Origin: a virus
Taxonomy: Duplodnaviria > Caudoviricetes
Reading direction: 5' to 3' (one strand)
DNA: 61,516 nt
Virus record (IMG/VR): IMGVR_UViG_3300031949_000035
Span: 1 to 61,516 of that record
Part shown: positions 1 to 61,516 of the stretch, in pieces
Layout of the letters: every line of letters begins with the position of its first letter
Position numbering within the stretch: the first letter of the stretch is position 1
Position numbers and translations under genes: made by a program
The notes under the pieces: model-generated
Told to the model about the DNA's origin: nothing
Seen by the model: the letters and a program-made list of their open reading frames with translations, nothing else
Database searches by the model: none

Positions 1-142
1 TTTTTACTAAGCTCTCTATTGGCAACAGCCTTATTGAGAGCGATAAGGGCTTCGAGGCGTTTATAGGGCTTCCCTGTAAAGAATTCCGCCTTCATTTGCT
101 TGAGGCGGTCCCGGAGTTCACGAACAGGGGTCGAAGTGGGTT
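1..142. repeat. Terminal overlap, copy 1 (circular assembly)
   Basis: Matches 61375-61516 except G127 versus A61501; the reading frame continues across the join. Confidence 0.95.
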
Positions 143-2741
143 CCGGCGCAACAGCGGCCTCTTCCTTGACCTCTACTTCTTTGGGAATTAAATCCACATA
201 CTTTGGTTCTTTGGATTCAACCGCCCATTCCGGATTGTCTTTGTCATATTCTAATTCTATAAATTCGGCTTCCGGGAATTGCCTCCGCAATTTAGGGAAA
301 TGGTCTTTTAAAACAGACTCTCGTTCTTCCGGGACCCACCACGCAGGATTATATCTTACTTCAACAACATTGGCAGATGAAAAATCTCCACGGTAAGCTC
401 TGCCGTGATGCGGAATTGACTTATATTCCCCTTTCGCATCAACTATTTTAATTTGATAAGGTCCTGTATCACTCCAATCCATGTCATCCTTTGAAACAGA
501 AACATCCGGTCCAAGTGCGTCTTCAGGGGCATCAAAAGACCTATAAAAAATTCCTGCCCCCCTTCTAGGATATTTGCGCTTTTGGGGCATTTCCTTGGGC
601 GCCGATTTGGCGGCCTCTTCCTTGGCCTCTACTTCTTCCGGGATAGCCTTCTCTTTTAATTCCCTAAACCCTTTAATAATAGCAGGGCGATCTTCTTTCG
701 GGGCTTTGCGCACTTCCGCGAACTCTTGTTTTGTCACGGCATCGGCCACATCAATGCCTGCCTTTTTACCTTCCTTTACGTGTTCAGCCGCCTCATCTAT
801 CCGCCCTTGCGTCACCATTTTGCCAAGTTCGGCGGCGGATATGGCGTTGATCATGCCTGCCTTGGCCGAAGGCTTGCCCAAGGCTTCGGGTTTGGGTGGG
901 GTTGGTTTAGCGGCTTCCCATTCTGCTTTTAGTCGGGAGCGGGTTGGCCTATACCAAAACTCCTTCGGCGCGTCTGCTGGCAACATTTCTTTTAATGAAA
1001 CTTTAAGAGAAGTTATCTCCCCGTTACCTCTAAGATTATATTTAATATGGTCTTCCGCATATTTTGGACTATTTGTGACGTAATCTCCAGGCTTAATTGG
1101 CTGTCCTTTAATAGAAGCTCTGTAAACTGTTATTATATCGCCTCTCATTATCTGCCCCCCCAGCCATTCTTTTTTAGATTGTGCGTCGTAATAAAAAAGC
1201 ACCTCATTCTCATCTGTTCCTTTTAATCTTGGCGTATCATACTGCTCCTTCTCCCACTCATCAAAAGACTTCCCTTTTGCTTTGGCTTGGGTGATAGAAG
1301 CAAAACGTGGCGTTTCCTGTGCTAAAGCAAACAGCTTCGGGGGCACCGGCTCAACGGTCGGCTCTTTAGGAAATTGTATGGGTTCTGGGCGCACTTGAGC
1401 GCCAGCTTTTGTAAAAGGCTTCGCTGGAGAGACAGGAACCCCCTTAGCTTGCCATGCTGGAGCTACTTCTTCTTTTTGCGGCTCAATCCTGCCTTCTGCA
1501 TCGATATCGCGACGGCCTGGGGCTGCTTGTATCCCTCGTGCGCCAACTTGCTCACGTTCTGGGATACCACCTTCTTGGACTTTCCTTTCTTCAGCGGCAA
1601 TTTGCTCACCTCCTTCGGGTGCAATTGGTGTTATTTGCGCAGCGGCTGGCGGTGGAGGCGGGGCCTTCTCATCACCACCTATTTCAACGAGTTTTTTGGC
1701 ATACCATTCAGTGGCGGCGTCCTGGTCAGTTCTCCGCATCCCCTCATATATTTTTTCGGCAGCGACACGGCGATCATCCGGCAAAGCCGCTTTGTCGTCG
1801 GCATATTGTAGGAATAGTCCTATATCCGGAGCCACATCCATCACCGCTTGTTTCCGTGGCATGAACGGCCTTCCAGCAGCCGCCAACCCACCGGTGAGCA
1901 TGGACTGGACCGTTGTGGTGTTAAACGTTTCTTGTGCTCGTTTTAAATATTCATCCCAATCCCATTTTTTGTTTGGTTTTAACTGGTCTATAACGTAATC
2001 AACGACTGTATTTATTTGCTCACCCAAATGTTCACTTAAAAAGTTTTTTAACAACCCTCGCCCTACAGGTTCTGCCTTTTTCAAAATATCAAGTACGACA
2101 GTAAATGGAACTATTTCTGTAATGAATTCAGAAATACCAGACACGGCGCCGCCGGCAAGAGCCGTTACCTCACCAACATCAGCCTCTTTCAACTCTTCGT
2201 ATTTCCCCAATCCTGTCTGGGCACCCATAAGTGTGAGCCCGCTCTTTATTTGACCAAGAAGCCCAAGCGTGTAGGTAGGCGCGGTCACATACATACTGAC
2301 CAAAGCATCGCGCACTGATGCAGGCCAACTCCCACGTTCGAGCGGAAATTCTGTTTGGACTTGTTCTTGCACCAATTTAGCATTTTTGCCCCATTCGTTA
2401 GCGATCTCATCGGAGCCAACTAATCTTGCGACCCCGGCGGCTGATTCCGCCACCGAAGAAGCGGCCAGTGCGGGGACTGGTTTCCAAACGGCTGGCTGTA
2501 TAGCAGATATCGCTTTCTCCTGGACAAACCCAGACATGGACGGGACTGCCGGTTTTTGTAATGCGGCTTGTTCTTTGGTTAATAGCGGACGGATTTCTGG
2601 TGTTTGTGAAACTTGCGGAATTTGGGATTGCAACGCCAACGGCACAAGGCCCCGCTTTCTTGCCTCTGACAAAAGGGCAACTTTTTCTTGTGGCAATATC
2701 CCTCGTTTTTCAGCTTCCAATAATAAATTTATGTCCGTCAT
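1..2741 (-). CDS. N-terminal part of giant polyvalent ejection-type protein (~3061 aa in total; continues at 61374 to 54930)
   Basis: Missing from the ORF track because it has no stop in the window. Manual translation from ATG 2741 (MTDINLLLEAEKRG..., overlapping the upstream stop as ATGA) stays open into MKAEFFTGKPYKR at 95 (=61469); 882+2179 aa. Confidence 0.9.
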   Translation of the reverse strand, partial: MTDINLLLEAEKRGILPQEKVALLSEARKRGLVPLALQSQIPQVSQTPEIRPLLTKEQAALQKPAVPSMSGFVQEKAISAIQPAVWKPVPALAASSVAESAAGVARLVGSDEIANEWGKNAKLVQEQVQTEFPLERGSWPASVRDALVSMYVTAPTYTLGLLGQIKSGLTLMGAQTGLGKYEELKEADVGEVTALAGGAVSGISEFITEIVPFTVVLDILKKAEPVGRGLLKNFLSEHLGEQINTVVDYVIDQLKPNKKWDWDEYLKRAQETFNTTTVQSMLTGGLAAAGRPFMPRKQAVMDVAPDIGLFLQYADDKAALPDDRRVAAEKIYEGMRRTDQDAATEWYAKKLVEIGGDEKAPPPPPAAAQITPIAPEGGEQIAAEERKVQEGGIPEREQVGARGIQAAPGRRDIDAEGRIEPQKEEVAPAWQAKGVPVSPAKPFTKAGAQVRPEPIQFPKEPTVEPVPPKLFALAQETPRFASITQAKAKGKSFDEWEKEQYDTPRLKGTDENEVLFYYDAQSKKEWLGGQIMRGDIITVYRASIKGQPIKPGDYVTNSPKYAEDHIKYNLRGNGEITSLKVSLKEMLPADAPKEFWYRPTRSRLKAEWEAAKPTPPKPEALGKPSAKAGMINAISAAELGKMVTQGRIDEAAEHVKEGKKAGIDVADAVTKQEFAEVRKAPKEDRPAIIKGFRELKEKAIPEEVEAKEEAAKSAPKEMPQKRKYPRRGAGIFYRSFDAPEDALGPDVSVSKDDMDWSDTGPYQIKIVDAKGEYKSIPHHGRAYRGDFSSANVVEVRYNPAWWVPEERESVLKDHFPKLRRQFPEAEFIELEYDKDNPEWAVESKEPKYVDLIPKEVEVKEEAAVAPEPTSTPVRELRDRLKQMKAEFFTGKPYKRLEALIALNKAVANRELSK
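1463..1600 (-). CDS. Overprinted 45-aa basic protein MPLKKGKSKKVVSQNVSKLAHEGYKQPQAVAISMQKAGLSRKKKK
   Basis: GGAGGTGA SD at 1606-1613, TTG start, TAG stop, alternative frame of the giant gene; resembles a common small phage protein family (MPLKKG...QAVAIA). Confidence 0.75.
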   Translation of the reverse strand: MPLKKGKSKKVVSQNVSKLAHEGYKQPQAVAISMQKAGLSRKKKK

Positions 2742-3997
2742 TTTATCCCCAATAGGTCCTCAAGCTCTGCATCTGAATAATCGCTATAGTCCATCGATTC
2801 TCCAGCTTGAGATTCCCCTATCCGTGAAGAAATGGATTCAATTAATTTTATATTAGTTGACATGGATTTTTCTATGTCGGCCAATACCTTCTTAAGCCCT
2901 GATAGCTTTTTGTTGGCATCCGCAAGGGCGGCAGGATCAAGTAGATTTTCTTCGTCTAACCAATCCCTCTTTTTCAGTGTTTCGCCTGTTCTTTTCTCTG
3001 ATTCATACAGTTGCGTCATCTGTATCCTGCCCTGCAATTGGGCTATCTTGGCCTGTATGTCTGTTTTTTGTTTTTCTTGTACAGAAAAAGATTTTTGTGC
3101 TGTCAATAATTTCGATTGCGATTTGGCTATATCGTTAAAACGCTTATAGCGTAATTTAAACTTTTCCCTATCGGCAGGCGACAATTCTGCAAACTGGCTG
3201 AAGACATCCTCGGACAATCCCGCATCAGCAAACAACTTCCGCGATTCCGCGATTTGTGCCCTTGACGGTTTTTCAGGCAAAGCTCCAAATGCGTCATAAG
3301 CTTTACTTATTTTCTTTTCTTTTTCTTCTTCTTTCCTCTTTCCCGTTGCAGTTGCGTATTGTTCCTCCAATTGCAGCCCCGCTTCAGTTTTTGTTTTGTA
3401 AGCCTTTAGTTCCTCCGACTGCTTCTCCTCCGGGGTTCTGTAATCTTTTAGGAGCTGTACCGCTTCTTCCCCTTGCAGCATTTTAAGACCTGCCTCCAAC
3501 TGCCTATCCGCCGCGCCCACTTTCTTCTCTTCCGCTATCTCGGCCAAGGCGCGTTCGGTGTCCAGGCCCCTAAGCCCGGCTTTAAGCCCGCCGCCAAAAC
3601 TCTCGGCAAGACTAAAAGGGACCTGACGCGGCGGTGTCGCCAGCACATCAGCTATCCCGCGTATGCCTGCATTAAAAAAACCTTTACGGTTGAGATATTC
3701 CGTGGTCTGGGCGAGCCTATCCTGGGGAATAGTATTGAGATATTCGCCGAAGGATGTCGGCGGCAGTAACCCCGTGCCTGCGGCGGCTCCGGGCCTTGCC
3801 GCCTCTATTTCGGGAGCACGCGCCCCCGTTCTTGCGCTGGTGAGTCCGGTAAGGCCGGGCCTTGAGGGCGGCAGTTGTCCAGTAATACTTGACAACTCAG
3901 GTCCGGCAGGCAGCCGCGATGTCAAATCCGGAGCTTTTACCGTCGGCAAAGGTTTTAATGTGGGGGGAACATAATTCCCCATTTCGTCAAAAGGCAT
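2738..3997 (-). CDS. Putative internal virion/ejection protein
   Basis: 419 aa, Pro/Gly-rich N-terminus and coiled-coil C-terminus, directly upstream of the giant gene, GGAGG SD. Confidence 0.6.
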   Translation of the reverse strand: MPFDEMGNYVPPTLKPLPTVKAPDLTSRLPAGPELSSITGQLPPSRPGLTGLTSARTGARAPEIEAARPGAAAGTGLLPPTSFGEYLNTIPQDRLAQTTEYLNRKGFFNAGIRGIADVLATPPRQVPFSLAESFGGGLKAGLRGLDTERALAEIAEEKKVGAADRQLEAGLKMLQGEEAVQLLKDYRTPEEKQSEELKAYKTKTEAGLQLEEQYATATGKRKEEEKEKKISKAYDAFGALPEKPSRAQIAESRKLFADAGLSEDVFSQFAELSPADREKFKLRYKRFNDIAKSQSKLLTAQKSFSVQEKQKTDIQAKIAQLQGRIQMTQLYESEKRTGETLKKRDWLDEENLLDPAALADANKKLSGLKKVLADIEKSMSTNIKLIESISSRIGESQAGESMDYSDYSDAELEDLLGIK

Positions 3998-4009
3998 AGC
4001 TTCCTCCTG

Positions 4010-5017
4010 TTATGCAAGCGCTTGATCAAGGCTTCCGCCAACCATACCGCCAAGATTTGCGCCCATGGAAATACCGGCAAGAGCTCCCATTCCCGCCGGC
4101 GGGAACGCAAACGCCAGCGCGGCGCCCGCTACCATCCCCAACACTCCTAAACCGCCCCCGGCTCTGCGGTATTGAGTAGTTTCTACTTGTTGCGAGCCCA
4201 CAAGGGCGGCAATAGCGGCCTTTAATCGGTTGTGGGCTATGCTTTTCCCTATTTGGTTTTCAAAGTAGATATTATATGCGTCCGTGAGCCCGCCTTGGGT
4301 ATATGTGCGTTTCAGTAGCCCCGCATACCGCAAAAGCTCGGCATCATCATATTCAGTTTTTATGAGGTTCAACCCCTCATTAAATACGTGGCCTTGTATG
4401 CTTCTGTGCATCTGGTAGTTGTCATTTTTTAGGTATGCCGTTGCCCTTGCATTGGTTTCGGCTGGGACGGCAGCGACCAGGGATTGAGCTAAATTATCGC
4501 TTGGGTTAGGGTCCCCCTTTACAAACATACTGCCCCCGAGGAAGGGCGTTACTGTCGCAAATTTTGACGTGGGCTTGCCCGTTACGTCCGCGACAAGGGC
4601 AAGGAAATGGACGTCAGTGCCGAGCAGGTAATCGCCGTCCAAGAGGGTTTTGACGACGCCTTTTGCTTGCGTTATTCGGGCATCGCCGCCCCTTCCCCTG
4701 GATGCAAGTCTTGCTATTCCCGTGGTCTCATTCGCGTTTTGCGTCGCATAGGTAATGCCAATATACGGATGGTAGCCCGCTTCAGACAGTATTACCGCTT
4801 CCGAAAGCATTTTCCTTACCAGCGGTTCCGCGTATGAGGGAATATTATTTACCGTTGTAGTTGAGGACGTTGAGCCGCCACCAAGCCCAAAGAATACAAC
4901 GATATAGCCATCGCAATCTATAAATCCCATTAAAAAGGCGATAGCCCACGAAATACCCATTATGTTGTGAATTGTGACAAATTTTATCATTTTATTCCAT
5001 CTCAGGTTCTCTCTCAT
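4010..5017 (-). CDS. Putative ejection/pilot protein (paralogue of 5022-6065)
   Basis: Hydrophobic leader then GGGSTSS, Gly/Ala-rich hydrophobic C-terminus, podovirus ejection-gene position. Confidence 0.6.
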   Translation of the reverse strand: MRENLRWNKMIKFVTIHNIMGISWAIAFLMGFIDCDGYIVVFFGLGGGSTSSTTTVNNIPSYAEPLVRKMLSEAVILSEAGYHPYIGITYATQNANETTGIARLASRGRGGDARITQAKGVVKTLLDGDYLLGTDVHFLALVADVTGKPTSKFATVTPFLGGSMFVKGDPNPSDNLAQSLVAAVPAETNARATAYLKNDNYQMHRSIQGHVFNEGLNLIKTEYDDAELLRYAGLLKRTYTQGGLTDAYNIYFENQIGKSIAHNRLKAAIAALVGSQQVETTQYRRAGGGLGVLGMVAGAALAFAFPPAGMGALAGISMGANLGGMVGGSLDQALA

Positions 5018-5021
5018 TTTA

Positions 5022-6065
5022 TTATGGCAACCTCCCGGAAACGCCCCAATTTACTTGGTGTTGTGGCATGCCTTGGGTAGCATACGTTGGGTTCTCCATG
5101 ACATTGTATTTCCCGTATCCGGTCGCAAATTGAGACGCGCCTTCGGGCCTATCCGCCATCGTCAGTTTGTCCATGGCGAACGAACCTATGATCGAAGTTG
5201 CTACCCCGGCAATGGCCCCCATTGAATTTGGCCTGTAATATGGGGTAACGGTTTTTGACGAAGCCCCGATAAGTGTTTTCGTGGCTTCGAGGAGAAAAGC
5301 GTGTTTACGCAAAGCCGCTTCTTTAACGTCCTTATCGGCTTTAAAGGCGTCCTCAAGCGACCCCTGCCGCCATTCCCTGTCCAGCAAACCCGCGAATCTA
5401 AGCTTTTCAGCGTCGATAGCTTCCTGGCTTGCATAAGCCCTTGCTGCCGGGAGAGAGGATATAACATGCCCCCATTCCTGTTTGTAGTCGCTGTAATAGA
5501 CTTGTATCCCGGTGTCCGATAGCGCATCAAATAATTTTCTTGCCGCAAGTCCTTGCTTGGCAAGGCGGGCGTCGGAGCCGTAATTTCCCGTTGCGCCATA
5601 GCTATTGTTTATTTGCGGCAACGTCATTTCAAGGAAGTCCTGAATTTGGGCTTCCGCTTTTTTGGCGTATTCGGCATCAAGCTTTGGGTTAAAATTGAGC
5701 TTATCCCCATTCATCATCGCCGTCAGCAATGCCTCGGCGGAAGCAACTAAGGCGTGTGGGGCCGCCGATGCGACAGCGGCAATGGCATTTATGCCGTCCG
5801 TCTCGTCCGTGGGCTGTGGCGCATAAGTGGCACCGGAAAAGGCGGCAAAACCTTCATTGTAGTATTGCTCGGCCTGGACTATGAACGTATTCTCTATAGC
5901 GCCTTGCGCCCAATCAGGCACAAGATTTTTTTCTACTGTTTGATTACTTGCGCCGCCGCCTCCGCCTCCAACCAAAAACACAAAAGGCAGAGATTCGCTG
6001 CCGCCATCCGGCGGCAAATCCAGATACCACAAAATGCAAAATATCGCGATATTTAAAATTTGCAT
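5022..6065 (-). CDS. Putative ejection/pilot protein
   Basis: Leader then GGGGGAS; shares TYA.Q...ET.GI and LR.AGLL.R...QG.L.DA with its neighbour. Confidence 0.6.
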   Translation of the reverse strand: MQILNIAIFCILWYLDLPPDGGSESLPFVFLVGGGGGGASNQTVEKNLVPDWAQGAIENTFIVQAEQYYNEGFAAFSGATYAPQPTDETDGINAIAAVASAAPHALVASAEALLTAMMNGDKLNFNPKLDAEYAKKAEAQIQDFLEMTLPQINNSYGATGNYGSDARLAKQGLAARKLFDALSDTGIQVYYSDYKQEWGHVISSLPAARAYASQEAIDAEKLRFAGLLDREWRQGSLEDAFKADKDVKEAALRKHAFLLEATKTLIGASSKTVTPYYRPNSMGAIAGVATSIIGSFAMDKLTMADRPEGASQFATGYGKYNVMENPTYATQGMPQHQVNWGVSGRLP

Positions 6066-6118
6066 AGTACACTTTACCTATTTGGGAGAAATAAACACAT
6101 TCACGTGATGCAATATAC

Positions 6119-6658
6119 TTATTTCACCTTATACCTGTATTCCGTTAGTCCCTCGACATACCCAAGCTTTTCAAGTGTTGCCCCCATGTTTTTGCGATCC
6201 GAGCAACAAGTCATTACCGGCGCTGGTATAACCTTTGCCATCTCCAATAGAAATTCATGCCCCAGCCTAAGCATATTGGTTCCCCGGTATTCCGGTTTTA
6301 TATAGGTTAAGTAATTGTGCACCCCGACTGCCCGGTATTGGAATACACAAAAACCGGCATAAGTCCTGTCTGTTATTTCGCCTCTCATGAATTTTTCCTT
6401 GTTTGCGACTTTAAAGCCTACCAATAGCTGCGTTGTGGGGTCCGTAAGCAAATTCAAGCGAATTTCAAATGGTTTAAAATAAGCTGTGTTGGGATCGCCA
6501 TCCAGTAAGTGCATGGCGGCCATTTCTTCGATCCCCGGCCTTATTGACGGCCAAACAAGGCCAATTATTCGATCCTCCTTACTTATATGATCAATCATAA
6601 ACTCTTTCTCTTCTTTACTATCGACAACGTTTTTTTCTTCCTCTATGATCATCGCCAC
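6119..6658 (-). CDS. GNAT-like virion assembly protein (T7 gp13 / P22 gp14 position)
   Basis: YIKPEYRG and LEKLGY motifs; lies between nozzle and ejection genes. Confidence 0.55.
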   Translation of the reverse strand: MAMIIEEEKNVVDSKEEKEFMIDHISKEDRIIGLVWPSIRPGIEEMAAMHLLDGDPNTAYFKPFEIRLNLLTDPTTQLLVGFKVANKEKFMRGEITDRTYAGFCVFQYRAVGVHNYLTYIKPEYRGTNMLRLGHEFLLEMAKVIPAPVMTCCSDRKNMGATLEKLGYVEGLTEYRYKVK

Positions 6659-6668
6659 AACCTTCTCC

Positions 6669-7886
6669 TCAAATAAGGGTTAAACTCAAATTGCGCACAG
6701 AAGCGGACTCAAATGAAGCGTCGGATGTACATTCTATTTCAACGCTACACCATGTGTTGGCGGTAAGAGAAGCAACAGAAACACCGTCACCGGCAGAATG
6801 GAATACTGCTGTAGGAGGAGATGCTTCGTTTACCCACAATGCTTCGCTGTAATCAGTACCTATTTTTAACCTCAAGAAGGTTCCTATATTGCCGGTATCC
6901 CCCTTTATAAATTCGCAACGCGCTATTATTTCAGTTTTTCCCCCAGGATAGTAAAAGAAAATTTCCGTTTCTTTTGCGTAAGTTGGATGACTCCCTGATA
7001 TTATTCCATCCCAAGCAGTCACATTCCCGCCCGCATACCCGATAGCCCCGCCGCCACCGCTTGTGGTAATGGCATATTGAGGGTGGTAATGCAGTGCGTC
7101 GGCGTCGCTGGCACCCCCCTCTACTAGTTTAGATATTGACCCAAGTGGGTCGGCAGACGCGGCATGAAGATGCTTTTTGACTATGTTTCCCCCTGCTATT
7201 TTGGGTTGCGTGACGGCGTCATTAGCTATTGCAATAGCGCCGACGCTGCCATTGGGATGGTCAATAGGGGTCGCAAGCCTATGGTTATATAGCGCGGTTG
7301 CCGCGGCCCCGGCTTCAAGGTTATATGTCAGTTTTACCCATGCCGCATTATATGAATAGTGGGGGCCGGATTGAGTGCCGGAAAGAGAAAGAGCGGCCCC
7401 CGCCGGAGTTTCTGAAACTTTCAAATGGGTTGATGTGAATCCATCCGCGATGATGTAATAAATAGTGTTAGCCGTTACCCCGGACGGCAAGGCCCCCCCG
7501 GTTGTAAACATAATAGCATCGCCGATTTCTTGCCCATGCGGGTCCGCGCTTGCCAGGGAAAACAGGGAATTGGTAACAGGCGATTCCCCGCCCGAAATAA
7601 GGATTCCTATTATAGTTGAGTCATCGCGTTGGTAGCCTTTGAGTTCATACACGACTCCGTCGTCTTTAACTACAACGAATTGCCCATGCACCCCCGCAGG
7701 CAGTTCTCCAGTGGCTACGGCGACAAATTTGTGTTCGCCGGTGTAGTGATGTTCCGGAGCCGCAAATTCCTTTGTCTTGGCCTTTATAGACCGCAACTGG
7801 TTATCAACGCCTAGACCACCGCCGCTGCTTCCGGGGTCATCCGCCCCTATTGGTGTATTGACGTCAAGATCATCGAGACCCGCCAT
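6669..7886 (-). CDS. Tail needle/fibre-like structural protein
   Basis: DNQLRSIK N-terminal motif, beta-rich GDAIMFTTGGALPSG module, follows the nozzle gene. Confidence 0.55.
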   Translation of the reverse strand: MAGLDDLDVNTPIGADDPGSSGGGLGVDNQLRSIKAKTKEFAAPEHHYTGEHKFVAVATGELPAGVHGQFVVVKDDGVVYELKGYQRDDSTIIGILISGGESPVTNSLFSLASADPHGQEIGDAIMFTTGGALPSGVTANTIYYIIADGFTSTHLKVSETPAGAALSLSGTQSGPHYSYNAAWVKLTYNLEAGAAATALYNHRLATPIDHPNGSVGAIAIANDAVTQPKIAGGNIVKKHLHAASADPLGSISKLVEGGASDADALHYHPQYAITTSGGGGAIGYAGGNVTAWDGIISGSHPTYAKETEIFFYYPGGKTEIIARCEFIKGDTGNIGTFLRLKIGTDYSEALWVNEASPPTAVFHSAGDGVSVASLTANTWCSVEIECTSDASFESASVRNLSLTLI

Positions 7887-9466
7887 TATCTATCCCCCCC
7901 AAATTCATAAAAAAGTGTGTAACCTTCAAGTTGCCAAGGCGTATCTAACTGATTCGATGATATCCGTATACGGACATACTTGCCCTGGTTATTAACCCCG
8001 CGCACATAAAGTTTTTCATCTACCCCAATCACATAGTCAAACTTTTCGCTCCAGACTATTGGGTGATGCAATTCGTTTCTGTACGCTACTTGGAACTGGA
8101 CAACGCTTTTAGTGCTTTGCCCCCTAAAAAAAGGCATTATCGCCATTAGAATCTTGCGTTCATTGGGAACGCCAAAATGAAAATCGCCGGTATCCAAAAA
8201 AGCGTCAATAGCGGCGCCATTGTTATTGAATCCCGATGCAAGTTTAAGAATTTTGCCGCTTTCCTGGCCGACAACACCATATCCAAGCCCTACGCCTGAT
8301 TGTGTCAGCGTGTCATAAGTTTCAGGAGAAAGGCCATCGTAAGCCCCATAAGTAGATAGAGAATCATACGTCCCCCCCGTGGCGTCTACAGTCCTCGAAT
8401 AGGCGTTATAATCGCAGTCCGCGACACTCCATGCCTTTGTTTCTTCCTGGTAAATATAGTCCTTATTTGGCTGATTCGATGTCCCCGTTGGGACACAAAA
8501 GTGGATTTCGCGAAGTCCTGGTATTCGGTACGCAAACCCGGTATCAATCGCGGCCCAATTCAGATCAAAAAACAGCAAATTCCGGATATTGAACCCAATG
8601 GATTCGAGTCCATTATCCGTCAAACGATAAACGTCCATCTGGCCGTTGTTGCCTAAGTCAGGGCCAGAACCGATAAAGTAGTTAGCGCCGTCAGCAAAAA
8701 CAGATAACCTTTTGCCCACAACGGATACCCCAGTGGCAAAAACACCAAAGACAAAGTTAATATCTTCAGCGGAGGCAGCCGCGTGATAGATATTTTCCGT
8801 TCCATAAATTATTAATTTGGTCCCCGTAACACCAAAGTCCCTAATAAAATCGTGAGCCACGTTGCCGCTGTTAGGAGGTACAAAACCCTTTCGTCTCGAA
8901 AGTTCATTTACCTTTACCCCCCGCGCCCAGTTTTCCGGTTTATATTTCTCGGTCCAGCCAATACTGGACTGCCACTCGTACCCGTTTTCAAGATAATTGC
9001 CGATGATAACACGTTCGTCAAATGTTATCAACGACTTAGCATAAGATGGCGCACCCGATAAAGGCGCCAGCACAGAGCCAAAATTCGGCCATTTCCAGAT
9101 AGCGTCCCTGCCATTGCTTATTATAGGCAGCCCCCCATTTAGCGCAAACCTCCAGGCGTCCTGGTAAGTGGACGTTGGCGGCGACAACGGCGTTATGTTT
9201 TGTGCTGTAACAAAATTGTTACGATATCTATAAACTATGTTGTCGCCGGCAACTATTGTATTGGTTGAACTATCATCACCCTTGAACGTGTACAGTCCAC
9301 GCACGGGGCCTGGAGCCGTGGCCAATAACGTGCGCCCCGTGTCTTTGAATGCGTAACCGGGCTGAAATTTTACGTTGTTGCACAAAGACCACGCCACTTC
9401 CGTACTGGGCCTATTCGTGTCAATCCCGGCATTGGCCGTGTTTTGCCTGAACGTAAATTCCGGCAT
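7886..9466 (-). CDS. Tail nozzle / DNA stabilisation protein (P22 gp10 / T7 gp12 analogue)
   Basis: 526 aa beta-rich; CNNVKF start, LDTGDFHFG and GKYVRIRIS C-terminal motifs; synteny. Confidence 0.7.
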   Translation of the reverse strand: MPEFTFRQNTANAGIDTNRPSTEVAWSLCNNVKFQPGYAFKDTGRTLLATAPGPVRGLYTFKGDDSSTNTIVAGDNIVYRYRNNFVTAQNITPLSPPTSTYQDAWRFALNGGLPIISNGRDAIWKWPNFGSVLAPLSGAPSYAKSLITFDERVIIGNYLENGYEWQSSIGWTEKYKPENWARGVKVNELSRRKGFVPPNSGNVAHDFIRDFGVTGTKLIIYGTENIYHAAASAEDINFVFGVFATGVSVVGKRLSVFADGANYFIGSGPDLGNNGQMDVYRLTDNGLESIGFNIRNLLFFDLNWAAIDTGFAYRIPGLREIHFCVPTGTSNQPNKDYIYQEETKAWSVADCDYNAYSRTVDATGGTYDSLSTYGAYDGLSPETYDTLTQSGVGLGYGVVGQESGKILKLASGFNNNGAAIDAFLDTGDFHFGVPNERKILMAIMPFFRGQSTKSVVQFQVAYRNELHHPIVWSEKFDYVIGVDEKLYVRGVNNQGKYVRIRISSNQLDTPWQLEGYTLFYEFGGDR

Positions 9467-10054
9467 CTATTGTTCCTTTATGGCAAGAAGGAGCAACTTC
9501 TCGTATTTGTACCCGTTTGCGGACACAATTTTTATAGATATAACATGGTAGTCGCTATCGCCCCCGCCCTTAAACCCAACGTAAATATATGGGTTTTCAA
9601 TGGAACTCCCGTCTATGATAGCGGCGGTAGAAGACGTTAAATCGTTTTTAATAGAAGTTACGGCATGGGTCGATACCGTATCCCCGGATTCAATATCTTC
9701 TGTAAAATCGTTCCGGATGTTTATATTATCCGCTTCTTGCTTTTCACAATAATCGCTGACTTCACTTTTTATGACGACAAAAATTTCGGTTTCGTAATCG
9801 TAACCGAGATCGCTTGTGCCAAGGCATGTGATTTTATGGACTTCGCCATTGGTGCCGCCTTTTATGACAACCTTAACTTTGCCGCTTGCCAACGTATCGC
9901 TGTCAACAATATCCGTGCCTGTATCGGCGCCGGTGACGGCGTTTGCACATGCAAGGGTATATGACGCCAACATTTCAGCTCTTTGCATCCTTGAGCCGAA
10001 AGTAAAATATATAGGAAATTCTTCGTAAGGAGTCTTTGCTATTTCACGGATCAC
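9467..10054 (-). CDS. Fibre-attachment adaptor with two tandem domains
   Basis: Two ~95-aa halves (KGGTNG..HKIT...G.DYE and KGGGDS..HVIS...GYKYE). Confidence 0.5.
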   Translation of the reverse strand: MIREIAKTPYEEFPIYFTFGSRMQRAEMLASYTLACANAVTGADTGTDIVDSDTLASGKVKVVIKGGTNGEVHKITCLGTSDLGYDYETEIFVVIKSEVSDYCEKQEADNINIRNDFTEDIESGDTVSTHAVTSIKNDLTSSTAAIIDGSSIENPYIYVGFKGGGDSDYHVISIKIVSANGYKYEKLLLLAIKEQ

Positions 10055-11073
10055 TGAAACTCCTTTTGTCTTTTGCCCTGGGTATAATGGAATAACGCCT
10101 TATTGGCTGTAACTCCCCAGGAATAAGGCAGAATGTTCCAAATCGCCGCCAAGGTGCTCCACGAATAAGGGAAAACATTCCAAACTTCTTCCGTCAGGTT
10201 AAGGGCAAAAACCTGCACCCTGCTTGTAGAGGGGCTGCCGTTGTCGGCGTTGTCGGTTACGTAAATTTCGCCGCCTGCTATTGCACAATTCAGTGGCGAA
10301 TTCGATGCACCTTGGAAATATCCGTCGCCAGTGCCGTAATTCCCGGAAGCATGGACAAATTCCACTGCATTGCCGTTGCTATCCAAAACCCATAACAAAT
10401 GGCTGCCGCCCCCGGCGGCCGGCCCACCATCACATACGTAAAAACCCCCGTTTGTGTGTGCTATTCCAAACAATTGATGGAATATTTTACCGCCAAGTGT
10501 TGGTTCCCATGTGCCGGTTAAAGCCCCGGTTGTTTTGTCTAAAAGTAATATGCGCCCCGTGGGAGTAGCGTTATAGGATGTGGCGTAAACAGTGTCCCCC
10601 ACGACAACGCAATCAGTTGTGTTATTGATTCCGCCGCCACCGGTTAAATCCCGTTGCCAGACCCCGCTTAAATCGTGGACTGCGATTTTGGACGTCCCCG
10701 GCAAGCAAATATATAGCTCGGAGTTGAAAAGAGAAATACCGGCAGGCCCGGTCCCTACTCCAAAACTTCCCGCCGAGGCCACGCTTGCGGGATTAGAGAT
10801 ATCATATTTTAAGACATTGACATTAGAGTAACATGACACGTACGCGATATTGTTCACGCTATCTATATGTATCTGTCGCCCTAAATTAGGCAGCCCCCAC
10901 TCTCCGACATAGACCCCGGACGTATCCGTTATTAAAACCCTTGAGTCCGTTTCGGCAACCATATAGACGTTGCCTTGCCCTGTATGGACGCCTATACCGT
11001 GCGGTAGAGTGAAACTCCCAAGCGAATAACCGGATACAGCAGGCCCCCATTTGCGGCTATAGGCAACGGTCAT
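10051..11073 (-). CDS. NHL/beta-propeller receptor-binding-like protein
   Basis: GSFTLPHGIGV, GPAGISL and IYVTD...RVQVF NHL-type blades. Confidence 0.7.
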   Translation of the reverse strand: MTVAYSRKWGPAVSGYSLGSFTLPHGIGVHTGQGNVYMVAETDSRVLITDTSGVYVGEWGLPNLGRQIHIDSVNNIAYVSCYSNVNVLKYDISNPASVASAGSFGVGTGPAGISLFNSELYICLPGTSKIAVHDLSGVWQRDLTGGGGINNTTDCVVVGDTVYATSYNATPTGRILLLDKTTGALTGTWEPTLGGKIFHQLFGIAHTNGGFYVCDGGPAAGGGSHLLWVLDSNGNAVEFVHASGNYGTGDGYFQGASNSPLNCAIAGGEIYVTDNADNGSPSTSRVQVFALNLTEEVWNVFPYSWSTLAAIWNILPYSWGVTANKALFHYTQGKRQKEFQ

Positions 11074-11561
11074 GGCACCCTATCCCCTATTACCGCAAGT
11101 TCGCCCGCGTCCACGGCTAATGTCGAAGTCCCGGCATCTACTACAAGTTTAAGCCACAGCCTCTGTTTTGTTCCGGCTGTCCAGGGCGTTGACAACGCAA
11201 TTCCGGTCGCCCTTGAAACAGCGGTATTATAAAAAGTAAGACCCGTTGGAGCCGTTAATTCATTCGCTATCGATTGCGTTGCCACGGAATCAAACGCGAG
11301 CCAGACCTCGGTAGTCGCCGAAGTCGTGGCCGATGATCTGAACAAGGCCGCATCTGTAATAGATTTGCCGCCATGTTCGTTCTTGGCATCAACGGCCCTG
11401 TATTTTACTATTCCTGACGCGGCCTCGGTTGAGGTTATGTTGCCGAATAAACTATTGATTGAAATCCCGCATTCGTTGGCCGTGGCGGAGCCGCCGAGGG
11501 AAGCCACGGCAGTGCCGCCGCCTGTATAATAAAACTTTATCATTGTCGCGTCTAACGGCAT
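11070..11561 (-). CDS. Virion structural protein (paralogue of 14630-15148)
   Basis: Shares YTGG..SLGG, LF.....E..SG...YR.VD and ATG.AL motifs. Confidence 0.6.
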   Translation of the reverse strand: MPLDATMIKFYYTGGGTAVASLGGSATANECGISINSLFGNITSTEAASGIVKYRAVDAKNEHGGKSITDAALFRSSATTSATTEVWLAFDSVATQSIANELTAPTGLTFYNTAVSRATGIALSTPWTAGTKQRLWLKLVVDAGTSTLAVDAGELAVIGDRVP

Positions 11562-11914
11562 CAGTTTATCCTTATGCTGTCTTTAACCGAGTTACTTGAG
11601 GTCCCGCTTGGCCCAAACTCTTTAGCCCTGGGCTTGCTTATAAACTCGTGCCCGGCATTGCCGTCCACGAATTTGTCGAGAATGTTATAAGAAAAATCAT
11701 GACTTGATGTCAGATACCCCAAAATGTTATAAGAAAAATCATGACTTGATGTCAGATACCCCAAAATGTTATAAGAAAAATCATGATTCCCGGTTATTGG
11801 AACCGTTATGTTATAGGAAAAATCATGGTCCTCGGTTACTGGAACCGTTATGTTATAGGAAAAATCATGACTTATGGTAACGTCAGGATTTTGTGATAGT
11901 AGGATAAGGCTCAT
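11561..11914 (-). CDS. Small fibre-like protein with five 14-aa HDFSYNI repeats
   Basis: Translation and 42-bp tandem units. Confidence 0.7.
   Translation of the reverse strand: MSLILLSQNPDVTISHDFSYNITVPVTEDHDFSYNITVPITGNHDFSYNILGYLTSSHDFSYNILGYLTSSHDFSYNILDKFVDGNAGHEFISKPRAKEFGPSGTSSNSVKDSIRIN
11681..11872. repeat. 42-bp coding tandem repeat, 5 cores
   Basis: ATGTTATA(A/G)GAAAAATCATG recurs every 42 bp; two units are identical. Confidence 0.9.
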
Positions 11915-12081
11915 TGCCCTTCATCACCTTCTCCTATCCCTTTATCACCTTTTCCCATGGTGCCGAATGCAACTGCTTTTTTTAATTCCACGACAAATTC
12001 GGCATCAGCACCCTTGATTTGGGCATTATTGATCAAGTTCATAATAACGGACTGGTGTTCTTTTTTATCAAAAATCATCAT
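11911..12081 (-). CDS. Hypothetical 56-aa protein (MMIFDKKEHQ...)
   Basis: AGGAG SD; stop overlaps the next start (ATGA); below the ORF-track cutoff. Confidence 0.65.
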   Translation of the reverse strand: MMIFDKKEHQSVIMNLINNAQIKGADAEFVVELKKAVAFGTMGKGDKGIGEGDEGQ

Positions 12082-12086
12082 TTCTC

Positions 12087-12320
12087 CTATGTTAAATTGA
12101 TTTTGGCCGTACCTTCGGATTCGCCGTTAGTTAAAATTACCAACATCTTGTCGCCAATCCTTTGGACGGCATATACAAGATTGTTACCTTCTAAATCCCG
12201 CACATATTCAATAGTTGGAGTGCCATCCGATCTGCGGATATTTATAATCCATGTTGCTTCGGGTTGATTATAACCGGTTTGGAATGTTGCCGAAAATGGG
12301 AGATTAGGGTTGTATGTCAT
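12087..12320 (-). CDS. Hypothetical protein
   Basis: GGAGG SD, operon context. Confidence 0.6.
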   Translation of the reverse strand: MTYNPNLPFSATFQTGYNQPEATWIINIRRSDGTPTIEYVRDLEGNNLVYAVQRIGDKMLVILTNGESEGTAKINLT

Positions 12321-12374
12321 GCCGCCTCCAATGTATGGATACGTTCGTAATTGGGCTTCAAGTGTTGCCCAGGG

Positions 12375-14039
12375 TTATGTTATTGATTTAAAAGAATCCA
12401 TTTTGGTCTTTAACTCCTGCACTGCCTTGACAAGCATTGCAGTTATCCCACGGTCATAAATGCCCCATGCCTCTGCCCCATCTGGCCTTATACTCTTTAC
12501 CCCGGTTTCGGGCGATACCGCATGTACTTCCTGAGCGTAAAAACCGAGTTGCCTATTAATATCCTTCCCGTCTTGCCAGTAAAAATAACGTGGGACAAGT
12601 TTCATTATCTTATCAAGTCCGTTTTCAATAAAACCATCGTCAAGTTTTAAATTGGCATCGGAGGAGCTTGAAAGAACCCCACTTGCATCAAATGATGCCG
12701 TTCCAGCCCCGTATGCGGACATGGTAATAATCCCATTATTATTTATGTTCATGCGCAAAGTTCCTACAGCCGTCGTAGTATTTGCTGCCGTAAAGAATCT
12801 AATAACCGTGGCGGCATTGTGTAGAGCAACCCCCCCGCCGATGTCAACCCTGTTATCTACACCGTCGCTAACCGAATATACTACTGCTAACGGTTCTTCC
12901 GCATTCAGATAATGAACCATGCCTATTGTAGCAGTCTTAGCGGTACTATCGGTTCTGCTTGTTGCGCCGATATCCGCGCCGAGGCGGATTGTGTCGAGCA
13001 AGCTATAACCAGCAGCCCCATACGCTACATCTAATTTCCCCCCCGGGCTCGCCGTCCCGATGCCGACGTTGCCAGTATCCCCTTCATAAACAAACCCATT
13101 AGTATTTATAGTAAAATCATCACCCGTCCCCCCTCCAATAAAGACGGGGAGGGCGGCATTAGGAGCGGTTATGGAGTACCCGGCCATGACAAGGTTGCCG
13201 CCCATGTTTAGGGCGGAAAGAGTCCCGACGCTTGTAAGAGAAGACGCCACGACGGCGGAACCAAGCGTGGTAGCATTTAAAACAGATACATTGTTGATTT
13301 TATAGTCAAGCCCGGAAGTTAAATTCCATGCCTGATTCGAGGTCCAGTTATCATTTGGATTGTCCCAAAGTATGGTTTTGTTTGTTGCCCCCAGAAGTGT
13401 GATCCCGCCGCCATCGGCTGTGATATCAGTCGGTACTCCAACATTCCCCATCGAGATATTTGCATCCGCGACATTCAGCGTTGAGGTGTTGATGGTGGTG
13501 GTAGTACCTGATACCGTGAGGTCGTTTACAATATTGACCGAGCCGGTTGCGCTGCCAAGGCTTAAAGGGTTTGCGCCCATTGACGCGCCTATAGCCAATG
13601 TTCCGGCTCCGCTGACATCGATTGACCCGTTTGTCGTTATGACCGGCGCAATAAGTGTTGCTCCGTTATTTAATACCAACAATCCGCTGCCTGTCTCATC
13701 TGAAATCTTTCCCGCCAATTCAGCGCTTGTTGATGCGGCAAAATCAGATATCTTGTTCGCGGTTGTGGCAAGAGTCCCCGTTGTCGGTAAAGTAATATTG
13801 GTCGGGGCCGTGGAAGTAAGCGTAACCGCGCTTGTCCCGGATGTTTCCAGGTTGCCGCCAAGAGTTAAATTCCCTTTTAAATCGACGGTTCTCTCTTGGT
13901 TATTTGGTTTTATGTTAAAATTAAGATTAGCGGTTATGTCTTCGTTGCAAACCAACGTAAGGGTTTGTCCGCCGTCCGTATCTTCCAGTGCCAATCCAGT
14001 ATTGGCGAATGTCCCCGATTGGTAATAATAAGTCCCCAT
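12375..14039 (-). CDS. Tail fibre with C-terminal intramolecular chaperone (peptidase S74)
   Basis: GNVGIGT.SP..KLDV fibre motif; SSDANLK, LGFYAQEV and LVKAVQEL S74 motifs. Confidence 0.9.
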   Translation of the reverse strand: MGTYYYQSGTFANTGLALEDTDGGQTLTLVCNEDITANLNFNIKPNNQERTVDLKGNLTLGGNLETSGTSAVTLTSTAPTNITLPTTGTLATTANKISDFAASTSAELAGKISDETGSGLLVLNNGATLIAPVITTNGSIDVSGAGTLAIGASMGANPLSLGSATGSVNIVNDLTVSGTTTTINTSTLNVADANISMGNVGVPTDITADGGGITLLGATNKTILWDNPNDNWTSNQAWNLTSGLDYKINNVSVLNATTLGSAVVASSLTSVGTLSALNMGGNLVMAGYSITAPNAALPVFIGGGTGDDFTINTNGFVYEGDTGNVGIGTASPGGKLDVAYGAAGYSLLDTIRLGADIGATSRTDSTAKTATIGMVHYLNAEEPLAVVYSVSDGVDNRVDIGGGVALHNAATVIRFFTAANTTTAVGTLRMNINNNGIITMSAYGAGTASFDASGVLSSSSDANLKLDDGFIENGLDKIMKLVPRYFYWQDGKDINRQLGFYAQEVHAVSPETGVKSIRPDGAEAWGIYDRGITAMLVKAVQELKTKMDSFKSIT

Positions 14040-14054
14040 AGGTAAATCTCCAAA

Positions 14055-14609
14055 TTACATTTTGTCGTTTGAATACCGCACTACAACACCGGCGTTCCCA
14101 ATGGCTGTTTTGGTTATGTTGGCGTCCGTGATTTCAGCCCTAATAAACTGTGTTGAGGGACCGACTATATAAAAATGGGCTTCCTTGGCCGCCAACTCTC
14201 CGGCGGAAAAAACATGGGTAGCCAGTGTATCCCAATGAACCCTGTCTATACTCCCTTTAATGGTAATGCTTAATGCGGTCACATTTGCCGCAACTCCATC
14301 GTTGAAATAGGCTACAAACGAATGTTCCCTCGTGCCATTAACTTGCACCTCACCAACACTAAACGCTTCGGGAGATGTGTCATTGGCATTATCTTGAAAA
14401 TTTGAAGCGACCGTCAAGGACGCGTCGCTTGCTATCGCCGTTATTTGGCGGATATCGCAAACGCCGCCGACTTCGTTTCTTACCACTAAATAACCGCCAA
14501 CAACCAGTTCGCTTGTAAATAGCGTTCCAACTCCCGTGACCGCGGGTGATGCCGCCGTGTCAATGGCGCCGGTTAAGTCAGTGAATTTAAGCAAATTGGT
14601 ATAGCCCAT
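14055..14609 (-). CDS. Virion structural protein
   Basis: VTGVGTLFTSELVVG...ITAIASDASLTV tail module. Confidence 0.6.
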   Translation of the reverse strand: MGYTNLLKFTDLTGAIDTAASPAVTGVGTLFTSELVVGGYLVVRNEVGGVCDIRQITAIASDASLTVASNFQDNANDTSPEAFSVGEVQVNGTREHSFVAYFNDGVAANVTALSITIKGSIDRVHWDTLATHVFSAGELAAKEAHFYIVGPSTQFIRAEITDANITKTAIGNAGVVVRYSNDKM

Positions 14610-14629
14610 TTAATTTCTCCTTAAAAATT

Positions 14630-15148
14630 TTAGCCGCCATGAGTAATCGAAAACCGTCCCAATTCCGGGTGTTTCCTGACCGCGCCCGCTATGGTCACGC
14701 GCTTAATAAATATTCGCCTTTTATTGGAAGCGGCCATGTCGCCGCCAAGAGCAAGCCCTGTCGCATAAGACGTCAGCGCGGCTTCCGAATAAAACGTAAG
14801 CGCCGCCAGAACAGCTATGTCGGCGGCGGATGTGCCGTAAGCCGACTCAAGACCGGCGCCGCCGCTGGAATCGTAGGCGTAATAAATTGTGGTATCGGCT
14901 CCAGAAACCACGGACGCGAACAGGCGCGGCGAATATCCGGTATCGGCTCCGCTTATATTCTGGTGGTCAATGACCCTGTACTCGGTCTTGCCCGAAACGC
15001 TTTCATCCGGAAGCACGTGGTCAAATAAATCATGCAACGCGGTCCCGACCAAGGTGGTGGAGGTAGAGCCACCGATAGACAAATCGGGGTCTGTGTTCCC
15101 AACTCCGCCGGTCAAATATATTTTTAAATCCGATACTGATAAAGACAT
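14630..15148 (-). CDS. Virion structural protein (paralogue of 11070-11561)
   Basis: YLTGG..SIGG and LFD.V...ES.SG.TEYR motifs. Confidence 0.6.
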   Translation of the reverse strand: MSLSVSDLKIYLTGGVGNTDPDLSIGGSTSTTLVGTALHDLFDHVLPDESVSGKTEYRVIDHQNISGADTGYSPRLFASVVSGADTTIYYAYDSSGGAGLESAYGTSAADIAVLAALTFYSEAALTSYATGLALGGDMAASNKRRIFIKRVTIAGAVRKHPELGRFSITHGG

Positions 15149-15157
15149 GGTCTCACC

Positions 15158-15856
15158 TTAACTGTTAATTAATCTGCCTGTAGCCCCATCCGCTGGAGTT
15201 GCCGGGAACGGTGAATCCACGGTCAAAAACCCCGTGGTGCCGTTGTATGAAATAACGAACCTATCACAGGCCCCGTTCAGCGATAAATCCCCGGACGTAA
15301 ATTGGCAAATCATTTTTTTGTAATGTTCGTCACCGGGCGCCGGAGACAGTGACGGCAAGTTGGTCTTGAACATACCGGCGTTGTTGCCTGCATTGGCGAC
15401 AACCGTGAATGTTTTGTAAACTCGTTCGCTTTTTACACAGCTCTGGGATTCTACCGTTACAAACTCAAGTTGATCAGTTTTGCCCTTAATCGCGGTTGCC
15501 TGAGATTGATATGCGGGGGCATTAATATTAGAATAACCAGTGCCGTCATACTGGGCTTCCAAGTTATCCGCTGCCGAGGAATCTTCCGATATTTGGAACG
15601 CGTTGACATGCTGGATGTTAAATATTTCCGCCGCCGTCAATGGCACTGCGTCCGCTGTTTTCCACAACACAAAACCCTCGAATCCGGGCGTTACGATGCC
15701 GCTATCCACCCAATATAAAGATGTTCCGGCCGTGGCGTCTATAACTTCCTCGGTGACGCCGGTGGTGGTCCAATCTGGATCGACAACCCCGCCCTTTGTC
15801 TTTATTTTATAGGAGACGGTTTTCCCCGAAGGGAAACCAATAATAGATAAAAGCAT
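15158..15856 (-). CDS. Virion structural protein
   Basis: Beta-rich, late operon, SD present. Confidence 0.5.
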   Translation of the reverse strand: MLLSIIGFPSGKTVSYKIKTKGGVVDPDWTTTGVTEEVIDATAGTSLYWVDSGIVTPGFEGFVLWKTADAVPLTAAEIFNIQHVNAFQISEDSSAADNLEAQYDGTGYSNINAPAYQSQATAIKGKTDQLEFVTVESQSCVKSERVYKTFTVVANAGNNAGMFKTNLPSLSPAPGDEHYKKMICQFTSGDLSLNGACDRFVISYNGTTGFLTVDSPFPATPADGATGRLINS

Positions 15857-15870
15857 ATACTCCCCATTAT

Positions 15871-16710
15871 TTACTCTAACCAGCCCTCAAAATATGCCGC
15901 GCAAATGGCATTCGCCGTACCGGAATCGCTAACCGCTGAAATTTTGATATCGGCAGTGGCCGGAACTTTTATTGGAATTAATATTTCCCCACCGCCGGCG
16001 CCATCCTGCGCTATGGCAATTTTTTTAAATTGAAAAATACCGGGGCTTAAATTCCCTTTATGATCGCTTGTAGACCTTAACGTAAATTCTCCAAACTTCC
16101 CCGATGCCGCGCCGCCGACCCCCGCGTTCCAATTGACAATATATGCAGTCTTCCCGGCCGGCACGGTAAATATCGCGCACCTGGAGTAATTTCCTCCGGC
16201 GGTTATTTGCGCATAAGTAGCCGTGCCTGCGATATCGGTCAATATAATGGTTCCATCCGCCATGCCGCCTGAACCGGCAGTCTCGGTATGCAATTTCTGG
16301 ACTCTCAATATATTCGTCGCCACGGTATTAACGGGCGTGATGCCGTTCATTGTAATAGTCTCGGATTGCGGAGCATGTGTATTATCCAAATAATCGATAT
16401 CAACCGTTCTTACCCCGGTGCCCGCCACGGCATCATTCGCGGAACTGGACGTGATTTTCATTTGGATTCCACCTGCCGGCGGAAATATATATGTACCCCC
16501 GAATTCAATTAAATCTTCTCGGATATTGTCAATATCGGGGTTATATCCCAGCGCGAAAAAAACTTCATGCCCGGATATATTCCCAACGGCGATATCATAA
16601 AGATACGGCATGGAAGAAACCCTGGGTTTATTCGCGGCATGTTTGACCCCATAAGACGCGCCGGTAGTGTCTATGAATTTAATAGCGTCCGTTATGATAT
16701 TCGCGGCCAT
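15871..16710 (-). CDS. Virion structural protein
   Basis: SSSANDA..GTG.RTV...YLD and FTVPAGKTAY motifs typical of phage structural proteins. Confidence 0.6.
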   Translation of the reverse strand: MAANIITDAIKFIDTTGASYGVKHAANKPRVSSMPYLYDIAVGNISGHEVFFALGYNPDIDNIREDLIEFGGTYIFPPAGGIQMKITSSSANDAVAGTGVRTVDIDYLDNTHAPQSETITMNGITPVNTVATNILRVQKLHTETAGSGGMADGTIILTDIAGTATYAQITAGGNYSRCAIFTVPAGKTAYIVNWNAGVGGAASGKFGEFTLRSTSDHKGNLSPGIFQFKKIAIAQDGAGGGEILIPIKVPATADIKISAVSDSGTANAICAAYFEGWLE

Positions 16711-16723
16711 GGTGTACTTTCTT

Positions 16724-17683
16724 TTATGTGTTTGTTGTCATGATATTAACGGGAACCCACTCCCTGGGTCCTGAATTGTTCTGGTCTTCAACCGTTTTAG
16801 CTAATTCTCGATAAATTTTGTCCCATCGCGCTTGCTCGTTATTAGCGCGTAACTGGATAAAGCCGCGCAGGGTCGCTCCCGCAATTATGGCCTGGTAATA
16901 TTTCTTGTCTATATATTCTTCATCGTTCGGGTTTGATAGAGAGTTAGGGAGGGCATAGTAAGCGGCAATTAAGTGCTCTTTTGAGTTTGTGGCCGTAGGC
17001 AACGAGCCAGATGGGGTAATAGAGCCTGTATCCGTATAGGTTGACACATCTGCCACGGATGCAATTAACTGCTCAAGTCCGGATGCCCTCCCATAAACTT
17101 TGTATCCCGTGGCGTCGTCAACTTTTGTCCAGTTCACGACAACGCCGTTGGAACCGCCGGTGACTGTGATATCTGTTTCCGTGGAGGCCAGGCTTTCGCC
17201 TCCGCCAAGAGTAGCGGATACTCTGTAATAATACGTCCCTGCCGCAAGTGTGCCCGTGGTTTCGACAAAAGCCGAATTAACGGGCGTCTTGATATCGGTC
17301 AATGTAGCCGGGATCGCGTCCAGGTAAAAAGTGTCGCCAAGCACTTTGTAATTATCGGGGGCGGAAGCCCTTACATAGGGATAACATCTGTCAAATTCAA
17401 AGTCTGAACGAGGTGACAGAACCCTGGTGCTGCCGGCCGCTGCCGCCACGTATTTGACATTTTTCCAGACGCCGGAGAAGCGATTTGTCGCGAGCCCGCC
17501 ATCAAAAGTATACGAAGACACGCCGGTTGAAATAGGGAAGGTCCTGGTCTTCACCATCCAGTTAAAAGACCTGGCCTGGCACAAATCTTCTCTTATTTTA
17601 TTGATCCAGCCCTTGACCTCGGTAACTAAGGACTGGTCGGCTATGTTCGATATTACTTCTCGTTGTTGGTCAAGGAAATTCAT
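16724..17683 (-). CDS. Head-tail adaptor with inserted FN3/Ig-like domain
   Basis: WIN...DLC..RSFNW adaptor N-terminus; YYYRVSA...GES, W.KV..ATGYKVY and TYTDTG FN3-like insert. Confidence 0.7.
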   Translation of the reverse strand: MNFLDQQREVISNIADQSLVTEVKGWINKIREDLCQARSFNWMVKTRTFPISTGVSSYTFDGGLATNRFSGVWKNVKYVAAAAGSTRVLSPRSDFEFDRCYPYVRASAPDNYKVLGDTFYLDAIPATLTDIKTPVNSAFVETTGTLAAGTYYYRVSATLGGGESLASTETDITVTGGSNGVVVNWTKVDDATGYKVYGRASGLEQLIASVADVSTYTDTGSITPSGSLPTATNSKEHLIAAYYALPNSLSNPNDEEYIDKKYYQAIIAGATLRGFIQLRANNEQARWDKIYRELAKTVEDQNNSGPREWVPVNIMTTNT

Positions 17684-18291
17684 TTGGGCGCGTTTCCCTC
17701 AAAAATCGCTAATTTCTTTTCTTCGATTCTTTGCCCTTTTGCCCAGCGGTGTTTCTTCCCCCAAACTATGCGTTTTCTGTCTCTGTACGTACTGTCTTTA
17801 TATTTCGCCGCAAGCTCCCAGTACACGGGGTCAATCTTAGCGCGTTCGCCCACGCAATTCACATTAATTCCCATGGCCCTCATAATAGCGGCAATGCTGG
17901 TGCCCTCTGCTTTGGCCAGTTCAAGGAATATGGGCTCAATCTCCGCCACTGTATACTCGCTTGCCTGTTTTTCTTCAACAACACAGGCGGAAATAACCTC
18001 GTGTTTGTGAGAGACAATGTCAGAAACGATATCCGGGGCAGCGTTGACGGCGGCCACGGCAAGGTCGAGTTCAGCAACGGGAATGGATATGTTGGATATA
18101 TGCCGTGATGTATCCACGGCTTGCTCCTTTATTTTGGTTCCGCTTTCTTGCGTTATTTGTCCAATAGGTTTTTCGCCAAGCAAGGCCCCGTCTTTAGAAC
18201 ATGGATACAAATCCATCATTTTTGCAATAAACGGTTGTACAACATAGACGTGGTTTTCGTTCAGCTTTCTGACGTATTGAACGGCGCCCAT
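17680..18291 (-). CDS. Hypothetical protein
   Basis: AGGAG SD, late operon. Confidence 0.6.
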   Translation of the reverse strand: MGAVQYVRKLNENHVYVVQPFIAKMMDLYPCSKDGALLGEKPIGQITQESGTKIKEQAVDTSRHISNISIPVAELDLAVAAVNAAPDIVSDIVSHKHEVISACVVEEKQASEYTVAEIEPIFLELAKAEGTSIAAIMRAMGINVNCVGERAKIDPVYWELAAKYKDSTYRDRKRIVWGKKHRWAKGQRIEEKKLAIFEGNAPK

Positions 18292-18322
18292 TCAATTCTC
18301 CTTCTTTTAAAGTTTAGAATTA

Positions 18323-18347
18323 GGGAGAGGGCACAAAGCCCCCTCCC
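18323..18347 (-). terminator. Hairpin after capsid/decoration genes
   Basis: GGGAGAGGGC-ACAAA-GCCCCCTCCC inverted repeat; weak U tract. Confidence 0.45.
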
Positions 18348-18363
18348 GTAAAAATGTTGATTA

Positions 18364-18783
18364 TCAGACAGTGGAAAGTACCGGCGCACTGCCGCTAACG
18401 GTCTGGTTATACAACTCAAACGCTACCCACGCCGTGCCATTCCATATCAAATGGGCTACCTCTCCAGCGGTTGTAAATGTGAGAGTGTTATCCCCCGTTG
18501 AGAATGTACCCGTAAGAACTCCTGACCCGCCGTCTACAACGTGGACAATTTTTTTTATCTGCCCTATCGTTGTTGCCGCCGCCAAAGTCAGGGCTTGCGC
18601 TACTCCAGTGCTGGTGAAATTGGTTAAATATTCCGTAAGAGTGATTGCACCGGCGCCACTCAAGGCTTGTGCGGGCGTAGACACAATTACAGGGTAAATA
18701 ACATTAGCGGGAATAGACGATATACTGCCCCTGATTTTAACATCGCCGACGATCTCGTTCATATTTTCAGATTCTCTCGCCAT
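18364..18783 (-). CDS. Capsid decoration-like protein
   Basis: Small Ala/Thr/Gly beta protein (LIWNGTAW) downstream of the capsid gene. Confidence 0.55.
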   Translation of the reverse strand: MARESENMNEIVGDVKIRGSISSIPANVIYPVIVSTPAQALSGAGAITLTEYLTNFTSTGVAQALTLAAATTIGQIKKIVHVVDGGSGVLTGTFSTGDNTLTFTTAGEVAHLIWNGTAWVAFELYNQTVSGSAPVLSTV

Positions 18784-18792
18784 AGTCCCTCC

Positions 18793-19248
18793 TTAGGATA
18801 AGTCCGTGAAATGCGCGATGAATCTTACCTTGCCCGCTAATAGGGTCCCGGTCGCGCAAAGCAGGTCAATGGTGTCGGCTTCGGTAAACATGTGTCCGCC
18901 GGCGGCTATAATGGCTTCGGCCGCAGCTGCGCTACCGGAATGATATATGGTCCCGGCAACCGCGTTAATATCCGCGCCATCGATGAATTTATCAACATCG
19001 CCGCCGGTCAGCCCAATATCGATGGTGGACGCGCCACCTTCGGCGACAAGAACTTCCGCTGTCATTTTATTGAGCAGTTGTTTTGCTTTTACGTCAAACA
19101 GCGGGGCGACATTATTCCCGGCAGCAGACATATTGTATAGGGTATTGGAAAAGTCGACAATATAATCCATGACATAATCTATGGATTTTGAAGAAAAAGG
19201 CTTGGCTCCCGCACCCGGCGCCTTTACATTAGAATTAGTTCCAGCCAT
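18793..19248 (-). CDS. Capsid cement/decoration protein
   Basis: IDIG..GGDVDKFIDG.D and DTID....G....GKVR; immediately after the capsid gene. Confidence 0.65.
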   Translation of the reverse strand: MAGTNSNVKAPGAGAKPFSSKSIDYVMDYIVDFSNTLYNMSAAGNNVAPLFDVKAKQLLNKMTAEVLVAEGGASTIDIGLTGGDVDKFIDGADINAVAGTIYHSGSAAAAEAIIAAGGHMFTEADTIDLLCATGTLLAGKVRFIAHFTDLS

Positions 19249-19281
19249 AACGTTACTCCTTATTAGTAGTTAATAAAATGG

Positions 19282-20226
19282 TTAGATGGTGCAATAAACA
19301 TCCGCCAAGGCGTTGGGATTTACAACACTAAACCCAAAACTTACACGATCGCGGTGAAATTCTCCATATACGTGTATGTCCGTGAGGTTCATGTTGTGGT
19401 CTGTTAATTGCGCGGCGAAGGTAGTAGCGCTTTTGTGCCCCACTTTCATGTGATAGCAAATTTTACCGCTACCATCGGCAATAGGCACATAGTTGTTGGA
19501 GACATATATTTGCAGGCCATCAATGGTTTCTCCTATTCTGCCATTGCTGTCCAACAACCACGACCGCGTTTTTCCGCTAAAGGAAGCATCTTTCAAGTCA
19601 GACAGTTTCAGCATGGAAGCTATGGGTATAGGCAAAACCGCAAAGCACTGGTCATTGGGGATGTCTTGTTCCGCAAGAACGGCTCTCGCATAGACAAGGT
19701 TATCCAACACGTTGGCTTTGGTAAAAATCAGCGGCGTGCCGGAAACACCCATGTTATAACTGCCCGAAATAACGCCTGCGGTCGCGCCCTTGTTGGCGGC
19801 GGGAACGCTGGTATAGGTTTCGTTAAGAACAATTCTATCTATCTTGATGGTGGACGCCTTGGAACCATCGCTCATCATGACCTGGGTTAGGTCCTTGTGG
19901 TGGGTCTGTCGCAACATCAACGTCCGGGTTTCAACGGCATACTCCACCTGCCTGTCGATTTTTAGCGATCTCCGGACGGCTTCAGGGCGCTGGTAGTTGA
20001 CTTCCTGCCCTTCGACAACCTCGGTGGCGACAATGGAGGGGATGTCATCGATATAGACTATCGATCCCCTCCCTTTTAAGTCACCCTCCCAATTGGTATT
20101 CGTGGTTTCGGTCAGGTGCGTGTTTTTGTAAAACTTCACATTGAACTTTGCGGAATACTCTTCGGGGGAATAATCCCCAAAATTAGAGGACGTATAGTCC
20201 GCTGTGGTAGGCATATAAGACGGCAT
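19282..20226 (-). CDS. Major capsid protein (HK97 fold)
   Basis: PEEYSAK...FY, NTNWEGDLK..GS.V.I, GRIG..DGLQIYVSN, FG.SVVNPNAL; synteny. Confidence 0.9.
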   Translation of the reverse strand: MPSYMPTTADYTSSNFGDYSPEEYSAKFNVKFYKNTHLTETTNTNWEGDLKGRGSIVYIDDIPSIVATEVVEGQEVNYQRPEAVRRSLKIDRQVEYAVETRTLMLRQTHHKDLTQVMMSDGSKASTIKIDRIVLNETYTSVPAANKGATAGVISGSYNMGVSGTPLIFTKANVLDNLVYARAVLAEQDIPNDQCFAVLPIPIASMLKLSDLKDASFSGKTRSWLLDSNGRIGETIDGLQIYVSNNYVPIADGSGKICYHMKVGHKSATTFAAQLTDHNMNLTDIHVYGEFHRDRVSFGFSVVNPNALADVYCTI

Positions 20227-20258
20227 TAGTTTTCCCTTTCTTTAAACAAAAAACACCA

Positions 20259-21335
20259 TCAAATCACATGTCCTTTTTTCGCCATGTCATCGATCCACGC
20301 CGCTTTTTTCTCATACACTTGCTTTTGTTCTGTAGTTAAAAGTCCACGGCGTAAATCAGATTGGTATTTGGCGTAAAAGTCCATGACTTGTTTTTTGGTG
20401 ATTTTTTCTTGTTGTTGTTTAGCTGGCTCGGCAGTCTTCCCAGGCGGGGGGCTTGCCAGCGATTCCAGTTTTTCTTGTTTCTCGTTCCCGTGCGTGATCC
20501 CTTTTTCTTTATAATACTCATTAAATACGGCTTCAATCGGACCCGCGTTGCGGGCGTTCTCGGCCATATCTATTATTTGCGCATAAGTATATCCCGTCAG
20601 ATTATCGGTCTTGCCGAGAAGGTATTTTTTAAAGTCATAAGAGTTGTTTGTTTCAACGACATTCGGGATTTTTTGGATTCGTTCGGAATAGTTTTCTTCC
20701 TTTACCTGCTCCTTCTCCTGCTCAAAAGAAGCTATTTTTTCCTTTAAAGGCGCAACAATTTTTTCTATTTTAGAAAGAACGTCATGCCCAACGATATCGT
20801 TTATCCCCGTTAAAACTGCCTCTCCTTCTTCTCCTTCTCCAAACCGTTCAGCTAATTCGCGCTTTCGCTCGTTTAAAGCGGCCAAGGTTTTTTCGTTGTT
20901 GCGGTTATTTTCGGCATCGGCGAGAGCGGTCACGATTTTCTCAAGGTTCAAAATTTTAGAACCTTGACTCTTCAGCATCCCGCTACCTTCCCTGACTTTT
21001 TGCTCGGATTTCTGGTATCTTTCCTCCAGTTCGCGAATTTTAGCATCTTTTTCCGCAATCAGAGCCTCGGTCTCAGGCTTTGCCGGTGCGTTCATGCCTT
21101 TCTTGCCTTCAACGTCCTCGCCCTCTATATTGGCTGGGAAGTCAATAACCTCCAACAGAGGTATCCCCTTGCCCAATACAGGTATTTCCGAAACAACAGC
21201 CTCGCCATCGTCATTAACATTTGCCGTTTGATCTTCGGAACCATTTCCCGTTTCCGGGCTGTGCTCCTTTCCTTCCTCGGCCCGTCTTGCCGTTACTTCC
21301 GCTTCCTTCTTCAACAAATGCGCGGGGATACCCAT
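20259..21335 (-). CDS. Scaffolding protein
   Basis: Acidic coiled-coil protein between portal and capsid; AAGGAG SD before ATG 21335. Confidence 0.75.
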   Translation of the reverse strand: MGIPAHLLKKEAEVTARRAEEGKEHSPETGNGSEDQTANVNDDGEAVVSEIPVLGKGIPLLEVIDFPANIEGEDVEGKKGMNAPAKPETEALIAEKDAKIRELEERYQKSEQKVREGSGMLKSQGSKILNLEKIVTALADAENNRNNEKTLAALNERKRELAERFGEGEEGEAVLTGINDIVGHDVLSKIEKIVAPLKEKIASFEQEKEQVKEENYSERIQKIPNVVETNNSYDFKKYLLGKTDNLTGYTYAQIIDMAENARNAGPIEAVFNEYYKEKGITHGNEKQEKLESLASPPPGKTAEPAKQQQEKITKKQVMDFYAKYQSDLRRGLLTTEQKQVYEKKAAWIDDMAKKGHVI

Positions 21336-21494
21336 ACTCTTCTCCTTGTCCGTATTAGCCATTTCCCTCTGGGGCTGCGCTATTACTAGACTTTTGATTA
21401 TTTTGTTTTGCGCCCAGCAGGCCCATGCCCCGGTATCGCAAAACCGATGTAACAAAAATGTTCCACGTGAAACATCCAATATAGAACATTTTTG

Positions 21495-21734
21495 TTACAC
21501 TTTTTTAAACGCCTGTCTTTCTTTAACCAATTCGCGCCCTTTTTCGATGTAATTAATGAGTGTAAGAACCTCTTGTATACGACCTTGGTCCAATCGCATT
21601 TCAAGTTCAATTTTTTGGTATGGTAAATGCTCTAAATAATATTCCTTCAGCGAAATCAAATACTTATGGACATTGCCTTCCCTCAATTGCGAAAAATCAT
21701 TCAATGTTTGGTCATCGAGTTTAACCATTGGCAA
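21495..21734 (-). CDS. Small portal-downstream protein
   Basis: QGRIQEV motif; conserved position after the portal gene. Confidence 0.6.
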   Translation of the reverse strand: MPMVKLDDQTLNDFSQLREGNVHKYLISLKEYYLEHLPYQKIELEMRLDQGRIQEVLTLINYIEKGRELVKERQAFKKV

Positions 21735-23838
21735 GCCTTGTATTCGCTCCTCGTCTATTTTGGAACCTATTAATATCGGTTCCGCCCGCCGGCGTACCGT
21801 CAGGCAGTAAATTTTTCAGTCCCGGCTTAGGTGCGGCCCCGGCGCTTACTCCTGAAAATCGTGGATTAACGCCTTGCGGAGTAAAAATTTTAGGCGTGGC
21901 TGAAGTAAACATGGGGAAAACTTTATCCGTGTCTATCCCCGCATCCTCGAAAAGAGGTTTCAGTAACTCCACCTGTCCCGTGGGCATACCATCGCCGTTT
22001 ACCATGAGAGGTGTAAACGCTTGCGTATATTGCAGCAGTTCCAGTTTACGCGACAGGTTTTGTCTCATTTTTGACACCGCCAGGACACCACCAGCCTCTA
22101 TTTCAATATCGCCCTTAATGGATTCGTCGGGATCGAACTCCATATTATGGTCGTAAAAACATGTAATTATGTCATCAACTACTTCGTCAACATCTTCAAC
22201 CACATTTTTTAAGACCCTATCGCTCATGTCGATAAGCATACTCAGACCCGAAGCCGTGCCTTCGGCTCCGCTCGAACTAGTGCTTCCATGCGCAAAAGGA
22301 GGAAGGGTAGCGTTATCGGCGATGCGCTGGAAATGTTGATGAACGGGCAGGAGTTGAGGCGCGATAAGAGGGGGCTGGTGGAAATTTACCGCTCGCCCGG
22401 CGGCTACCCCTCTCTTGCTGTCGGAATGCAACACCGAATATGGGGGCACGGCGTTGATCTGGTCCCCATTTTTTACCCTGTCATCGTCAATTTCGGCTAT
22501 AAACCCTGACGCGTATGCGCAATTGGTGTGCATATACCTGCTTAAATCGTTTAAAACCTGTGGAATATTAGATAACAACTGACGCGGGGATTTACCGTAA
22601 AATTTACCGGGAATACTTTCAAAACATGCCTTCATGTAAGGTTTCTTGCCAAGCGGGTCCTTATTGATCCCTACCTTAATCACAACGTTTGCAATCATCC
22701 AAATTTCGGCATTGTATTCGTCTTCGGCATTGTCCTTGTCCACGTCCTTAACAACGAGATCATTTTCTTTGGCCCATTCATTTATTTTTGACCCTGGAAT
22801 GGTACAATGGCATATAAGCGTGTCGATTAATGAGCCTTTGTTTGTGCCTATATTTACGCCCTTATCCAGGGACTCGCGTTCGGAATCAGTCCACAATGCT
22901 TCATTTATGCCGTCTTTGTGCTTGTTTAAGGCATACCTTATGGCATTGTCGCTGAAACCGTAACCGGTGCCTACAAAGGAATTTAATTGTGCGCGTGTAT
23001 ATCTTTCGCGCTGGATAATGTCTATATCATTGATATCTACAGAGTTTGAAACAGGATAAATATCATAAGGACTCACCCTTCTTATGTTTAGTGTCGTTTT
23101 TTCTTTTATTTCTATTTTCCAGCTATTGCCGGTGCGGACCCAGGTCTTAGTTGGCTTTTTGATGTATTCTTTCTTGAAAATTGCAAACGGGTATTTGGCG
23201 AAGTCGTCTAAAAAATCACGGAACACCTTATTGAACTTCATTTCCACCAACTGGTCGTCAATCTTCTTTTTCATCTTTTGCGCCCTTTCTTCCGCTAATT
23301 CCTGAGCGCGTTTTAATGCTATTGTCTTCGCTTCTTCAATTTTTTGTCCAAGAATCTGTCGATATTCGATAGGTTTTTCTTGAGTCCGGAGGCCATTTTG
23401 TATCACCGCCAAAGTGGTTTCGGGAATGGTTTCCAATGGCATATTCCCGACAGCAAATTGCATCAACGCGGTTTCCATTTTGTTGATTTCGTCCTGTTCT
23501 ATCGCGGCAACAATATCGGGCGGGATATCGGCTATCGGAGTGGGTTTAAGAAAGTATTTTTCTTTGTAGATATCAGACAACCAAGCCTTTATATCGCGGA
23601 CCTTTTGCGCTACCGTAGGCTCAAAAACGGAGCTTGACACGCCCGTTGCCTTTATTTTGACTTCGGTTGTGGAATCATATTTGCAGTCAATGTCGCGGTC
23701 AGTGTCTATCATGATTTGCTCAATCTCAAGCTTCTCTCTCTTGGCTTCTTCCCAAAGAGATAGGACGTGCGATACTATACCGCTATGTTGTGGCGGTATT
23801 TGTATTTGCTCTATATCCGCGTTCTCTAAATCAGGCAC
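21721..23838 (-). CDS. Portal protein
   Basis: 705 aa after TerL; RVSPYDIYP, PGKFYGKS and GTASGLSML motifs. Confidence 0.9.
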   Translation of the reverse strand: MPDLENADIEQIQIPPQHSGIVSHVLSLWEEAKREKLEIEQIMIDTDRDIDCKYDSTTEVKIKATGVSSSVFEPTVAQKVRDIKAWLSDIYKEKYFLKPTPIADIPPDIVAAIEQDEINKMETALMQFAVGNMPLETIPETTLAVIQNGLRTQEKPIEYRQILGQKIEEAKTIALKRAQELAEERAQKMKKKIDDQLVEMKFNKVFRDFLDDFAKYPFAIFKKEYIKKPTKTWVRTGNSWKIEIKEKTTLNIRRVSPYDIYPVSNSVDINDIDIIQRERYTRAQLNSFVGTGYGFSDNAIRYALNKHKDGINEALWTDSERESLDKGVNIGTNKGSLIDTLICHCTIPGSKINEWAKENDLVVKDVDKDNAEDEYNAEIWMIANVVIKVGINKDPLGKKPYMKACFESIPGKFYGKSPRQLLSNIPQVLNDLSRYMHTNCAYASGFIAEIDDDRVKNGDQINAVPPYSVLHSDSKRGVAAGRAVNFHQPPLIAPQLLPVHQHFQRIADNATLPPFAHGSTSSSGAEGTASGLSMLIDMSDRVLKNVVEDVDEVVDDIITCFYDHNMEFDPDESIKGDIEIEAGGVLAVSKMRQNLSRKLELLQYTQAFTPLMVNGDGMPTGQVELLKPLFEDAGIDTDKVFPMFTSATPKIFTPQGVNPRFSGVSAGAAPKPGLKNLLPDGTPAGGTDINRFQNRRGANTRLANG

Positions 23839-25576
23839 TAAATATGCCTCCTAGGTCTTGGCACCGATATTTTCCGTGATAGCTTGAATAATTCATTCCC
23901 AAATTCGCATGATCTTCAAGGCTTCTTTGTTTTGGCGCTGGAATGAGATGTTTCACTATTTGCGCCCCAGCCCATGATATGACCTGGTCGTCGTGTTGTC
24001 CACTCTCCGCCTCCGGGCGTCCGTTGTTGTATTTAAAACAAAGCATTTCTTCGAGCGTTCCTATGTCTGAAATGCCGTCGTGGCCGTTGGCCATCAATGA
24101 AACCGCATGGTCCAGCATCATTCTTCTGCTGGGTTCGCTTGTAACCCAGCCATACCGCTTCCTGCTTCTGTGCGGGGGGTCCGGCACCATTTCCACATAT
24201 ATATCGGGATATCCGGCCTCGACAATTCTGTCGATCACGCTAATCCCGGCGTTGTTTTTTTCCGGCGCCAATAAGGCGTTATTGTAAAACCTACCTATGC
24301 TCATTATAGTGTCACCCAATTGATATGGCCTCACCTTCCCGTACCATTTAGCCACTTGTTTTCCAGAGTGATGGTCTATTACATCCACGGAATCAAAATC
24401 GCCATGATTCAAGCCTTCGGCTACATCGGCAAAAACTATGTAACTGTTGCCGGGCTTGGGCATTTCATAGACCTTCAACTCTCCTCGCCTGTTTTCAACC
24501 ATGGTCCCGCTCGGCAACAACACCTCAAACCTTTTTGGCGGCAGCGCTTGCAGCCTTTTTTCCAGGACTTCGATCTTATCCGCGATAGATTTATTGTCAA
24601 ATACCGGGCGCCCGGTTGATAAAAATGCGCCCTTTGCGGTCGTGGGGTACTCCTGGTCAAATATGTCTTTGCTGCCACGACATGGTTCGGCTATGGCCCA
24701 TCTACGCCAAACCAAATTTTCATCAGATATAAAATACCTATTCCTTAATTCGTCTTCTTCGGGCGTCCTCTCAAACCCTGGCGGGGCCTTTTTCTTATGC
24801 TTTTCCGTTATGTACCACGGGAAAAACACAGACGCCGACCTATCTCCAGGCAAAGCCGACGGGTTAACCGATGAAAACATCTCCGGCTCGTTAAAATTCT
24901 TATTCCTGACCCAAAATCTGTATTTTGCGCCCATGAAGCCTTTGTGAAAGGCATCGCCCACGCCTTGGGCAGTTGCTTCTATGTAAATTTCAGTATCTAC
25001 AGATCTTGACGCCGCGCAAAATATGGAGGTTAATAGCGGTTCCTGTAAATTACGCTCCCATTTGGGCAGTTCCGACAAATGAATCAGGTTAAAAGTTTGT
25101 CCCGACCCAAAGTTTTTAGACCCGGCAGCGGCCACGCAATAAGAACTATCTAATCCAGTGCCTTCGTCATTGTTAAATTCTAAAAGCTTGACGTTATCGC
25201 GTTTTTTCCCAGGCTTTATGGCCCTTGGCAGGTGGTCATAAAACCTCTTGGCTATTTCAAATATTGATCCCGTGGTACTAGGATCGTGTGAAACACAAAC
25301 TGTTGACTGGTATTTGCGTGTTGAGGCCCTGTGAAGGAGCCGCGCCTGAATCACCGTCGTAACTCCACGCTTTCTTGGCTTGAGGATCCAAATTTTCACG
25401 GGAACGCCAAGTTTTTTAAACCAATCAATAACTACATGAAGAAGGGTTTGTTCCAAATTAAAGGTTAGAGGAACAAGCTTTGAATCTTCATCAATTATTT
25501 TGTATAGGTGGTGGCAATAAAACGAAAAATCATTTTCGAGTTTATCCCGGAACTCGGCATCGGTCATATTTCCCAT
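23831..25576 (-). CDS. terL: Terminase large subunit
   Basis: ILKPRKRGVTT Walker A, IHLSE Walker B, EAT coupling motif, ADVAEG and HDDQVIS nuclease motifs. Confidence 0.95.
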   Translation of the reverse strand: MGNMTDAEFRDKLENDFSFYCHHLYKIIDEDSKLVPLTFNLEQTLLHVVIDWFKKLGVPVKIWILKPRKRGVTTVIQARLLHRASTRKYQSTVCVSHDPSTTGSIFEIAKRFYDHLPRAIKPGKKRDNVKLLEFNNDEGTGLDSSYCVAAAGSKNFGSGQTFNLIHLSELPKWERNLQEPLLTSIFCAASRSVDTEIYIEATAQGVGDAFHKGFMGAKYRFWVRNKNFNEPEMFSSVNPSALPGDRSASVFFPWYITEKHKKKAPPGFERTPEEDELRNRYFISDENLVWRRWAIAEPCRGSKDIFDQEYPTTAKGAFLSTGRPVFDNKSIADKIEVLEKRLQALPPKRFEVLLPSGTMVENRRGELKVYEMPKPGNSYIVFADVAEGLNHGDFDSVDVIDHHSGKQVAKWYGKVRPYQLGDTIMSIGRFYNNALLAPEKNNAGISVIDRIVEAGYPDIYVEMVPDPPHRSRKRYGWVTSEPSRRMMLDHAVSLMANGHDGISDIGTLEEMLCFKYNNGRPEAESGQHDDQVISWAGAQIVKHLIPAPKQRSLEDHANLGMNYSSYHGKYRCQDLGGIFSA

Positions 25577-25585
25577 GTCAAGACA

Positions 25586-25632
25586 AAAAAAAAGACCACG
25601 ATTGCCGGTGCGAACCGGTAAAGGTGGTCTTT
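25586..25632 (-). terminator. Hairpin plus U tract about 10 nt upstream of terL
   Basis: AAAAGACCAC...GTGGTCTTTT with an inner CCGGT/ACCGG stem; T run follows on the minus strand. Confidence 0.55.
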
Positions 25633-25794
25633 TGCTTCACGACTATCAGAAGTTTAAACTATTATGTTGTTTGTTTTACGTTTTTTTCTCCGCCCTGTCT
25701 TCTTTATCAACCAAATCAGATAGTTTTTTAGTTATAAAACGAAGCGATTTCAGGATTTCAATCATAGAGGCTCTGTCTATTTTTAACATAAGGG

Positions 25795-25977
25795 TTATAA
25801 AAAAACAGCGGGGGCTGCTCTGTGCTTCCGGCTTTTTATATCAAAATAACATGCGTTTTCTTCAAATTTCACGTATATTACTTGGTGCGCCTCGCCATCA
25901 TCCATGGTTAGGCACTCCACGTCGCCGTGATTGCTTTTAATATGTTCTAATTCGGAGACGACTTCAGATATTTTCAA
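25795..25977 (-). CDS. Hypothetical protein
   Basis: MKISEVVSELE..K..HGDVEC, a common phage small-protein pattern. Confidence 0.55.
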   Translation of the reverse strand: MKISEVVSELEHIKSNHGDVECLTMDDGEAHQVIYVKFEENACYFDIKSRKHRAAPAVFL

Positions 25978-26095
25978 GCCTTACTTCCTCATTTGCGGCT
26001 ACCCATGCCGCATTCCACAGATAACATAATTTATCTTAAAAAACAACAACTTACACCTATGATTGTAAATACCATATCACATTTTAAGGCAAATG

Positions 26096-26452
26096 TCAAG
26101 TGTTTCCACCTCTTATATTTCGTGCCTCCATAAGAAGCTGCGAAAGCATGTAGCAAAATGGCTCACCTCCCGCTTCTCGCGGGTCAATGCCGCTGCGCTC
26201 AAACACATGCAACACCACATGAGACAACTCGTGTGCCAAAGTGTACGTGTGCTTCCCCCATACTAGGTACGTCCATATACCGCCCTTGCCTTCGCCAACC
26301 GAGCATGATCCTGAAAATCGCCCGTCCTGTGCGCAGGTTAAAACGTCAGGTGTTTTAAACAACTTCAGGTGCGCCTTCTCATACTCCTTGGCCGTCTTCA
26401 CCATGAACAGCCGCCCGTGGTATGGGCGCAACGATAGCTCTTTCATTCGCAT
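26096..26452 (-). CDS. HExxH-motif hypothetical protein
   Basis: LAHELSH and EPFCY motifs. Confidence 0.65.
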   Translation of the reverse strand: MRMKELSLRPYHGRLFMVKTAKEYEKAHLKLFKTPDVLTCAQDGRFSGSCSVGEGKGGIWTYLVWGKHTYTLAHELSHVVLHVFERSGIDPREAGGEPFCYMLSQLLMEARNIRGGNT

Positions 26453-27051
26453 GGAAATTCAATATCAAAGCTATCTTTATTTAAGAGCATTTGCCGGCGT
26501 CTCCATGCAATATTTTCATCCGCAAGCCCATATTTTAATTTTAGCTCTTTTTCTTCATCGGTCAAAACAAAGTCATCTCCAACCGCGACTTTGCATGTCC
26601 CAACCTTATACCAAGGCATAAAAACAGGTATTTCAAAACCACGCAATAACATAGCGGGTTTAGGCTCCGGCATCCAATGGGTTATATTTTCATCCGGATG
26701 CGCCTTAAAATATTCTTCATTATATGTTATATGATAAACGTCCGATTCTCCAGACGGTAGTTTAATGCTGACCATTATCTTCCGCCCATTTTTTGGGGGG
26801 TCTACCTTTATATCAATCCATCCCATCTTAAAATTTTCAAGGTCAATCCATTCCTGCTCCGGAATGTCTTTGGCAATTTCTTGCAATTGCTCGACTATGC
26901 TTGGGAAAGCATAGGCGCCCGCCCCTTCATTGCAGGAACTTTCCTTACGCGGGGGTTCTTCAGTTTCTTCTATGTATTTATTCATGCCATGGTGTTTGTT
27001 TATCAATGCAGACGCTACAACCGGTATTTTCTTTAACAAATAACGTTGCAT
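26443..27051 (-). CDS. DUF551-like domain fused to a TerL-like fragment
   Basis: WIDIK..PP...ITHWMPEP; the C-terminus aligns to this phage's TerL PWY...WRR...EYP segment. Confidence 0.65.
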   Translation of the reverse strand: MQRYLLKKIPVVASALINKHHGMNKYIEETEEPPRKESSCNEGAGAYAFPSIVEQLQEIAKDIPEQEWIDLENFKMGWIDIKVDPPKNGRKIMVSIKLPSGESDVYHITYNEEYFKAHPDENITHWMPEPKPAMLLRGFEIPVFMPWYKVGTCKVAVGDDFVLTDEEKELKLKYGLADENIAWRRRQMLLNKDSFDIEFPCE

Positions 27052-27685
27052 CGCTTCTTGATGCGATAAGATTGTGCTTTATCGCGGATACTTCCATGTG
27101 TGCCATCTGTAAAAGAGCGTTTTTATGCCCTGTTAATGCGCCGACGATTATGCCGTCAATTGCGTCAAAATCTATATACTCCGAAATAGGTTCCAGCAAT
27201 GGCTCGGCGGAGACAAACGTTTGAGCGCCATTGTTTTTGAGTATTTTTAGAGTATTGCAAAAAGTAGAGCATGAATTCGCGTCAGGCGTTGATGCGCCTA
27301 ACCAAACGTTGGCGGGGTATGGCTTTGGCAACGAATAATATCGGCTTGGGTTTTTGGTGAGGAAGATAAACTTATGCTGTTCGGCCATTCTTGTAACCTC
27401 GTATATTTTTAGTATCCATTCCGAGGGGACTTCCTCGGCAAATATATCGAATGCGGATCCAATGAATATAGTGGATGGCTTTTTTCTCGCGATAATTTTA
27501 TTAAACTCTCCGGGATGAAATGATAGCTCGCGTGGTTGTTTAAATCTATTTCGTATTTTTTCGGCGTAGCAATACGAGCCGCATTTATTCGTGGCGAAAT
27601 GGGGGCATTTGCCTTTTATCGGGTTTGAAGTGAATCCCCGCGAGCCGTCATGGTTGATAACCCATTCTATGTTAGTTTTTTGCAT
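26978..27685 (-). CDS. DUF5131 (phage Gp37/Gp68) radical-SAM-like protein
   Basis: TNIEW, C....C.YCYA, FLTKNP, NVWLG and FVSAEPLL motifs. Confidence 0.85.
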   Translation of the reverse strand: MQKTNIEWVINHDGSRGFTSNPIKGKCPHFATNKCGSYCYAEKIRNRFKQPRELSFHPGEFNKIIARKKPSTIFIGSAFDIFAEEVPSEWILKIYEVTRMAEQHKFIFLTKNPSRYYSLPKPYPANVWLGASTPDANSCSTFCNTLKILKNNGAQTFVSAEPLLEPISEYIDFDAIDGIIVGALTGHKNALLQMAHMEVSAIKHNLIASRSDATLFVKENTGCSVCIDKQTPWHE

Positions 27686-27731
27686 AATGGCGCTTATACT
27701 CTGACGCTGTTCTTGTGGCGTTTGGGAACGC

Positions 27732-28292
27732 CTATATAAATTCTATTATGCGTTTTGCATAATCAAGGGAATTTATATTTCCTTTAGTGCTGAAACTTGC
27801 TCCAACGGGAATTTTTTCCCCATTAACACACAGAGTCTGTATTATGGCGTTCCCAAACTCAATAAGAACAGCGTCTATACTCATAATTAGAGATTGCTTC
27901 TCCGGGTCAAAATGGTCGTTCCCGGAATTATGGCATGAGACAACAGTCTCACTTTTAGTATTTTTGCTTTTAAGTATTAGCTTTAGAAGGTCTAAAAAGG
28001 TTTCATATTTTGCCTCCGTGACAGAATTGCCCATAAGCCTAAGTTTGAATTTTCTGCTATCCCCGTCGTTGCTGACAACGCATGTGCCATATACCCGTGT
28101 ATCCCATTCGCTTTTCCCTATTTCTACATTTTCGATTTTCCAGCCCCATAGACCATATTTCGCGGCTGCGAGAAAGGCACAAACGTTATCGGATATTTCT
28201 AATACCCCACCCGACAGGGTTAATAATGTGTCAACATTCCCTGGGTTTATATTCATAACCACAAATATACAATATTCACCCAATTTTGTCAA
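27732..28292 (-). CDS. Hypothetical protein
   Basis: 186-aa ORF in the operon direction; start uncertain. Confidence 0.5.
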   Translation of the reverse strand: MTKLGEYCIFVVMNINPGNVDTLLTLSGGVLEISDNVCAFLAAAKYGLWGWKIENVEIGKSEWDTRVYGTCVVSNDGDSRKFKLRLMGNSVTEAKYETFLDLLKLILKSKNTKSETVVSCHNSGNDHFDPEKQSLIMSIDAVLIEFGNAIIQTLCVNGEKIPVGASFSTKGNINSLDYAKRIIEFI

Positions 28293-28340
28293 TAGATGGC
28301 GCGGTTATTAAGTGTGTTTATTTTTTATGAGCAAAAAACA

Positions 28341-28369
28341 TTGACAAAAAAGAATAGATATCATATAAT
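28341..28369 (+). promoter_or_regulatory. Consensus sigma70 promoter reading into array 1
   Basis: TTGACA-17-TATAAT, perfect consensus. Confidence 0.85.
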
Positions 28370-28431
28370 ATTAGGTATAGTTAGATGCGGAGATTGCCGG
28401 TTTATAATAGGGTTAAAGCAAAGGAGCACGG

Positions 28432-29184
28432 ATGCCTGTACGAGTTTTAGTGCCGATAAGTGGAGGCAAGGACTCGCAAGCCTCGCTTAAACTGGCACTG
28501 CAAACCTACAAGCCGGAAGAGGTGCGCGGACTGTTTTGTGACACGGGCTTTGAACACCCGATTACCTATGCACATATTGAAAAGCTGCGCGTGTTATACG
28601 GGGTAAGGATTGACGTAGTGAGTGGAGGAGATGTTCTTGGTAAATCGCTCAAGTATGGACGTTTCCCCGGTGGCGGAGCGCGGCACTGCACGAACGAACT
28701 CAAGATCAGGGAAACACGAATCTACTGCAAGGCACTGGCGGAACAGCAGGGCGGTTTTGAGGTTTGGTATGGAATGCGCCTAGATGAAAGTGTGGAACGT
28801 GGTAAGAGATATGCGGGAAAAGTTTGTGATGTTCTATACGCGCCACACGAAGTATTACCAAGCAAGTACCCTAAGTATTTGAAAAAGATGGGGGTTATGT
28901 TCCGGCTCTGTATTCTGCACTGGACGACGTGTGAGGTGATGGAGTTTTTGGATGGGGATCATAACCCGTTATATGACTCTGGGTTCCCAAGAGTGGGATG
29001 TTTCCCGTGCCTTGCCTCCGGTGATGCGTGGAAGGAAAAGGCTTTTTCGTATGATGACTTTGGGCGCGGGCAATTAGCTAAAGTGCTCGTTGTTTCAGCG
29101 AAGATAGGGAAAAGCATCTGGACATCGAAGGGTGGCAAGGAACGCAACGCTGAAAAGCCCGGATGCGAACTGTGCGCAATTTAA
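28432..29184 (+). CDS. PAPS reductase family protein
   Basis: SGGKDS, DTGFEHP, CT.ELK, NPLY..GF.RVGCFPC. Confidence 0.9.
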   Translation: MPVRVLVPISGGKDSQASLKLALQTYKPEEVRGLFCDTGFEHPITYAHIEKLRVLYGVRIDVVSGGDVLGKSLKYGRFPGGGARHCTNELKIRETRIYCKALAEQQGGFEVWYGMRLDESVERGKRYAGKVCDVLYAPHEVLPSKYPKYLKKMGVMFRLCILHWTTCEVMEFLDGDHNPLYDSGFPRVGCFPCLASGDAWKEKAFSYDDFGRGQLAKVLVVSAKIGKSIWTSKGGKERNAEKPGCELCAI

Positions 29185-29217
29185 GGAGAAAACATTAATA
29201 TCGATTTAGGGCAGAGC

Positions 29218-29622
29218 ATGGAAAAGATTGTTGGGATCAAGAACTACGAAAACGAGGATGGCTACTTCAATGTGGCCGGTTTTGAAGTTGTGACCGACAA
29301 GCAGAGCATTAAGCTCTACATCGAGAATGAGCGTTATTGCTGTGAACGGTGGGGTTATTTCTGGAGCAACGATAACCCGCATGATTTTGTTGGAGCGGAG
29401 TTGCGCGGCGTGAGCCTGACCGACACGGCGTTGAACGAGGCGCAAATGCGGGCGAACGATTTAAACCCAACTAACAGGCATTTCCGTGGCGGTTTGATGT
29501 TCGTGAATATTGGCACCGATAGGGGAATGCTGCAATTCGTGGCTTACAACGAGCACGACGGTGACTACGGGCACGAGGCGAAAGTTCAGTGTACCCAACT
29601 GATGCACCAGGAAGTGCTGTGA
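29218..29622 (+). CDS. Hypothetical protein
   Basis: CCE.WGY and QFVAYNEH.G.YGH motifs; followed by a possible attC remnant (GCCCAAC). Confidence 0.75.
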   Translation: MEKIVGIKNYENEDGYFNVAGFEVVTDKQSIKLYIENERYCCERWGYFWSNDNPHDFVGAELRGVSLTDTALNEAQMRANDLNPTNRHFRGGLMFVNIGTDRGMLQFVAYNEHDGDYGHEAKVQCTQLMHQEVL

Positions 29623-29722
29623 TGCCCAACGACCAATCTCAGATGTAGCAGAGGGCGGCATTGGGAAGAAGATAATGCCTTTTGGCTTTTAGGTAAACGC
29701 AATACGGAAAGATTACTTTCTA

Positions 29723-29959
29723 ATGGGAGAGGAAATGAGTAAATCAAAGGAGGTTATGAAAAAAATTGACACAGATTCTCTTAATGCTATTAAAGAAGCT
29801 TATATATCCTTGTTAAGTCTTGGCTTGGATTTTGCTGATAATAACTACCATTGGTCTACTTCCCAGCGCCGCGCATGGGAACGTACTGAAAAATTTCTTA
29901 GGCCATTTGTGCCATCAAAAGTTCTCGTTAGGATTTCTAAATCGGTACTCTCAATTTAG
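29723..29959 (+). CDS. Hypothetical protein
   Basis: ORF with SD-like sequence; start uncertain. Confidence 0.55.
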   Translation: MGEEMSKSKEVMKKIDTDSLNAIKEAYISLLSLGLDFADNNYHWSTSQRRAWERTEKFLRPFVPSKVLVRISKSVLSI

Positions 29960-29999
29960 GCATACCCTTTATTTACCTATGACGCTTATGAGGAGAGTT

Positions 30000-30203
30000 A
30001 TGGAACCAATTACAATAATTCAGTGTCCTCATTGTGAAGGGCAAGGATACAACATTCAATCTCATCCCGTTTATCGAGGGACAAGGGATATGGCAATTGA
30101 TGCAGGTGACATGGAATTTGAAGGTTGTCTTGCCCTGTTTGGTGAAGAATTGAGGAAGATATCGTGCGAGCATTGCGACGGCGTTGGCTCTATAAGGCCA
30201 TAA
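30000..30203 (+). CDS. DnaJ-type zinc-finger small protein
   Basis: CPHCEGQG and CEHCDGVG; AGGAG SD; stop lies in the first attC core. Confidence 0.7.
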   Translation: MEPITIIQCPHCEGQGYNIQSHPVYRGTRDMAIDAGDMEFEGCLALFGEELRKISCEHCDGVGSIRP

Positions 30204-30265
30204 CGTGGAAATAACCGGCTGACGCGGTTTCTTCGCGGCAGTCCGTGTTGATTGTAGGGTTAGGC
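30198..30265 (-). other. attC-like site 1
   Basis: CCATAAC...hairpin...GTTAGGC. Confidence 0.85.
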
Positions 30266-30297
30266 ACTCACCCTTGACGAGTGCGCTGGAGTAAAAC

Positions 30298-30450
30298 ATG
30301 AAAAAAATGATTTGTCATATCATAGCTTGGCTTGTTCAGTTCGCGGATAAGTATGCTTGTGAAACTTATGATAACAAAGCAGAACTTTCAAGCGGGCCGT
30401 GCGCAAGATGTGTTGGTCAAGAAGTTCGCGGGCCACAGAGCAGTGCCTAA
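30298..30450 (+). CDS. Cassette-borne 50-aa protein (MKKMICHII...)
   Basis: GGAG SD; cassette ends GTTAGGCACT / AGTGCCTAAC. Confidence 0.6.
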   Translation: MKKMICHIIAWLVQFADKYACETYDNKAELSSGPCARCVGQEVRGPQSSA

Positions 30451-30501
30451 CGTAGAAATCACCTGCCGCCGAAGGCGGTCAGGTGGATTGACGGGTTAGC
30501 C
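30445..30501 (-). other. attC-like site 2
   Basis: GCCTAAC..ATCACCTG-CCGCCGAAGGCGG-TCAGGTGGAT..GTTAGCC with extrahelical G. Confidence 0.9.
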
Positions 30502-31107
30502 ATAGCGCTGATGAGCCTGACGGGTATCAACAAGGTGCTTAAGAAAATCTTTGCCGTACTGGGTGATGTCAATTCGGTCTGCAACAAACGTAACAAGGTT
30601 GCTATTGAGTGGATACGAAAACCATTCCTCGAATTTCCTTCCCCCGTGAAGGTCTGGATATTCCTTCTGGGCCTGCTCGAAGGTGGCGTTGGCTTCTTGC
30701 CTTGTTATTCCGTTTTTTGTGCCGGAAATTTGAATTAGGAGCGCGACTTGACTACCAAAAATAGTGTGGGCAATGTTGTTGAACTCAAACTCAATTCGTG
30801 TGATTGCGAAAACACGAACAAGGGCGGCTATTTTTTCGCTATCTGTCGCCAAGCCAAGAGAGTGAATTTGTTTATCAACAAACTGCTCTCTCTCCAATGC
30901 GGTAGGAGACATCGGGTGTTTCATGATCTCTACGAACGGCAGAGGAGCGGGTTGCAACTCAGCCCCTTCTTGAGAGCGCTCGAAGGAAACGCTGTCTTTG
31001 GTGGCACTGGTAATGCCAGCGATCTTTTTAACTATCGCGGGCTTGAATTCTCGAATGGCGACCAAGCCAAGGAGAAGGGCTACTGCGGGCCAAATAAATA
31101 TGTCCAT
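30496..31107 (-). CDS. Cassette gene in canonical orientation; N-terminal TM plus winged-helix-like C-terminus
   Basis: 203 aa; IFGSQ..LL and IT.YG.DFL; ends GTTAGCCATA / TATGGCTAAC. Confidence 0.8.
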   Translation of the reverse strand: MDIFIWPAVALLLGLVAIREFKPAIVKKIAGITSATKDSVSFERSQEGAELQPAPLPFVEIMKHPMSPTALEREQFVDKQIHSLGLATDSEKIAALVRVFAITRIEFEFNNIAHTIFGSQVALLIQISGTKNGITRQEANATFEQAQKEYPDLHGGRKFEEWFSYPLNSNLVTFVADRIDITQYGKDFLKHLVDTRQAHQRYG

Positions 31108-31115
31108 ATATGTAT

Positions 31116-31178
31116 GGCTAACGTGGAGTTAACCGGCTCCGCGCTTTTGCGGAGTCCGGGTTGAACGGCGGGTTATGC
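31116..31178 (-). other. attC-like site 3
   Basis: GGCTAAC...GTTATGC hairpin. Confidence 0.9.
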
Positions 31179-31202
31179 CCCGTCTTAAATAAGGAGATAA
31201 AT

Positions 31203-31490
31203 ATGAGTAAGCCATACCCGGCACTATGCAAGGATTGCCGGCATGCAGTGCCGGAAGTGGGGAACGAGTGGAATTTGAGATGCCATCACCCAACTGTAAA
31301 TGCGCGTGATTCGTGGACACTGGCCTGTGGAAAAGGAAATGGCTCTGCTTGCCATGCGGAGCGCGAAAAGGGGTTTTTCTCCGCGTGTGGTATGAGTGGG
31401 AGGTTGTGGGTGGCGAAGGGGCATAACGCCGTGTTGAGCGGCGCGGGCGATTTTTGCCCGGTCGGTGTCGATCCGTTGGTTATAGAATAG
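31203..31490 (+). CDS. Cys-rich cassette protein reading through attC 4
   Basis: AGGAG SD; CKDCRH; ends GTTATGCCCC / GGGGCATAAC. Confidence 0.7.
   Translation: MSKPYPALCKDCRHAVPEVGNEWNLRCHHPTVNARDSWTLACGKGNGSACHAEREKGFFSACGMSGRLWVAKGHNAVLSGAGDFCPVGVDPLVIE
31421..31485 (-). other. attC-like site 4 (degenerate)
   Basis: GCATAAC...GTTATAG, imperfect stem. Confidence 0.65.
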
Positions 31491-31554
31491 GTTTCAATGA
31501 TCTATTATCAGGACCAACACATATTATTAGGGGTGCGCCCCGGGGAGGAATGTA

Positions 31555-31812
31555 ATGGGAATGTTTGACTATGTACATTTTGAAATGGATTGCCCAAAGT
31601 GCAACGCCAAAATAACAGACTTTCAATCGAAGGATAAAACTTGCAAAATGGAAACAATAGAGCCTGACTCGCTAATTAGCTTCTACAGTTCGTGTAAATG
31701 TGGAGCGTGGGTTGAGTTTCGCAGGCCAAGGCCAAAAATATCGCCGCTACGAGATACCGCTCTTACGCCGGATGAAGTGGCAGCTATGGGGTTCGTGATG
31801 GATGTGGTCTGA
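31555..31812 (+). CDS. Zinc-ribbon hypothetical protein
   Basis: MGMFD..CPKC....FQSKD phage motif. Confidence 0.75.
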   Translation: MGMFDYVHFEMDCPKCNAKITDFQSKDKTCKMETIEPDSLISFYSSCKCGAWVEFRRPRPKISPLRDTALTPDEVAAMGFVMDVV

Positions 31813-31837
31813 AATTCAAACAACGGAAGGGACTCGA

Positions 31838-32293
31838 ATGAAACTCACGGAACATTTTACCGTAGAAGAAATGACACATTCCGAGGCGGCAATCAGGCGG
31901 GGGCTTGACAACGCTTGCCCGGATGATTTGAAGGCAAATATGCAGCGGGTAGCTGATGCGCTTGAGGTAATCCGCGCCCACTACAACGCACCAATCCACG
32001 TTACAAGCTGCTATCGAGCGCCGGAGGTAAACAAGGCCGTGGGCGGTTCTCCGACAAGCGCCCACCGCTTTGCAAGCGCTGCGGACTTTGAAGTTTCGGG
32101 TGCTCAAAATATTGATGTATGCCGCAAAATCGCTGAACTACTGCCGGATTTCGACCAGATCATATATGAGTTTGGCCCTGCCGGCTGGGTGCATCTCGGA
32201 TTCACAGATAAAACTCCGAGAAAACAGTTGCTTTCCGCGGTCAAACGTAATGGCAAAACCGTACGTACTCCGCTCACGGACGCCAAATTCTAA
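31838..32293 (+). CDS. Peptidase M15A family endolysin candidate
   Basis: LTEHF..EEM..S, TS.YR...N.AVGG..TSAH....AAD, FDQ.IYE, WVH. Confidence 0.9.
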   Translation: MKLTEHFTVEEMTHSEAAIRRGLDNACPDDLKANMQRVADALEVIRAHYNAPIHVTSCYRAPEVNKAVGGSPTSAHRFASAADFEVSGAQNIDVCRKIAELLPDFDQIIYEFGPAGWVHLGFTDKTPRKQLLSAVKRNGKTVRTPLTDAKF

Positions 32294-32311
32294 TTTTAAG
32301 GAGGGATAAAA

Positions 32312-32569
32312 ATGATCGAACTTGGGGACAGAGTGAAGGACAAAATTTCAGGACTCAAAGGGATTGTGGTCGGCATTTCTAACTATTTATATGGATGTAA
32401 GAGGGTAAGCATCCAGCCGGAAGAGGCAAAAGATGGCAAGCCTGCGGAGTGGTACACTGTGGATGAACCTCAGCTTGAAATTGTAAAAAAGTCTGTGGTT
32501 TCTGGTAGAGATACACCTACACATGGACCAAGGGAGAATATACAACATAGGAAAGATGCAAGAAGATAA
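32312..32569 (+). CDS. Hypothetical SH3-like protein
   Basis: LGDRVKD.ISG..GIV.....LYGC phage motif. Confidence 0.75.
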   Translation: MIELGDRVKDKISGLKGIVVGISNYLYGCKRVSIQPEEAKDGKPAEWYTVDEPQLEIVKKSVVSGRDTPTHGPRENIQHRKDARR

Positions 32570-32619
32570 CGTTTAATTGAGGCGCGGCGTAGCCGTCGCG
32601 CTCGAATGATGGGTTGGGC
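32564..32619 (-). other. attC-like site 5
   Basis: AGATAAC...GTTGGGC hairpin. Confidence 0.85.
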
Positions 32620-32645
32620 GGAACGTAACTACGAAGAAAGGAAGC

Positions 32646-32954
32646 ATGATGGCAGGACTGATACCAGAGACAATTACCAGATTACAGGCTATTGCGTTTG
32701 TGCGAGACGCCGAACTTGAAGCGATAGGGCGCGACCGAATCATTCGCGCAAGCGCCGAACAGATGGCCGAACAAGCGTTGCACAAGATGCTGCGCGACTG
32801 CATCAAGACTGAAGGCGATTATATGGGCTACCAAGGACAGACGTTGCGCCTTGATGCGTACGTGCTAGCACCAGATGAACTGCATAAGATGCTCGCGGAA
32901 GCGAGAATGCAGGGAGAGCACGATGCTATGCGATGGGTGACGCCCAACGTGTAG
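32646..32954 (+). CDS. Cassette hypothetical protein
   Basis: Ends GTTGGGCG / CGCCCAAC. Confidence 0.7.
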   Translation: MMAGLIPETITRLQAIAFVRDAELEAIGRDRIIRASAEQMAEQALHKMLRDCIKTEGDYMGYQGQTLRLDAYVLAPDELHKMLAEARMQGEHDAMRWVTPNV

Positions 32955-32988
32955 GTAAGGCGCGCCGCGCTTCACCGTAAGGTTATAC
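32942..32988 (-). other. attC-like site 6 (short, internally deleted)
   Basis: GCCCAAC...GTTATAC, 47 bp. Confidence 0.65.
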
Positions 32989-33005
32989 GTCTTTTTGAGG
33001 ATAAT

Positions 33006-33290
33006 ATGAAAACATTGTGTAATTTTTGCAGCTCCCAAACATCTAATGGCAAAGGCTCCGTTGAATGCGGAAAGTCTGTGTTTGTCCGTGATGAATATGG
33101 AAATCACAAACAAGGTGCGGCGTGCATACATGACAGCGACCTGAAAGATTTTTTTATGACGAGAACCGGGCATGAAATTAGCATACACAACTTGTCATCC
33201 ACGATCGAACGGCAAAGCAATGACCTGATGAAGGCGCGGGATAAAATTACCGCACTGGAAAACAGGCTGGTAAAAGTTGGTGACGTATAA
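33006..33290 (+). CDS. Cassette hypothetical protein
   Basis: GAGG SD; ends GTTATACGTC / GACGTATAAC. Confidence 0.7.
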   Translation: MKTLCNFCSSQTSNGKGSVECGKSVFVRDEYGNHKQGAACIHDSDLKDFFMTRTGHEISIHNLSSTIERQSNDLMKARDKITALENRLVKVGDV

Positions 33291-33406
33291 CGCAAAATTA
33301 ACCAGCGGTGCGCTCACTGCACCCGAAACGGAGAAATAACATGGATAAATCACTGAACGTAAAAACCCCCGCTGGCGCACCGTCTGCGTTGAATGTAGGG
33401 TTGGGC
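33285..33406 (-). other. attC-like site 7 (long, holds RBS and ATG)
   Basis: GTATAAC..CGGTGCGC...GCGCACCG..GTTGGGC; GGAG plus ATG 33341 in the loop. Confidence 0.8.
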
Positions 33407-33547
33407 ATCGGAACTTTATTTGCTCTTGCTGGATGTTCAGGCGCTACCGGGAACATCACCGCGATCGATCCAACAGAGCGCGGATTATCGTATGCGGCCG
33501 CTGCCATTGTCACCTCCGCAGTAATTAAAGCGATATGCAACAAGTGA
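33341..33547 (+). CDS. Small putative lipoprotein starting inside attC 7
   Basis: LFALAGC lipobox-like motif. Confidence 0.55.
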   Translation: MDKSLNVKTPAGAPSALNVGLGIGTLFALAGCSGATGNITAIDPTERGLSYAAAAIVTSAVIKAICNK

Positions 33548-33650
33548 TGCCAACGCAAAGTTGAGCACCAGCCAACAGCGCGAAGGAAAACTATTAATAA
33601 TACTAAAAATGACCCCTCTGTTGGCTGTGCGCTCGAACGCCGGGTTATGC
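33548..33650 (-). other. attC-like site 8 (long)
   Basis: TGCCAAC..CAGCCAACAG...CTGTTGGCTG..GTTATGC. Confidence 0.85.
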
Positions 33651-34468
33651 CCCTCACGCTGTGGCATGGGGATTGCCTCGATTTGATGGCACAGATACCC
33701 GATGCGTCGGTAGATATGATCTTGTGCGACCTGCCCTACGGAACGACCGTCTGCAAATGGGATACGGTGATACCTTTTGAGCCGCTTTGGGCGCACTACA
33801 AACGCGTGATTAAGCCGAACGGGGCGATATTGCTCCTTGCGCAAACCCCCTTTGATAAGGTTTTGGGGGTAAGCAACCTGCCGATGTTGCGGTATGAGTG
33901 GATATGGGAAAAAACGGCGGCCACCGGCCACCTGAACGCCAAGAAGATGCCGATGAAGGCGCACGAGAACGTCTTGGTGTTCTACTCTCAGTTGCCGAAG
34001 TACAGACCGCAGAAAACAACAGGGCATAAACCCGTGAACAGTTACACAAAACACCAAGACGACGGCGAATGCTACGGAGCAACCATGATTGGTATCAGTG
34101 GCGGTGGAGCGACTGACCGCTACCCTCGGAGCGTATTGCAGTTTCAGAGCGACAAGCAAACCTGCAGCCTTCACCCAACTCAGAAGCCTCTGGCACTGAT
34201 TGAGTACATGATCCGCACCTACACTGACGGAGGCGAGACGGTTTTGGATAATTGTATGGGTAGCGGAACTACGGGCATCGCGTGCCTGAATACAGGGCGC
34301 AACTTCATCGGAATAGAAAAAGACCCAAAATACTTTGAGATTGCACGGAATAGGATTGAGGGGCATAACGTTCAAATTGAGGGGCAGGCCGCTCTGGCCT
34401 GTCCCTCTCGAATGCAGGGTTGGGCTCTGCGAAAAGTGAGAAATGAAACTTATAATGAACAGATTTAA
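33647..34468 (+). CDS. N4-C/N6-A DNA methyltransferase (beta class), cassette
   Basis: GDCL, DLPY, HPTQKP, DNCMGSGTT; ends GTTATGCCCCTCA / TGAGGGGCATAAC; reads through attC 9. Confidence 0.92.
   Translation: MPLTLWHGDCLDLMAQIPDASVDMILCDLPYGTTVCKWDTVIPFEPLWAHYKRVIKPNGAILLLAQTPFDKVLGVSNLPMLRYEWIWEKTAATGHLNAKKMPMKAHENVLVFYSQLPKYRPQKTTGHKPVNSYTKHQDDGECYGATMIGISGGGATDRYPRSVLQFQSDKQTCSLHPTQKPLALIEYMIRTYTDGGETVLDNCMGSGTTGIACLNTGRNFIGIEKDPKYFEIARNRIEGHNVQIEGQAALACPSRMQGWALRKVRNETYNEQI
34363..34425 (-). other. attC-like site 9
   Basis: GCATAAC...CAGGCC-GCTCT-GGCCTG...GTTGGGC. Confidence 0.9.
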
Positions 34469-34525
34469 CGATGAAGACGACGGATGGGATTACGATCCAT
34501 CCATACCTGATGATGGGTGGGGAAA

Positions 34526-35023
34526 ATGAAAACCCCCGCCAAACTTAAACAAGAATCTCGATGGGTGGAATCTGATGTAGTTTACACTCCAGACCATATT
34601 GCTGAGTGGATAGTAAACTATTTTAAACCACAAGGTTTATGCCTTGACCCTTGTAAAGGTGGTGGAGCATTTTATAATAAATTCCCCGGTGAAAAGGACT
34701 GGTGCGAAATCAGAGATGGTAGGAACTTTTTTGACCATACAACAAAGGCAATCTGGATTATCACAAACCCGCCATTTACAAATATAGAGCGATTCATGGA
34801 ACATTCATTTTCTCTGGCCGATAATGTGGTTTTCTTATTGCCTGCACATAAAACATTTTCTTCATGGGCGCGAATCCGGCTCATAGAAGCCTATGGCGGG
34901 ATTGTAACAATCTTATTGGTAAAAGGTCAGCAGTGCCAATTCCCTTTCAGATACCCTTATGGAGTATTTCACTTCCAGAAAGGATATAATGGCGGCACAC
35001 TGATACAGAACTGTGAAGCCTAA
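34526..35023 (+). CDS. Small amino-methyltransferase (NPPF), cassette
   Basis: YTP, LDPCKGGGAF, ITNPPF. Confidence 0.85.
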   Translation: MKTPAKLKQESRWVESDVVYTPDHIAEWIVNYFKPQGLCLDPCKGGGAFYNKFPGEKDWCEIRDGRNFFDHTTKAIWIITNPPFTNIERFMEHSFSLADNVVFLLPAHKTFSSWARIRLIEAYGGIVTILLVKGQQCQFPFRYPYGVFHFQKGYNGGTLIQNCEA

Positions 35024-35077
35024 CGGCAAGGTAAGAGGCTCGCCGTAGGCGAGTCCTGCTTGACCGTTAGGTTAGGC
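35018..35077 (-). other. attC-like site 10
   Basis: GCCTAAC...CTCGCC-GTA-GGCGAG...GTTAGGC. Confidence 0.9.
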
Positions 35078-35098
35078 TGGTTTTTATTGGAGACGAAG

Positions 35099-35281
35099 AT
35101 GTGAAAAGAAATACGCATAGAAATTTGCTGGGGATGGATAGATTGGATTTGCTCCAAAAAACGCTATGGTGTACGGATTCAATCTTTCTGGATCGGAGCA
35201 AGCCTGCCGATACCGAAGCGCGATTTTGATAAGCGCGAAAAGTCGATGAAGGAATGGCTAAAAACTATGCGTGATGCCTAA
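35099..35281 (+). pseudogene. Cassette ORF with TGA at codon 2
   Basis: GGAG SD, ATG-TGA, then 58 open codons (KEIRIEICWGW...MRDA) ending at the attC TAA. Confidence 0.6.
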
Positions 35282-35339
35282 CGTTTGAATTAAGGGGTAG
35301 GCCGCTTTTGGCCTGTCCCTCTTGAATGAGGGGTTCGAC
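35276..35339 (-). other. attC-like site 11
   Basis: GCCTAAC-6-ATTAAGG...CTTGAAT-5-GTTCGAC, bottom-strand layout on the + strand. Confidence 0.9.
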
Positions 35340-35361
35340 CCCGATACTACGGAGAACGGTT

Positions 35362-35733
35362 ATGGGATGGAGCATTGGCTACGACACAAACTGGAAGCGC
35401 GACATAGGCTATGGTGTACCGGCTTATTGTGACCATCCAGGCTGCAATGAAGTCATTGATCGCGGATTGAGTTATGTTTGTGGTGGTGAGCCTTTTGGTG
35501 GGGAACATGGCTGCGGTTTGTACTTTTGTGGGAAGCACACCACTTACCACGAAACGCGGGGAAGTGTTTGCGCGCCATGTGCAGATAGAAGGAAAAAGCC
35601 ATTTGAAGCCAAGCCAGACCATCCTGATTGGATAAAGTGGAAACTAACTGATGAAAGTTGGCGGCAATGGCGGGACGAGAACCCTGATGCAGTAGCGAAA
35701 TTAAAGGGGTCGAACGTAAAGTTAACCGGCTAG
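35362..35733 (+). CDS. Cys/His-rich cassette protein
   Basis: RDIGYGVPA.CDHP.C...IDRGL...CG; ends GTTCGACCCC / GGGGTCGAAC. Confidence 0.8.
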   Translation: MGWSIGYDTNWKRDIGYGVPAYCDHPGCNEVIDRGLSYVCGGEPFGGEHGCGLYFCGKHTTYHETRGSVCAPCADRRKKPFEAKPDHPDWIKWKLTDESWRQWRDENPDAVAKLKGSNVKLTG

Positions 35734-35775
35734 CCGGGCTTTATCGGCTAGTCCGAGTTGAACGCCGGGTTATGC
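35709..35775 (-). other. attC-like site 12
   Basis: GTCGAAC...CTAGCCG..CGGCTAG...GTTATGC. Confidence 0.9.
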
Positions 35776-35791
35776 CGGTTTTGAGGTAAAT

Positions 35792-36495
35792 ATGAAATCA
35801 ATTGCTGGAACACTTGCTGCACCATTTCCGTATTTTGGCGGGAAAGCGAACGCTTGCGAATTGGTGTTTGGGATGGTGAAAAGATTGTTGACCGCCGCAA
35901 GCTCCCGCATCTTGGTGACGCTGGGCGGGGCATCAACCGCCAGCTCCCGCATCTTAGCGCTGGGCGGGGCGAATACATCGCGGAGTGGTTCAACCTGCTA
36001 CATGCGCGCCTTCGTGATGTGCGGGTAGCCTGCGGCGATTGGCAGCGGGTGTGCAAAGATAGCGTGACCACGCGTCACGGCTTGACGGGTATCTTTCTTG
36101 ACCCGCCATACGATAAAGGCGCGATGGACTACGGCGCTGGTGGCATGGGGCAAAATATATCATCATCGGTGAGAGAGTGGTGCGCGGATAACGGCGATGA
36201 TCGGCAATTGAGGATCGTTATTTGCGGACACGCGGGGGAACATGACGACCTACTAAAGATAGGCTGGAAACTGCACAAGTGGACGGCTCGTAAAGGGTAC
36301 GCTCTGACCGACGAAGCAAAAGAAAACTCAGCCAGCGAAACGGTGTGGGCTTCGCCGCATTGCCTGCACAAGAAAAACGAACAGGGCGGATTGTTTGATA
36401 TTTCCGACACGCCACGCGATGCTTACGAGCAAACAGACTTCATAGCCAGTGCGCTAGGGGTGGGGCATAACCAGTTATTAGACAGTTGGGAATGA
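35792..36495 (+). pseudogene. Dam/D12-class adenine methyltransferase with internal deletion and frameshift
   Basis: PFPYFGGK in one frame, IFLDPPY in another; motif I (EPF.G) region absent. Confidence 0.8.
36465..36484 (-). other. attI-like simple site at the head of array 1
   Basis: Minus strand TGTCTAAT-AACTG-GTTATGC: L box, 5-bp spacer, core; no hairpin. Confidence 0.6.
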
Positions 36496-36505
36496 TTTAA
36501 AAGTC

Positions 36506-36534
36506 TTGACATTTACTCTTTCTTATGGTATAAA
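36506..36534 (+). promoter_or_regulatory. sigma70-like promoter pointing away from the attI-like site
   Basis: TTGACA-17-TATAAA. Confidence 0.65.
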
Positions 36535-36959
36535 AGAGGTATCCCCGTGTGAAACCCCCCTTCTTACACATATCGTTAACAAATGCTCACCCCTACAAGA
36601 ATCGTGCCATTAACGTTTTAATTCTATAAGTATTTTAATTGGCTATCTAAAACAAAGATTTATATAAAAAAGCAGGTTAATCACAGAACTACCCACCGCA
36701 CGTTCCCAAAACCGGAACGCGCAATATGTATATGCTTCTGCAAAAAAACTACCATAGCCTTCTTGCCTACCACTGTAGCCGCAATATTAAAAAGAAAATT
36801 ATTGCAGGCATTGTTATAAAATAAAGAGGTTAAAATAATATTCCAAATAGTATAAAATCTATGCTTAGTTGAAAATTGGGGAGAGGTTAAAATAAGCTCC
36901 CCCCTTTTTCTATCGCCTGCCCCTGTATAAACCCCCCCCCTGTTTCCGGGGTGTGGGGG

Positions 36960-37180
36960 TGGGGGGGCGACATGGCCTGGCTGGGTAAGAGGTGGGGGCT
37001 TTGCTATGCATGGCATGGCCTGACAAGGCAAGGCTGAGTAAGAGGTCTTTGATAGACATGGCCTGGGGGACTATGTGCATGGCCTGGGGGGTAAGAGGTG
37101 TGCTTTGTGAGCTGATAGGCTAGGCATGGCCAGGGAGGGGAGGAAAAAGTTGATAGGTAGGTATGGGTAGGGGGGAGAAA
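36960..37180. repeat. G-rich interspersed short repeats downstream of terS (candidate packaging/terminus region)
   Basis: CATGGCC x5, GTAAGAGGT x3, GATAG x3. Confidence 0.7.
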
Positions 37181-37210
37181 GTGCGTTGTGGGGCATCCTG
37201 GAAGTTTTCC

Positions 37211-37759
37211 CTACTCCTCTGCCCCATCCGGCTGGGGCAGGTCTTGCTCCTCTATGGCCGTGCCGATGCTAATGTTAAGTGGCTCAAAAGGAGCTGTAAC
37301 TTGTTGTTTTTTCAGGCTTATCAGCATCTCAGAAAAGCTTTGGACTTGGACATTAGCCGTGGATTCCCCCTCCTCTAGTCGGCGCATCTTAAAAAGAGAT
37401 TCCAAGACCTGCACCGCCTCCTTATACGTAATTTCTTCAGCTTTTTCCTCCAAAAGGCTTAATTTATTAAGTGCTAGGCTTAAAGTTTTAAGCTCTGTAC
37501 CCCTCAAAAAGTCGGCGCAATGTTTGCGATAATAGTCTAAATCAACTTTTGCGGGTAATTTTTCAACGCATTTTCTAATGGTGGTATGTAAACGGGAGAC
37601 GGGTACTCCTTGGGAGTCGGCGATTTCTTGGTAAGTTTTCCCTTGGGCGCGGAGGTGGAGAGCTAGGGGGAGGTCCACTTTTTTTCTTTCTAGGTTTTTT
37701 TCTGGTGCTTGGGCGTCTGGGTGCCCCTCTGCTGCGTCTTGGTTGAGTTTGATATCCAT
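37211..37759 (-). CDS. terS: Terminase small subunit-like HTH protein
   Basis: LRAQGKTYQEIA...GV HTH and RRLEEGESTANV C-terminal motif; start uncertain (ORF open to 37888). Confidence 0.65.
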   Translation of the reverse strand: MDIKLNQDAAEGHPDAQAPEKNLERKKVDLPLALHLRAQGKTYQEIADSQGVPVSRLHTTIRKCVEKLPAKVDLDYYRKHCADFLRGTELKTLSLALNKLSLLEEKAEEITYKEAVQVLESLFKMRRLEEGESTANVQVQSFSEMLISLKKQQVTAPFEPLNISIGTAIEEQDLPQPDGAEE

Positions 37760-37996
37760 GTATGGGGGGGCCTGAGATCGTGCGCTGTGGGCGATTGTAG
37801 CCCGGGTTTTTTTGGGATTTTGTAGTGTAACATTTTTGGTACTATTTTGCAAGCAGTTTTTTTGACAATTTTTGGTCTGAAGTGACATTTTTTTGGTTCA
37901 TTTTGCAACAATTTTTGGTATTTTTGGTTTTGGCTTTTGGGTGGTAGTGGGGGGAAAAGCCCTTTAAAATCAAGGAGTTACGATATTTTTAAGTTT

Positions 37997-38012
37997 TGGT
38001 ATGGGTTGTGCA
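37997..38012 (+). promoter_or_regulatory. sigma54-like -24/-12 promoter for early genes
   Basis: TGGTATGGGTTGTGCA has canonical GG-N10-GC spacing. Confidence 0.45.
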
Positions 38013-38029
38013 TACTATATATATAAGAG

Positions 38030-38063
38030 GCGGCAAAAGCCGCAACCCACGGCGGGCAGCCGG
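38030..38063 (+). repeat. Double-hairpin leader, copy 1
   Basis: GCGGCAAAAGCCGC-AACCCA-CGGCGGGCAGCCGG. Confidence 0.9.
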
Positions 38064-38084
38064 GGACTTTTACTGGAGATTAAA

Positions 38085-38339
38085 ATGAGCACAAAAATTA
38101 TTGAAAGCATTATTTTAGATGGCGGCAAGGTTCAAGGCGGTGTTTTTTTGCAGACCGCAGAAGATATTATCTCAGATCAAGTGAGCTGGGGAGACGCGGA
38201 TGGCAGCAAGAACGCTGACTTTACAACATCAGGGTACTGGATTACTACTGATGACGGACAAGATCCCATAGGAATAGATACCGATGAAGAGCTAAAAGAC
38301 GTCTGCCCAGACAGTGACTATTCCACTCATGAGGAGTAA
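38085..38339 (+). CDS. Acidic early protein
   Basis: GGAG SD; Asp/Glu rich. Confidence 0.7.
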   Translation: MSTKIIESIILDGGKVQGGVFLQTAEDIISDQVSWGDADGSKNADFTTSGYWITTDDGQDPIGIDTDEELKDVCPDSDYSTHEE

Positions 38340-38353
38340 AAAAAGGAGAAGAC

Positions 38354-38545
38354 ATGAAAACGGAAAAAATAGTGATTTTGGAATCAAACAAAGACCGCGC
38401 TTATAGCATAGTGTCTCCGTCTGAGTGTGGCCTTTGGCCCGTCTCGGCCTCATCTACCGCCGCCACTTGGGAGGGCGGCATTGCGGGTATAGCATACTAT
38501 ATGGCCACTGCTCCGGCGGGGTCTGCGGAAAGGAGTAAACGATGA
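38354..38545 (+). CDS. Hypothetical early protein
   Basis: AGGAG SD. Confidence 0.6.
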   Translation: MKTEKIVILESNKDRAYSIVSPSECGLWPVSASSTAATWEGGIAGIAYYMATAPAGSAERSKR

Positions 38546-38778
38546 TTAAAGCCGACTGGGATATGCCCTATGGGGAGAGGGGAATCGATATGGAAACTAT
38601 AGACATAGACGAAAAGTATGGGATTACATACACACTAGCGGACGGGACAGAAGTGGAGTGCCCGCCGCAAGGGGGGGTCTGGATCACAACCCCAAGACGT
38701 GAGCGGACCCAAGTTTCAGGGACCTGCGATACACCTTACCGCTACGTGCTGCTTGCACTGAAGGGGCTAGCTGAGTAG
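38542..38778 (+). CDS. Hypothetical early protein
   Basis: AGGAG SD, ATGA overlap. Confidence 0.6.
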   Translation: MIKADWDMPYGERGIDMETIDIDEKYGITYTLADGTEVECPPQGGVWITTPRRERTQVSGTCDTPYRYVLLALKGLAE

Positions 38779-38810
38779 GCCCCTGGTCCCTCCCCCGGCT
38801 CCCCCTCTAC

Positions 38811-38871
38811 ACCGGGGGAGCTTGATGGTGGGATCACGCGGCAAAAGCCGCAACCCACGGCGGGCAGCCGG
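38811..38871 (+). repeat. Double-hairpin leader, copy 2 (extended)
   Basis: 58 of 61 nt identical to 39321-39381. Confidence 0.9.
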
Positions 38872-38892
38872 AAACTCGAAAGGAGACAAACC

Positions 38893-39321
38893 ATGCAACA
38901 AAACTGCAATAAAATAAAAATGCCTATAGCTTTCGGAAACCACGCCGGGGTAGGGTTTTCCTTTGAAACCGGGCAAGTGGAGGTAAAGACCCTCCGCGCG
39001 GAGTTAAAAAAGATGGGGATAGTAGATGATGTTTTTGAATTTTTGGATGCGGCGCCATGTAAGGAAAGTTACGGAATGGTAAAACCGGGATTCGACTCCC
39101 GTCTCGCCCTCTTCGCCCCCGATTCTTTATGGGCAGTGGTTTTTGGGTGGAACAGCACCTCCGATCTTTGGGCAGTTGTGCAGTTTAAAACCGGAGATGC
39201 TATTCCCGGGCTGGTTCGTATGGCGGGCGGCGGGATAGGCACTATTCGCACTGTTCATGCAACACAGGAAAGCGCGGAGGCGGCATTGAAGGAAGCCTAC
39301 TATAAAATAAGGACCCCGTAA
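38893..39321 (+). CDS. Hypothetical early protein
   Basis: AGGAG SD; flanked by the 61-bp direct repeats. Confidence 0.7.
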   Translation: MQQNCNKIKMPIAFGNHAGVGFSFETGQVEVKTLRAELKKMGIVDDVFEFLDAAPCKESYGMVKPGFDSRLALFAPDSLWAVVFGWNSTSDLWAVVQFKTGDAIPGLVRMAGGGIGTIRTVHATQESAEAALKEAYYKIRTP

Positions 39322-39381
39322 CCGGGGAAGCTTGATGGCGGGATCACGCGGCAAAAGCCGCAACCTACGGCGGGCAGCCGG
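39321..39381 (+). repeat. Double-hairpin leader, copy 3 (extended)
   Basis: See copy 2. Confidence 0.9.
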
Positions 39382-39405
39382 GACACTTTTTTAAAGGAGT
39401 AAAAG

Positions 39406-39588
39406 ATGAAAAAAACCGAACTGAAAATTGCAAGTTTTGCCCAAGGGCAAAACAGGCGCAGCCTTAAAAAAATCAATGATTTGTATCATTTTGTTGACTC
39501 CACCGGCAGCGTTACTACTTTTGCTTTCCTCCCCCAGGCACTAGAGGCGTTCAACGCCGGATGCAAGGAGCCGGAACCGTGCGTATAA
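39406..39588 (+). CDS. Hypothetical early protein
   Basis: AGGAG SD. Confidence 0.6.
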   Translation: MKKTELKIASFAQGQNRRSLKKINDLYHFVDSTGSVTTFAFLPQALEAFNAGCKEPEPCV

Positions 39589-39884
39589 CTTACCGGTCCC
39601 GGATTCATGGGGAGTTTATAGAAATAGAGTTAGAGGTCTATTTCGACAATTTTAAACGCCTGGCCTCGGAGTCGCTACGGCCAAAAGACATTGAAATTTA
39701 TGATTTTGATGTTTTGGACGCTAACCATAGTTCAATGACGCTGCGTGAAATTGACGCCTACCTGCGCCGGGACGAACGCCGGACCATAATAGAGTTGGAG
39801 GGCTTGGCGGAACAGTTGATCCGAGAGGAAATGACGCAGATACGAGGCGAAAACGCGGCGGAGGCGAGGCCGTTCCGGTACTAA
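39561..39884 (+). CDS. Hypothetical protein
   Basis: Operon context; probable GTG start at 39579. Confidence 0.6.
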   Translation: MQGAGTVRITYRSRIHGEFIEIELEVYFDNFKRLASESLRPKDIEIYDFDVLDANHSSMTLREIDAYLRRDERRTIIELEGLAEQLIREEMTQIRGENAAEARPFRY

Positions 39885-40037
39885 CTTTTTGGAAAAGGGG
39901 AGAATAAAATGAGAGACCGAGAACCAATAGACCTGACTTTCGCTTTTACTTTTTTAGTCCTTTGCGTGTGCTTCTTTTTTATAGCCTTTTCATCAATTTC
40001 AATTTACTTTGCTTTCTACTTTTAAAGGAGAAATGGC

Positions 40038-40325
40038 ATGGAGGAAAAGCGGGGGCGCGGGCGTAAACCAGCTTGGGCAGACACGAGACAGGACATGCGC
40101 ATGTACGGAGGGATCAATAATTGTCGTCTTTTTTTAGACCTGCCGCAGCTTGAAGAAACGCCCAAGACATGCTTAAAATGCGGGAAGATTTTTTTGTCCG
40201 AGGGCAAGCATAATCGCCTCTGCGACCCTTGCAACGGCGTTGGAGTTACACTAGACGGGCCTGGCGTGGGAGAATGCAGTTGCGATTTTAAACGGTTTAA
40301 AATGACTCCCAAGGAGGGAAGCTAA
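40038..40325 (+). CDS. Zinc-finger protein
   Basis: CLKCGKIFLSEG..NRLCDPC. Confidence 0.7.
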   Translation: MEEKRGRGRKPAWADTRQDMRMYGGINNCRLFLDLPQLEETPKTCLKCGKIFLSEGKHNRLCDPCNGVGVTLDGPGVGECSCDFKRFKMTPKEGS

Positions 40326-40573
40326 TGAAAGAAAAACCCATGCAAATTAGTTTTTCAGAGGTGAAAATAATAAAATTTACAATTGACGGAGAAAGAACAT
40401 GCGCGGCGGCAACCGGCCGCCGCACTTGTCCTTTTTTACGCTATGAGCGTTGTGGAACAATAGAAATTTGTGCCTATGACTATAGTACACTTAACCGGCG
40501 CGGGGAGGACCAGTGTGGCACACTCATACCGTCAAAAACCTGTCCTTTGTGGGGGAAAAATGAAAACGTATAA
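40325..40573 (+). CDS. Cys-rich hypothetical protein
   Basis: SD, stop/start overlap. Confidence 0.6.
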   Translation: MKEKPMQISFSEVKIIKFTIDGERTCAAATGRRTCPFLRYERCGTIEICAYDYSTLNRRGEDQCGTLIPSKTCPLWGKNENV

Positions 40574-40742
40574 ATGCTTAAACTGTTTGACCGCCGCGGG
40601 CGGTGTCGGCCTTTTCGCGGAACCCCCGCGGGGCTGGACTTTTGCCCGTACAAAAGAAAATGAAAACGGTTTTATTTGCCCGGCTTGCTTGAAAGAGGTC
40701 GGTGTGCTGTGGACGATAAAGACATTTAAAGGCGCCCAATGA
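40560..40742 (+). CDS. CxxC zinc-finger protein (paralogue of next gene)
   Basis: YKCLNCLT..G.G...EPP.GWT...CPACLK. Confidence 0.6.
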   Translation: MKTYKCLNCLTAAGGVGLFAEPPRGWTFARTKENENGFICPACLKEVGVLWTIKTFKGAQ

Positions 40743-41077
40743 GCATAATAAACGTTGGTGATTTGGCATCTGAATTTTCACATTTCCCCTTATCCCCGGA
40801 AAAGGGGCCGGAAAAATATATCTGTCATTTCTGTCTGACAACAAAAGCGGGGACGGGCTTCTGGAGCGAGCCCCCACTGGATTGGACAAGTTTTTGCTCA
40901 CAGCGCCCGGACGGAAGTTGGAGTTTGTACCCAAGATGGTATTGTTGCCCAACTTGCCTTAAATCGTTGGGGTGCTACCCCTATTCGCATCCGGACTATG
41001 ACACAAAAGAGGCGAAGAGAAAAAGGCGATGGCGAAAACTATGGCGGAGGTTTAAAAAATTAATTAATTCACTTTAA
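40739..41077 (+). CDS. CxxC zinc-finger protein
   Basis: YICHFCLT..G.G..SEPP.DWT...CPTCLK. Confidence 0.65.
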   Translation: MSIINVGDLASEFSHFPLSPEKGPEKYICHFCLTTKAGTGFWSEPPLDWTSFCSQRPDGSWSLYPRWYCCPTCLKSLGCYPYSHPDYDTKEAKRKRRWRKLWRRFKKLINSL

Positions 41078-41089
41078 AAAGGGGGCGGG

Positions 41090-41389
41090 ATGCCACAAAA
41101 AATTAAAAATTTGGAGGATCCAAGGGCGTGGAGGAGTGGAATATTGCAATTAATAAAGATGTACACGCAGTTGTATATCGGTCTTTGCCCGCTATGCGAG
41201 ATAGCGGAATGGCTTAACCGCTATTACTTTGGGCGCCGTACTAAGTGTTCCCGGTGCCCGTGGGTTGTTTTCAGAGGGGAGACGTGCTGGGAAGCGGATT
41301 ACGGGGAGACCCCTGTAAAAAGGCGGCTACCGCGGTTAAGGGGATGGCTAAAAAGGGTAGAAAACCAGTTAAAAAGGGAGGGGAAATGA
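41090..41389 (+). CDS. Cys-rich hypothetical protein
   Basis: CPLC and CSRCPW. Confidence 0.6.
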   Translation: MPQKIKNLEDPRAWRSGILQLIKMYTQLYIGLCPLCEIAEWLNRYYFGRRTKCSRCPWVVFRGETCWEADYGETPVKRRLPRLRGWLKRVENQLKREGK

Positions 41390-41709
41390 ACCTCATAACT
41401 AGCTTGCTCAAGACACACTTCGGACCCGTGGCGAGGACTAAAGACCCCGCAGCTTCTTTTGTAGCCGGTGACCTCGCTCAAGAAAAATTCGCGCACAAAC
41501 ACCGGCAACTCCTGTTACAGCTGATAAAAGACAGGCCGGGGCTGACCACAAAAGAAATGGCCCGGTACTGTATACTGGAGCGCCACCAAATAGCGCGTCG
41601 GACCTCGGAACTACGCCGGGCCGGGCTTGTCCACCACTGTTCCTCCCCTTATTGTCGTGGCTGCGAACACACCGGCAAAGCGGAGATGAGGTGGTGGTCT
41701 GTGGTATGA
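41386..41709 (+). CDS. Winged-helix DNA-binding protein
   Basis: ART.DP..S..A, PGLTTKEMA, RRTSELRRAGLV. Confidence 0.75.
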   Translation: MNLITSLLKTHFGPVARTKDPAASFVAGDLAQEKFAHKHRQLLLQLIKDRPGLTTKEMARYCILERHQIARRTSELRRAGLVHHCSSPYCRGCEHTGKAEMRWWSVV

Positions 41710-41827
41710 AAAATTTTAAAAGTATTTTTTTCTGTCTGTTGTTATCTTTCGTTTTCATGATCTTATGTATAATAGTAGGGACTTGGACAGGGACTTGGAC
41801 AAAGTAGGTAAACCAAAGGAGGGGGAA

Positions 41828-41977
41828 ATGATCGACTATTTTTTTCTTGAGCAAAACTGTATAGAGGTTTCCGAATTCACGACGAAAAACACGATACTAC
41901 AAAAAATATGGGCACAGCGCGACGACAGGACCCCCGCCGACTGGGAAAAAGAATTGGAGGACGCAGACAATGTCTGA
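41828..41977 (+). CDS. Small hypothetical protein
   Basis: GGAGG SD before ATG 41828. Confidence 0.45.
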   Translation: MIDYFFLEQNCIEVSEFTTKNTILQKIWAQRDDRTPADWEKELEDADNV

Positions 41978-42161
41978 TTCCGAAATCCGGGTTATAGCCC
42001 TCTTTGTAGCTATCCCAGCCTTACTTATGCAACTGGCCTTGGCGCGGGCACTGCGCAAGGAAAGGCACTGCCAAGGCTGTAAGTGTTTCCCCGCAAAAAA
42101 AGGCTTGGGAGAAATTGAGCCGGACGTTATTATCTTAAATATTTTAAAGGAGAGGCGATGA
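41970..42161 (+). CDS. Small membrane protein
   Basis: GGAGG SD, N-terminal hydrophobic helix. Confidence 0.55.
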   Translation: MSDSEIRVIALFVAIPALLMQLALARALRKERHCQGCKCFPAKKGLGEIEPDVIILNILKERR

Positions 42162-42523
42162 TTATAGGGTTTGGGAGCGAGGAAACGGACACGGCAAAAA
42201 ATATTATTCTGGAATGCGCTATCGCGGGGGTAGCTGCTTCAAAAGCAAAAGCCGACGTGGATGCAGCTATGAAAAAAATACACGTGCGTCTCTTCGCGGA
42301 GGCGGAAAAATATAAAAAAATGGCAAAAGAAGACGCGCCGGACCGGTACAGTTATTTCTGGCACTACCACAACAAAATTAACGAAAGTAGGTTTATAGTT
42401 ACATTCAGTTTTGTGCATATTAACCGTCGGCACGCGCTGTCCAAAGATGGCTGGGCCGCGCTGATAACTGAGTGGGTCTTGGTGGTTGACGGCGATTCAG
42501 TAAAAATTTTTAGGGAGGCTTAA
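42158..42523 (+). CDS. Hypothetical protein
   Basis: SD, ATGA overlap. Confidence 0.65.
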   Translation: MIIGFGSEETDTAKNIILECAIAGVAASKAKADVDAAMKKIHVRLFAEAEKYKKMAKEDAPDRYSYFWHYHNKINESRFIVTFSFVHINRRHALSKDGWAALITEWVLVVDGDSVKIFREA

Positions 42524-42524
42524 A

Positions 42525-42815
42525 ATGACACATGACGCGCATGAGCTGGTAGAGAAAGTAGCGGCGGGGTTGAGAAGAATGGGGAAACCGCCGGATTTTT
42601 TGCTGTTTAATGGGGCTGACACCGGGGATTGGGCTTTTGATATACCGGAAATTTGTGGTATCCCAATTATACATAATTGGTGGCCGTTTCTGCGCCTACG
42701 CCTTTATGGGAGTGAGGATTGCCCCTTCCTGCCGTGTTTTAAAACTCCTTTTGAAGAAAATTATGCCGACATAATACAGTTTGGGCGGGGGTTCGAGGAA
42801 TACGCCAGCCGTTAG
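42525..42815 (+). CDS. Hypothetical protein
   Basis: GGAGG SD. Confidence 0.65.
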   Translation: MTHDAHELVEKVAAGLRRMGKPPDFLLFNGADTGDWAFDIPEICGIPIIHNWWPFLRLRLYGSEDCPFLPCFKTPFEENYADIIQFGRGFEEYASR

Positions 42816-42818
42816 CCA

Positions 42819-42964
42819 TTGACAACTATTTAATTTTTTTGTTATAATTAGCCATGTGTTTACGGCCAAACAAACAAATAAAAAAATCGCGGGACCCACC
42901 TCCCCGCCCGACCCCTTGTGAGCGTTTCGCTTGGCCGTGAACACCGCTCATGAGGGGTTTTTTA
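42819..42964 (+). promoter_or_regulatory. Promoter plus structured attenuator-like leader of the replication gene
   Basis: TTGACA-18-TATAAT; 42856-42869 pairs with 42931-42944, the loop of stem 42911-42958, which is followed by a U tract. Confidence 0.65.
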
Positions 42965-43014
42965 TGCCGCAAACCTTTGTAAACTTTTGTTAAAACCTTT
43001 AGCTAACATTTAAA

Positions 43015-43848
43015 ATGTATGTAAAAATCCATGAACAAATTTTTTCCTCCTCAATAATGGAAGAGGACATTGGAACGCGATATGTTTGGTTTTGCTTGTT
43101 AACTTTAGCCGACCAGGAGGGAGTCATAGATATGACCGTGCCCGCGATTTCGCGAAGAATTAACATTTCGGCAGAAGTAGTTCATCTCGCAATCCAAAAA
43201 TTTTTACTTCCCGACAACTCAAGCCGGACCCCCTCCTTTGAGGGCAGGCGACTTGAGAGAATACGCGAGAGTTTTGGGTGGATCATCTTGAATTATAAAT
43301 ATTATCGCGATTTGAGAAACGAGGAAGCGCGGCGGGAATATATGCGGGAATATATGCGGGTGAAACGGGACAAGAATAGTCCTGTTAACTCTCTGTTAAC
43401 ACCTGTAAACTCTGTGTTAGCAGTGTTAGCCAATACAGAAGCAGAAGCAGAAGCATATACAAAAACACATTGCGCGTTCCCAAAACCGGAACGCCCGGTC
43501 AATAAGCCTAAAAATTTGACCAACCCTGATATTAAACTTTTTGTCGATTACGCCTTTGAAACATTTGGGGCAAAATTCGACGGCGAAAAATTAAACATAA
43601 ATGGCGGCAAGGACGGCAAAATAATAAAACGCCTCCTCGGCACATACGACCTTGAAAAGTTGAAAAAACTCTGGGATAAATTTATAGAAAGCGAGGATGA
43701 ATTTATAAAAAAAACAGGGGTATCAATAGGAGTTTTTTCATCGCAAATCAATAAATTAATTTCGTCAAGATCGGTAGAAAACATAGAAAAATATTCTAAA
43801 TTCAATGGCTTACGCGAATTTATGAAGGGACAAAGTGACAAAAACTGA
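43015..43848 (+). CDS. Replication initiator (lambda O / replisome organiser-like)
   Basis: YVKIHEQI..SSI, LLTLAD..G, REYMREYMR, low-complexity linker with iterons, helical C-domain. Confidence 0.8.
   Translation: MYVKIHEQIFSSSIMEEDIGTRYVWFCLLTLADQEGVIDMTVPAISRRINISAEVVHLAIQKFLLPDNSSRTPSFEGRRLERIRESFGWIILNYKYYRDLRNEEARREYMREYMRVKRDKNSPVNSLLTPVNSVLAVLANTEAEAEAYTKTHCAFPKPERPVNKPKNLTNPDIKLFVDYAFETFGAKFDGEKLNINGGKDGKIIKRLLGTYDLEKLKKLWDKFIESEDEFIKKTGVSIGVFSSQINKLISSRSVENIEKYSKFNGLREFMKGQSDKN
43381..43431. repeat. Iteron-like repeats in the rep gene (candidate origin)
   Basis: TGTTAAC / TGTAAAC / TGTTAGC x5. Confidence 0.6.
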
Positions 43849-44179
43849 CTTTGGAAAAGGAATCGCGATTTTTCAGGCCGCGATGAATATAAAAATAGAA
43901 AGACCGACGCTTGAAGCCTGGTTTGAAAGCCTGAAAGACTTTGATTGTAAAGACTTTGAGTATGGCGTTAGCCGGTTAAGGGAGAATCTCGAATCTTTCA
44001 AAAGTGGGGATAATTTCGTGCCCTTGATAAAACCATATCTCTTTGAAAACAAAAGGAAAAGAGCTAAAATGGATGAGGGAAAAAATGTTTTAGCGATGCC
44101 GCCGGAAGACCAAATAAAGCTGGCTCGGCTGGCCATGTCGTCACTGAAGCCAGTTTTTTTGAAAGTAACTCCCCCGTAA
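43835..44179 (+). CDS. Helicase loader/inhibitor (G39P-like)
   Basis: MTK.DF.KG.......WFE.LKD; directly after rep. Confidence 0.6.
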   Translation: MTKTDFGKGIAIFQAAMNIKIERPTLEAWFESLKDFDCKDFEYGVSRLRENLESFKSGDNFVPLIKPYLFENKRKRAKMDEGKNVLAMPPEDQIKLARLAMSSLKPVFLKVTPP

Positions 44180-44295
44180 GATGCCCGCTAAGCTTAGGTT
44201 AGTAAGGCTGACGACGCTAAATAGAAAAGATTTTTATTTTTTGATACCCATGTATGGGTTTGTAAGCAGAGTCACCTTTTTGTAAGGAAATTTCA

Positions 44296-44541
44296 ATGAC
44301 AGAGCTAAAAGGACTCAAAAAGGCGCAAGCCTTGAATAAGGCCCGGCTTGAGTCCGGGGAAAGGATCGTTCTGAAAACGCCAATTGAACGGTTTGAAAAG
44401 AACAAAAAGTCGTTGCGGCTTGCAATAAACGCCAAATGTTTCGACTGCTCCGGGTTTGTTAAAACAGAGATAACTAAATGCGTGGCCACGTCCTGTCCAC
44501 TTTTTTATGTCAGGCCATATAAAAAAAGAATTGACAAATAG
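44296..44541 (+). CDS. Cys-motif hypothetical protein
   Basis: AINAKCFDC...CPLF.VRPY. Confidence 0.7.
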   Translation: MTELKGLKKAQALNKARLESGERIVLKTPIERFEKNKKSLRLAINAKCFDCSGFVKTEITKCVATSCPLFYVRPYKKRIDK

Positions 44542-44559
44542 CCGCAATTGCTTTATACT
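44531..44559 (+). promoter_or_regulatory. sigma70 promoter
   Basis: TTGACA-17-TATACT. Confidence 0.75.
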
Positions 44560-44585
44560 TATAAATAAATTCAAGGGATAGCAAA

Positions 44586-44792
44586 ATGACCGTAAAAGAA
44601 ATAAATAATTGGCTATTGTTTAACCGCCGCACCGTAGCTTGGCTAGCAAGGCTGTCCGATGTGTCGCAACCTCACATTTTTAGGTGCTTGAAGGGCCAAT
44701 GCAAATTTGGGAGTAAGGCATTGAACAAAATAATCCCCATAATGAAAAAGTTTGGGAGAAGGGGGATAGAGGGGGAAACGGATCACGTATAA
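44586..44792 (+). CDS. Cro-like HTH protein
   Basis: VAWLARLSDVSQPHIFRCLKG. Confidence 0.7.
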   Translation: MTVKEINNWLLFNRRTVAWLARLSDVSQPHIFRCLKGQCKFGSKALNKIIPIMKKFGRRGIEGETDHV

Positions 44793-44821
44793 AAACAAGG
44801 TAAATTGAGGAGAATAGGGAA

Positions 44822-45490
44822 ATGCCTGAATTGCTTTTTTTAGATATCGAAACCAGGCCGGGGCCTGAAAGTTTAAGGGATGAAATAAAATCAAACTTGG
44901 CTCCGCCCGCGACCATGTCGAAGCCTGAAACTATAAAAAAGTGGTGGGAAGAAAAAGGCGAGGCCGAAGTTGAGGACCGGTTCAGATCCACGGCTTTAAG
45001 CGCGGCAACGGCGAGGCTACTTTGTATAGGGTATGCCATAGACGCAGGCGACCCCATAGTTATACATGGAAACGACCGCGAAGGCGAAGAAGTTATATTG
45101 GGTGACTTTTTCAAAATGATGGATGATTTAATGGGAAAGTGTGGATGTTTTGATATTCGGATTGTCGGGGACAACTTGGGTTTTGACCTTAAGTTTTTAT
45201 ACCAAAAAGCGTGTATTTGGGGGATGAAGCCTCCCATTATGTTTTTACGCGAATGGAACAAACACCAATGGGACCGCTGCGACATTGGCCTTAAATGGGC
45301 GGGGTCGCAACAACTGAAGGACCGGGTTTCTCTAAAGAAAATAGCAGGGGCACTTGGCATCCCCTGCAAAACAAAACTGGAAGGCAGGCAGGTCTATGAC
45401 GCTTTTATGAAAGGGGGACATGCCGATATCTACGATTATTGCTCTGAGGACGTGCGTGTGATTAGAGAGGTTTGGGGGAGGTTGTTCTAG
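44822..45490 (+). CDS. PolB-related 3'-5' exonuclease (DEDD)
   Basis: LDIET, N.GFD, SLK.IA.ALG, YC.EDV. Confidence 0.85.
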   Translation: MPELLFLDIETRPGPESLRDEIKSNLAPPATMSKPETIKKWWEEKGEAEVEDRFRSTALSAATARLLCIGYAIDAGDPIVIHGNDREGEEVILGDFFKMMDDLMGKCGCFDIRIVGDNLGFDLKFLYQKACIWGMKPPIMFLREWNKHQWDRCDIGLKWAGSQQLKDRVSLKKIAGALGIPCKTKLEGRQVYDAFMKGGHADIYDYCSEDVRVIREVWGRLF

Positions 45491-45530
45491 CTTGAGAAAT
45501 AATTTAACTCTGTTTTAGGAGGAAGTTGAA

Positions 45531-46115
45531 ATGGTAGAAAAAAGGGTACGGCAGGTAACTCCGCTGGGTGAGGCAAAGTGGGCGCATGTGCATACACCCA
45601 AACCGCCATTTGTGGACGAGTCCGGCAAAATTCAAGGAACGCCGAAATATCAAATAGACCTTCTCTTTAACAAAGAAGACAAACCGTGGGCGGAATGGGC
45701 GGAAAAAGTGATGGGGAAAATGAGGGCACTGCCCAGCCAGATCGATAAGCGCACAGGGGACGCTTTGCCAAAGCAGTCACCCATAAAAAGAGAGCTGGAT
45801 GAGACAGACCAACCGACAGGGAGGTTCTACGTAACTTTCAAAACCTCGGAAAAATTTAAGCCGGGGATTTTCGATAGGTTTGGGGCTCCAATCCCCGAAA
45901 CCGTCTTAGTGGGCAATGGGAGCACGGCGAGGGTGAGTTACTCTGAGAATATATATAGCGCGTTTGGCGGGGGAATAAACTTTTACCTAAACGCCGTGCA
46001 GGTCCAGGATTTGGTTGAGTATAAGTCGCAAACAGCCGATTCTTACGGTTTCCCCGTTGAGGAAAACGACGACAATGGCGCGGCAGTAGAAGACGACGAC
46101 GATGTCCCGTTTTAA
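45531..46115 (+). CDS. ssDNA-binding protein (gp2.5/DUF2815-like)
   Basis: TP.G.A.WA, GNGS, YLNAVQV, acidic DDDVPF tail. Confidence 0.85.
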   Translation: MVEKRVRQVTPLGEAKWAHVHTPKPPFVDESGKIQGTPKYQIDLLFNKEDKPWAEWAEKVMGKMRALPSQIDKRTGDALPKQSPIKRELDETDQPTGRFYVTFKTSEKFKPGIFDRFGAPIPETVLVGNGSTARVSYSENIYSAFGGGINFYLNAVQVQDLVEYKSQTADSYGFPVEENDDNGAAVEDDDDVPF

Positions 46116-46163
46116 CTATGAAAATATGGCGGCAATGTGCATATTGTGGAGAGATCACAAATT

Positions 46164-46550
46164 ATGAGAAAAAAGGTGCATGAAAAATATGGCGGGCAAT
46201 GTGCATATTGTGGAAAGGTCATCACTCTAAAACAGATGCAAATTGACCACATTATCCCAAAACGGGCTCTCTCGGAAACAGAGAGATGCCTGATTGTTGG
46301 AGGCCGTAAATTTACCGAGTATGAATTAAACGATTTTCACAACCTGGCCCCTGCGTGTAGGCCGTGCAACAACTTTAAATCGGGGATGCCCTTGGAGGAC
46401 TTCAGACATGAAATAGCGGCGCAACCCGGACGGTTAAGGCACTACCGGAATCAGTTTCGCTTGGCCGAAAGGTTTGGCCTAGTGTCAGTCAACGATGTCC
46501 GGGTGGTATTTTTCTTTGAGAGCTATGATAGTTTCGTGGGGGGGATATGA
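46164..46550 (+). CDS. HNH endonuclease
   Basis: CAYCG, IDHIIP, NL.PACRPCN..K. Confidence 0.9.
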   Translation: MRKKVHEKYGGQCAYCGKVITLKQMQIDHIIPKRALSETERCLIVGGRKFTEYELNDFHNLAPACRPCNNFKSGMPLEDFRHEIAAQPGRLRHYRNQFRLAERFGLVSVNDVRVVFFFESYDSFVGGI

Positions 46551-46765
46551 TTTGCATGGACTGTAAACGTGAAGTTAAATATTTTCCAAGGGAAGGAGAG
46601 TTGCAGGCAATTTTGATTGAGTCTCCTCCACCTGGGGCAAGTGGAAATAGTATTTATAATTGCGAGGTATGTTATAACGCGCCGCTGACCGCAAACCCGG
46701 TCGAGGCATACGAAAAAGTGAAGGAGTTATTAGACCGGCGCGACCTTACGCGCTGTTTTTATTAA
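46547..46765 (+). CDS. CxxC hypothetical protein
   Basis: ATGA overlap. Confidence 0.55.
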   Translation: MICMDCKREVKYFPREGELQAILIESPPPGASGNSIYNCEVCYNAPLTANPVEAYEKVKELLDRRDLTRCFY

Positions 46766-46787
46766 TTCTTTATAATGTAAGTCTGAA

Positions 46788-46850
46788 GTCTAACTCTCCG
46801 CTTGAGGGGCGCGACTGAAAGGAGCGTCCCGCTCGAAGCGGTTGTTATGT
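46788..46850 (-). other. attC-like site 13
   Basis: GTCTAAC...GTTATGT. Confidence 0.85.
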
Positions 46851-46999
46851 TTCAAACAAACTATGCGTTTTCTGTCTCTATGAGCCTCCCCAGGCGGGGG
46901 ATAATCAGTGTGCAGAGAAATCACCTGATTTACAAAACGAGGCGACATCACCAACGCGCCTATCTACACATGACGGCTGGCCGATCCAGCCTCCTAAGA

Positions 47000-47087
47000 A
47001 GATAACGCCGTGCTGAACCGCACGGGAACAGACAAATGCCAAAACCGACCGCGCTTATTCCGTGTCGGTTCGAGCAGATTGTTAACA
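47000..47087 (-). other. attC-like site 14
   Basis: AGATAAC..TGCTGAACCG...CGGTTCGAGCA..GTTAACA. Confidence 0.85.
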
Positions 47088-47101
47088 CTTTTTGTTATTT
47101 T

Positions 47102-47178
47102 GCGGAGGTAGTTTAATTGGTAGAACAGTTGACATTCCAGTTAACCAGTGGCGGTTCAAACCCGACCTCTCCGCTCCA
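47102..47178 (+). tRNA. tRNA-Gly(TCC)-like element, non-canonical, overlapping the Mom-like gene start
   Basis: Acceptor GCGGAGG/TCTCCGC-T-CCA, D arm, TTCAAAC T loop; anticodon loop of 6 or 8 nt and a T-stem mismatch. Confidence 0.6.
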
Positions 47179-47722
47179 ATATTTCATAGAGCCAGTGAGA
47201 TACGAAGCAGCGAAAGCCTTTGTTGAGCATTGGCACTATTCAAAGAGGATGCCAACAGGGAAAAACATCTGCTTTGGATTGAGAAGGGCTGGCGAAATGT
47301 ACGCGGTGATAGTTTACGGCATAGGCGTGAATCCGTATCAGGCGCAGTTTTTAGGCGTGAAAGAGTGCATGGAAATAAAAAGGATGTGCCGGAGAGAGCC
47401 GAAAGAAGACTATCCTCTTTCACGGCTGATTAACCTGACGACAAAGATGCTGAAGAAGCAGGAGAGTTTTCAGGCTGTTGTGGCTTTTGCTGACCCGGAG
47501 CAAGGGCACGAAGGGACAGTCTACAAGGCCGCAGGATACGAACACAAAGGGATGAGCAACGCAGAGTGGCATCTTGAAGACGAAGACGGCAACAAGAGGC
47601 ACAGGCGATTTGCTTTCAGAATGGCAAGACGGAACGGTATTTCTGTTTCTGAGGCAAGAGATCAGTTAAACGTAAAAAGAGTGCAGACCGCCCCGAAGCA
47701 CAGATGGGTGAGGTTTGTATGA
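47117..47722 (+). CDS. Mom-like adenine-modification (GNAT-fold) protein, cassette
   Basis: HWHYS, EIKRM, FADP.QGH.GTVYKA.G; ends GTTAACACT / AGTGTTAAC; start uncertain. Confidence 0.85.
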   Translation: MVEQLTFQLTSGGSNPTSPLQYFIEPVRYEAAKAFVEHWHYSKRMPTGKNICFGLRRAGEMYAVIVYGIGVNPYQAQFLGVKECMEIKRMCRREPKEDYPLSRLINLTTKMLKKQESFQAVVAFADPEQGHEGTVYKAAGYEHKGMSNAEWHLEDEDGNKRHRRFAFRMARRNGISVSEARDQLNVKRVQTAPKHRWVRFV

Positions 47723-47726
47723 AGAG

Positions 47727-47785
47727 TGTTAACGTTAAATTAAGGGGCGCGCTTTAGCGCGTCCCGCTTGAATGAAAGGTTAGAC
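47727..47785 (-). other. attC-like site 15
   Basis: TGTTAAC..ATTAAG...CTTGAAT-5-GTTAGAC. Confidence 0.9.
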
Positions 47786-48043
47786 ATGAGAATTAAACAA
47801 TGTCACCCAGCATGGCCGCAACATGCGTCTTTCAGTTGCCCGACTTGTGGAAGTTTATATCAAGACGGGGATGAATATGATGAACATTCATACGGGCCAG
47901 ATGACGGTGAAAGCATGGCTCAATGTTTGCGGTGTAACAACGGGTTTATCGTGCGGAGAATTGTTACCGTAACTTACCACACCGAGAAACCCGGCAATAA
48001 AATACCTGTTGTTGTCATACGCCGGGATCATAAAGATGCCTAA
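47786..48043 (+). CDS. Zinc-ribbon cassette protein
   Basis: CPTCG and CLRC..F.V.R.V...Y. Confidence 0.7.
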   Translation: MRIKQCHPAWPQHASFSCPTCGSLYQDGDEYDEHSYGPDDGESMAQCLRCNNGFIVRRIVTVTYHTEKPGNKIPVVVIRRDHKDA

Positions 48044-48096
48044 CGACAAGCTAAGCCGCCGCGCTTTTTGCGGTCGGCTTGAGCGATTTGTTAAGT
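48038..48096 (-). other. attC-like site 16
   Basis: GCCTAAC..CTAAGCCG...CGGCTTGAG..GTTAAGT. Confidence 0.9.
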
Positions 48097-48102
48097 ATTT
48101 TT

Positions 48103-48315
48103 TTATTTATCATCGGATTTTTGATTTTCTCCGAAATTTAAATTTAATGGTTGTCTTAATTCAATTTGAAAGGATGCATCAGACCATGAATTTTTACCAT
48201 AATCAATCGTTGAAATTGTGGCTTTATATGTTTCATTTGCGGCATCAGAAATAGCTTTTGCAATAATGGACTCCATTTGTTGAACAGAAATAGATTTTAA
48301 TTTATTTTCAAACAT
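48103..48315 (-). CDS. AT-rich cassette hypothetical protein, canonical orientation
   Basis: 70-aa ORF inside the GTTAAGT / ACTTAAC cassette. Confidence 0.6.
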   Translation of the reverse strand: MFENKLKSISVQQMESIIAKAISDAANETYKATISTIDYGKNSWSDASFQIELRQPLNLNFGENQKSDDK

Positions 48316-48343
48316 AATTAATTTCTTTTCAGGAGGTATAAAA

Positions 48344-48562
48344 ATGACGACCGCCGATGCAGTCGAATTTCACAAAATTATGAAGTATCTTAGTATTTAT
48401 TATCCTATCAATTCGATAAACAGTGATACGGTTTATGTTTATTTTGATGCCCTTTCCGAATATAAAGTTGAAGATATTTATAAAGCGGTAAAGTTATATA
48501 TTAAAAAAGAGACAAAATTCCCCAGTGTTTCTGAGTTGATTTCTTATTTATGTCGAACTTAA
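48344..48562 (+). CDS. G39P-like helicase loader/inhibitor N-domain, cassette
   Basis: AGGAGG SD; YF.AL..Y....I..AV...IK..T.FP.VSEL. Confidence 0.65.
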   Translation: MTTADAVEFHKIMKYLSIYYPINSINSDTVYVYFDALSEYKVEDIYKAVKLYIKKETKFPSVSELISYLCRT

Positions 48563-48619
48563 CGATAAGCTCACCAGTTGCCAGGTTTATTGGCAATCTG
48601 GTGGAGCGCCTTGTTAGGC
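48557..48619 (-). other. attC-like site 17
   Basis: ACTTAAC..CTCACCAG...CTGGTGGAG..GTTAGGC. Confidence 0.9.
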
Positions 48620-48636
48620 GCAGAAAGGATTGACAA

Positions 48637-49131
48637 ATGAACAAAACTATGAGGACTATAGATAAAGAAGGTGGAGCGGCTGTTGGCTCGACCGATTTGT
48701 TAGCCGAATTGACGGAGCGGCGAAGCAAGTTCGTATATGATGCCGCCCGACTCGCCGCACAAGCTGCCAACGCACCAATAATCCCCGTGCCGTGGGACGA
48801 GCGCGAAGAACCTTTCCAGGTACAATTCCGAAAAGTCATAGACCGGCAATGCGGAGAACAGCGCTCTCGCTCACCGGAAGAACTACACGGTAGCTGGATG
48901 CAGGCATACTTCGGGATGGGCTGGGTGTTCGGAACTGAATACAGCCGCGAGAACAAGACGCATCCAGACCTCGTACCATACGCAGACCTTGGCCAACTCG
49001 AACGAGATAAAGACGCTGTGTTCGTGTCTCTCTGCGAGATTGCGCGCCAATGGGTGTATTCAGCTAACTCTCCGCATGAGCGCGCCGCCGAAGGCGGTCC
49101 GCTCGATGCGGTGGTTGTGCGTCAAACGTAA
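48637..49131 (+). CDS. RyR-domain-like phage protein; both termini attC-encoded
   Basis: H.SWM......GW..G and KTHPDLVPY.DL...E..KD; half attC at about 48672-48705. Confidence 0.75.
   Translation: MNKTMRTIDKEGGAAVGSTDLLAELTERRSKFVYDAARLAAQAANAPIIPVPWDEREEPFQVQFRKVIDRQCGEQRSRSPEELHGSWMQAYFGMGWVFGTEYSRENKTHPDLVPYADLGQLERDKDAVFVSLCEIARQWVYSANSPHERAAEGGPLDAVVVRQT
49062..49120 (-). other. attC-like site 18
   Basis: AGCTAAC...CCGCCGAAGGCGG...GTTGTGC. Confidence 0.9.
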
Positions 49132-49144
49132 CTACGGAGTGAGG

Positions 49145-49900
49145 ATGAATGAGTTGGCACTTTTTGCAGGAGCAGGCGGAGGCATCTTGGGAGGGCACTT
49201 GCTTGGATGGCGCACCCGATGCGCTGTTGAGATTGATGCCTACTGCCGAAGCGTGCTGCTCGCCCGCCAACGCGACGGACTGCTGCCAAGATTCCCGATT
49301 TGGCACGGCGTGCGAACATTCGACGGAAAGCCTTGGCGCGGGCGAATTGATGTTGTCTCCGGGGGCTTCCCGTGCCAGGACATCAGCGCAGCCGGCAAGG
49401 GCGCAGGACTCAGCGGAGAGCGCAGCGGATTGTGGGGAGAAATGGCCCGCATCATTGGCGAAGTACGACCGCTGTACGCGTTCGTGGAGAACTCGCCAAT
49501 ACTCACTTCTCGGGGGCTTGGACGAGTTCTGGGAGACTTGGCCGAAATGGGGTTTGATGCGCGGTGGGGAGTGCTGGGCGCGCGACACGTTGGCGCATGC
49601 CACCGACGCGACCGGCTTTGGATTTGTGCCAACCGTGCTGACATCGGAAGCGACGGGGCCTGGCCTACATGGGAACGGGAGCCACAATTTCCGAACGTGG
49701 TTTCGAGAGAACAGCACAGAGCGCAGGTTGCCGCTGCACGGGGAACTTATGATGCTATGGCCGGTGGGCTGGGCAAGCGCTGGAGAGCAATTGGAAATGG
49801 ACAAGTTCCGGCAGTGGCAGCGGCAGCATGGCGGATTTTGACGCACAACGCCAAGGGTGAGCGGCGGCATTATCGCCCGCTCGACCCGTTGGTTAGGTAA
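49145..49900 (+). CDS. C5 cytosine DNA methyltransferase (alpha chain), cassette
   Basis: LFAGAGG, GGFPCQD, FVEN, H.R.R, AIGNGQVP; ends GTTGTGCGTCAAA / TTTGACGCACAAC. Confidence 0.92.
   Translation: MNELALFAGAGGGILGGHLLGWRTRCAVEIDAYCRSVLLARQRDGLLPRFPIWHGVRTFDGKPWRGRIDVVSGGFPCQDISAAGKGAGLSGERSGLWGEMARIIGEVRPLYAFVENSPILTSRGLGRVLGDLAEMGFDARWGVLGARHVGACHRRDRLWICANRADIGSDGAWPTWEREPQFPNVVSREQHRAQVAAARGTYDAMAGGLGKRWRAIGNGQVPAVAAAAWRILTHNAKGERRHYRPLDPLVR
49149..49841 (+). CDS. Overlapping +1-frame polypeptide carrying a motif IX-like segment (beta chain)
   Basis: 230 open codons; LPLHGELMMLWPVGW resembles motif IX, which the main frame lacks. Confidence 0.65.
   Translation: MSWHFLQEQAEASWEGTCLDGAPDALLRLMPTAEACCSPANATDCCQDSRFGTACEHSTESLGAGELMLSPGASRARTSAQPARAQDSAESAADCGEKWPASLAKYDRCTRSWRTRQYSLLGGLDEFWETWPKWGLMRGGECWARDTLAHATDATGFGFVPTVLTSEATGPGLHGNGSHNFRTWFRENSTERRLPLHGELMMLWPVGWASAGEQLEMDKFRQWQRQHGGF
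49843..49898 (-). other. attC-like site 19
   Basis: GCACAAC..GGGTGAGCGG...CCGCTCGACCC..GTTAGGT. Confidence 0.9.
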
Positions 49901-49917
49901 ATACTATGTTGTGGCGA

Positions 49918-50127
49918 TTAACCTTTTTTAGTTATTCCAGCGGAGGGATATTTATTTTGCAACATTGCAATAGACTCATCTCGAAATTTTTGAATGTCAT
50001 TGTCTGTAAGTGTTCCTGGCGGGGCGACACTCAAAAGTCTATCAATAACTTTTTCCAAAACGTTGATCCTAAACTCAACGTCAATAACAGAATTAGCAAT
50101 ATCAATACCGCCGACCTGTATTCCCAT
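49918..50127 (-). CDS. Cassette hypothetical protein, canonical orientation
   Basis: GAGGTG SD; 69 aa. Confidence 0.7.
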   Translation of the reverse strand: MGIQVGGIDIANSVIDVEFRINVLEKVIDRLLSVAPPGTLTDNDIQKFRDESIAMLQNKYPSAGITKKG

Positions 50128-50133
50128 AGTGAT

Positions 50134-50475
50134 TCACCTCGTATCAGTGGTAATAGTTGGAATCTTCAAATTGGCCCCGATATTCCCAGATTTTATATAT
50201 TTTTCGTAGATAGCGGCTGCGACCAAGGAGGCAATAACCCCTAAGATAAATGTACAAATCAGAGAGTAAACAAACCGAGAGGTTTTTGACCACCACGGAG
50301 GATAATAAGCCATTCTCCACGTTACATTATTACATGAAGGGCATTCGATAGGAGTGCCTTCAGAAATGTCAGTTACTCTCATTTCTTTAGAGCACTTAGG
50401 GCAAGGCATATCGTATTCTACAGCCTTTTTGACTACTAATTTTGGCCCATTAAAAATGGATGGTATAGTTGGCAC
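50134..50475 (-). CDS. Zinc-ribbon plus TM cassette protein, canonical orientation
   Basis: CPKC, CPSC, one TM helix; GGAG SD. Confidence 0.7.
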   Translation of the reverse strand: MPTIPSIFNGPKLVVKKAVEYDMPCPKCSKEMRVTDISEGTPIECPSCNNVTWRMAYYPPWWSKTSRFVYSLICTFILGVIASLVAAAIYEKYIKSGNIGANLKIPTITTDTR

Positions 50476-50513
50476 TAACGCAGCTCCATATTTACTATGA
50501 ATCTATTTTTGGA

Positions 50514-50576
50514 ATCTAACGACCCAAGTTGAGCGGAGGCACCGCAGGTGACTTCCGCTCGAACGACTGGTTAGCC
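50514..50576 (-). other. attC-like site 20
   Basis: ATCTAAC..GTTGAGCGGA...TCCGCTCGAAC..GTTAGCC. Confidence 0.9.
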
Positions 50577-50612
50577 GACGAACCGAAAACTTAAACCATA
50601 AGGAGAAGAAAG

Positions 50613-51215
50613 ATGGAGTTTCAGGGATTTCCGAAGATTGCCCGCCTCAGCCGGGAGTGCATTATCACCGAAAAGATTGATGGGACCAATACCCAGGTCT
50701 GCATCCAGGTGTTGCCTGATGATGCGGTTATGCCTACCGATACGCCCATTGTCGCAGTGCGCGGGAATCTACTGATCTATGCGGGGTCCCGAACCCGATG
50801 GATTACGCCCAAGGATGACAACTACGGTTTTGCGGGATGGGTAGAGCGGAACGCCGTTGAACTCGCAAAACTAGGCGAAGGGCATCACTTTGGGGAATGG
50901 TGGGGATGCGGAATCCAGAGGAGATACGATCTCAAAGAGAAGCGCTGGAGCCTGTTCAACGTGTCCCGCTGGAACGGGGAGGATCGCCCCGCTTGCTGCG
51001 ATGTGGTCCCGACAATTTACAAGGGTGATTTCACCAATGATGCCGTGACAAATGCGATTGAAGACCTCCGAACCAATGGTAGCAAAGCATCTCCAGGTTT
51101 TATGAATCCCGAGGGAATCGTTGTTTATCACACGGCTGGACGAATGTATTTCAAGAAGACCATCGAGAAGGATGAAGAACCAAAGGGTAAATGGATGGCT
51201 GAAAGAGTCGGCTAA
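50613..51215 (+). CDS. RNA ligase family nucleotidyltransferase, cassette
   Basis: FPKI, TEKIDGTN (motif I), DNYGFA, FGEW, PEGIV; ends GTTAGCCGAC / GTCGGCTAAC. Confidence 0.88.
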   Translation: MEFQGFPKIARLSRECIITEKIDGTNTQVCIQVLPDDAVMPTDTPIVAVRGNLLIYAGSRTRWITPKDDNYGFAGWVERNAVELAKLGEGHHFGEWWGCGIQRRYDLKEKRWSLFNVSRWNGEDRPACCDVVPTIYKGDFTNDAVTNAIEDLRTNGSKASPGFMNPEGIVVYHTAGRMYFKKTIEKDEEPKGKWMAERVG

Positions 51216-51261
51216 CGACCCAAGTTGAGCGGAGGCACCGCAGGTGACTTCCGCTCGAACG
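51210..51261 (-). other. attC-like site 21 (copy of site 20, right core lost)
   Basis: 51212-51261 identical to 50516-50565. Confidence 0.8.
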
Positions 51262-51297
51262 CCGTATTACGAAGACCGATTTTTGAAAGGGATGAAG

Positions 51298-51678
51298 ATG
51301 GAAACGAAAAACGCAGTGATTGAAAGCGCCCGCATCACCAGCGACGACCACGGCTGCTTGTGCGCCTGGCTGATGCTTGATTACGGCGGCAGCGGCCAAG
51401 GGTTCGGCGGCTACGCGCTGTACCTGCCGAAGAGCTTTACGCATCACAAGATGGAGAGCGTGGCGGGGCATTTCATTTGGCGCGTAATGGAGGTTGCAGG
51501 CGTTACCGATTGGGACAAGCTCAAGGGCAAAACCATCCGGGTGCGAGGCGACCGCGGGTGTATTGAAGCGATTGGGCACGTCGTCAAGGACGACTGGTTT
51601 TGCCCGCGTGAAGACTTCGCGGACAAGGCGGCTAACGTAGAGGTAAGGGGTCGCCCGCTTTTGGGCGATCCCTCTTGA
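51298..51678 (+). CDS. Cassette hypothetical protein
   Basis: NA.I.S......DHG, QGFGGY, W..L.GK..RV phage motifs. Confidence 0.75.
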
Positions 51679-51692
51679 CCGCCGGGTTAGGC
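51630..51692 (-). other. attC-like site 22
   Basis: GGCTAAC...TCGCCC..GGGCGA...GTTAGGC. Confidence 0.9.
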
Positions 51693-51712
51693 GGTTTTAA
51701 CTGGAGATAAAG

Positions 51713-52006
51713 ATGTCAAATTGTGAATATGTGCGTGAATATTATGAAGTGCCAGCAGAGATAGGCAGGCGTGTCGTAGTTAGCGGAAAGGCTGGAATTA
51801 TTGCCGCTGACCGTGGGCATTACATCGGCGTGAACTTTGACGTAGACAAGCCGGGCGTAATTTGCAACTGCCATCCGACAAGTAAGGTGGAGTATGGCGA
51901 GATTGGGAAGATTCGCAAAATGACGCGCAGCCAAGAGAATTATCGGCGATACCTTGATCTTGACTGTGGATTCCCATTCGCAGAATGGATGGGGTTTAAG
52001 GCATAA
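51713..52006 (+). CDS. Cassette hypothetical protein
   Basis: YVR.YY.VPA.IGRRV and HPT motifs; GGAG SD. Confidence 0.75.
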   Translation: MSNCEYVREYYEVPAEIGRRVVVSGKAGIIAADRGHYIGVNFDVDKPGVICNCHPTSKVEYGEIGKIRKMTRSQENYRRYLDLDCGFPFAEWMGFKA

Positions 52007-52063
52007 CGTGTAGCTCAAGGGCGGGCGGCTTTTCGCCAGTCCGCGTGGAACTATGGGTTAGGC
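52001..52063 (-). other. attC-like site 23 (degenerate stem)
   Basis: GCATAAC...GTTAGGC. Confidence 0.7.
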
Positions 52064-52082
52064 ATAACTTTAAGGAGAAAAC

Positions 52083-52313
52083 ATGAACGTACACGGAGTT
52101 GAAATAACCGACGAACAGCAAAATGCCTGCATTGTGGCGATGGAAAAGCGATTCAAAGCCAGCGATATTGAACTTGTGGCGATACAGGCAGGAGTACCTC
52201 GTTACCATAATAGGAATGATATTGCGCATAGAGTTGCTGACCGACTCATTCAGCGGCAGCGCAAGACTGGGGCAATTAAGAGGGACGGGAAGCACTGGTT
52301 GCCTAACGCATAG
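52083..52313 (+). CDS. Cassette winged-helix-like small protein
   Basis: R.ADRLIQR.RK.G.I; ends GTTAGGCA / TGCCTAAC. Confidence 0.7.
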   Translation: MNVHGVEITDEQQNACIVAMEKRFKASDIELVAIQAGVPRYHNRNDIAHRVADRLIQRQRKTGAIKRDGKHWLPNA

Positions 52314-52366
52314 CTAACCGGCTGGCGGCTTTATGGCCTGCGTCCGTGTTGAGCGGAGGGTTAGCC
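52301..52366 (-). other. attC-like site 24
   Basis: GCCTAAC...GTTAGCC. Confidence 0.8.
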
Positions 52367-52400
52367 GCCGTCTCACCAGAACCGACTTTTGGAGGACGAA

Positions 52401-52469
52401 ATGAATGACAGAGATTTTTTGATGTGGCTGCACGAGCGACTTGAAAAGGTTCATGGAGAAGACGTTTAA
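52401..52469 (+). pseudogene. Truncated cassette ORF (MNDRDFLMWLHERLEKVHGEDV)
   Basis: GGAGG SD; stops at a GTTTAAC core after 22 codons. Confidence 0.5.
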
Positions 52470-52654
52470 CGCTCTCTGACCGCACATGCGGGAGATTATA
52501 AATGTTCACGCTGATTAACGACATAGGTGTGGGGGCTGTATTGTCCAACGCATTGCTGTTATCTCCGATAGCTATAGTTGCCATTTACATCTTGATGTTT
52601 GTTATAAATTGGTGTTGTGAAAGAAGGGGCTACCGGCGCGGCAAAAAATGAACT

Positions 52655-53155
52655 TCACAATATTCCCCCCGAAGCTACCTTTAAGGCAATAAAAAATAAT
52701 ATGGTCCCCACCCTTTCTACCGCCATCCATTTTCTTTCGGAAGCAATCCTTTTGTTGGCTTCCGCCAACACCTCCTTTAGTTGTGTAATGTACTCGTTTT
52801 TAATAGCAAGCCTCTGCTCTTGAAGGTCGTCTATTTGCCTCCCATTTTTTGCCATCGTCTCAAGCTCTGTTATTTTTTTTATATAGCCGTCTTCGGCTTC
52901 AAGGATATGTTGTTGTGCTTCCTTGTACCCACCAAGTTCGGCTTTGAGAGCCTGGACTTCCGCGTCTGAATTTATACAAGCTCGCAAAGCTTCGGCGGAA
53001 AGCTCTTCAGCGGTAGCGGTTATTGAGTTCGCGGATAATGTCATCACGAGACATGGCAGTAGAGCCAGGAGAAACCTTGTTATCTTCTGCTTTAGCTTTC
53101 CCACGTCGAATAGCGGCGTCAGCTTTTGCCTTAGATTCTGCAATTTGAGTCTCAT
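52655..53155 (-). CDS. Spanin-like membrane protein overlapping the upstream gene
   Basis: Signal-like segment, coiled coil, C-terminal TM; start uncertain; no clear lipobox. Confidence 0.5.
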   Translation of the reverse strand: MRLKLQNLRQKLTPLFDVGKLKQKITRFLLALLPCLVMTLSANSITATAEELSAEALRACINSDAEVQALKAELGGYKEAQQHILEAEDGYIKKITELETMAKNGRQIDDLQEQRLAIKNEYITQLKEVLAEANKRIASERKWMAVERVGTILFFIALKVASGGIL

Positions 53156-53357
53156 ATTTCCCTATCCTTTCATTATTTTCTTTCAGTTTTGCCCTAAGTT
53201 CTTCAACCTCATTTTTAAGGACAGTATCCGTTCTATCCGCTAATTCACCCAAATTATTCGTATCTGACATGGGCAAAGGCTGGGAAACGAAATATCTATA
53301 GGCAAGGAATAAACCCAAAATGGACATAATGGCCATGAGAATCCACTTCTTTTTCAT
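53007..53357 (-). CDS. i-spanin-like protein
   Basis: N-terminal TM plus coiled coil. Confidence 0.55.
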   Translation of the reverse strand: MKKKWILMAIMSILGLFLAYRYFVSQPLPMSDTNNLGELADRTDTVLKNEVEELRAKLKENNERIGKYETQIAESKAKADAAIRRGKAKAEDNKVSPGSTAMSRDDIIRELNNRYR

Positions 53358-53653
53358 GTTTTGAGGTATCCTTTCTTTACCAAAAAGTCTTTAGCTAGAG
53401 CGAAGCAGGCTATGGCAATGAGGCCGTTGGTGAGGCCGTCAAATAGAGCCGCCGTGGTCCAAACCGATTTTGTGCAGACGTAGGTGTTGAACATGACAAA
53501 ACCTATGCAGAGGGGGATAAACCCGCGAAAGCCGTGGAGGGTGTCGCTTCTCTTCAGATTTTTATTAATTAAGTGAGATGCAATTATCGTGCTAAATACT
53601 ACTGTAAGGTTAAAGCCTTCTATGTTGGTGAAAACCTCGGTTATTTCGTCCAT
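53354..53653 (-). CDS. Holin-like 3-TM protein
   Basis: Three hydrophobic segments and a basic tail. Confidence 0.55.
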   Translation of the reverse strand: MDEITEVFTNIEGFNLTVVFSTIIASHLINKNLKRSDTLHGFRGFIPLCIGFVMFNTYVCTKSVWTTAALFDGLTNGLIAIACFALAKDFLVKKGYLKT

Positions 53654-53663
53654 TATGCCCCCG

Positions 53664-54035
53664 TTATTTAAAATACTCATCAATAGCAAGCTTCGCTTGC
53701 TCAAAGCCAAAGCAGAAACAGGCCATATAACCACGGGCCATCAATGCGTCAAGCATTTTCGATTGTGCAACCAAATGTTTGTCCTTGCGAAGCTTTCCAC
53801 TTTGCAGCCAAGGATTCGTGGTTTTTAGCTCGATACACAGCCCATGATAGTCCCGGCGTGGCTCCATTATCAAAACATCCGGGAAGCCGTTTTGAGGGTT
53901 TAGCCGTTTATTTCGGACGGCCATGCCAATACTCCAGACCCCACCCGATCCGGTATCAATATGGAAAATGGCTTTGGGATACCGGAAGGATAGATATTGC
54001 GAAACTGTGATAGCAAGCGCGTCTTCAGATCTCAT
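53664..54035 (-). CDS. VRR-NUC nuclease
   Basis: SED.L, GFPD, GL.IELK, Q......L...GY. Confidence 0.85.
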   Translation of the reverse strand: MRSEDALAITVSQYLSFRYPKAIFHIDTGSGGVWSIGMAVRNKRLNPQNGFPDVLIMEPRRDYHGLCIELKTTNPWLQSGKLRKDKHLVAQSKMLDALMARGYMACFCFGFEQAKLAIDEYFK

Positions 54036-54039
54036 TAGC

Positions 54040-54252
54040 TCACCAAAAATATATTCGCGGTTTTTTATCCAGGGGGAATTCCACTCCTTCTTCCCCACTG
54101 ACAACATCATGCAAAGCTTTCCTTGCCTTTGCTCTTTGTGGCTTGTGTTTGTGAAGATGCCGCCATTGCTTGGGATCGCGGTTATGCCACTTCCAGTCAC
54201 CGCCAAGCAATTCTGCCTTGCGTTTATCTCCGTGGTGTCTTGTCCGGCTCAT
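54040..54252 (-). CDS. Small basic hypothetical protein
   Basis: MSRTRHH...IYFW; SD-like GAGG. Confidence 0.6.
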   Translation of the reverse strand: MSRTRHHGDKRKAELLGGDWKWHNRDPKQWRHLHKHKPQRAKARKALHDVVSGEEGVEFPLDKKPRIYFW

Positions 54253-54358
54253 AGCCCCGCCTCTCTAATGTTACCACAAATGGGATACCGTTGTCCATGA
54301 GAACCCCAAACGTCCTGTTCTCGGTGCCGGTGCCATTTACCCTAACAAGTGTTAGCAT
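54224..54358 (-). pseudogene. Truncated DUF5675-like gene (44 aa)
   Basis: GGGGAG SD; MLTLVR.......TFGVL..NG.PFVVTLE matches the DUF5675 N-terminus as recalled; the rest is missing. Confidence 0.55.
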
Positions 54359-54375
54359 AGTCTCCCCTTAAAAAG

Positions 54376-54708
54376 CTAATTCTTAAACCAAGCCACAACG
54401 CTTGCAATTATTGTGCCAATTATTCCCGCGCCAACGAATACATTGCGTTGGGAATTTATCCTATCGCTTTGGCAATTAATTCGTGAATGCAAATCTTTCA
54501 TGTTGGCGTCCATTTTCTCTTTTACAATTTTCAGATTATCATCCCCTTTTTCGCAGCCTCTTTTATCGATAGTGTCCATTCTTATCATAACTTCGGTCTT
54601 AAAATTGTTGATACCGGCATTTGTCTCCGATATTCTACCGTTAATATGCTCCAATTTCATAAGTATAACATCCACATTCTTTTCTATTTCCGATTTCAAT
54701 TCACCCAT
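54376..54708 (-). CDS. Coiled-coil protein with C-terminal TM (lysis-module type)
   Basis: Heptads plus C-terminal hydrophobic helix. Confidence 0.6.
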   Translation of the reverse strand: MGELKSEIEKNVDVILMKLEHINGRISETNAGINNFKTEVMIRMDTIDKRGCEKGDDNLKIVKEKMDANMKDLHSRINCQSDRINSQRNVFVGAGIIGTIIASVVAWFKN

Positions 54709-54710
54709 TT

Positions 54711-54917
54711 TTATACCCCTTTCATCGGCGGCAGTTTTAGGCCGGGAACATTCACTAGCGCCTCGTGTTCGCATTTAAGATATCCTAGTGCCGCCTTATA
54801 AAGTTTCTTGTCAAGCTTTATCACCTCGGCCCGCTTCAACACTTCCGCCGCTTCCTTTATATCGTAGCCCTGAGGTTCCACGGGTTGCTCGCTCCCAACG
54901 TATTTTAAACCATACAT
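54711..54917 (-). CDS. Hypothetical protein
   Basis: AGGAG SD. Confidence 0.65.
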   Translation of the reverse strand: MYGLKYVGSEQPVEPQGYDIKEAAEVLKRAEVIKLDKKLYKAALGYLKCEHEALVNVPGLKLPPMKGV

Positions 54918-54929
54918 AGTTTTTCTCCT

Positions 54930-57900
54930 TCAATAAGGTTTATATTTTCTCTTTTTTACCCTCTCTTCGTATGTGTTCACGCTAATCCCCCAAAAGGCCC
55001 AAACACTTTCCATCACGCTTAACGGGATATTTTGAGAATCCCATGCTTCCCAGATATCTCTATATGTCATTGGATACGTTAATCCGGCAGCGACATCAGC
55101 CAATGGCGCTTCTCCACCAAATATATATTTTCCTGTTATTCCAGCAACTAATGCAGGTGGGATAGGATGCGCCTTACTGACTCCAAAACGCAAAAAATCC
55201 TGGCCAGTCATTTCCTTGGACTCATACTTGCCCCCGCGCCTAACCATTACTTCTGGAAGACCTAAATCCACGCCGACTATTTTAGCAATTGCATTGGCGG
55301 AAGCAGAGGCAACCCTGGCTGTGAAAGTTATGGCTTGCCCAAATCCGGCAAGAGGGTCTATAACCTTATGTTCCCCTATTCTGATACGCAAGAAATCAGA
55401 TGCCCATGGCTTCATGCCAATGCTGACAATATTCTTGTCATCAAGCCAATCTTCAAGTAAAGCCAACATGTAAATATATACGCCCCACGCTAAAATAGTG
55501 CGGGAATATTCGAGAGCCAGAATGCGCTGTCCTCTGTTTCCGCCGCTTATTCCATTTAAAACCGCAGGTATTATACGCTTGAGATACGTGAACCTGCTCA
55601 CCATATACCTCGGCGCAAAAAAAGCCGCCGACAATATAGGTATGGAAGATTCAAATTTACCAAAATGGTATCGGCCGGTCGCTTCATTAACATATCGCGC
55701 AATAAGTCCGTCATCTTTTGTATTGGGGAACCCAAGGTCCTGGGACGCATAACGCATTATTTTCCAGGAATCAAATCTCATTTTGTTTAAAAATGTGATC
55801 GCAGCCCTATTGAATCGCGGGATAACTGGAATTTTGTGCCTTAACGCCCATTTACCCATCAGCATTTCTTCTTTCTTGGTCAGGCTATCACCCTCACTCG
55901 ATATATGCACACGCAGAGAAGGGTCTTTGTGTGCCTGCGAAGCCGGATAATCCGGGTCATCAAGAATTTCTTGTTCTATCATTTTTGAATACACGGGATC
56001 AAGAAAAGATCGCCAAGCATCCCTAATAACCTTTGACCCAACCAGAGGCCGACGCAAAACAAGAGGTATGCCTTGACGCGCAACGACACTCATTTCACCT
56101 GTAGCCACAAGCATTCTTACTACATCAAAATAAATAATTTCGGCTGTTTTACCGAGCTTGCCGCCACCGGGCTTCCATGACATGCGATCCCATATAGCTT
56201 TTTCTTCCATGTCCTTAAACTTTTCTCGTTGCAAACTCAATGCGCCACGGAGTAAAGCAAGAATGTTATCGGGCTGGTATTTAACCCGTTCCCTTTTGGT
56301 AAAGTCCTTGGCGGCGATTTTGTTTTGCAACTCCGCCAACTGCTTCAAGGCGCGTGTTTTGGCCGATTGCAAATATACTTCGTATCTTGATTTTTTTGGC
56401 TTTGAAGCGCTGACCATCTGCCTTTTTATCTTTAATAAATCATCTCTTTCCTTTCTTAATTTATCCAGTTCTTCAGTCTTATATTTTGGCTTCCGCGATT
56501 TAGCCGTCAACTCCCCGCTTTTTATCTGCTTCTCAAGTGCGGCAATAGAGTCTTCAAGCGCCTTGGTAGCTTTTAAAATTGCCGACTGCCGGCCTTGCGG
56601 TGATTCTTCTCGTACTTTTTGTAATGCTTTTCGCAGTAGTTCTTTTTTCCGCCGCAAGTTTTGGATAGCTTCATTATCGGGCTTATCTTTTGCCTTTGTG
56701 AAATATTCCTTTTCTTTTATTTTTCTCTCGTATTCGTCAATAGAGTCTTCAAGTTTAAGGACTTCCTTGGCTTCCTGAAATAAAGTATTGGCGTCTATCA
56801 ATTCTTGAGTTTCAGACTTAATGGCTTCGGTTTCTAATCGGATAGCTTCTAATTCCGAGCTTGTTATCTTCTCGCCTCGGCCTCTACTGTACACCCTCTT
56901 CTTGGCGTATTCCAGCTTTTTTAACTGCGTTTCCTGGTGCTTCTTCGCCCTTGAAATGGCGATAATAAGGCGTTGTTGGTCAGTGAGCCCTTTTATTCCA
57001 AATATTTCGTCATGATCTTTCTGAACCTGCTTTAATTCTTCCTTCTTTTCTTCAATCTTTTTTTTGTCTTCGGCGGTTAATTCAGCCTCGGTTTTTATTA
57101 TCCTTTCGCCGGTCTCAATTTCAAACTTTAAACTATTAATTTTGTTTGTGTAATATGTCAATCTGCTCTGAAGCAAGGACGCCAAATGCTTGCTGGTGTC
57201 TTCAACTACAACACCAAAACGGCGTTTTAATTCTTCAAGAATTTGCGCCTCGTGGCTTGCGGCATCGGTTAATTTTTCTCTTTCAAACCCAGTTTTAGGC
57301 AAAGGCTTCCTTGCCTTAACGTCTATCTGGTGCGAGATAAAGCGTAACTGATTTTTTATATCCCGGTACTTCACCAAAACTTCTTTCTGGGATAATAGGC
57401 GGAAGACCCCTCTCCCACTAATAGCGTCCATAGTTTTTTGCACGGGGATAGACGGATCAGCGGCGACAAGAATTGTATGCACCGTATTCACAAGCTCATC
57501 CCTTGTTATTTTGGGGTTTGATCCCAATATAGCAAGAACCAAAGCCCTGACACTCTTATGTAAAGCCTCTTTATCCGTGTCCATGCTATTGGCAAAAAGG
57601 CGCGTAACTTTTATGGTTGCGCCTTCAATTTTTCCCGCGGCAGTTTTCCCCTTTTTTACTCGGTCTCCTACTCCGGCCTTGTCCGGGGCACGTTTCTCGC
57701 CCGCTTTTGCTTCATCGGCTATTTCTTTCTTTAATTTGGCCATCATTTCATCAACATTTTTTTCGCGTGTTTTTATATCGGCTTCGCGTTTTTCAATTTC
57801 CTTCATCATTTTTTCTGCTTTAGCAAATTCCGCCCTTAAAATCCTGGTTTCTTCCTCGGACAAAGGCTTAAACCCTTTGGCCGCCCTTATCTTCCTTTCA

Positions 57901-60900
57901 ATATTGGCAAGGGAATAATCTTCTTCAATGCCTTCTTGAAGATAACGCATAACACGACCAGCAGATCGGCCTATCCTCCTGGCTATTTCCTCAACCTTGG
58001 CTAATTCGGCTTCGGATTCCATATACGCTTTGTGTGACTCAGCAATAGCATCCGTGTCGCCGCTGGCCTCCGCATCCATGCCTTGGTCAAACATATAATT
58101 ACGGCGTTTCTTTTTGTCTTTGTAGTGCATCATAACAGCGAAAATTTCTTCAGGCGTTGCACTCCCATGCTTTTCATAAAGCTTTTCGATTACGTCTTTT
58201 AAATAGTCAGAGTTTTTCTCTATTTCTTCAATTACCCTTTTATGTGTTTCGTTAATAGGTTTGGAAGGATCAAGCTTTAAAGGTAATTCCATCCTTTCCG
58301 CACGTTCTTCTCTTATGGCTTCCTTGGTGATCCATGTAGGCCCTATTTGAGCAGCCCCTTCTTCTCCAAGCTTTTTATTGAACTCCCTGACCGCCTTGAA
58401 CACTTCGGCAATATGCGACTTGAACTTATCCCATTTACCGCCAAGCCATTTTTTCATGGCAGAGCCGAAATTGAATATGTTTTTGGCCCCATCGGCATAG
58501 AACCTTTTCCCTGCTTCAGTCAGCAAGGCCATATCACCCTGGATATCGCCGGTTCCCCCAAGCTTCTCGTAAATAGTTTGAAGACCAAGGGATTCGAGAT
58601 AAACACCGCGTTCTGGTTTAGGTTCTGCCTCGCCAACGTCCACAGGTTCTTCCGGTAAATAAATACCCTCACCCTCTTTAAAATTCCATTGTGAGAATAC
58701 CGTCGGCTTAACGTTTTCGGGGATAACCAGGGCGCCCCCCGACACCAACTCCAACCATGCTTTTATGTTTTCCTCCGGGGATATAAGCCGTTGGCGTGCG
58801 TGGGGGGCACCACCGTCGGGTAATACTTCATAGCGAATAGCATCAATTTTTTTAACGCCCTCGTTGATGACCAAAGAAGTAGCGCTATTCATGAGAATGC
58901 TTCCTATATATTCAACATTCGCAGGGAGTGTCAATGATGCCCCGAAACCAAGAGTAATCCCATCTATTTTGCGAACCCCTTCATTAATTGTCAAGGTAGA
59001 AGTGTCACGAGTAAGGGTTATTTGTCCTATGTGATTAATACTTTTAGGGAGAGTTAATGACCCATTGTAGAGATTAATGCCCCCTATTTCACGAACCCCT
59101 TCATCAATGACTAATGGAGTGTCGGAACCCATATCTAAATGGCCTATATATTTGATACTTTTAGGGAGAGTTAATGACCCACTGTCGAGGTAAACAAATT
59201 CTACGGCACTAACCCCTTCTTCGATTGTCAAAGATGAAGATTCGTATATCTTTATCACGTTTAAGTATTCAAGACTTTTGGGGAGTTTTGCTGTCGAATT
59301 ATAGAGGAGAATATCATCTATGTGGCTGACTCCTTCAGGGACATTTAAGGTTGCCTTGGCAAAAAGTATTATTGCCTCTATTTTTTTAACAGCTTTAGAT
59401 ATAACTATAGCAGCATCAGGCCCGCTAATTGATATTTCTCCCAGATTAGACCTGCCCGGAAAGGATACCGTGGATTTGCCGCTGATAATTATTCCTTTGA
59501 ATTTAACAAAAGAGGGGATGCTTATGTCCCCGACATCGGACGCCTCTAAAGAATCCAACTCTCCCATATTCGGGTCGAAACTAAAAACTTTTTTTAATGG
59601 TATTTCCATCACATCGAGAAGATTTATAGGATCACCATACCCTACCCTACCCTTTAAACTATAACCAACTATTTTTGCGGAACGCTTATACACATCCTGA
59701 TATTCTATCCCGGGGGATTCAATTTTATACCTATGTTTTCGATATTTTTTAACAATAGTCTTGATCTTGGTCAGGGTTATTTCCTCACCGCTATCTCTTA
59801 AATCCCTTAAATCTTTTTTTAGCCTTTCTTCTATTACGAACCCTTCACCGCCAGGAAAGCCCTTCTTTTTGACAAAATCCAAAATTATGTCGCCTAGTTC
59901 CGGTTCCATATTTTGGTTTTCGTCTAGAACTCCTCGGACCTCTGAAATTTCACCGGCGATAACATAAACCGTTGCCCTGGCTTTGCCGGTATCATCCACA
60001 AAAACATGATGATCGCCCCTCTTTAATTGTGCACTTGCTTGATACCGCGTGCACCAAGGAGTTGTCTGGGCCAATGCCGATAATTCGGAAACTTGGGCAT
60101 GAAATTCTTCTTCACCGCTTACATCTTCTTTGTTCTTATAATGCACCCATTTACCGGAAACGTTCTTGTCTTTTGCGGTTACGCCTTTTTTATTTATGAT
60201 ACCTTCCTTGGCAATAACTTCCGTTATCCCCAAATATTCCCGTGTCCAATTACCTTTTATTCCGCCTTCCTGTAAATCAGCGTAAAATTTAGATACGGCG
60301 ACAATATTCAAGGACATCGGGTCTTTGTCTATTGTGTTTTTAGACAAAGCAGTACTCGTAATTTCTCCATCGCGCCTAAACGCTACTTCAGTAGCGATTT
60401 TATCTATCATAAGAGCCTGGAAATAGGGCGAATAGGTGGTATTGCCTTTAAGATAATTAACCCAGGAGCCAAGGATATCAGCAGCCGTTTTATTCATGGC
60501 GTCGCCCCACTGCTTGGATATCTGCTCATCGTTAATTCGCCCATCCTTATAGGCTTCAAGTATCTCCAATTGTTGCCCTATGAGGTTGCCGTCACGCCTC
60601 ATTGCTTCGGCAGTTGCCATAATCCTTTGGGCTGGAATTTGAGTCCTGTAATATTTGCTTTTATTGTTTAAAATATCCGCCTTTATTTCAGCAAATTTAC
60701 GCGACAACGCGGCATCCAAATCTTTTTTGGTTTGGATAGAAGAATATTTAGGGCTATCCGCGAATATTATTGCGGCGTTGTCGTCTGCAATACCTAAAAC
60801 TTTGGCCTTGCCGGTAGAAATAGCTCCTTCCTCACCCTTTAAGTAACTTTGGGAATACCAATTTTTGGCGGCCCCAAAAACTTTACCAATAAGAGATTCA

Positions 60901-61516
60901 TATCGCGCCCATTTCTCCTTCAAAAATGCTCTCATTTTGTGGGAGAATGACGTTATGTCTTTAGAGCCTTCCGCATAAAATCTTTTTCCGGCTTCAGTCA
61001 GCAAGGCCATATCACCCTGGATATCGCCGGTTCCCCCAAGCTTCTCGTAAATAGTTTGAAGACCAAGGGATTCGAGATAAACACCGCGTTCTGGTTTAAG
61101 AGTGGCGTCCTTGGACTTGAGGCCGGGATGAACTTTAGCAACGGCCTTGGCGGGTTCGGGTTTGGCTTCAGCTTCTCTATCAACATCGGCGCCAACTAAA
61201 TCGGATAGATTCTCTTTTGGCAACCCTTTAGCGGTAGGCAAAATTTCCCCTTTCGGGAATTCCGGTTGCGTTTTAAATAAAGGGGCGTAAGGCTCTGCCT
61301 CTTCTTCAATAATAGTTGCCTTACGTGCAGTCGGGGCAACAGTTGATCTTACATCCTTAACTATTTGTTCCTGTTTTTTACTAAGCTCTCTATTGGCAAC
61401 AGCCTTATTGAGAGCGATAAGGGCTTCGAGGCGTTTATAGGGCTTCCCTGTAAAGAATTCCGCCTTCATTTGCTTGAGGCGGTCCCGGAGTTCACGAACA
61501 AGGGTCGAAGTGGGTT
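54930..61516 (-). CDS. C-terminal part of the giant polyvalent protein (WCT/PcfJ-like domain, LRR-like solenoid, coiled coil)
   Basis: 2179-aa ORF open past 61469; TPWCT..A..QL..GD and EVRG motifs; SLTLPKSI..IG repeats. Confidence 0.9.
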   Translation of the reverse strand, partial: PTSTLVRELRDRLKQMKAEFFTGKPYKRLEALIALNKAVANRELSKKQEQIVKDVRSTVAPTARKATIIEEEAEPYAPLFKTQPEFPKGEILPTAKGLPKENLSDLVGADVDREAEAKPEPAKAVAKVHPGLKSKDATLKPERGVYLESLGLQTIYEKLGGTGDIQGDMALLTEAGKRFYAEGSKDITSFSHKMRAFLKEKWARYESLIGKVFGAAKNWYSQSYLKGEEGAISTGKAKVLGIADDNAAIIFADSPKYSSIQTKKDLDAALSRKFAEIKADILNNKSKYYRTQIPAQRIMATAEAMRRDGNLIGQQLEILEAYKDGRINDEQISKQWGDAMNKTAADILGSWVNYLKGNTTYSPYFQALMIDKIATEVAFRRDGEITSTALSKNTIDKDPMSLNIVAVSKFYADLQEGGIKGNWTREYLGITEVIAKEGIINKKGVTAKDKNVSGKWVHYKNKEDVSGEEEFHAQVSELSALAQTTPWCTRYQASAQLKRGDHHVFVDDTGKARATVYVIAGEISEVRGVLDENQNMEPELGDIILDFVKKKGFPGGEGFVIEERLKKDLRDLRDSGEEITLTKIKTIVKKYRKHRYKIESPGIEYQDVYKRSAKIVGYSLKGRVGYGDPINLLDVMEIPLKKVFSFDPNMGELDSLEASDVGDISIPSFVKFKGIIISGKSTVSFPGRSNLGEISISGPDAAIVISKAVKKIEAIILFAKATLNVPEGVSHIDDILLYNSTAKLPKSLEYLNVIKIYESSSLTIEEGVSAVEFVYLDSGSLTLPKSIKYIGHLDMGSDTPLVIDEGVREIGGINLYNGSLTLPKSINHIGQITLTRDTSTLTINEGVRKIDGITLGFGASLTLPANVEYIGSILMNSATSLVINEGVKKIDAIRYEVLPDGGAPHARQRLISPEENIKAWLELVSGGALVIPENVKPTVFSQWNFKEGEGIYLPEEPVDVGEAEPKPERGVYLESLGLQTIYEKLGGTGDIQGDMALLTEAGKRFYADGAKNIFNFGSAMKKWLGGKWDKFKSHIAEVFKAVREFNKKLGEEGAAQIGPTWITKEAIREERAERMELPLKLDPSKPINETHKRVIEEIEKNSDYLKDVIEKLYEKHGSATPEEIFAVMMHYKDKKKRRNYMFDQGMDAEASGDTDAIAESHKAYMESEAELAKVEEIARRIGRSAGRVMRYLQEGIEEDYSLANIERKIRAAKGFKPLSEEETRILRAEFAKAEKMMKEIEKREADIKTREKNVDEMMAKLKKEIADEAKAGEKRAPDKAGVGDRVKKGKTAAGKIEGATIKVTRLFANSMDTDKEALHKSVRALVLAILGSNPKITRDELVNTVHTILVAADPSIPVQKTMDAISGRGVFRLLSQKEVLVKYRDIKNQLRFISHQIDVKARKPLPKTGFEREKLTDAASHEAQILEELKRRFGVVVEDTSKHLASLLQSRLTYYTNKINSLKFEIETGERIIKTEAELTAEDKKKIEEKKEELKQVQKDHDEIFGIKGLTDQQRLIIAISRAKKHQETQLKKLEYAKKRVYSRGRGEKITSSELEAIRLETEAIKSETQELIDANTLFQEAKEVLKLEDSIDEYERKIKEKEYFTKAKDKPDNEAIQNLRRKKELLRKALQKVREESPQGRQSAILKATKALEDSIAALEKQIKSGELTAKSRKPKYKTEELDKLRKERDDLLKIKRQMVSASKPKKSRYEVYLQSAKTRALKQLAELQNKIAAKDFTKRERVKYQPDNILALLRGALSLQREKFKDMEEKAIWDRMSWKPGGGKLGKTAEIIYFDVVRMLVATGEMSVVARQGIPLVLRRPLVGSKVIRDAWRSFLDPVYSKMIEQEILDDPDYPASQAHKDPSLRVHISSEGDSLTKKEEMLMGKWALRHKIPVIPRFNRAAITFLNKMRFDSWKIMRYASQDLGFPNTKDDGLIARYVNEATGRYHFGKFESSIPILSAAFFAPRYMVSRFTYLKRIIPAVLNGISGGNRGQRILALEYSRTILAWGVYIYMLALLEDWLDDKNIVSIGMKPWASDFLRIRIGEHKVIDPLAGFGQAITFTARVASASANAIAKIVGVDLGLPEVMVRRGGKYESKEMTGQDFLRFGVSKAHPIPPALVAGITGKYIFGGEAPLADVAAGLTYPMTYRDIWEAWDSQNIPLSVMESVWAFWGISVNTYEERVKKRKYKPY
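58513..58620. repeat. 108-bp perfect direct repeat, copy A
   Basis: Identical to 60991-61098; encodes KPERGVYLESLGLQ...LLTEA. Confidence 0.95.
60991..61098. repeat. 108-bp perfect direct repeat, copy B
   Basis: Identical to 58513-58620. Confidence 0.95.
61375..61516. repeat. Terminal overlap, copy 2
   Basis: Matches 1-142 with one mismatch. Confidence 0.95.

What the first reader, a model, noticed from the sequence alone, without database searches (positions are those of the whole stretch)
33647..51215. Cassette cargo is enriched in DNA modification and counter-defence
Seen: cassettes encode an N4/N6 MTase, an NPPF MTase, a broken Dam-type MTase, a Mom-like protein, a C5 MTase and an RNA ligase, and PAPS-reductase and DUF5131 genes flank the array 1 promoter. 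Established: orphan MTases and Mu Mom protect against restriction, and phage RNA ligases can repair tRNA cut by anticodon nucleases. Inference: the arrays are a swappable anti-defence library mirroring defence cassettes in host integrons, so the unknown small cassette ORFs are candidates for new anti-defence proteins.
Basis: partly seen in the sequence, partly recalled or inferred. Interest (0 to 1): 0.78.

Follow-up and report, generated by a model that had tools for sequence, protein, structure and literature searches.

The report
Phage cassette arrays carrying DNA-modification genes
A soil phage carries two arrays of integron-type gene cassettes whose identifiable genes are mostly DNA-modifying enzymes, which supports the idea that some phages keep a modular stock of counter-defence genes.

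Summary
The window is a whole phage genome: 61.5 kb, with ends that overlap by 142 nt. It has 24 attC-like sites, all in one polarity, in two arrays (30.2-35.8 kb and 46.8-52.4 kb). A covariance model built from 19 of them finds all four true attC sites of the class 1 integron on plasmid R46. No integrase gene was found.

Cassette genes confirmed:
- N6_N4 MTase
- a 165-aa NPPF MTase-like protein
- an internally deleted D12 (Dam) MTase
- Mom
- a short C5 MTase
- a 200-aa RNA ligase

PAPS reductase and DUF5131 flank a 12/12 sigma-70 promoter outside the arrays.

Every DNA MTase family match in six-frame scans lies inside the arrays. In 100 cassette ORFs from other viral attC arrays, Pfam finds N6_N4 MTase 6 times, Mom twice, C5 MTase once, Tad2-like once and NADAR once. 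In 74 ORFs from bacterial arrays with the same attC type it finds SIR2, HNH and toxin-antitoxin genes instead. Swapping and protection are untested, and MTases in phage cassettes are already in print (Qi et al. 2023).

Unexpected: the phage genes lie on the attC bottom-strand side, the reverse of bacterial integrons.

The parts
28341..28369 (+). sigma-70 consensus promoter (TTGACA-17-TATAAT) upstream of PAPS reductase and array 1
   Evidence: 12 of 12 consensus matches. A divergent 11/12 site lies at 28292-28264 (-).
26978..27685 (-). DUF5131 gene (outside the arrays)
   Evidence: PF07505, E 9e-29
28432..29184 (+). PAPS-reductase-family gene (outside the arrays)
   Evidence: PF01507, E 5e-18. 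51 homologous viral loci.
30198..30265 (+). attC E1 (bottom-strand form on +)
   Evidence: R1 55.6 bits
30445..30501 (+). attC E2
   Evidence: R1 47.6 bits
31116..31178 (+). attC E3
   Evidence: R1 71.4 bits
31421..31485 (+). attC E4
   Evidence: R1 41.8 bits
32564..32619 (+). attC E5
   Evidence: R1 54.3 bits
32942..32988 (+). attC E6 (short, 47 nt)
   Evidence: R1 28.8 bits, E 1e-4. Not in the training set..
33285..33406 (+). attC E7 (long, 122 nt, with a large terminal loop)
   Evidence: Boxes and arms read by eye. The fold pairs both arms with three bulges. The model sees only its 3' half, weakly (9.9 bits).
33548..33650 (+). attC E9 (long, 103 nt)
   Evidence: Read by eye. The L arms pair in the fold. 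No model hit.
34363..34425 (+). attC E10
   Evidence: R1 62.5 bits
35018..35077 (+). attC E11
   Evidence: R1 60.9 bits
35276..35339 (+). attC E12
   Evidence: R1 62.6 bits
35709..35775 (+). attC E13
   Evidence: R1 56.6 bits
46788..46850 (+). attC A0
   Evidence: R1 38.7 bits
47000..47087 (+). attC A1 (88 nt)
   Evidence: R1 15.3 bits, E 0.2. Boxes read by eye.
47727..47785 (+). attC A2
   Evidence: R1 57.4 bits
48038..48096 (+). attC A3
   Evidence: R1 53.1 bits
48557..48619 (+). attC A4
   Evidence: R1 51.3 bits
49062..49120 (+). attC A5
   Evidence: R1 31.5 bits
49843..49898 (+). attC A6
   Evidence: R1 41.6 bits
50514..50576 (+). attC A7
   Evidence: R1 47.8 bits
51210..51272 (+). attC A8, decayed: 50 nt identical to A7 but the 3' GTT box is lost
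   Evidence: R1 22.8 bits, E 0.003. Repeat D8.
51630..51692 (+). attC A9
   Evidence: R1 71.3 bits
52001..52063 (+). attC A10
   Evidence: R1 57.3 bits
52301..52366 (+). attC A11
   Evidence: R1 65.3 bits
30496..31107 (-). Reversed cassette gene, 203 aa, no family. Canonical orientation relative to attC.
   Evidence: ORF fills the E2-E3 interval. No PHROG or Pfam hit.
31838..32293 (+). Peptidase_M15 gene in a three-gene cassette (with 31555-31812 and 32312-32569)
   Evidence: PF08291, E 2e-21. phrog_16275 for 32312-32569.
33647..34468 (+). N6_N4 DNA methyltransferase. The ORF reads through attC E10.
34526..35023 (+). NPPF-motif MTase-like protein, 165 aa
   Evidence: phrog_799, E 1e-27, partial match..
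35362..35733 (+). Cys-rich phage protein of unknown function
   Evidence: phrog_18518, E 5e-41. 39 viral homologues, none beside an attC site.
35792..36495 (+). D12 (Dam) class MTase with an internal deletion and a frame change
   Evidence: DPPY motif.
47117..47722 (+). Mom-family gene
   Evidence: PF25680, E 1e-33
48103..48562 (.). AT-rich cassette (28% GC) with a reversed 70-aa ORF (48103-48315, -) and a 72-aa ORF (48344-48562, +)
48637..49131 (+). RyR-domain protein
   Evidence: PF02026, E 3e-8. phrog_5154.
49145..49900 (+). Short C5 cytosine MTase, 251 aa. The ORF reads through attC A6.
49918..50475 (-). Reversed two-gene cassette (113 aa with zinc ribbon and hydrophobic tail; 69 aa), 38.5% GC
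50613..51215 (+). RNA-ligase-family nucleotidyltransferase, 200 aa
   Evidence: PF09414, E 1.6e-9. KIDG motif. No PDB sequence hit.
51298..51678 (+). Widespread small protein of unknown function
   Evidence: phrog_30930. 2304 homologues. The model gives only weak OB-fold-like matches.
51713..52006 (+). Small beta-barrel protein of unknown function
   Evidence: phrog_16342 and phrog_2730. pLDDT 93, no significant PDB match.

Best explanation
The region holds two arrays of integron-type gene cassettes without an integrase (CALINs). They sit inside the rightward early/middle gene block of a complete, novel 61.4-kb phage.

Each attC site has these features:
- a 5' RYYYAAC box;
- a 5-nt spacer;
- an imperfect hairpin whose 3' arm carries three extra bases;
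- a second spacer;
- a 3' GTTRRRY box.

The phage has no recombinase of its own. Gain, loss and reshuffling of cassettes would therefore depend on an integron integrase supplied by the infected cell (inferred). The likely host is a freshwater or soil betaproteobacterium, because integrons in such bacteria use the same attC type.

The recognisable cargo is dominated by enzymes that alter phage DNA: N4/N6, C5, NPPF-type and decayed Dam MTases, plus Mom. Their most likely use is to escape restriction (inferred from the families). The remaining small ORFs belong to the same mobile, phage-borne gene pool and are reasonable but unproven counter-defence candidates.

Unlike bacterial integrons, the genes lie on the strand that carries the attC bottom-strand form. 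Each gene therefore has its own attC upstream, and 10 of 20 genes end in the TAA of the next recombination box.
For: The sites are attC sites:
- On 19 aligned sites, 81.5% of cells pair. 8 of 11 hairpin pairs show compensatory changes, 0 of 500 shuffles reach the observed score, and slid controls give 33-49% paired.
- The model R1 built from them scores 21 sites at E<0.01 in the window. All are on the + strand and all lie in the two arrays. The best reverse-strand score is 11.8 bits.
- In 50 kb of plasmid R46, R1 finds all 4 attC sites of the class 1 integron (53, 47, 35 and 29 bits), with one other hit at E<0.01.
- It also finds 3 sites in the published CALIN region of phage TJE1.
- The box, spacer and extra-base layout matches the description in Nivina et al. 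2016 (PMC5027507, passages).

No integrase and a complete genome:
- There is no PF00589 or TIGR02249 match in six frames.
- The genome is closed: the first 142 nt equal the last 142 nt at 99.3% identity.

Cargo in the window:
- The whole-genome six-frame scans for PF01555 and PF00145 hit only inside the arrays. PF02086 and PF02384 hit nowhere.
- The arrays span 12,178 of 61,516 nt.

The cargo is a mobile pool:
- 15 of 28 cassette ORFs match a Pfam or PHROG family, against 1 of 18 backbone ORFs between 36.6 and 44.8 kb.
- Cassette GC content ranges from 28% to 61%, against 46.9% for the genome.

Generality:
- One attC subtype pattern has 117 matching stretches in bacterial genomes and 41 in viral contigs.
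- Of 100 viral cassette ORFs, 6 are N6_N4 MTases, 2 Mom, 1 C5 MTase, 1 Tad2-like and 1 NADAR.
- The 74 bacterial ORFs give SIR2_2, HNH, DUF4917, BrnT, ParE and CopG, and none of the viral set among the 25 families shown.

Polarity, by the longest ORF in each inter-attC interval:
- window: 11 same, 2 opposite, 7 ambiguous;
- viral: 52 same, 11 opposite, 41 ambiguous;
- bacterial: 4 same, 38 opposite, 32 ambiguous;
- R46 and TJE1 controls: 4 opposite, 1 ambiguous;
- Fisher odds ratio 45, p = 3e-14.

All 8 MTase or Mom homologues in the other viral arrays lie on the bottom-strand side.
Against: - No recombination event was seen. There is no close relative to compare. The one sequencing run is held as contigs only.
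- Homologues of two cassette genes in 42 other viral loci have no attC within 3 kb. So these genes are not generally cassette-borne.
- One MTase is broken. The NPPF protein matches only the middle of its family profile. The C5 MTase matches only the N-terminal half of PF00145. Activity of these three is therefore uncertain.
- attC A8 has lost its 3' box, and five ORFs read right through an attC and end beyond it. These are signs of decay or fixation rather than active turnover.
- 13 of 28 cassette ORFs have no family, and none matches a known anti-defence family.
- The comparative sets were chosen through one attC subtype and use a longest-ORF heuristic. The contigs are not independent of one another. 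IMG/VR contigs may include host DNA. 10 of the 35 bacterial families were not shown.
- Phage TJE1 has the canonical polarity, so inversion is not a rule for all phages.
Confidence: 0.7

Rival explanations
1. The cargo is simply typical phage accessory ('moron') content. MTases are common in phage early regions, and their position next to attC sites here has no functional meaning. The arrays would be a frozen relic rather than a working library.
For: - Homologues of the Cys-rich cassette gene (39 loci) and of Mom (3 loci) in other viral contigs have no attC within 3 kb.
- A8 is decayed and several ORFs read through attC sites.
- One MTase is broken.
Against: - All MTase-family matches in the genome fall in the 20% that is arrays.
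- Unrelated viral genomes with attC arrays again carry MTases, Mom, Tad2-like and NADAR in the cassettes.
- Cassette GC ranges from 28% to 61%.
- The contrast in family matches (15 of 28 cassette ORFs against 1 of 18 backbone ORFs) points to imported cargo.
Confidence: 0.17
2. The hairpin repeats are phage regulatory elements (terminators, mRNA-stabilising or processing hairpins, or promoters) that only resemble attC. The 'cassettes' would then be ordinary genes separated by regulatory hairpins.
For: - The hairpins sit between genes on the transcribed strand, and their bottom-strand form gives the more stable fold (G:T pairing noted in PMC5027507).
- Qi et al. mention that attC sites may act as weak terminators.
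Against: - The model built from the repeats picks out the true attC sites of R46 and TJE1 almost exclusively.
- The same subtype forms arrays in bacterial genomes.
- The AAC and GTT triplets are invariant and three bulged bases are conserved, while the stems covary.
- Most sites have no T-run, and no sigma-70-like site on the coding strand falls in an attC. The only attC-overlapping promoter-like match, 30280-30251, is a 9-of-12 match on the minus strand at E1.
A regulatory side-role is not excluded.
Confidence: 0.08
3. The arrays are host integron DNA carried passively (a transduction-like pick-up) or joined to the phage by mis-assembly.
For: - The contigs of the one run that holds the sequence break at attC sites, and other contigs continue differently there.
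- The same attC type occurs in bacterial MAGs.
Against: - The record closes on itself.
- The arrays lie within one co-oriented gene block with ribosome-binding sites.
- The cargo matches phage families.
- The gene-to-attC polarity is the opposite of that in bacterial arrays.
Confidence: 0.03

Closest known systems
Phage-borne CALINs (Qi, Rajabal, Ghaly, Tetu, Gillings 2023, Front Microbiol, PMC9892861): Tetrasphaera phage TJE1, Pseudoalteromonas phage PH101, Polaribacter phage P12002L
   Same: These are clusters of attC sites without an integrase in virulent phage genomes. Their cassettes include orphan DNA MTases, and an anti-restriction benefit was proposed. Phage attC sites recombined with IntI1 in that study (section 3.4 read).
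   Different: - This phage has 24 sites in two arrays, covering about 20% of the genome.
- The cargo here also includes Mom, a C5 MTase and an RNA ligase.
- The genes here lie on the attC bottom-strand side, whereas TJE1 has the canonical polarity.
Bacterial integrons: class 1 mobile integrons (R46) and sedentary chromosomal integrons as stores of anti-phage defence (Darracq et al. 2024 preprint, 10.1101/2024.07.02.601686)
   Same: The attC architecture is the same, and one attC subtype is shared with arrays in bacterial MAGs. Both are modular single-gene units of varied composition.
   Different: - The phage has no intI, and no attI or Pc platform was identified.
- Gene polarity relative to attC is reversed.
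- The cargo is DNA modification and counter-defence, rather than defence, toxin-antitoxin or resistance genes.
- I read only passages of the preprint. They mention no phage-borne arrays.
Phage Mu mom and orphan phage MTases (anti-restriction by DNA modification)
   Same: There is a Mom-family protein (PF25680, E 1e-33) and MTases with no recognisable partner nuclease in the same cassette.
   Different: - These genes are packaged as integron cassettes.
- Their activity, target sequences and regulation are unknown.
- Mu's com/mom control was not looked for.
- That Mu Mom protects against restriction is recalled knowledge and comes from no call.
Phage T4 tRNA repair (Pnk plus Rnl1) against anticodon nucleases
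   Same: An RNA-ligase-family nucleotidyltransferase with a KxDG motif is present.
   Different: - It is only a 200-aa core domain.
- No polynucleotide kinase or phosphatase was searched for or seen.

Membership tests
Integron attC recombination site | Inverted core boxes, RYYYAAC at one end and GTTRRRY at the other, with invariant AAC and GTT triplets | tested here: met
   AAC and GTT are invariant in the 19 of 19 aligned sites. 23 of 24 sites keep both triplets; A8 lost its 3' box.
Integron attC recombination site | Imperfect hairpin conserved in structure rather than sequence, with unpaired spacers, a variable terminal loop and extrahelical bases on one arm | tested here: met
   8 of 11 hairpin pairs have compensatory changes, 84% of cells pair, and 0 of 500 shuffles reach the score. 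Three bulged positions sit on the 3' arm. Site lengths run from 47 to 122 nt. The layout matches PMC5027507.
Integron attC recombination site | Likeness to experimentally established attC sites | tested here: met
   Model R1 finds 4 of 4 attC sites of the R46 class 1 integron and 3 sites in TJE1's CALIN region. IntegronFinder and HattCI models were not available.
Integron attC recombination site | Recombined by an integron integrase as folded bottom strand | not testable with these tools
   This needs an attC x attI or attC x attC assay.
[quoted passage not shown] | Two or more co-oriented attC sites close together and no integron integrase nearby | tested here: met
   There are 12 + 12 sites, all on +. 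There is no PF00589 or TIGR02249 match in the closed genome.
Complete integron | intI gene, attI site and Pc promoter next to the array | tested here: not met
   No tyrosine recombinase was found in six frames. attI was not searched for.
Canonical integron cassette | The ORF lies on the attC top strand, so that bottom-strand insertion at attI puts it in sense to Pc | tested here: not met
   In the window, 11 intervals have the ORF on the bottom-strand side, 2 opposite and 7 ambiguous. The R46 and TJE1 controls are opposite. Four reversed ORFs (30496-31107, 48103-48315, 49918-50127, 50134-50475) are canonical.
Mom family (PF25680) | Full-length match over the curated cut-off | tested here: met
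   117 bits against a cut-off of 27.1, model 2-184 of 202.
D12 / Dam class N6-adenine MTase (PF02086) | An intact domain with both the AdoMet-binding region and DPPY | tested here: not met
   The homologues carry PF02086, but the window copy lacks residues of about 28-143 and changes frame. There is no PF02086 hit in six frames.
C5 cytosine MTase (PF00145) | Catalytic motifs plus a target-recognition domain of usual size | tested here: inconclusive
   The N-terminal half matches (model 4-166). Motif I, PCQ, ENS and a GNG(Q)VP-like end are visible in the translation. The protein is only 251 aa.
Orphan (solitary) MTase used for anti-restriction | No cognate restriction endonuclease alongside; phage DNA is methylated | not tested
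   Each MTase cassette holds one ORF. No systematic nuclease search was made, and the methylome is not available.
Known anti-defence protein families (Tad2-like, NADAR) | Pfam match in the window | tested here: not met
   PF11195 and PF08719 have no match in six frames. Both occur in cassettes of other viral arrays.

The most novel reading that the evidence does not exclude
Phages and bacteria that share one attC type keep two separate cassette pools with opposite gene polarity.

- Phage cassettes carry the gene on the attC bottom-strand side, with the attC upstream of the gene and the gene ending at the AA|C crossover point.
- Bacterial cassettes carry the gene on the top strand.

Bottom-strand recombination fixes orientation. 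A cassette that crosses from one pool to the other would therefore land antisense and stay silent. A phage counter-defence gene would not be expressed from a host integron, and a host defence or toxin cassette would not be expressed from a phage array. The four reversed ORFs in this phage, two of them in AT-rich cassettes, would be such captures.

The inverted layout also puts the recombinogenic strand on the non-template side of heavily transcribed phage genes, which could speed shuffling.

If this is right, 'inverted' attC arrays are a general, searchable marker for new counter-defence genes in uncultured phages.
Probability: 0.35. Interest if true: 0.9.

Novelty: new variant of a known kind. 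Interest (0 to 1): 0.72.

Why it matters
Bacterial integrons have recently been described as stores of anti-phage defence cassettes. This genome and the other viral arrays examined suggest that phages hold a counterpart built on the same recombination sites. That counterpart carries DNA MTases, Mom, and known inhibitors or reversers of defence (Tad2-like, NADAR).

If so, attC sites give a sequence-only handle for finding new counter-defence genes in metagenomic phages. The small unknown ORFs here would be a ready test set.

The reversed gene polarity, if it holds in a proper survey, is a new rule of integron biology. It bears on how cassettes move, or fail to be expressed, between host and virus.

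Tried and rejected
- **Close relatives, to look for cassette swaps.** Megablast of 33.0-52.5 kb and of 1-25 kb against 50,697 phage records found nothing. The terminase search found one distant contig (37% identity) in IMG/VR, and the same contig again in JGI metagenomes. The best phage-record terminase is about 30% identical. The 51 loci that share the PAPS reductase share nothing else with the window; model R1 hit only 3 of them (7 hits at E up to 1 with filters off on 5 loci).
- **Cassette-gene homologues elsewhere.** 0 of 42 loci had an attC hit at E<=0.05. This counts against general cassette linkage of those genes.
- **First polarity measures.** The longest-ORF-nearby measures were noisy, even for the window. 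They were replaced by the interval test, though they pointed the same way (bacteria 83 opposite and 5 same; viral 18 same and 7 opposite).
- **attC as promoter.** I considered whether the conserved TTGA of the 3' arm is a -35 box. The scan lists no + strand site at any attC, so I dropped the idea.
- **RNAalifold on the MAFFT alignment** gave only 10 pairs. I wrote the structure by hand and tested it.
- **Folds of two unknown cassette proteins.** 51298-51675 gave pLDDT 70.5 and only weak OB-fold-like rows (best E 4.7e-3, TM 0.37). 51713-52003 gave pLDDT 93.2 and a small beta-barrel with no row at E<=0.001. Neither pointed to a function.
- **Atlas.** The 35362-35730 protein falls among viral 'hypothetical protein' clusters.
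- **PDB sequence searches** found nothing for the RNA ligase or the NPPF protein.
- **Literature search** for DUF5131 with PAPS reductase returned nothing on function in the listing.
- **No tRNA genes**.
- **Sequencing runs.** One soil-metagenome run holds the stretch, as contigs only, and it may be the source sample. Its contigs break at attC sites. Loose ends at 33654, 48566, 48618 and 51684, and a joint from 35020 to 36468 between two ...TAAC boxes (shorter side 26 nt, depth 5), hint at other contexts. They may equally come from other organisms. I count this as no evidence either way.
- **Not in print, as far as searched.** Searches found only Qi et al. 2023 on attC sites in phages. None of the papers I read in part reports large arrays, reversed polarity, or Tad2 or NADAR cassettes. 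Supplementary tables of Qi et al. (sites per CALIN, cassette annotations) were closed and could bear on this.

Full report
**What the window is.** The window is the whole record. Its first 142 nt repeat its last 142 nt at 99.3% identity, so the assembly closes on itself. The unique genome is about 61.4 kb, although the source classes it as linear and 64% complete.
- Positions 1-27.7 kb carry leftward structural genes. The terminase and portal-like proteins are only weakly similar to known ones.
- Positions 28-52.6 kb carry rightward small genes.
- A giant leftward ORF runs across the junction.
- Nothing in 50,697 phage records matches at the DNA level.
- The only terminase relative in IMG/VR or JGI metagenomes is 37% identical.
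- There are no tRNA genes.

**The repeats are attC sites.** Repeat finding and a motif scan showed a recurring intergenic element on the + strand. Reading the sequence gives 24 copies, 12 between 30198 and 35775 and 12 between 46788 and 52366. Each has:
- a 5' RYYYAAC box;
- a 5-nt spacer;
- an imperfect hairpin;
- a second spacer;
- a 3' GTTRRRY box.

Lengths run from 47 to 122 nt. On 19 aligned copies a hand-written structure pairs 81.5% of cells. Of the 11 hairpin pairs, 8 change on both sides while staying paired. None of 500 shuffles reaches the score, and partners slid by 1-3 columns pair only 33-49%. The AAC and GTT triplets, and a bulged G in a conserved T.GA, never vary. Three bulged positions sit on the 3' arm.

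A covariance model of these 19 sites (R1), run with filters off, scores 21 sites at E<0.01. All are on the + strand, all lie inside the two arrays, and two were not used in training. The best reverse-strand score is 11.8 bits. Three long sites (E7, E9, A1) rest mainly on my reading and on folds.

**Test against true integrons.** In 50 kb of plasmid R46, R1 finds all four attC sites of the class 1 integron (53.1, 47.3, 35.4 and 29.5 bits) and one other hit at E<0.01. In phage TJE1, whose CALIN was published and tested at the bench by Qi et al. 2023 (PMC9892861; section 3.4 and passages read), it finds three sites around orf1-orf3. So the elements belong to the attC class.

In both controls the hits lie on the strand opposite the annotated cassette genes. 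The model therefore describes the attC bottom strand. This agrees with Nivina et al. 2016 (PMC5027507, passages). [quoted passage not shown] In the window the bottom-strand form is on the + strand, which is the coding strand of most cassette genes.

**No integrase.** Six-frame searches for the tyrosine-recombinase domain (PF00589, E up to 1) and for the integron-integrase model TIGR02249 found nothing. With a closed genome, this makes the arrays CALINs. Any recombination must use an integrase from the infected cell. That step is inferred, not shown.

**Cargo in the window.** I count 28 ORFs in or ending the cassettes. The identifiable ones are:
- N6_N4 MTase, 33647-34468;
- a 165-aa NPPF-motif protein that matches the middle of an MTase PHROG, with no Pfam or PDB support;
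- a D12 (Dam) MTase whose homologues are 320-370 aa with PF02086.
- Mom, 47117-47722;
- a 251-aa C5 MTase in frame 49145-49900, not the 230-aa ATG frame;
- a 200-aa RNA-ligase-family protein with a KIDG motif;
- an M15 peptidase;
- a RyR-domain protein;
- several Cys-rich or zinc-ribbon proteins.

That makes five of 28 ORFs DNA-modification genes. Whole-genome six-frame scans for PF01555 and PF00145 hit only these cassette genes, and PF02086 and PF02384 hit nothing. The arrays cover 12,178 of 61,516 nt. If the five genes were placed independently and at random, all five would fall there with a probability of about 3e-4. This is a post-hoc figure.

PAPS reductase and DUF5131 are confirmed. They flank a perfect sigma-70 consensus at 28341-28369, but they lie outside the arrays, and I found nothing on their role.

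**The cargo looks imported and the backbone does not.**
- 15 of the 28 cassette ORFs match a Pfam or PHROG family at E<=1e-3.
- Of 18 backbone ORFs between 36.6 and 44.8 kb, only one does.
- Cassette GC ranges from 28% to 61% around a genome mean of 46.9%.
- Against general mobility: homologues of the Cys-rich gene 35362-35733 (39 viral loci) and of Mom (3 loci) have no attC within 3 kb.
- In one viral contig the PAPS-reductase homologue sits between two attC hits (L004).

**Is it general?** I wrote a pattern for one attC subtype, shared by four of the window's sites. I estimate that chance would give about 0.5 matches. It has 117 matching stretches in one-per-species bacterial genomes and 41 in IMG/VR. 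The bacterial matches are mostly MAGs labelled Gallionella, Gallionellaceae, Sideroxydans, Nitrosomonadales, Rhodocyclales, Methylobacter and unnamed Betaproteobacteria. This hints at the host range.

R1 then found 180 sites (E<=1e-3) in the 41 viral loci, with up to 17 in one locus. It found 125 sites (E<=1e-5) in the 40 of the 117 bacterial loci that I scanned. Three of five viral records checked are rated 92-100% complete, one has terminal repeats, and none shares the window's terminase. Multi-site arrays therefore occur in unrelated phages.

I took the longest ORF of each inter-attC interval and scanned each set against Pfam.
- The 100 viral ORFs gave N6_N4_Mtase 6, Mom 2, DNA_methylase 1, Tad2-like 1, NADAR 1, and single hits to DUF7352, SEC-C, DUF551, Cons_hypoth95, UPF0020, Radical_SAM and GATA.
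- The 74 bacterial ORFs gave 35 families. The 25 shown were SIR2_2 (2), HNH families (2), Cupin_2 (2), DUF4917, BrnT, ParE, CopG antitoxin, GtrA, HxlR, generic SAM-MTase folds and others. N6_N4, Mom and PF00145 were not among those 25. Ten single-member families were not shown.

That Tad2 inhibits Thoeris and that NADAR reverses DarT-type ADP-ribosylation is recalled knowledge and comes from no call.

Caveats on this comparison:
- the loci were chosen through one attC subtype;
- the ORF choice is heuristic;
- related contigs are not independent;
- viral contigs may contain host DNA.

**Reversed polarity.** For each inter-attC interval of 150-1600 nt, I asked which strand holds an ORF that covers at least 55% of the interval and is at least 1.3 times longer than the best ORF on the other strand. 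'Same' means the strand that carries the bottom-strand form.

| Set | Same | Opposite | Ambiguous | Left out |
|---|---|---|---|---|
| Window | 11 | 2 (one a miscall) | 7 | 3 skipped |
| R46 + TJE1 controls | 0 | 4 | 1 | - |
| Viral loci | 52 | 11 | 41 | 5 skipped, 2 duplicates |
| Bacterial loci | 4 | 38 | 32 | 11 skipped |

Fisher's test on same against opposite gives an odds ratio of 45 and p = 3e-14. All eight ORFs in the other viral arrays that are homologous to the window's N6_N4 MTase or Mom are on the 'same' side.

Recombination occurs at AA|C of the bottom strand. In these phage arrays the unit therefore runs from the C of one 5' box to the AA of the next. Each gene then has its own attC upstream, and 10 of 20 + strand genes stop in the TAA of the next box (with A4 corrected to 48557).

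Four ORFs in three cassettes are reversed, which makes them canonical relative to attC. Two of those cassettes are AT-rich (28% and 38.5% GC).

I did not find this polarity described in the papers I could search or read. The supplements of Qi et al. were closed.

**What is not shown.**
- No exchange event was seen. There is no close relative, and the only run is contig-level and possibly the source sample.
- There are signs of decay. A8 has lost its 3' box while sharing 50 identical nt with A7. Five ORFs read right through an attC and end beyond it. One MTase is broken.
- Thirteen cassette ORFs have no family.
- Two confident or semi-confident models gave no informative fold match.
- Tad2-like and NADAR are absent from the window itself.
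- The tRNA-repair reading of the ligase is an analogy only.

**Verdict.**
- The inference that these arrays are a counter-defence-leaning cassette store that mirrors host integrons is supported by comparative evidence. It is unproven functionally, and its core (MTases in phage cassettes as anti-restriction) is already published.
- New here are the scale (24 sites, about 20% of a complete phage genome), the wider cargo pattern across viral arrays, and the reversed gene-to-attC polarity.

Noticed in passing
window 1-142 and 61375-61516; ORFs 3-2741(-) and 54930-61514(-): The contig ends overlap by 142 nt with 1 mismatch, so the genome is closed although it is labelled linear and 64% complete. 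Across the junction the two end ORFs join into one giant gene of roughly 3,060 codons, and neither part has a PHROG match.
   Followed up: partly
window 36.6-44.8 kb: Backbone early or middle genes are almost all orphans: 1 of 18 ORFs matches a PHROG. This contrasts with the cassette genes. Recognisable genes resume at 44.8-46.6 kb with a PolB-type exonuclease, an Enc34-like SSB and an HNH nuclease.
   Followed up: partly
window 50516-50565 and 51212-51261: attC A7 and A8 share 50 identical nt, but A8 has lost the 3' GTT box. The RNA-ligase gene and the next gene may therefore now form one fused unit. This looks like a recent duplication or recombination scar.
   Followed up: no
window 48097-48555 and 49899-50513: Two cassettes are much more AT-rich (28% and 38.5% GC) than the genome (46.9%). 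They hold reversed ORFs, which are in the canonical bacterial orientation relative to attC, so they may be captures from a host integron.
   Followed up: partly
window 49149-49841 (+), the frame overlapping the C5 MTase gene: The out-of-frame 230-aa ORF also hits a 'DNA methyltransferase' PHROG (phrog_1008, E 4e-13), although the MTase motifs are in the other frame. This is unexplained. The profile may contain mis-framed members.
   Followed up: no
L004:7861-7946 and 10732-10795: In another complete viral contig, the PAPS-reductase homologue (71% identical) lies between two attC hits on its own strand. The gene that is 'backbone' here is therefore cassette-borne there.
   Followed up: partly
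Genome-contig loci L104-L220: The window's attC subtype is common in MAGs of Gallionella, Gallionellaceae, Sideroxydans, Nitrosomonadales, Rhodocyclales and Methylobacter. This points to a freshwater, groundwater or soil betaproteobacterial host range. The one run that holds the phage is labelled soil metagenome.
   Followed up: partly
viral loci L221-L261: Many IMG/VR contigs carry multi-site attC arrays, up to 17 sites in one locus. Their cassettes include a Tad2-like protein, a NADAR protein and a radical-SAM protein.
   Followed up: partly
window 36508-36536: TTGACA-17-TATAAA lies just after the broken Dam gene, at the end of array 1. I read it by eye. It was not listed by the scan, because the last base of the second hexamer is A. 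It could restart transcription into the backbone block.
   Followed up: no
window 35020 and 36468: One contig of the soil run joins two ...TAAC boxes and skips 1,447 nt, which hold three cassettes. The shorter side is only 26 nt and the depth is 5, so this may be another organism. If real, it is what integrase-type excision would leave.
   Followed up: no
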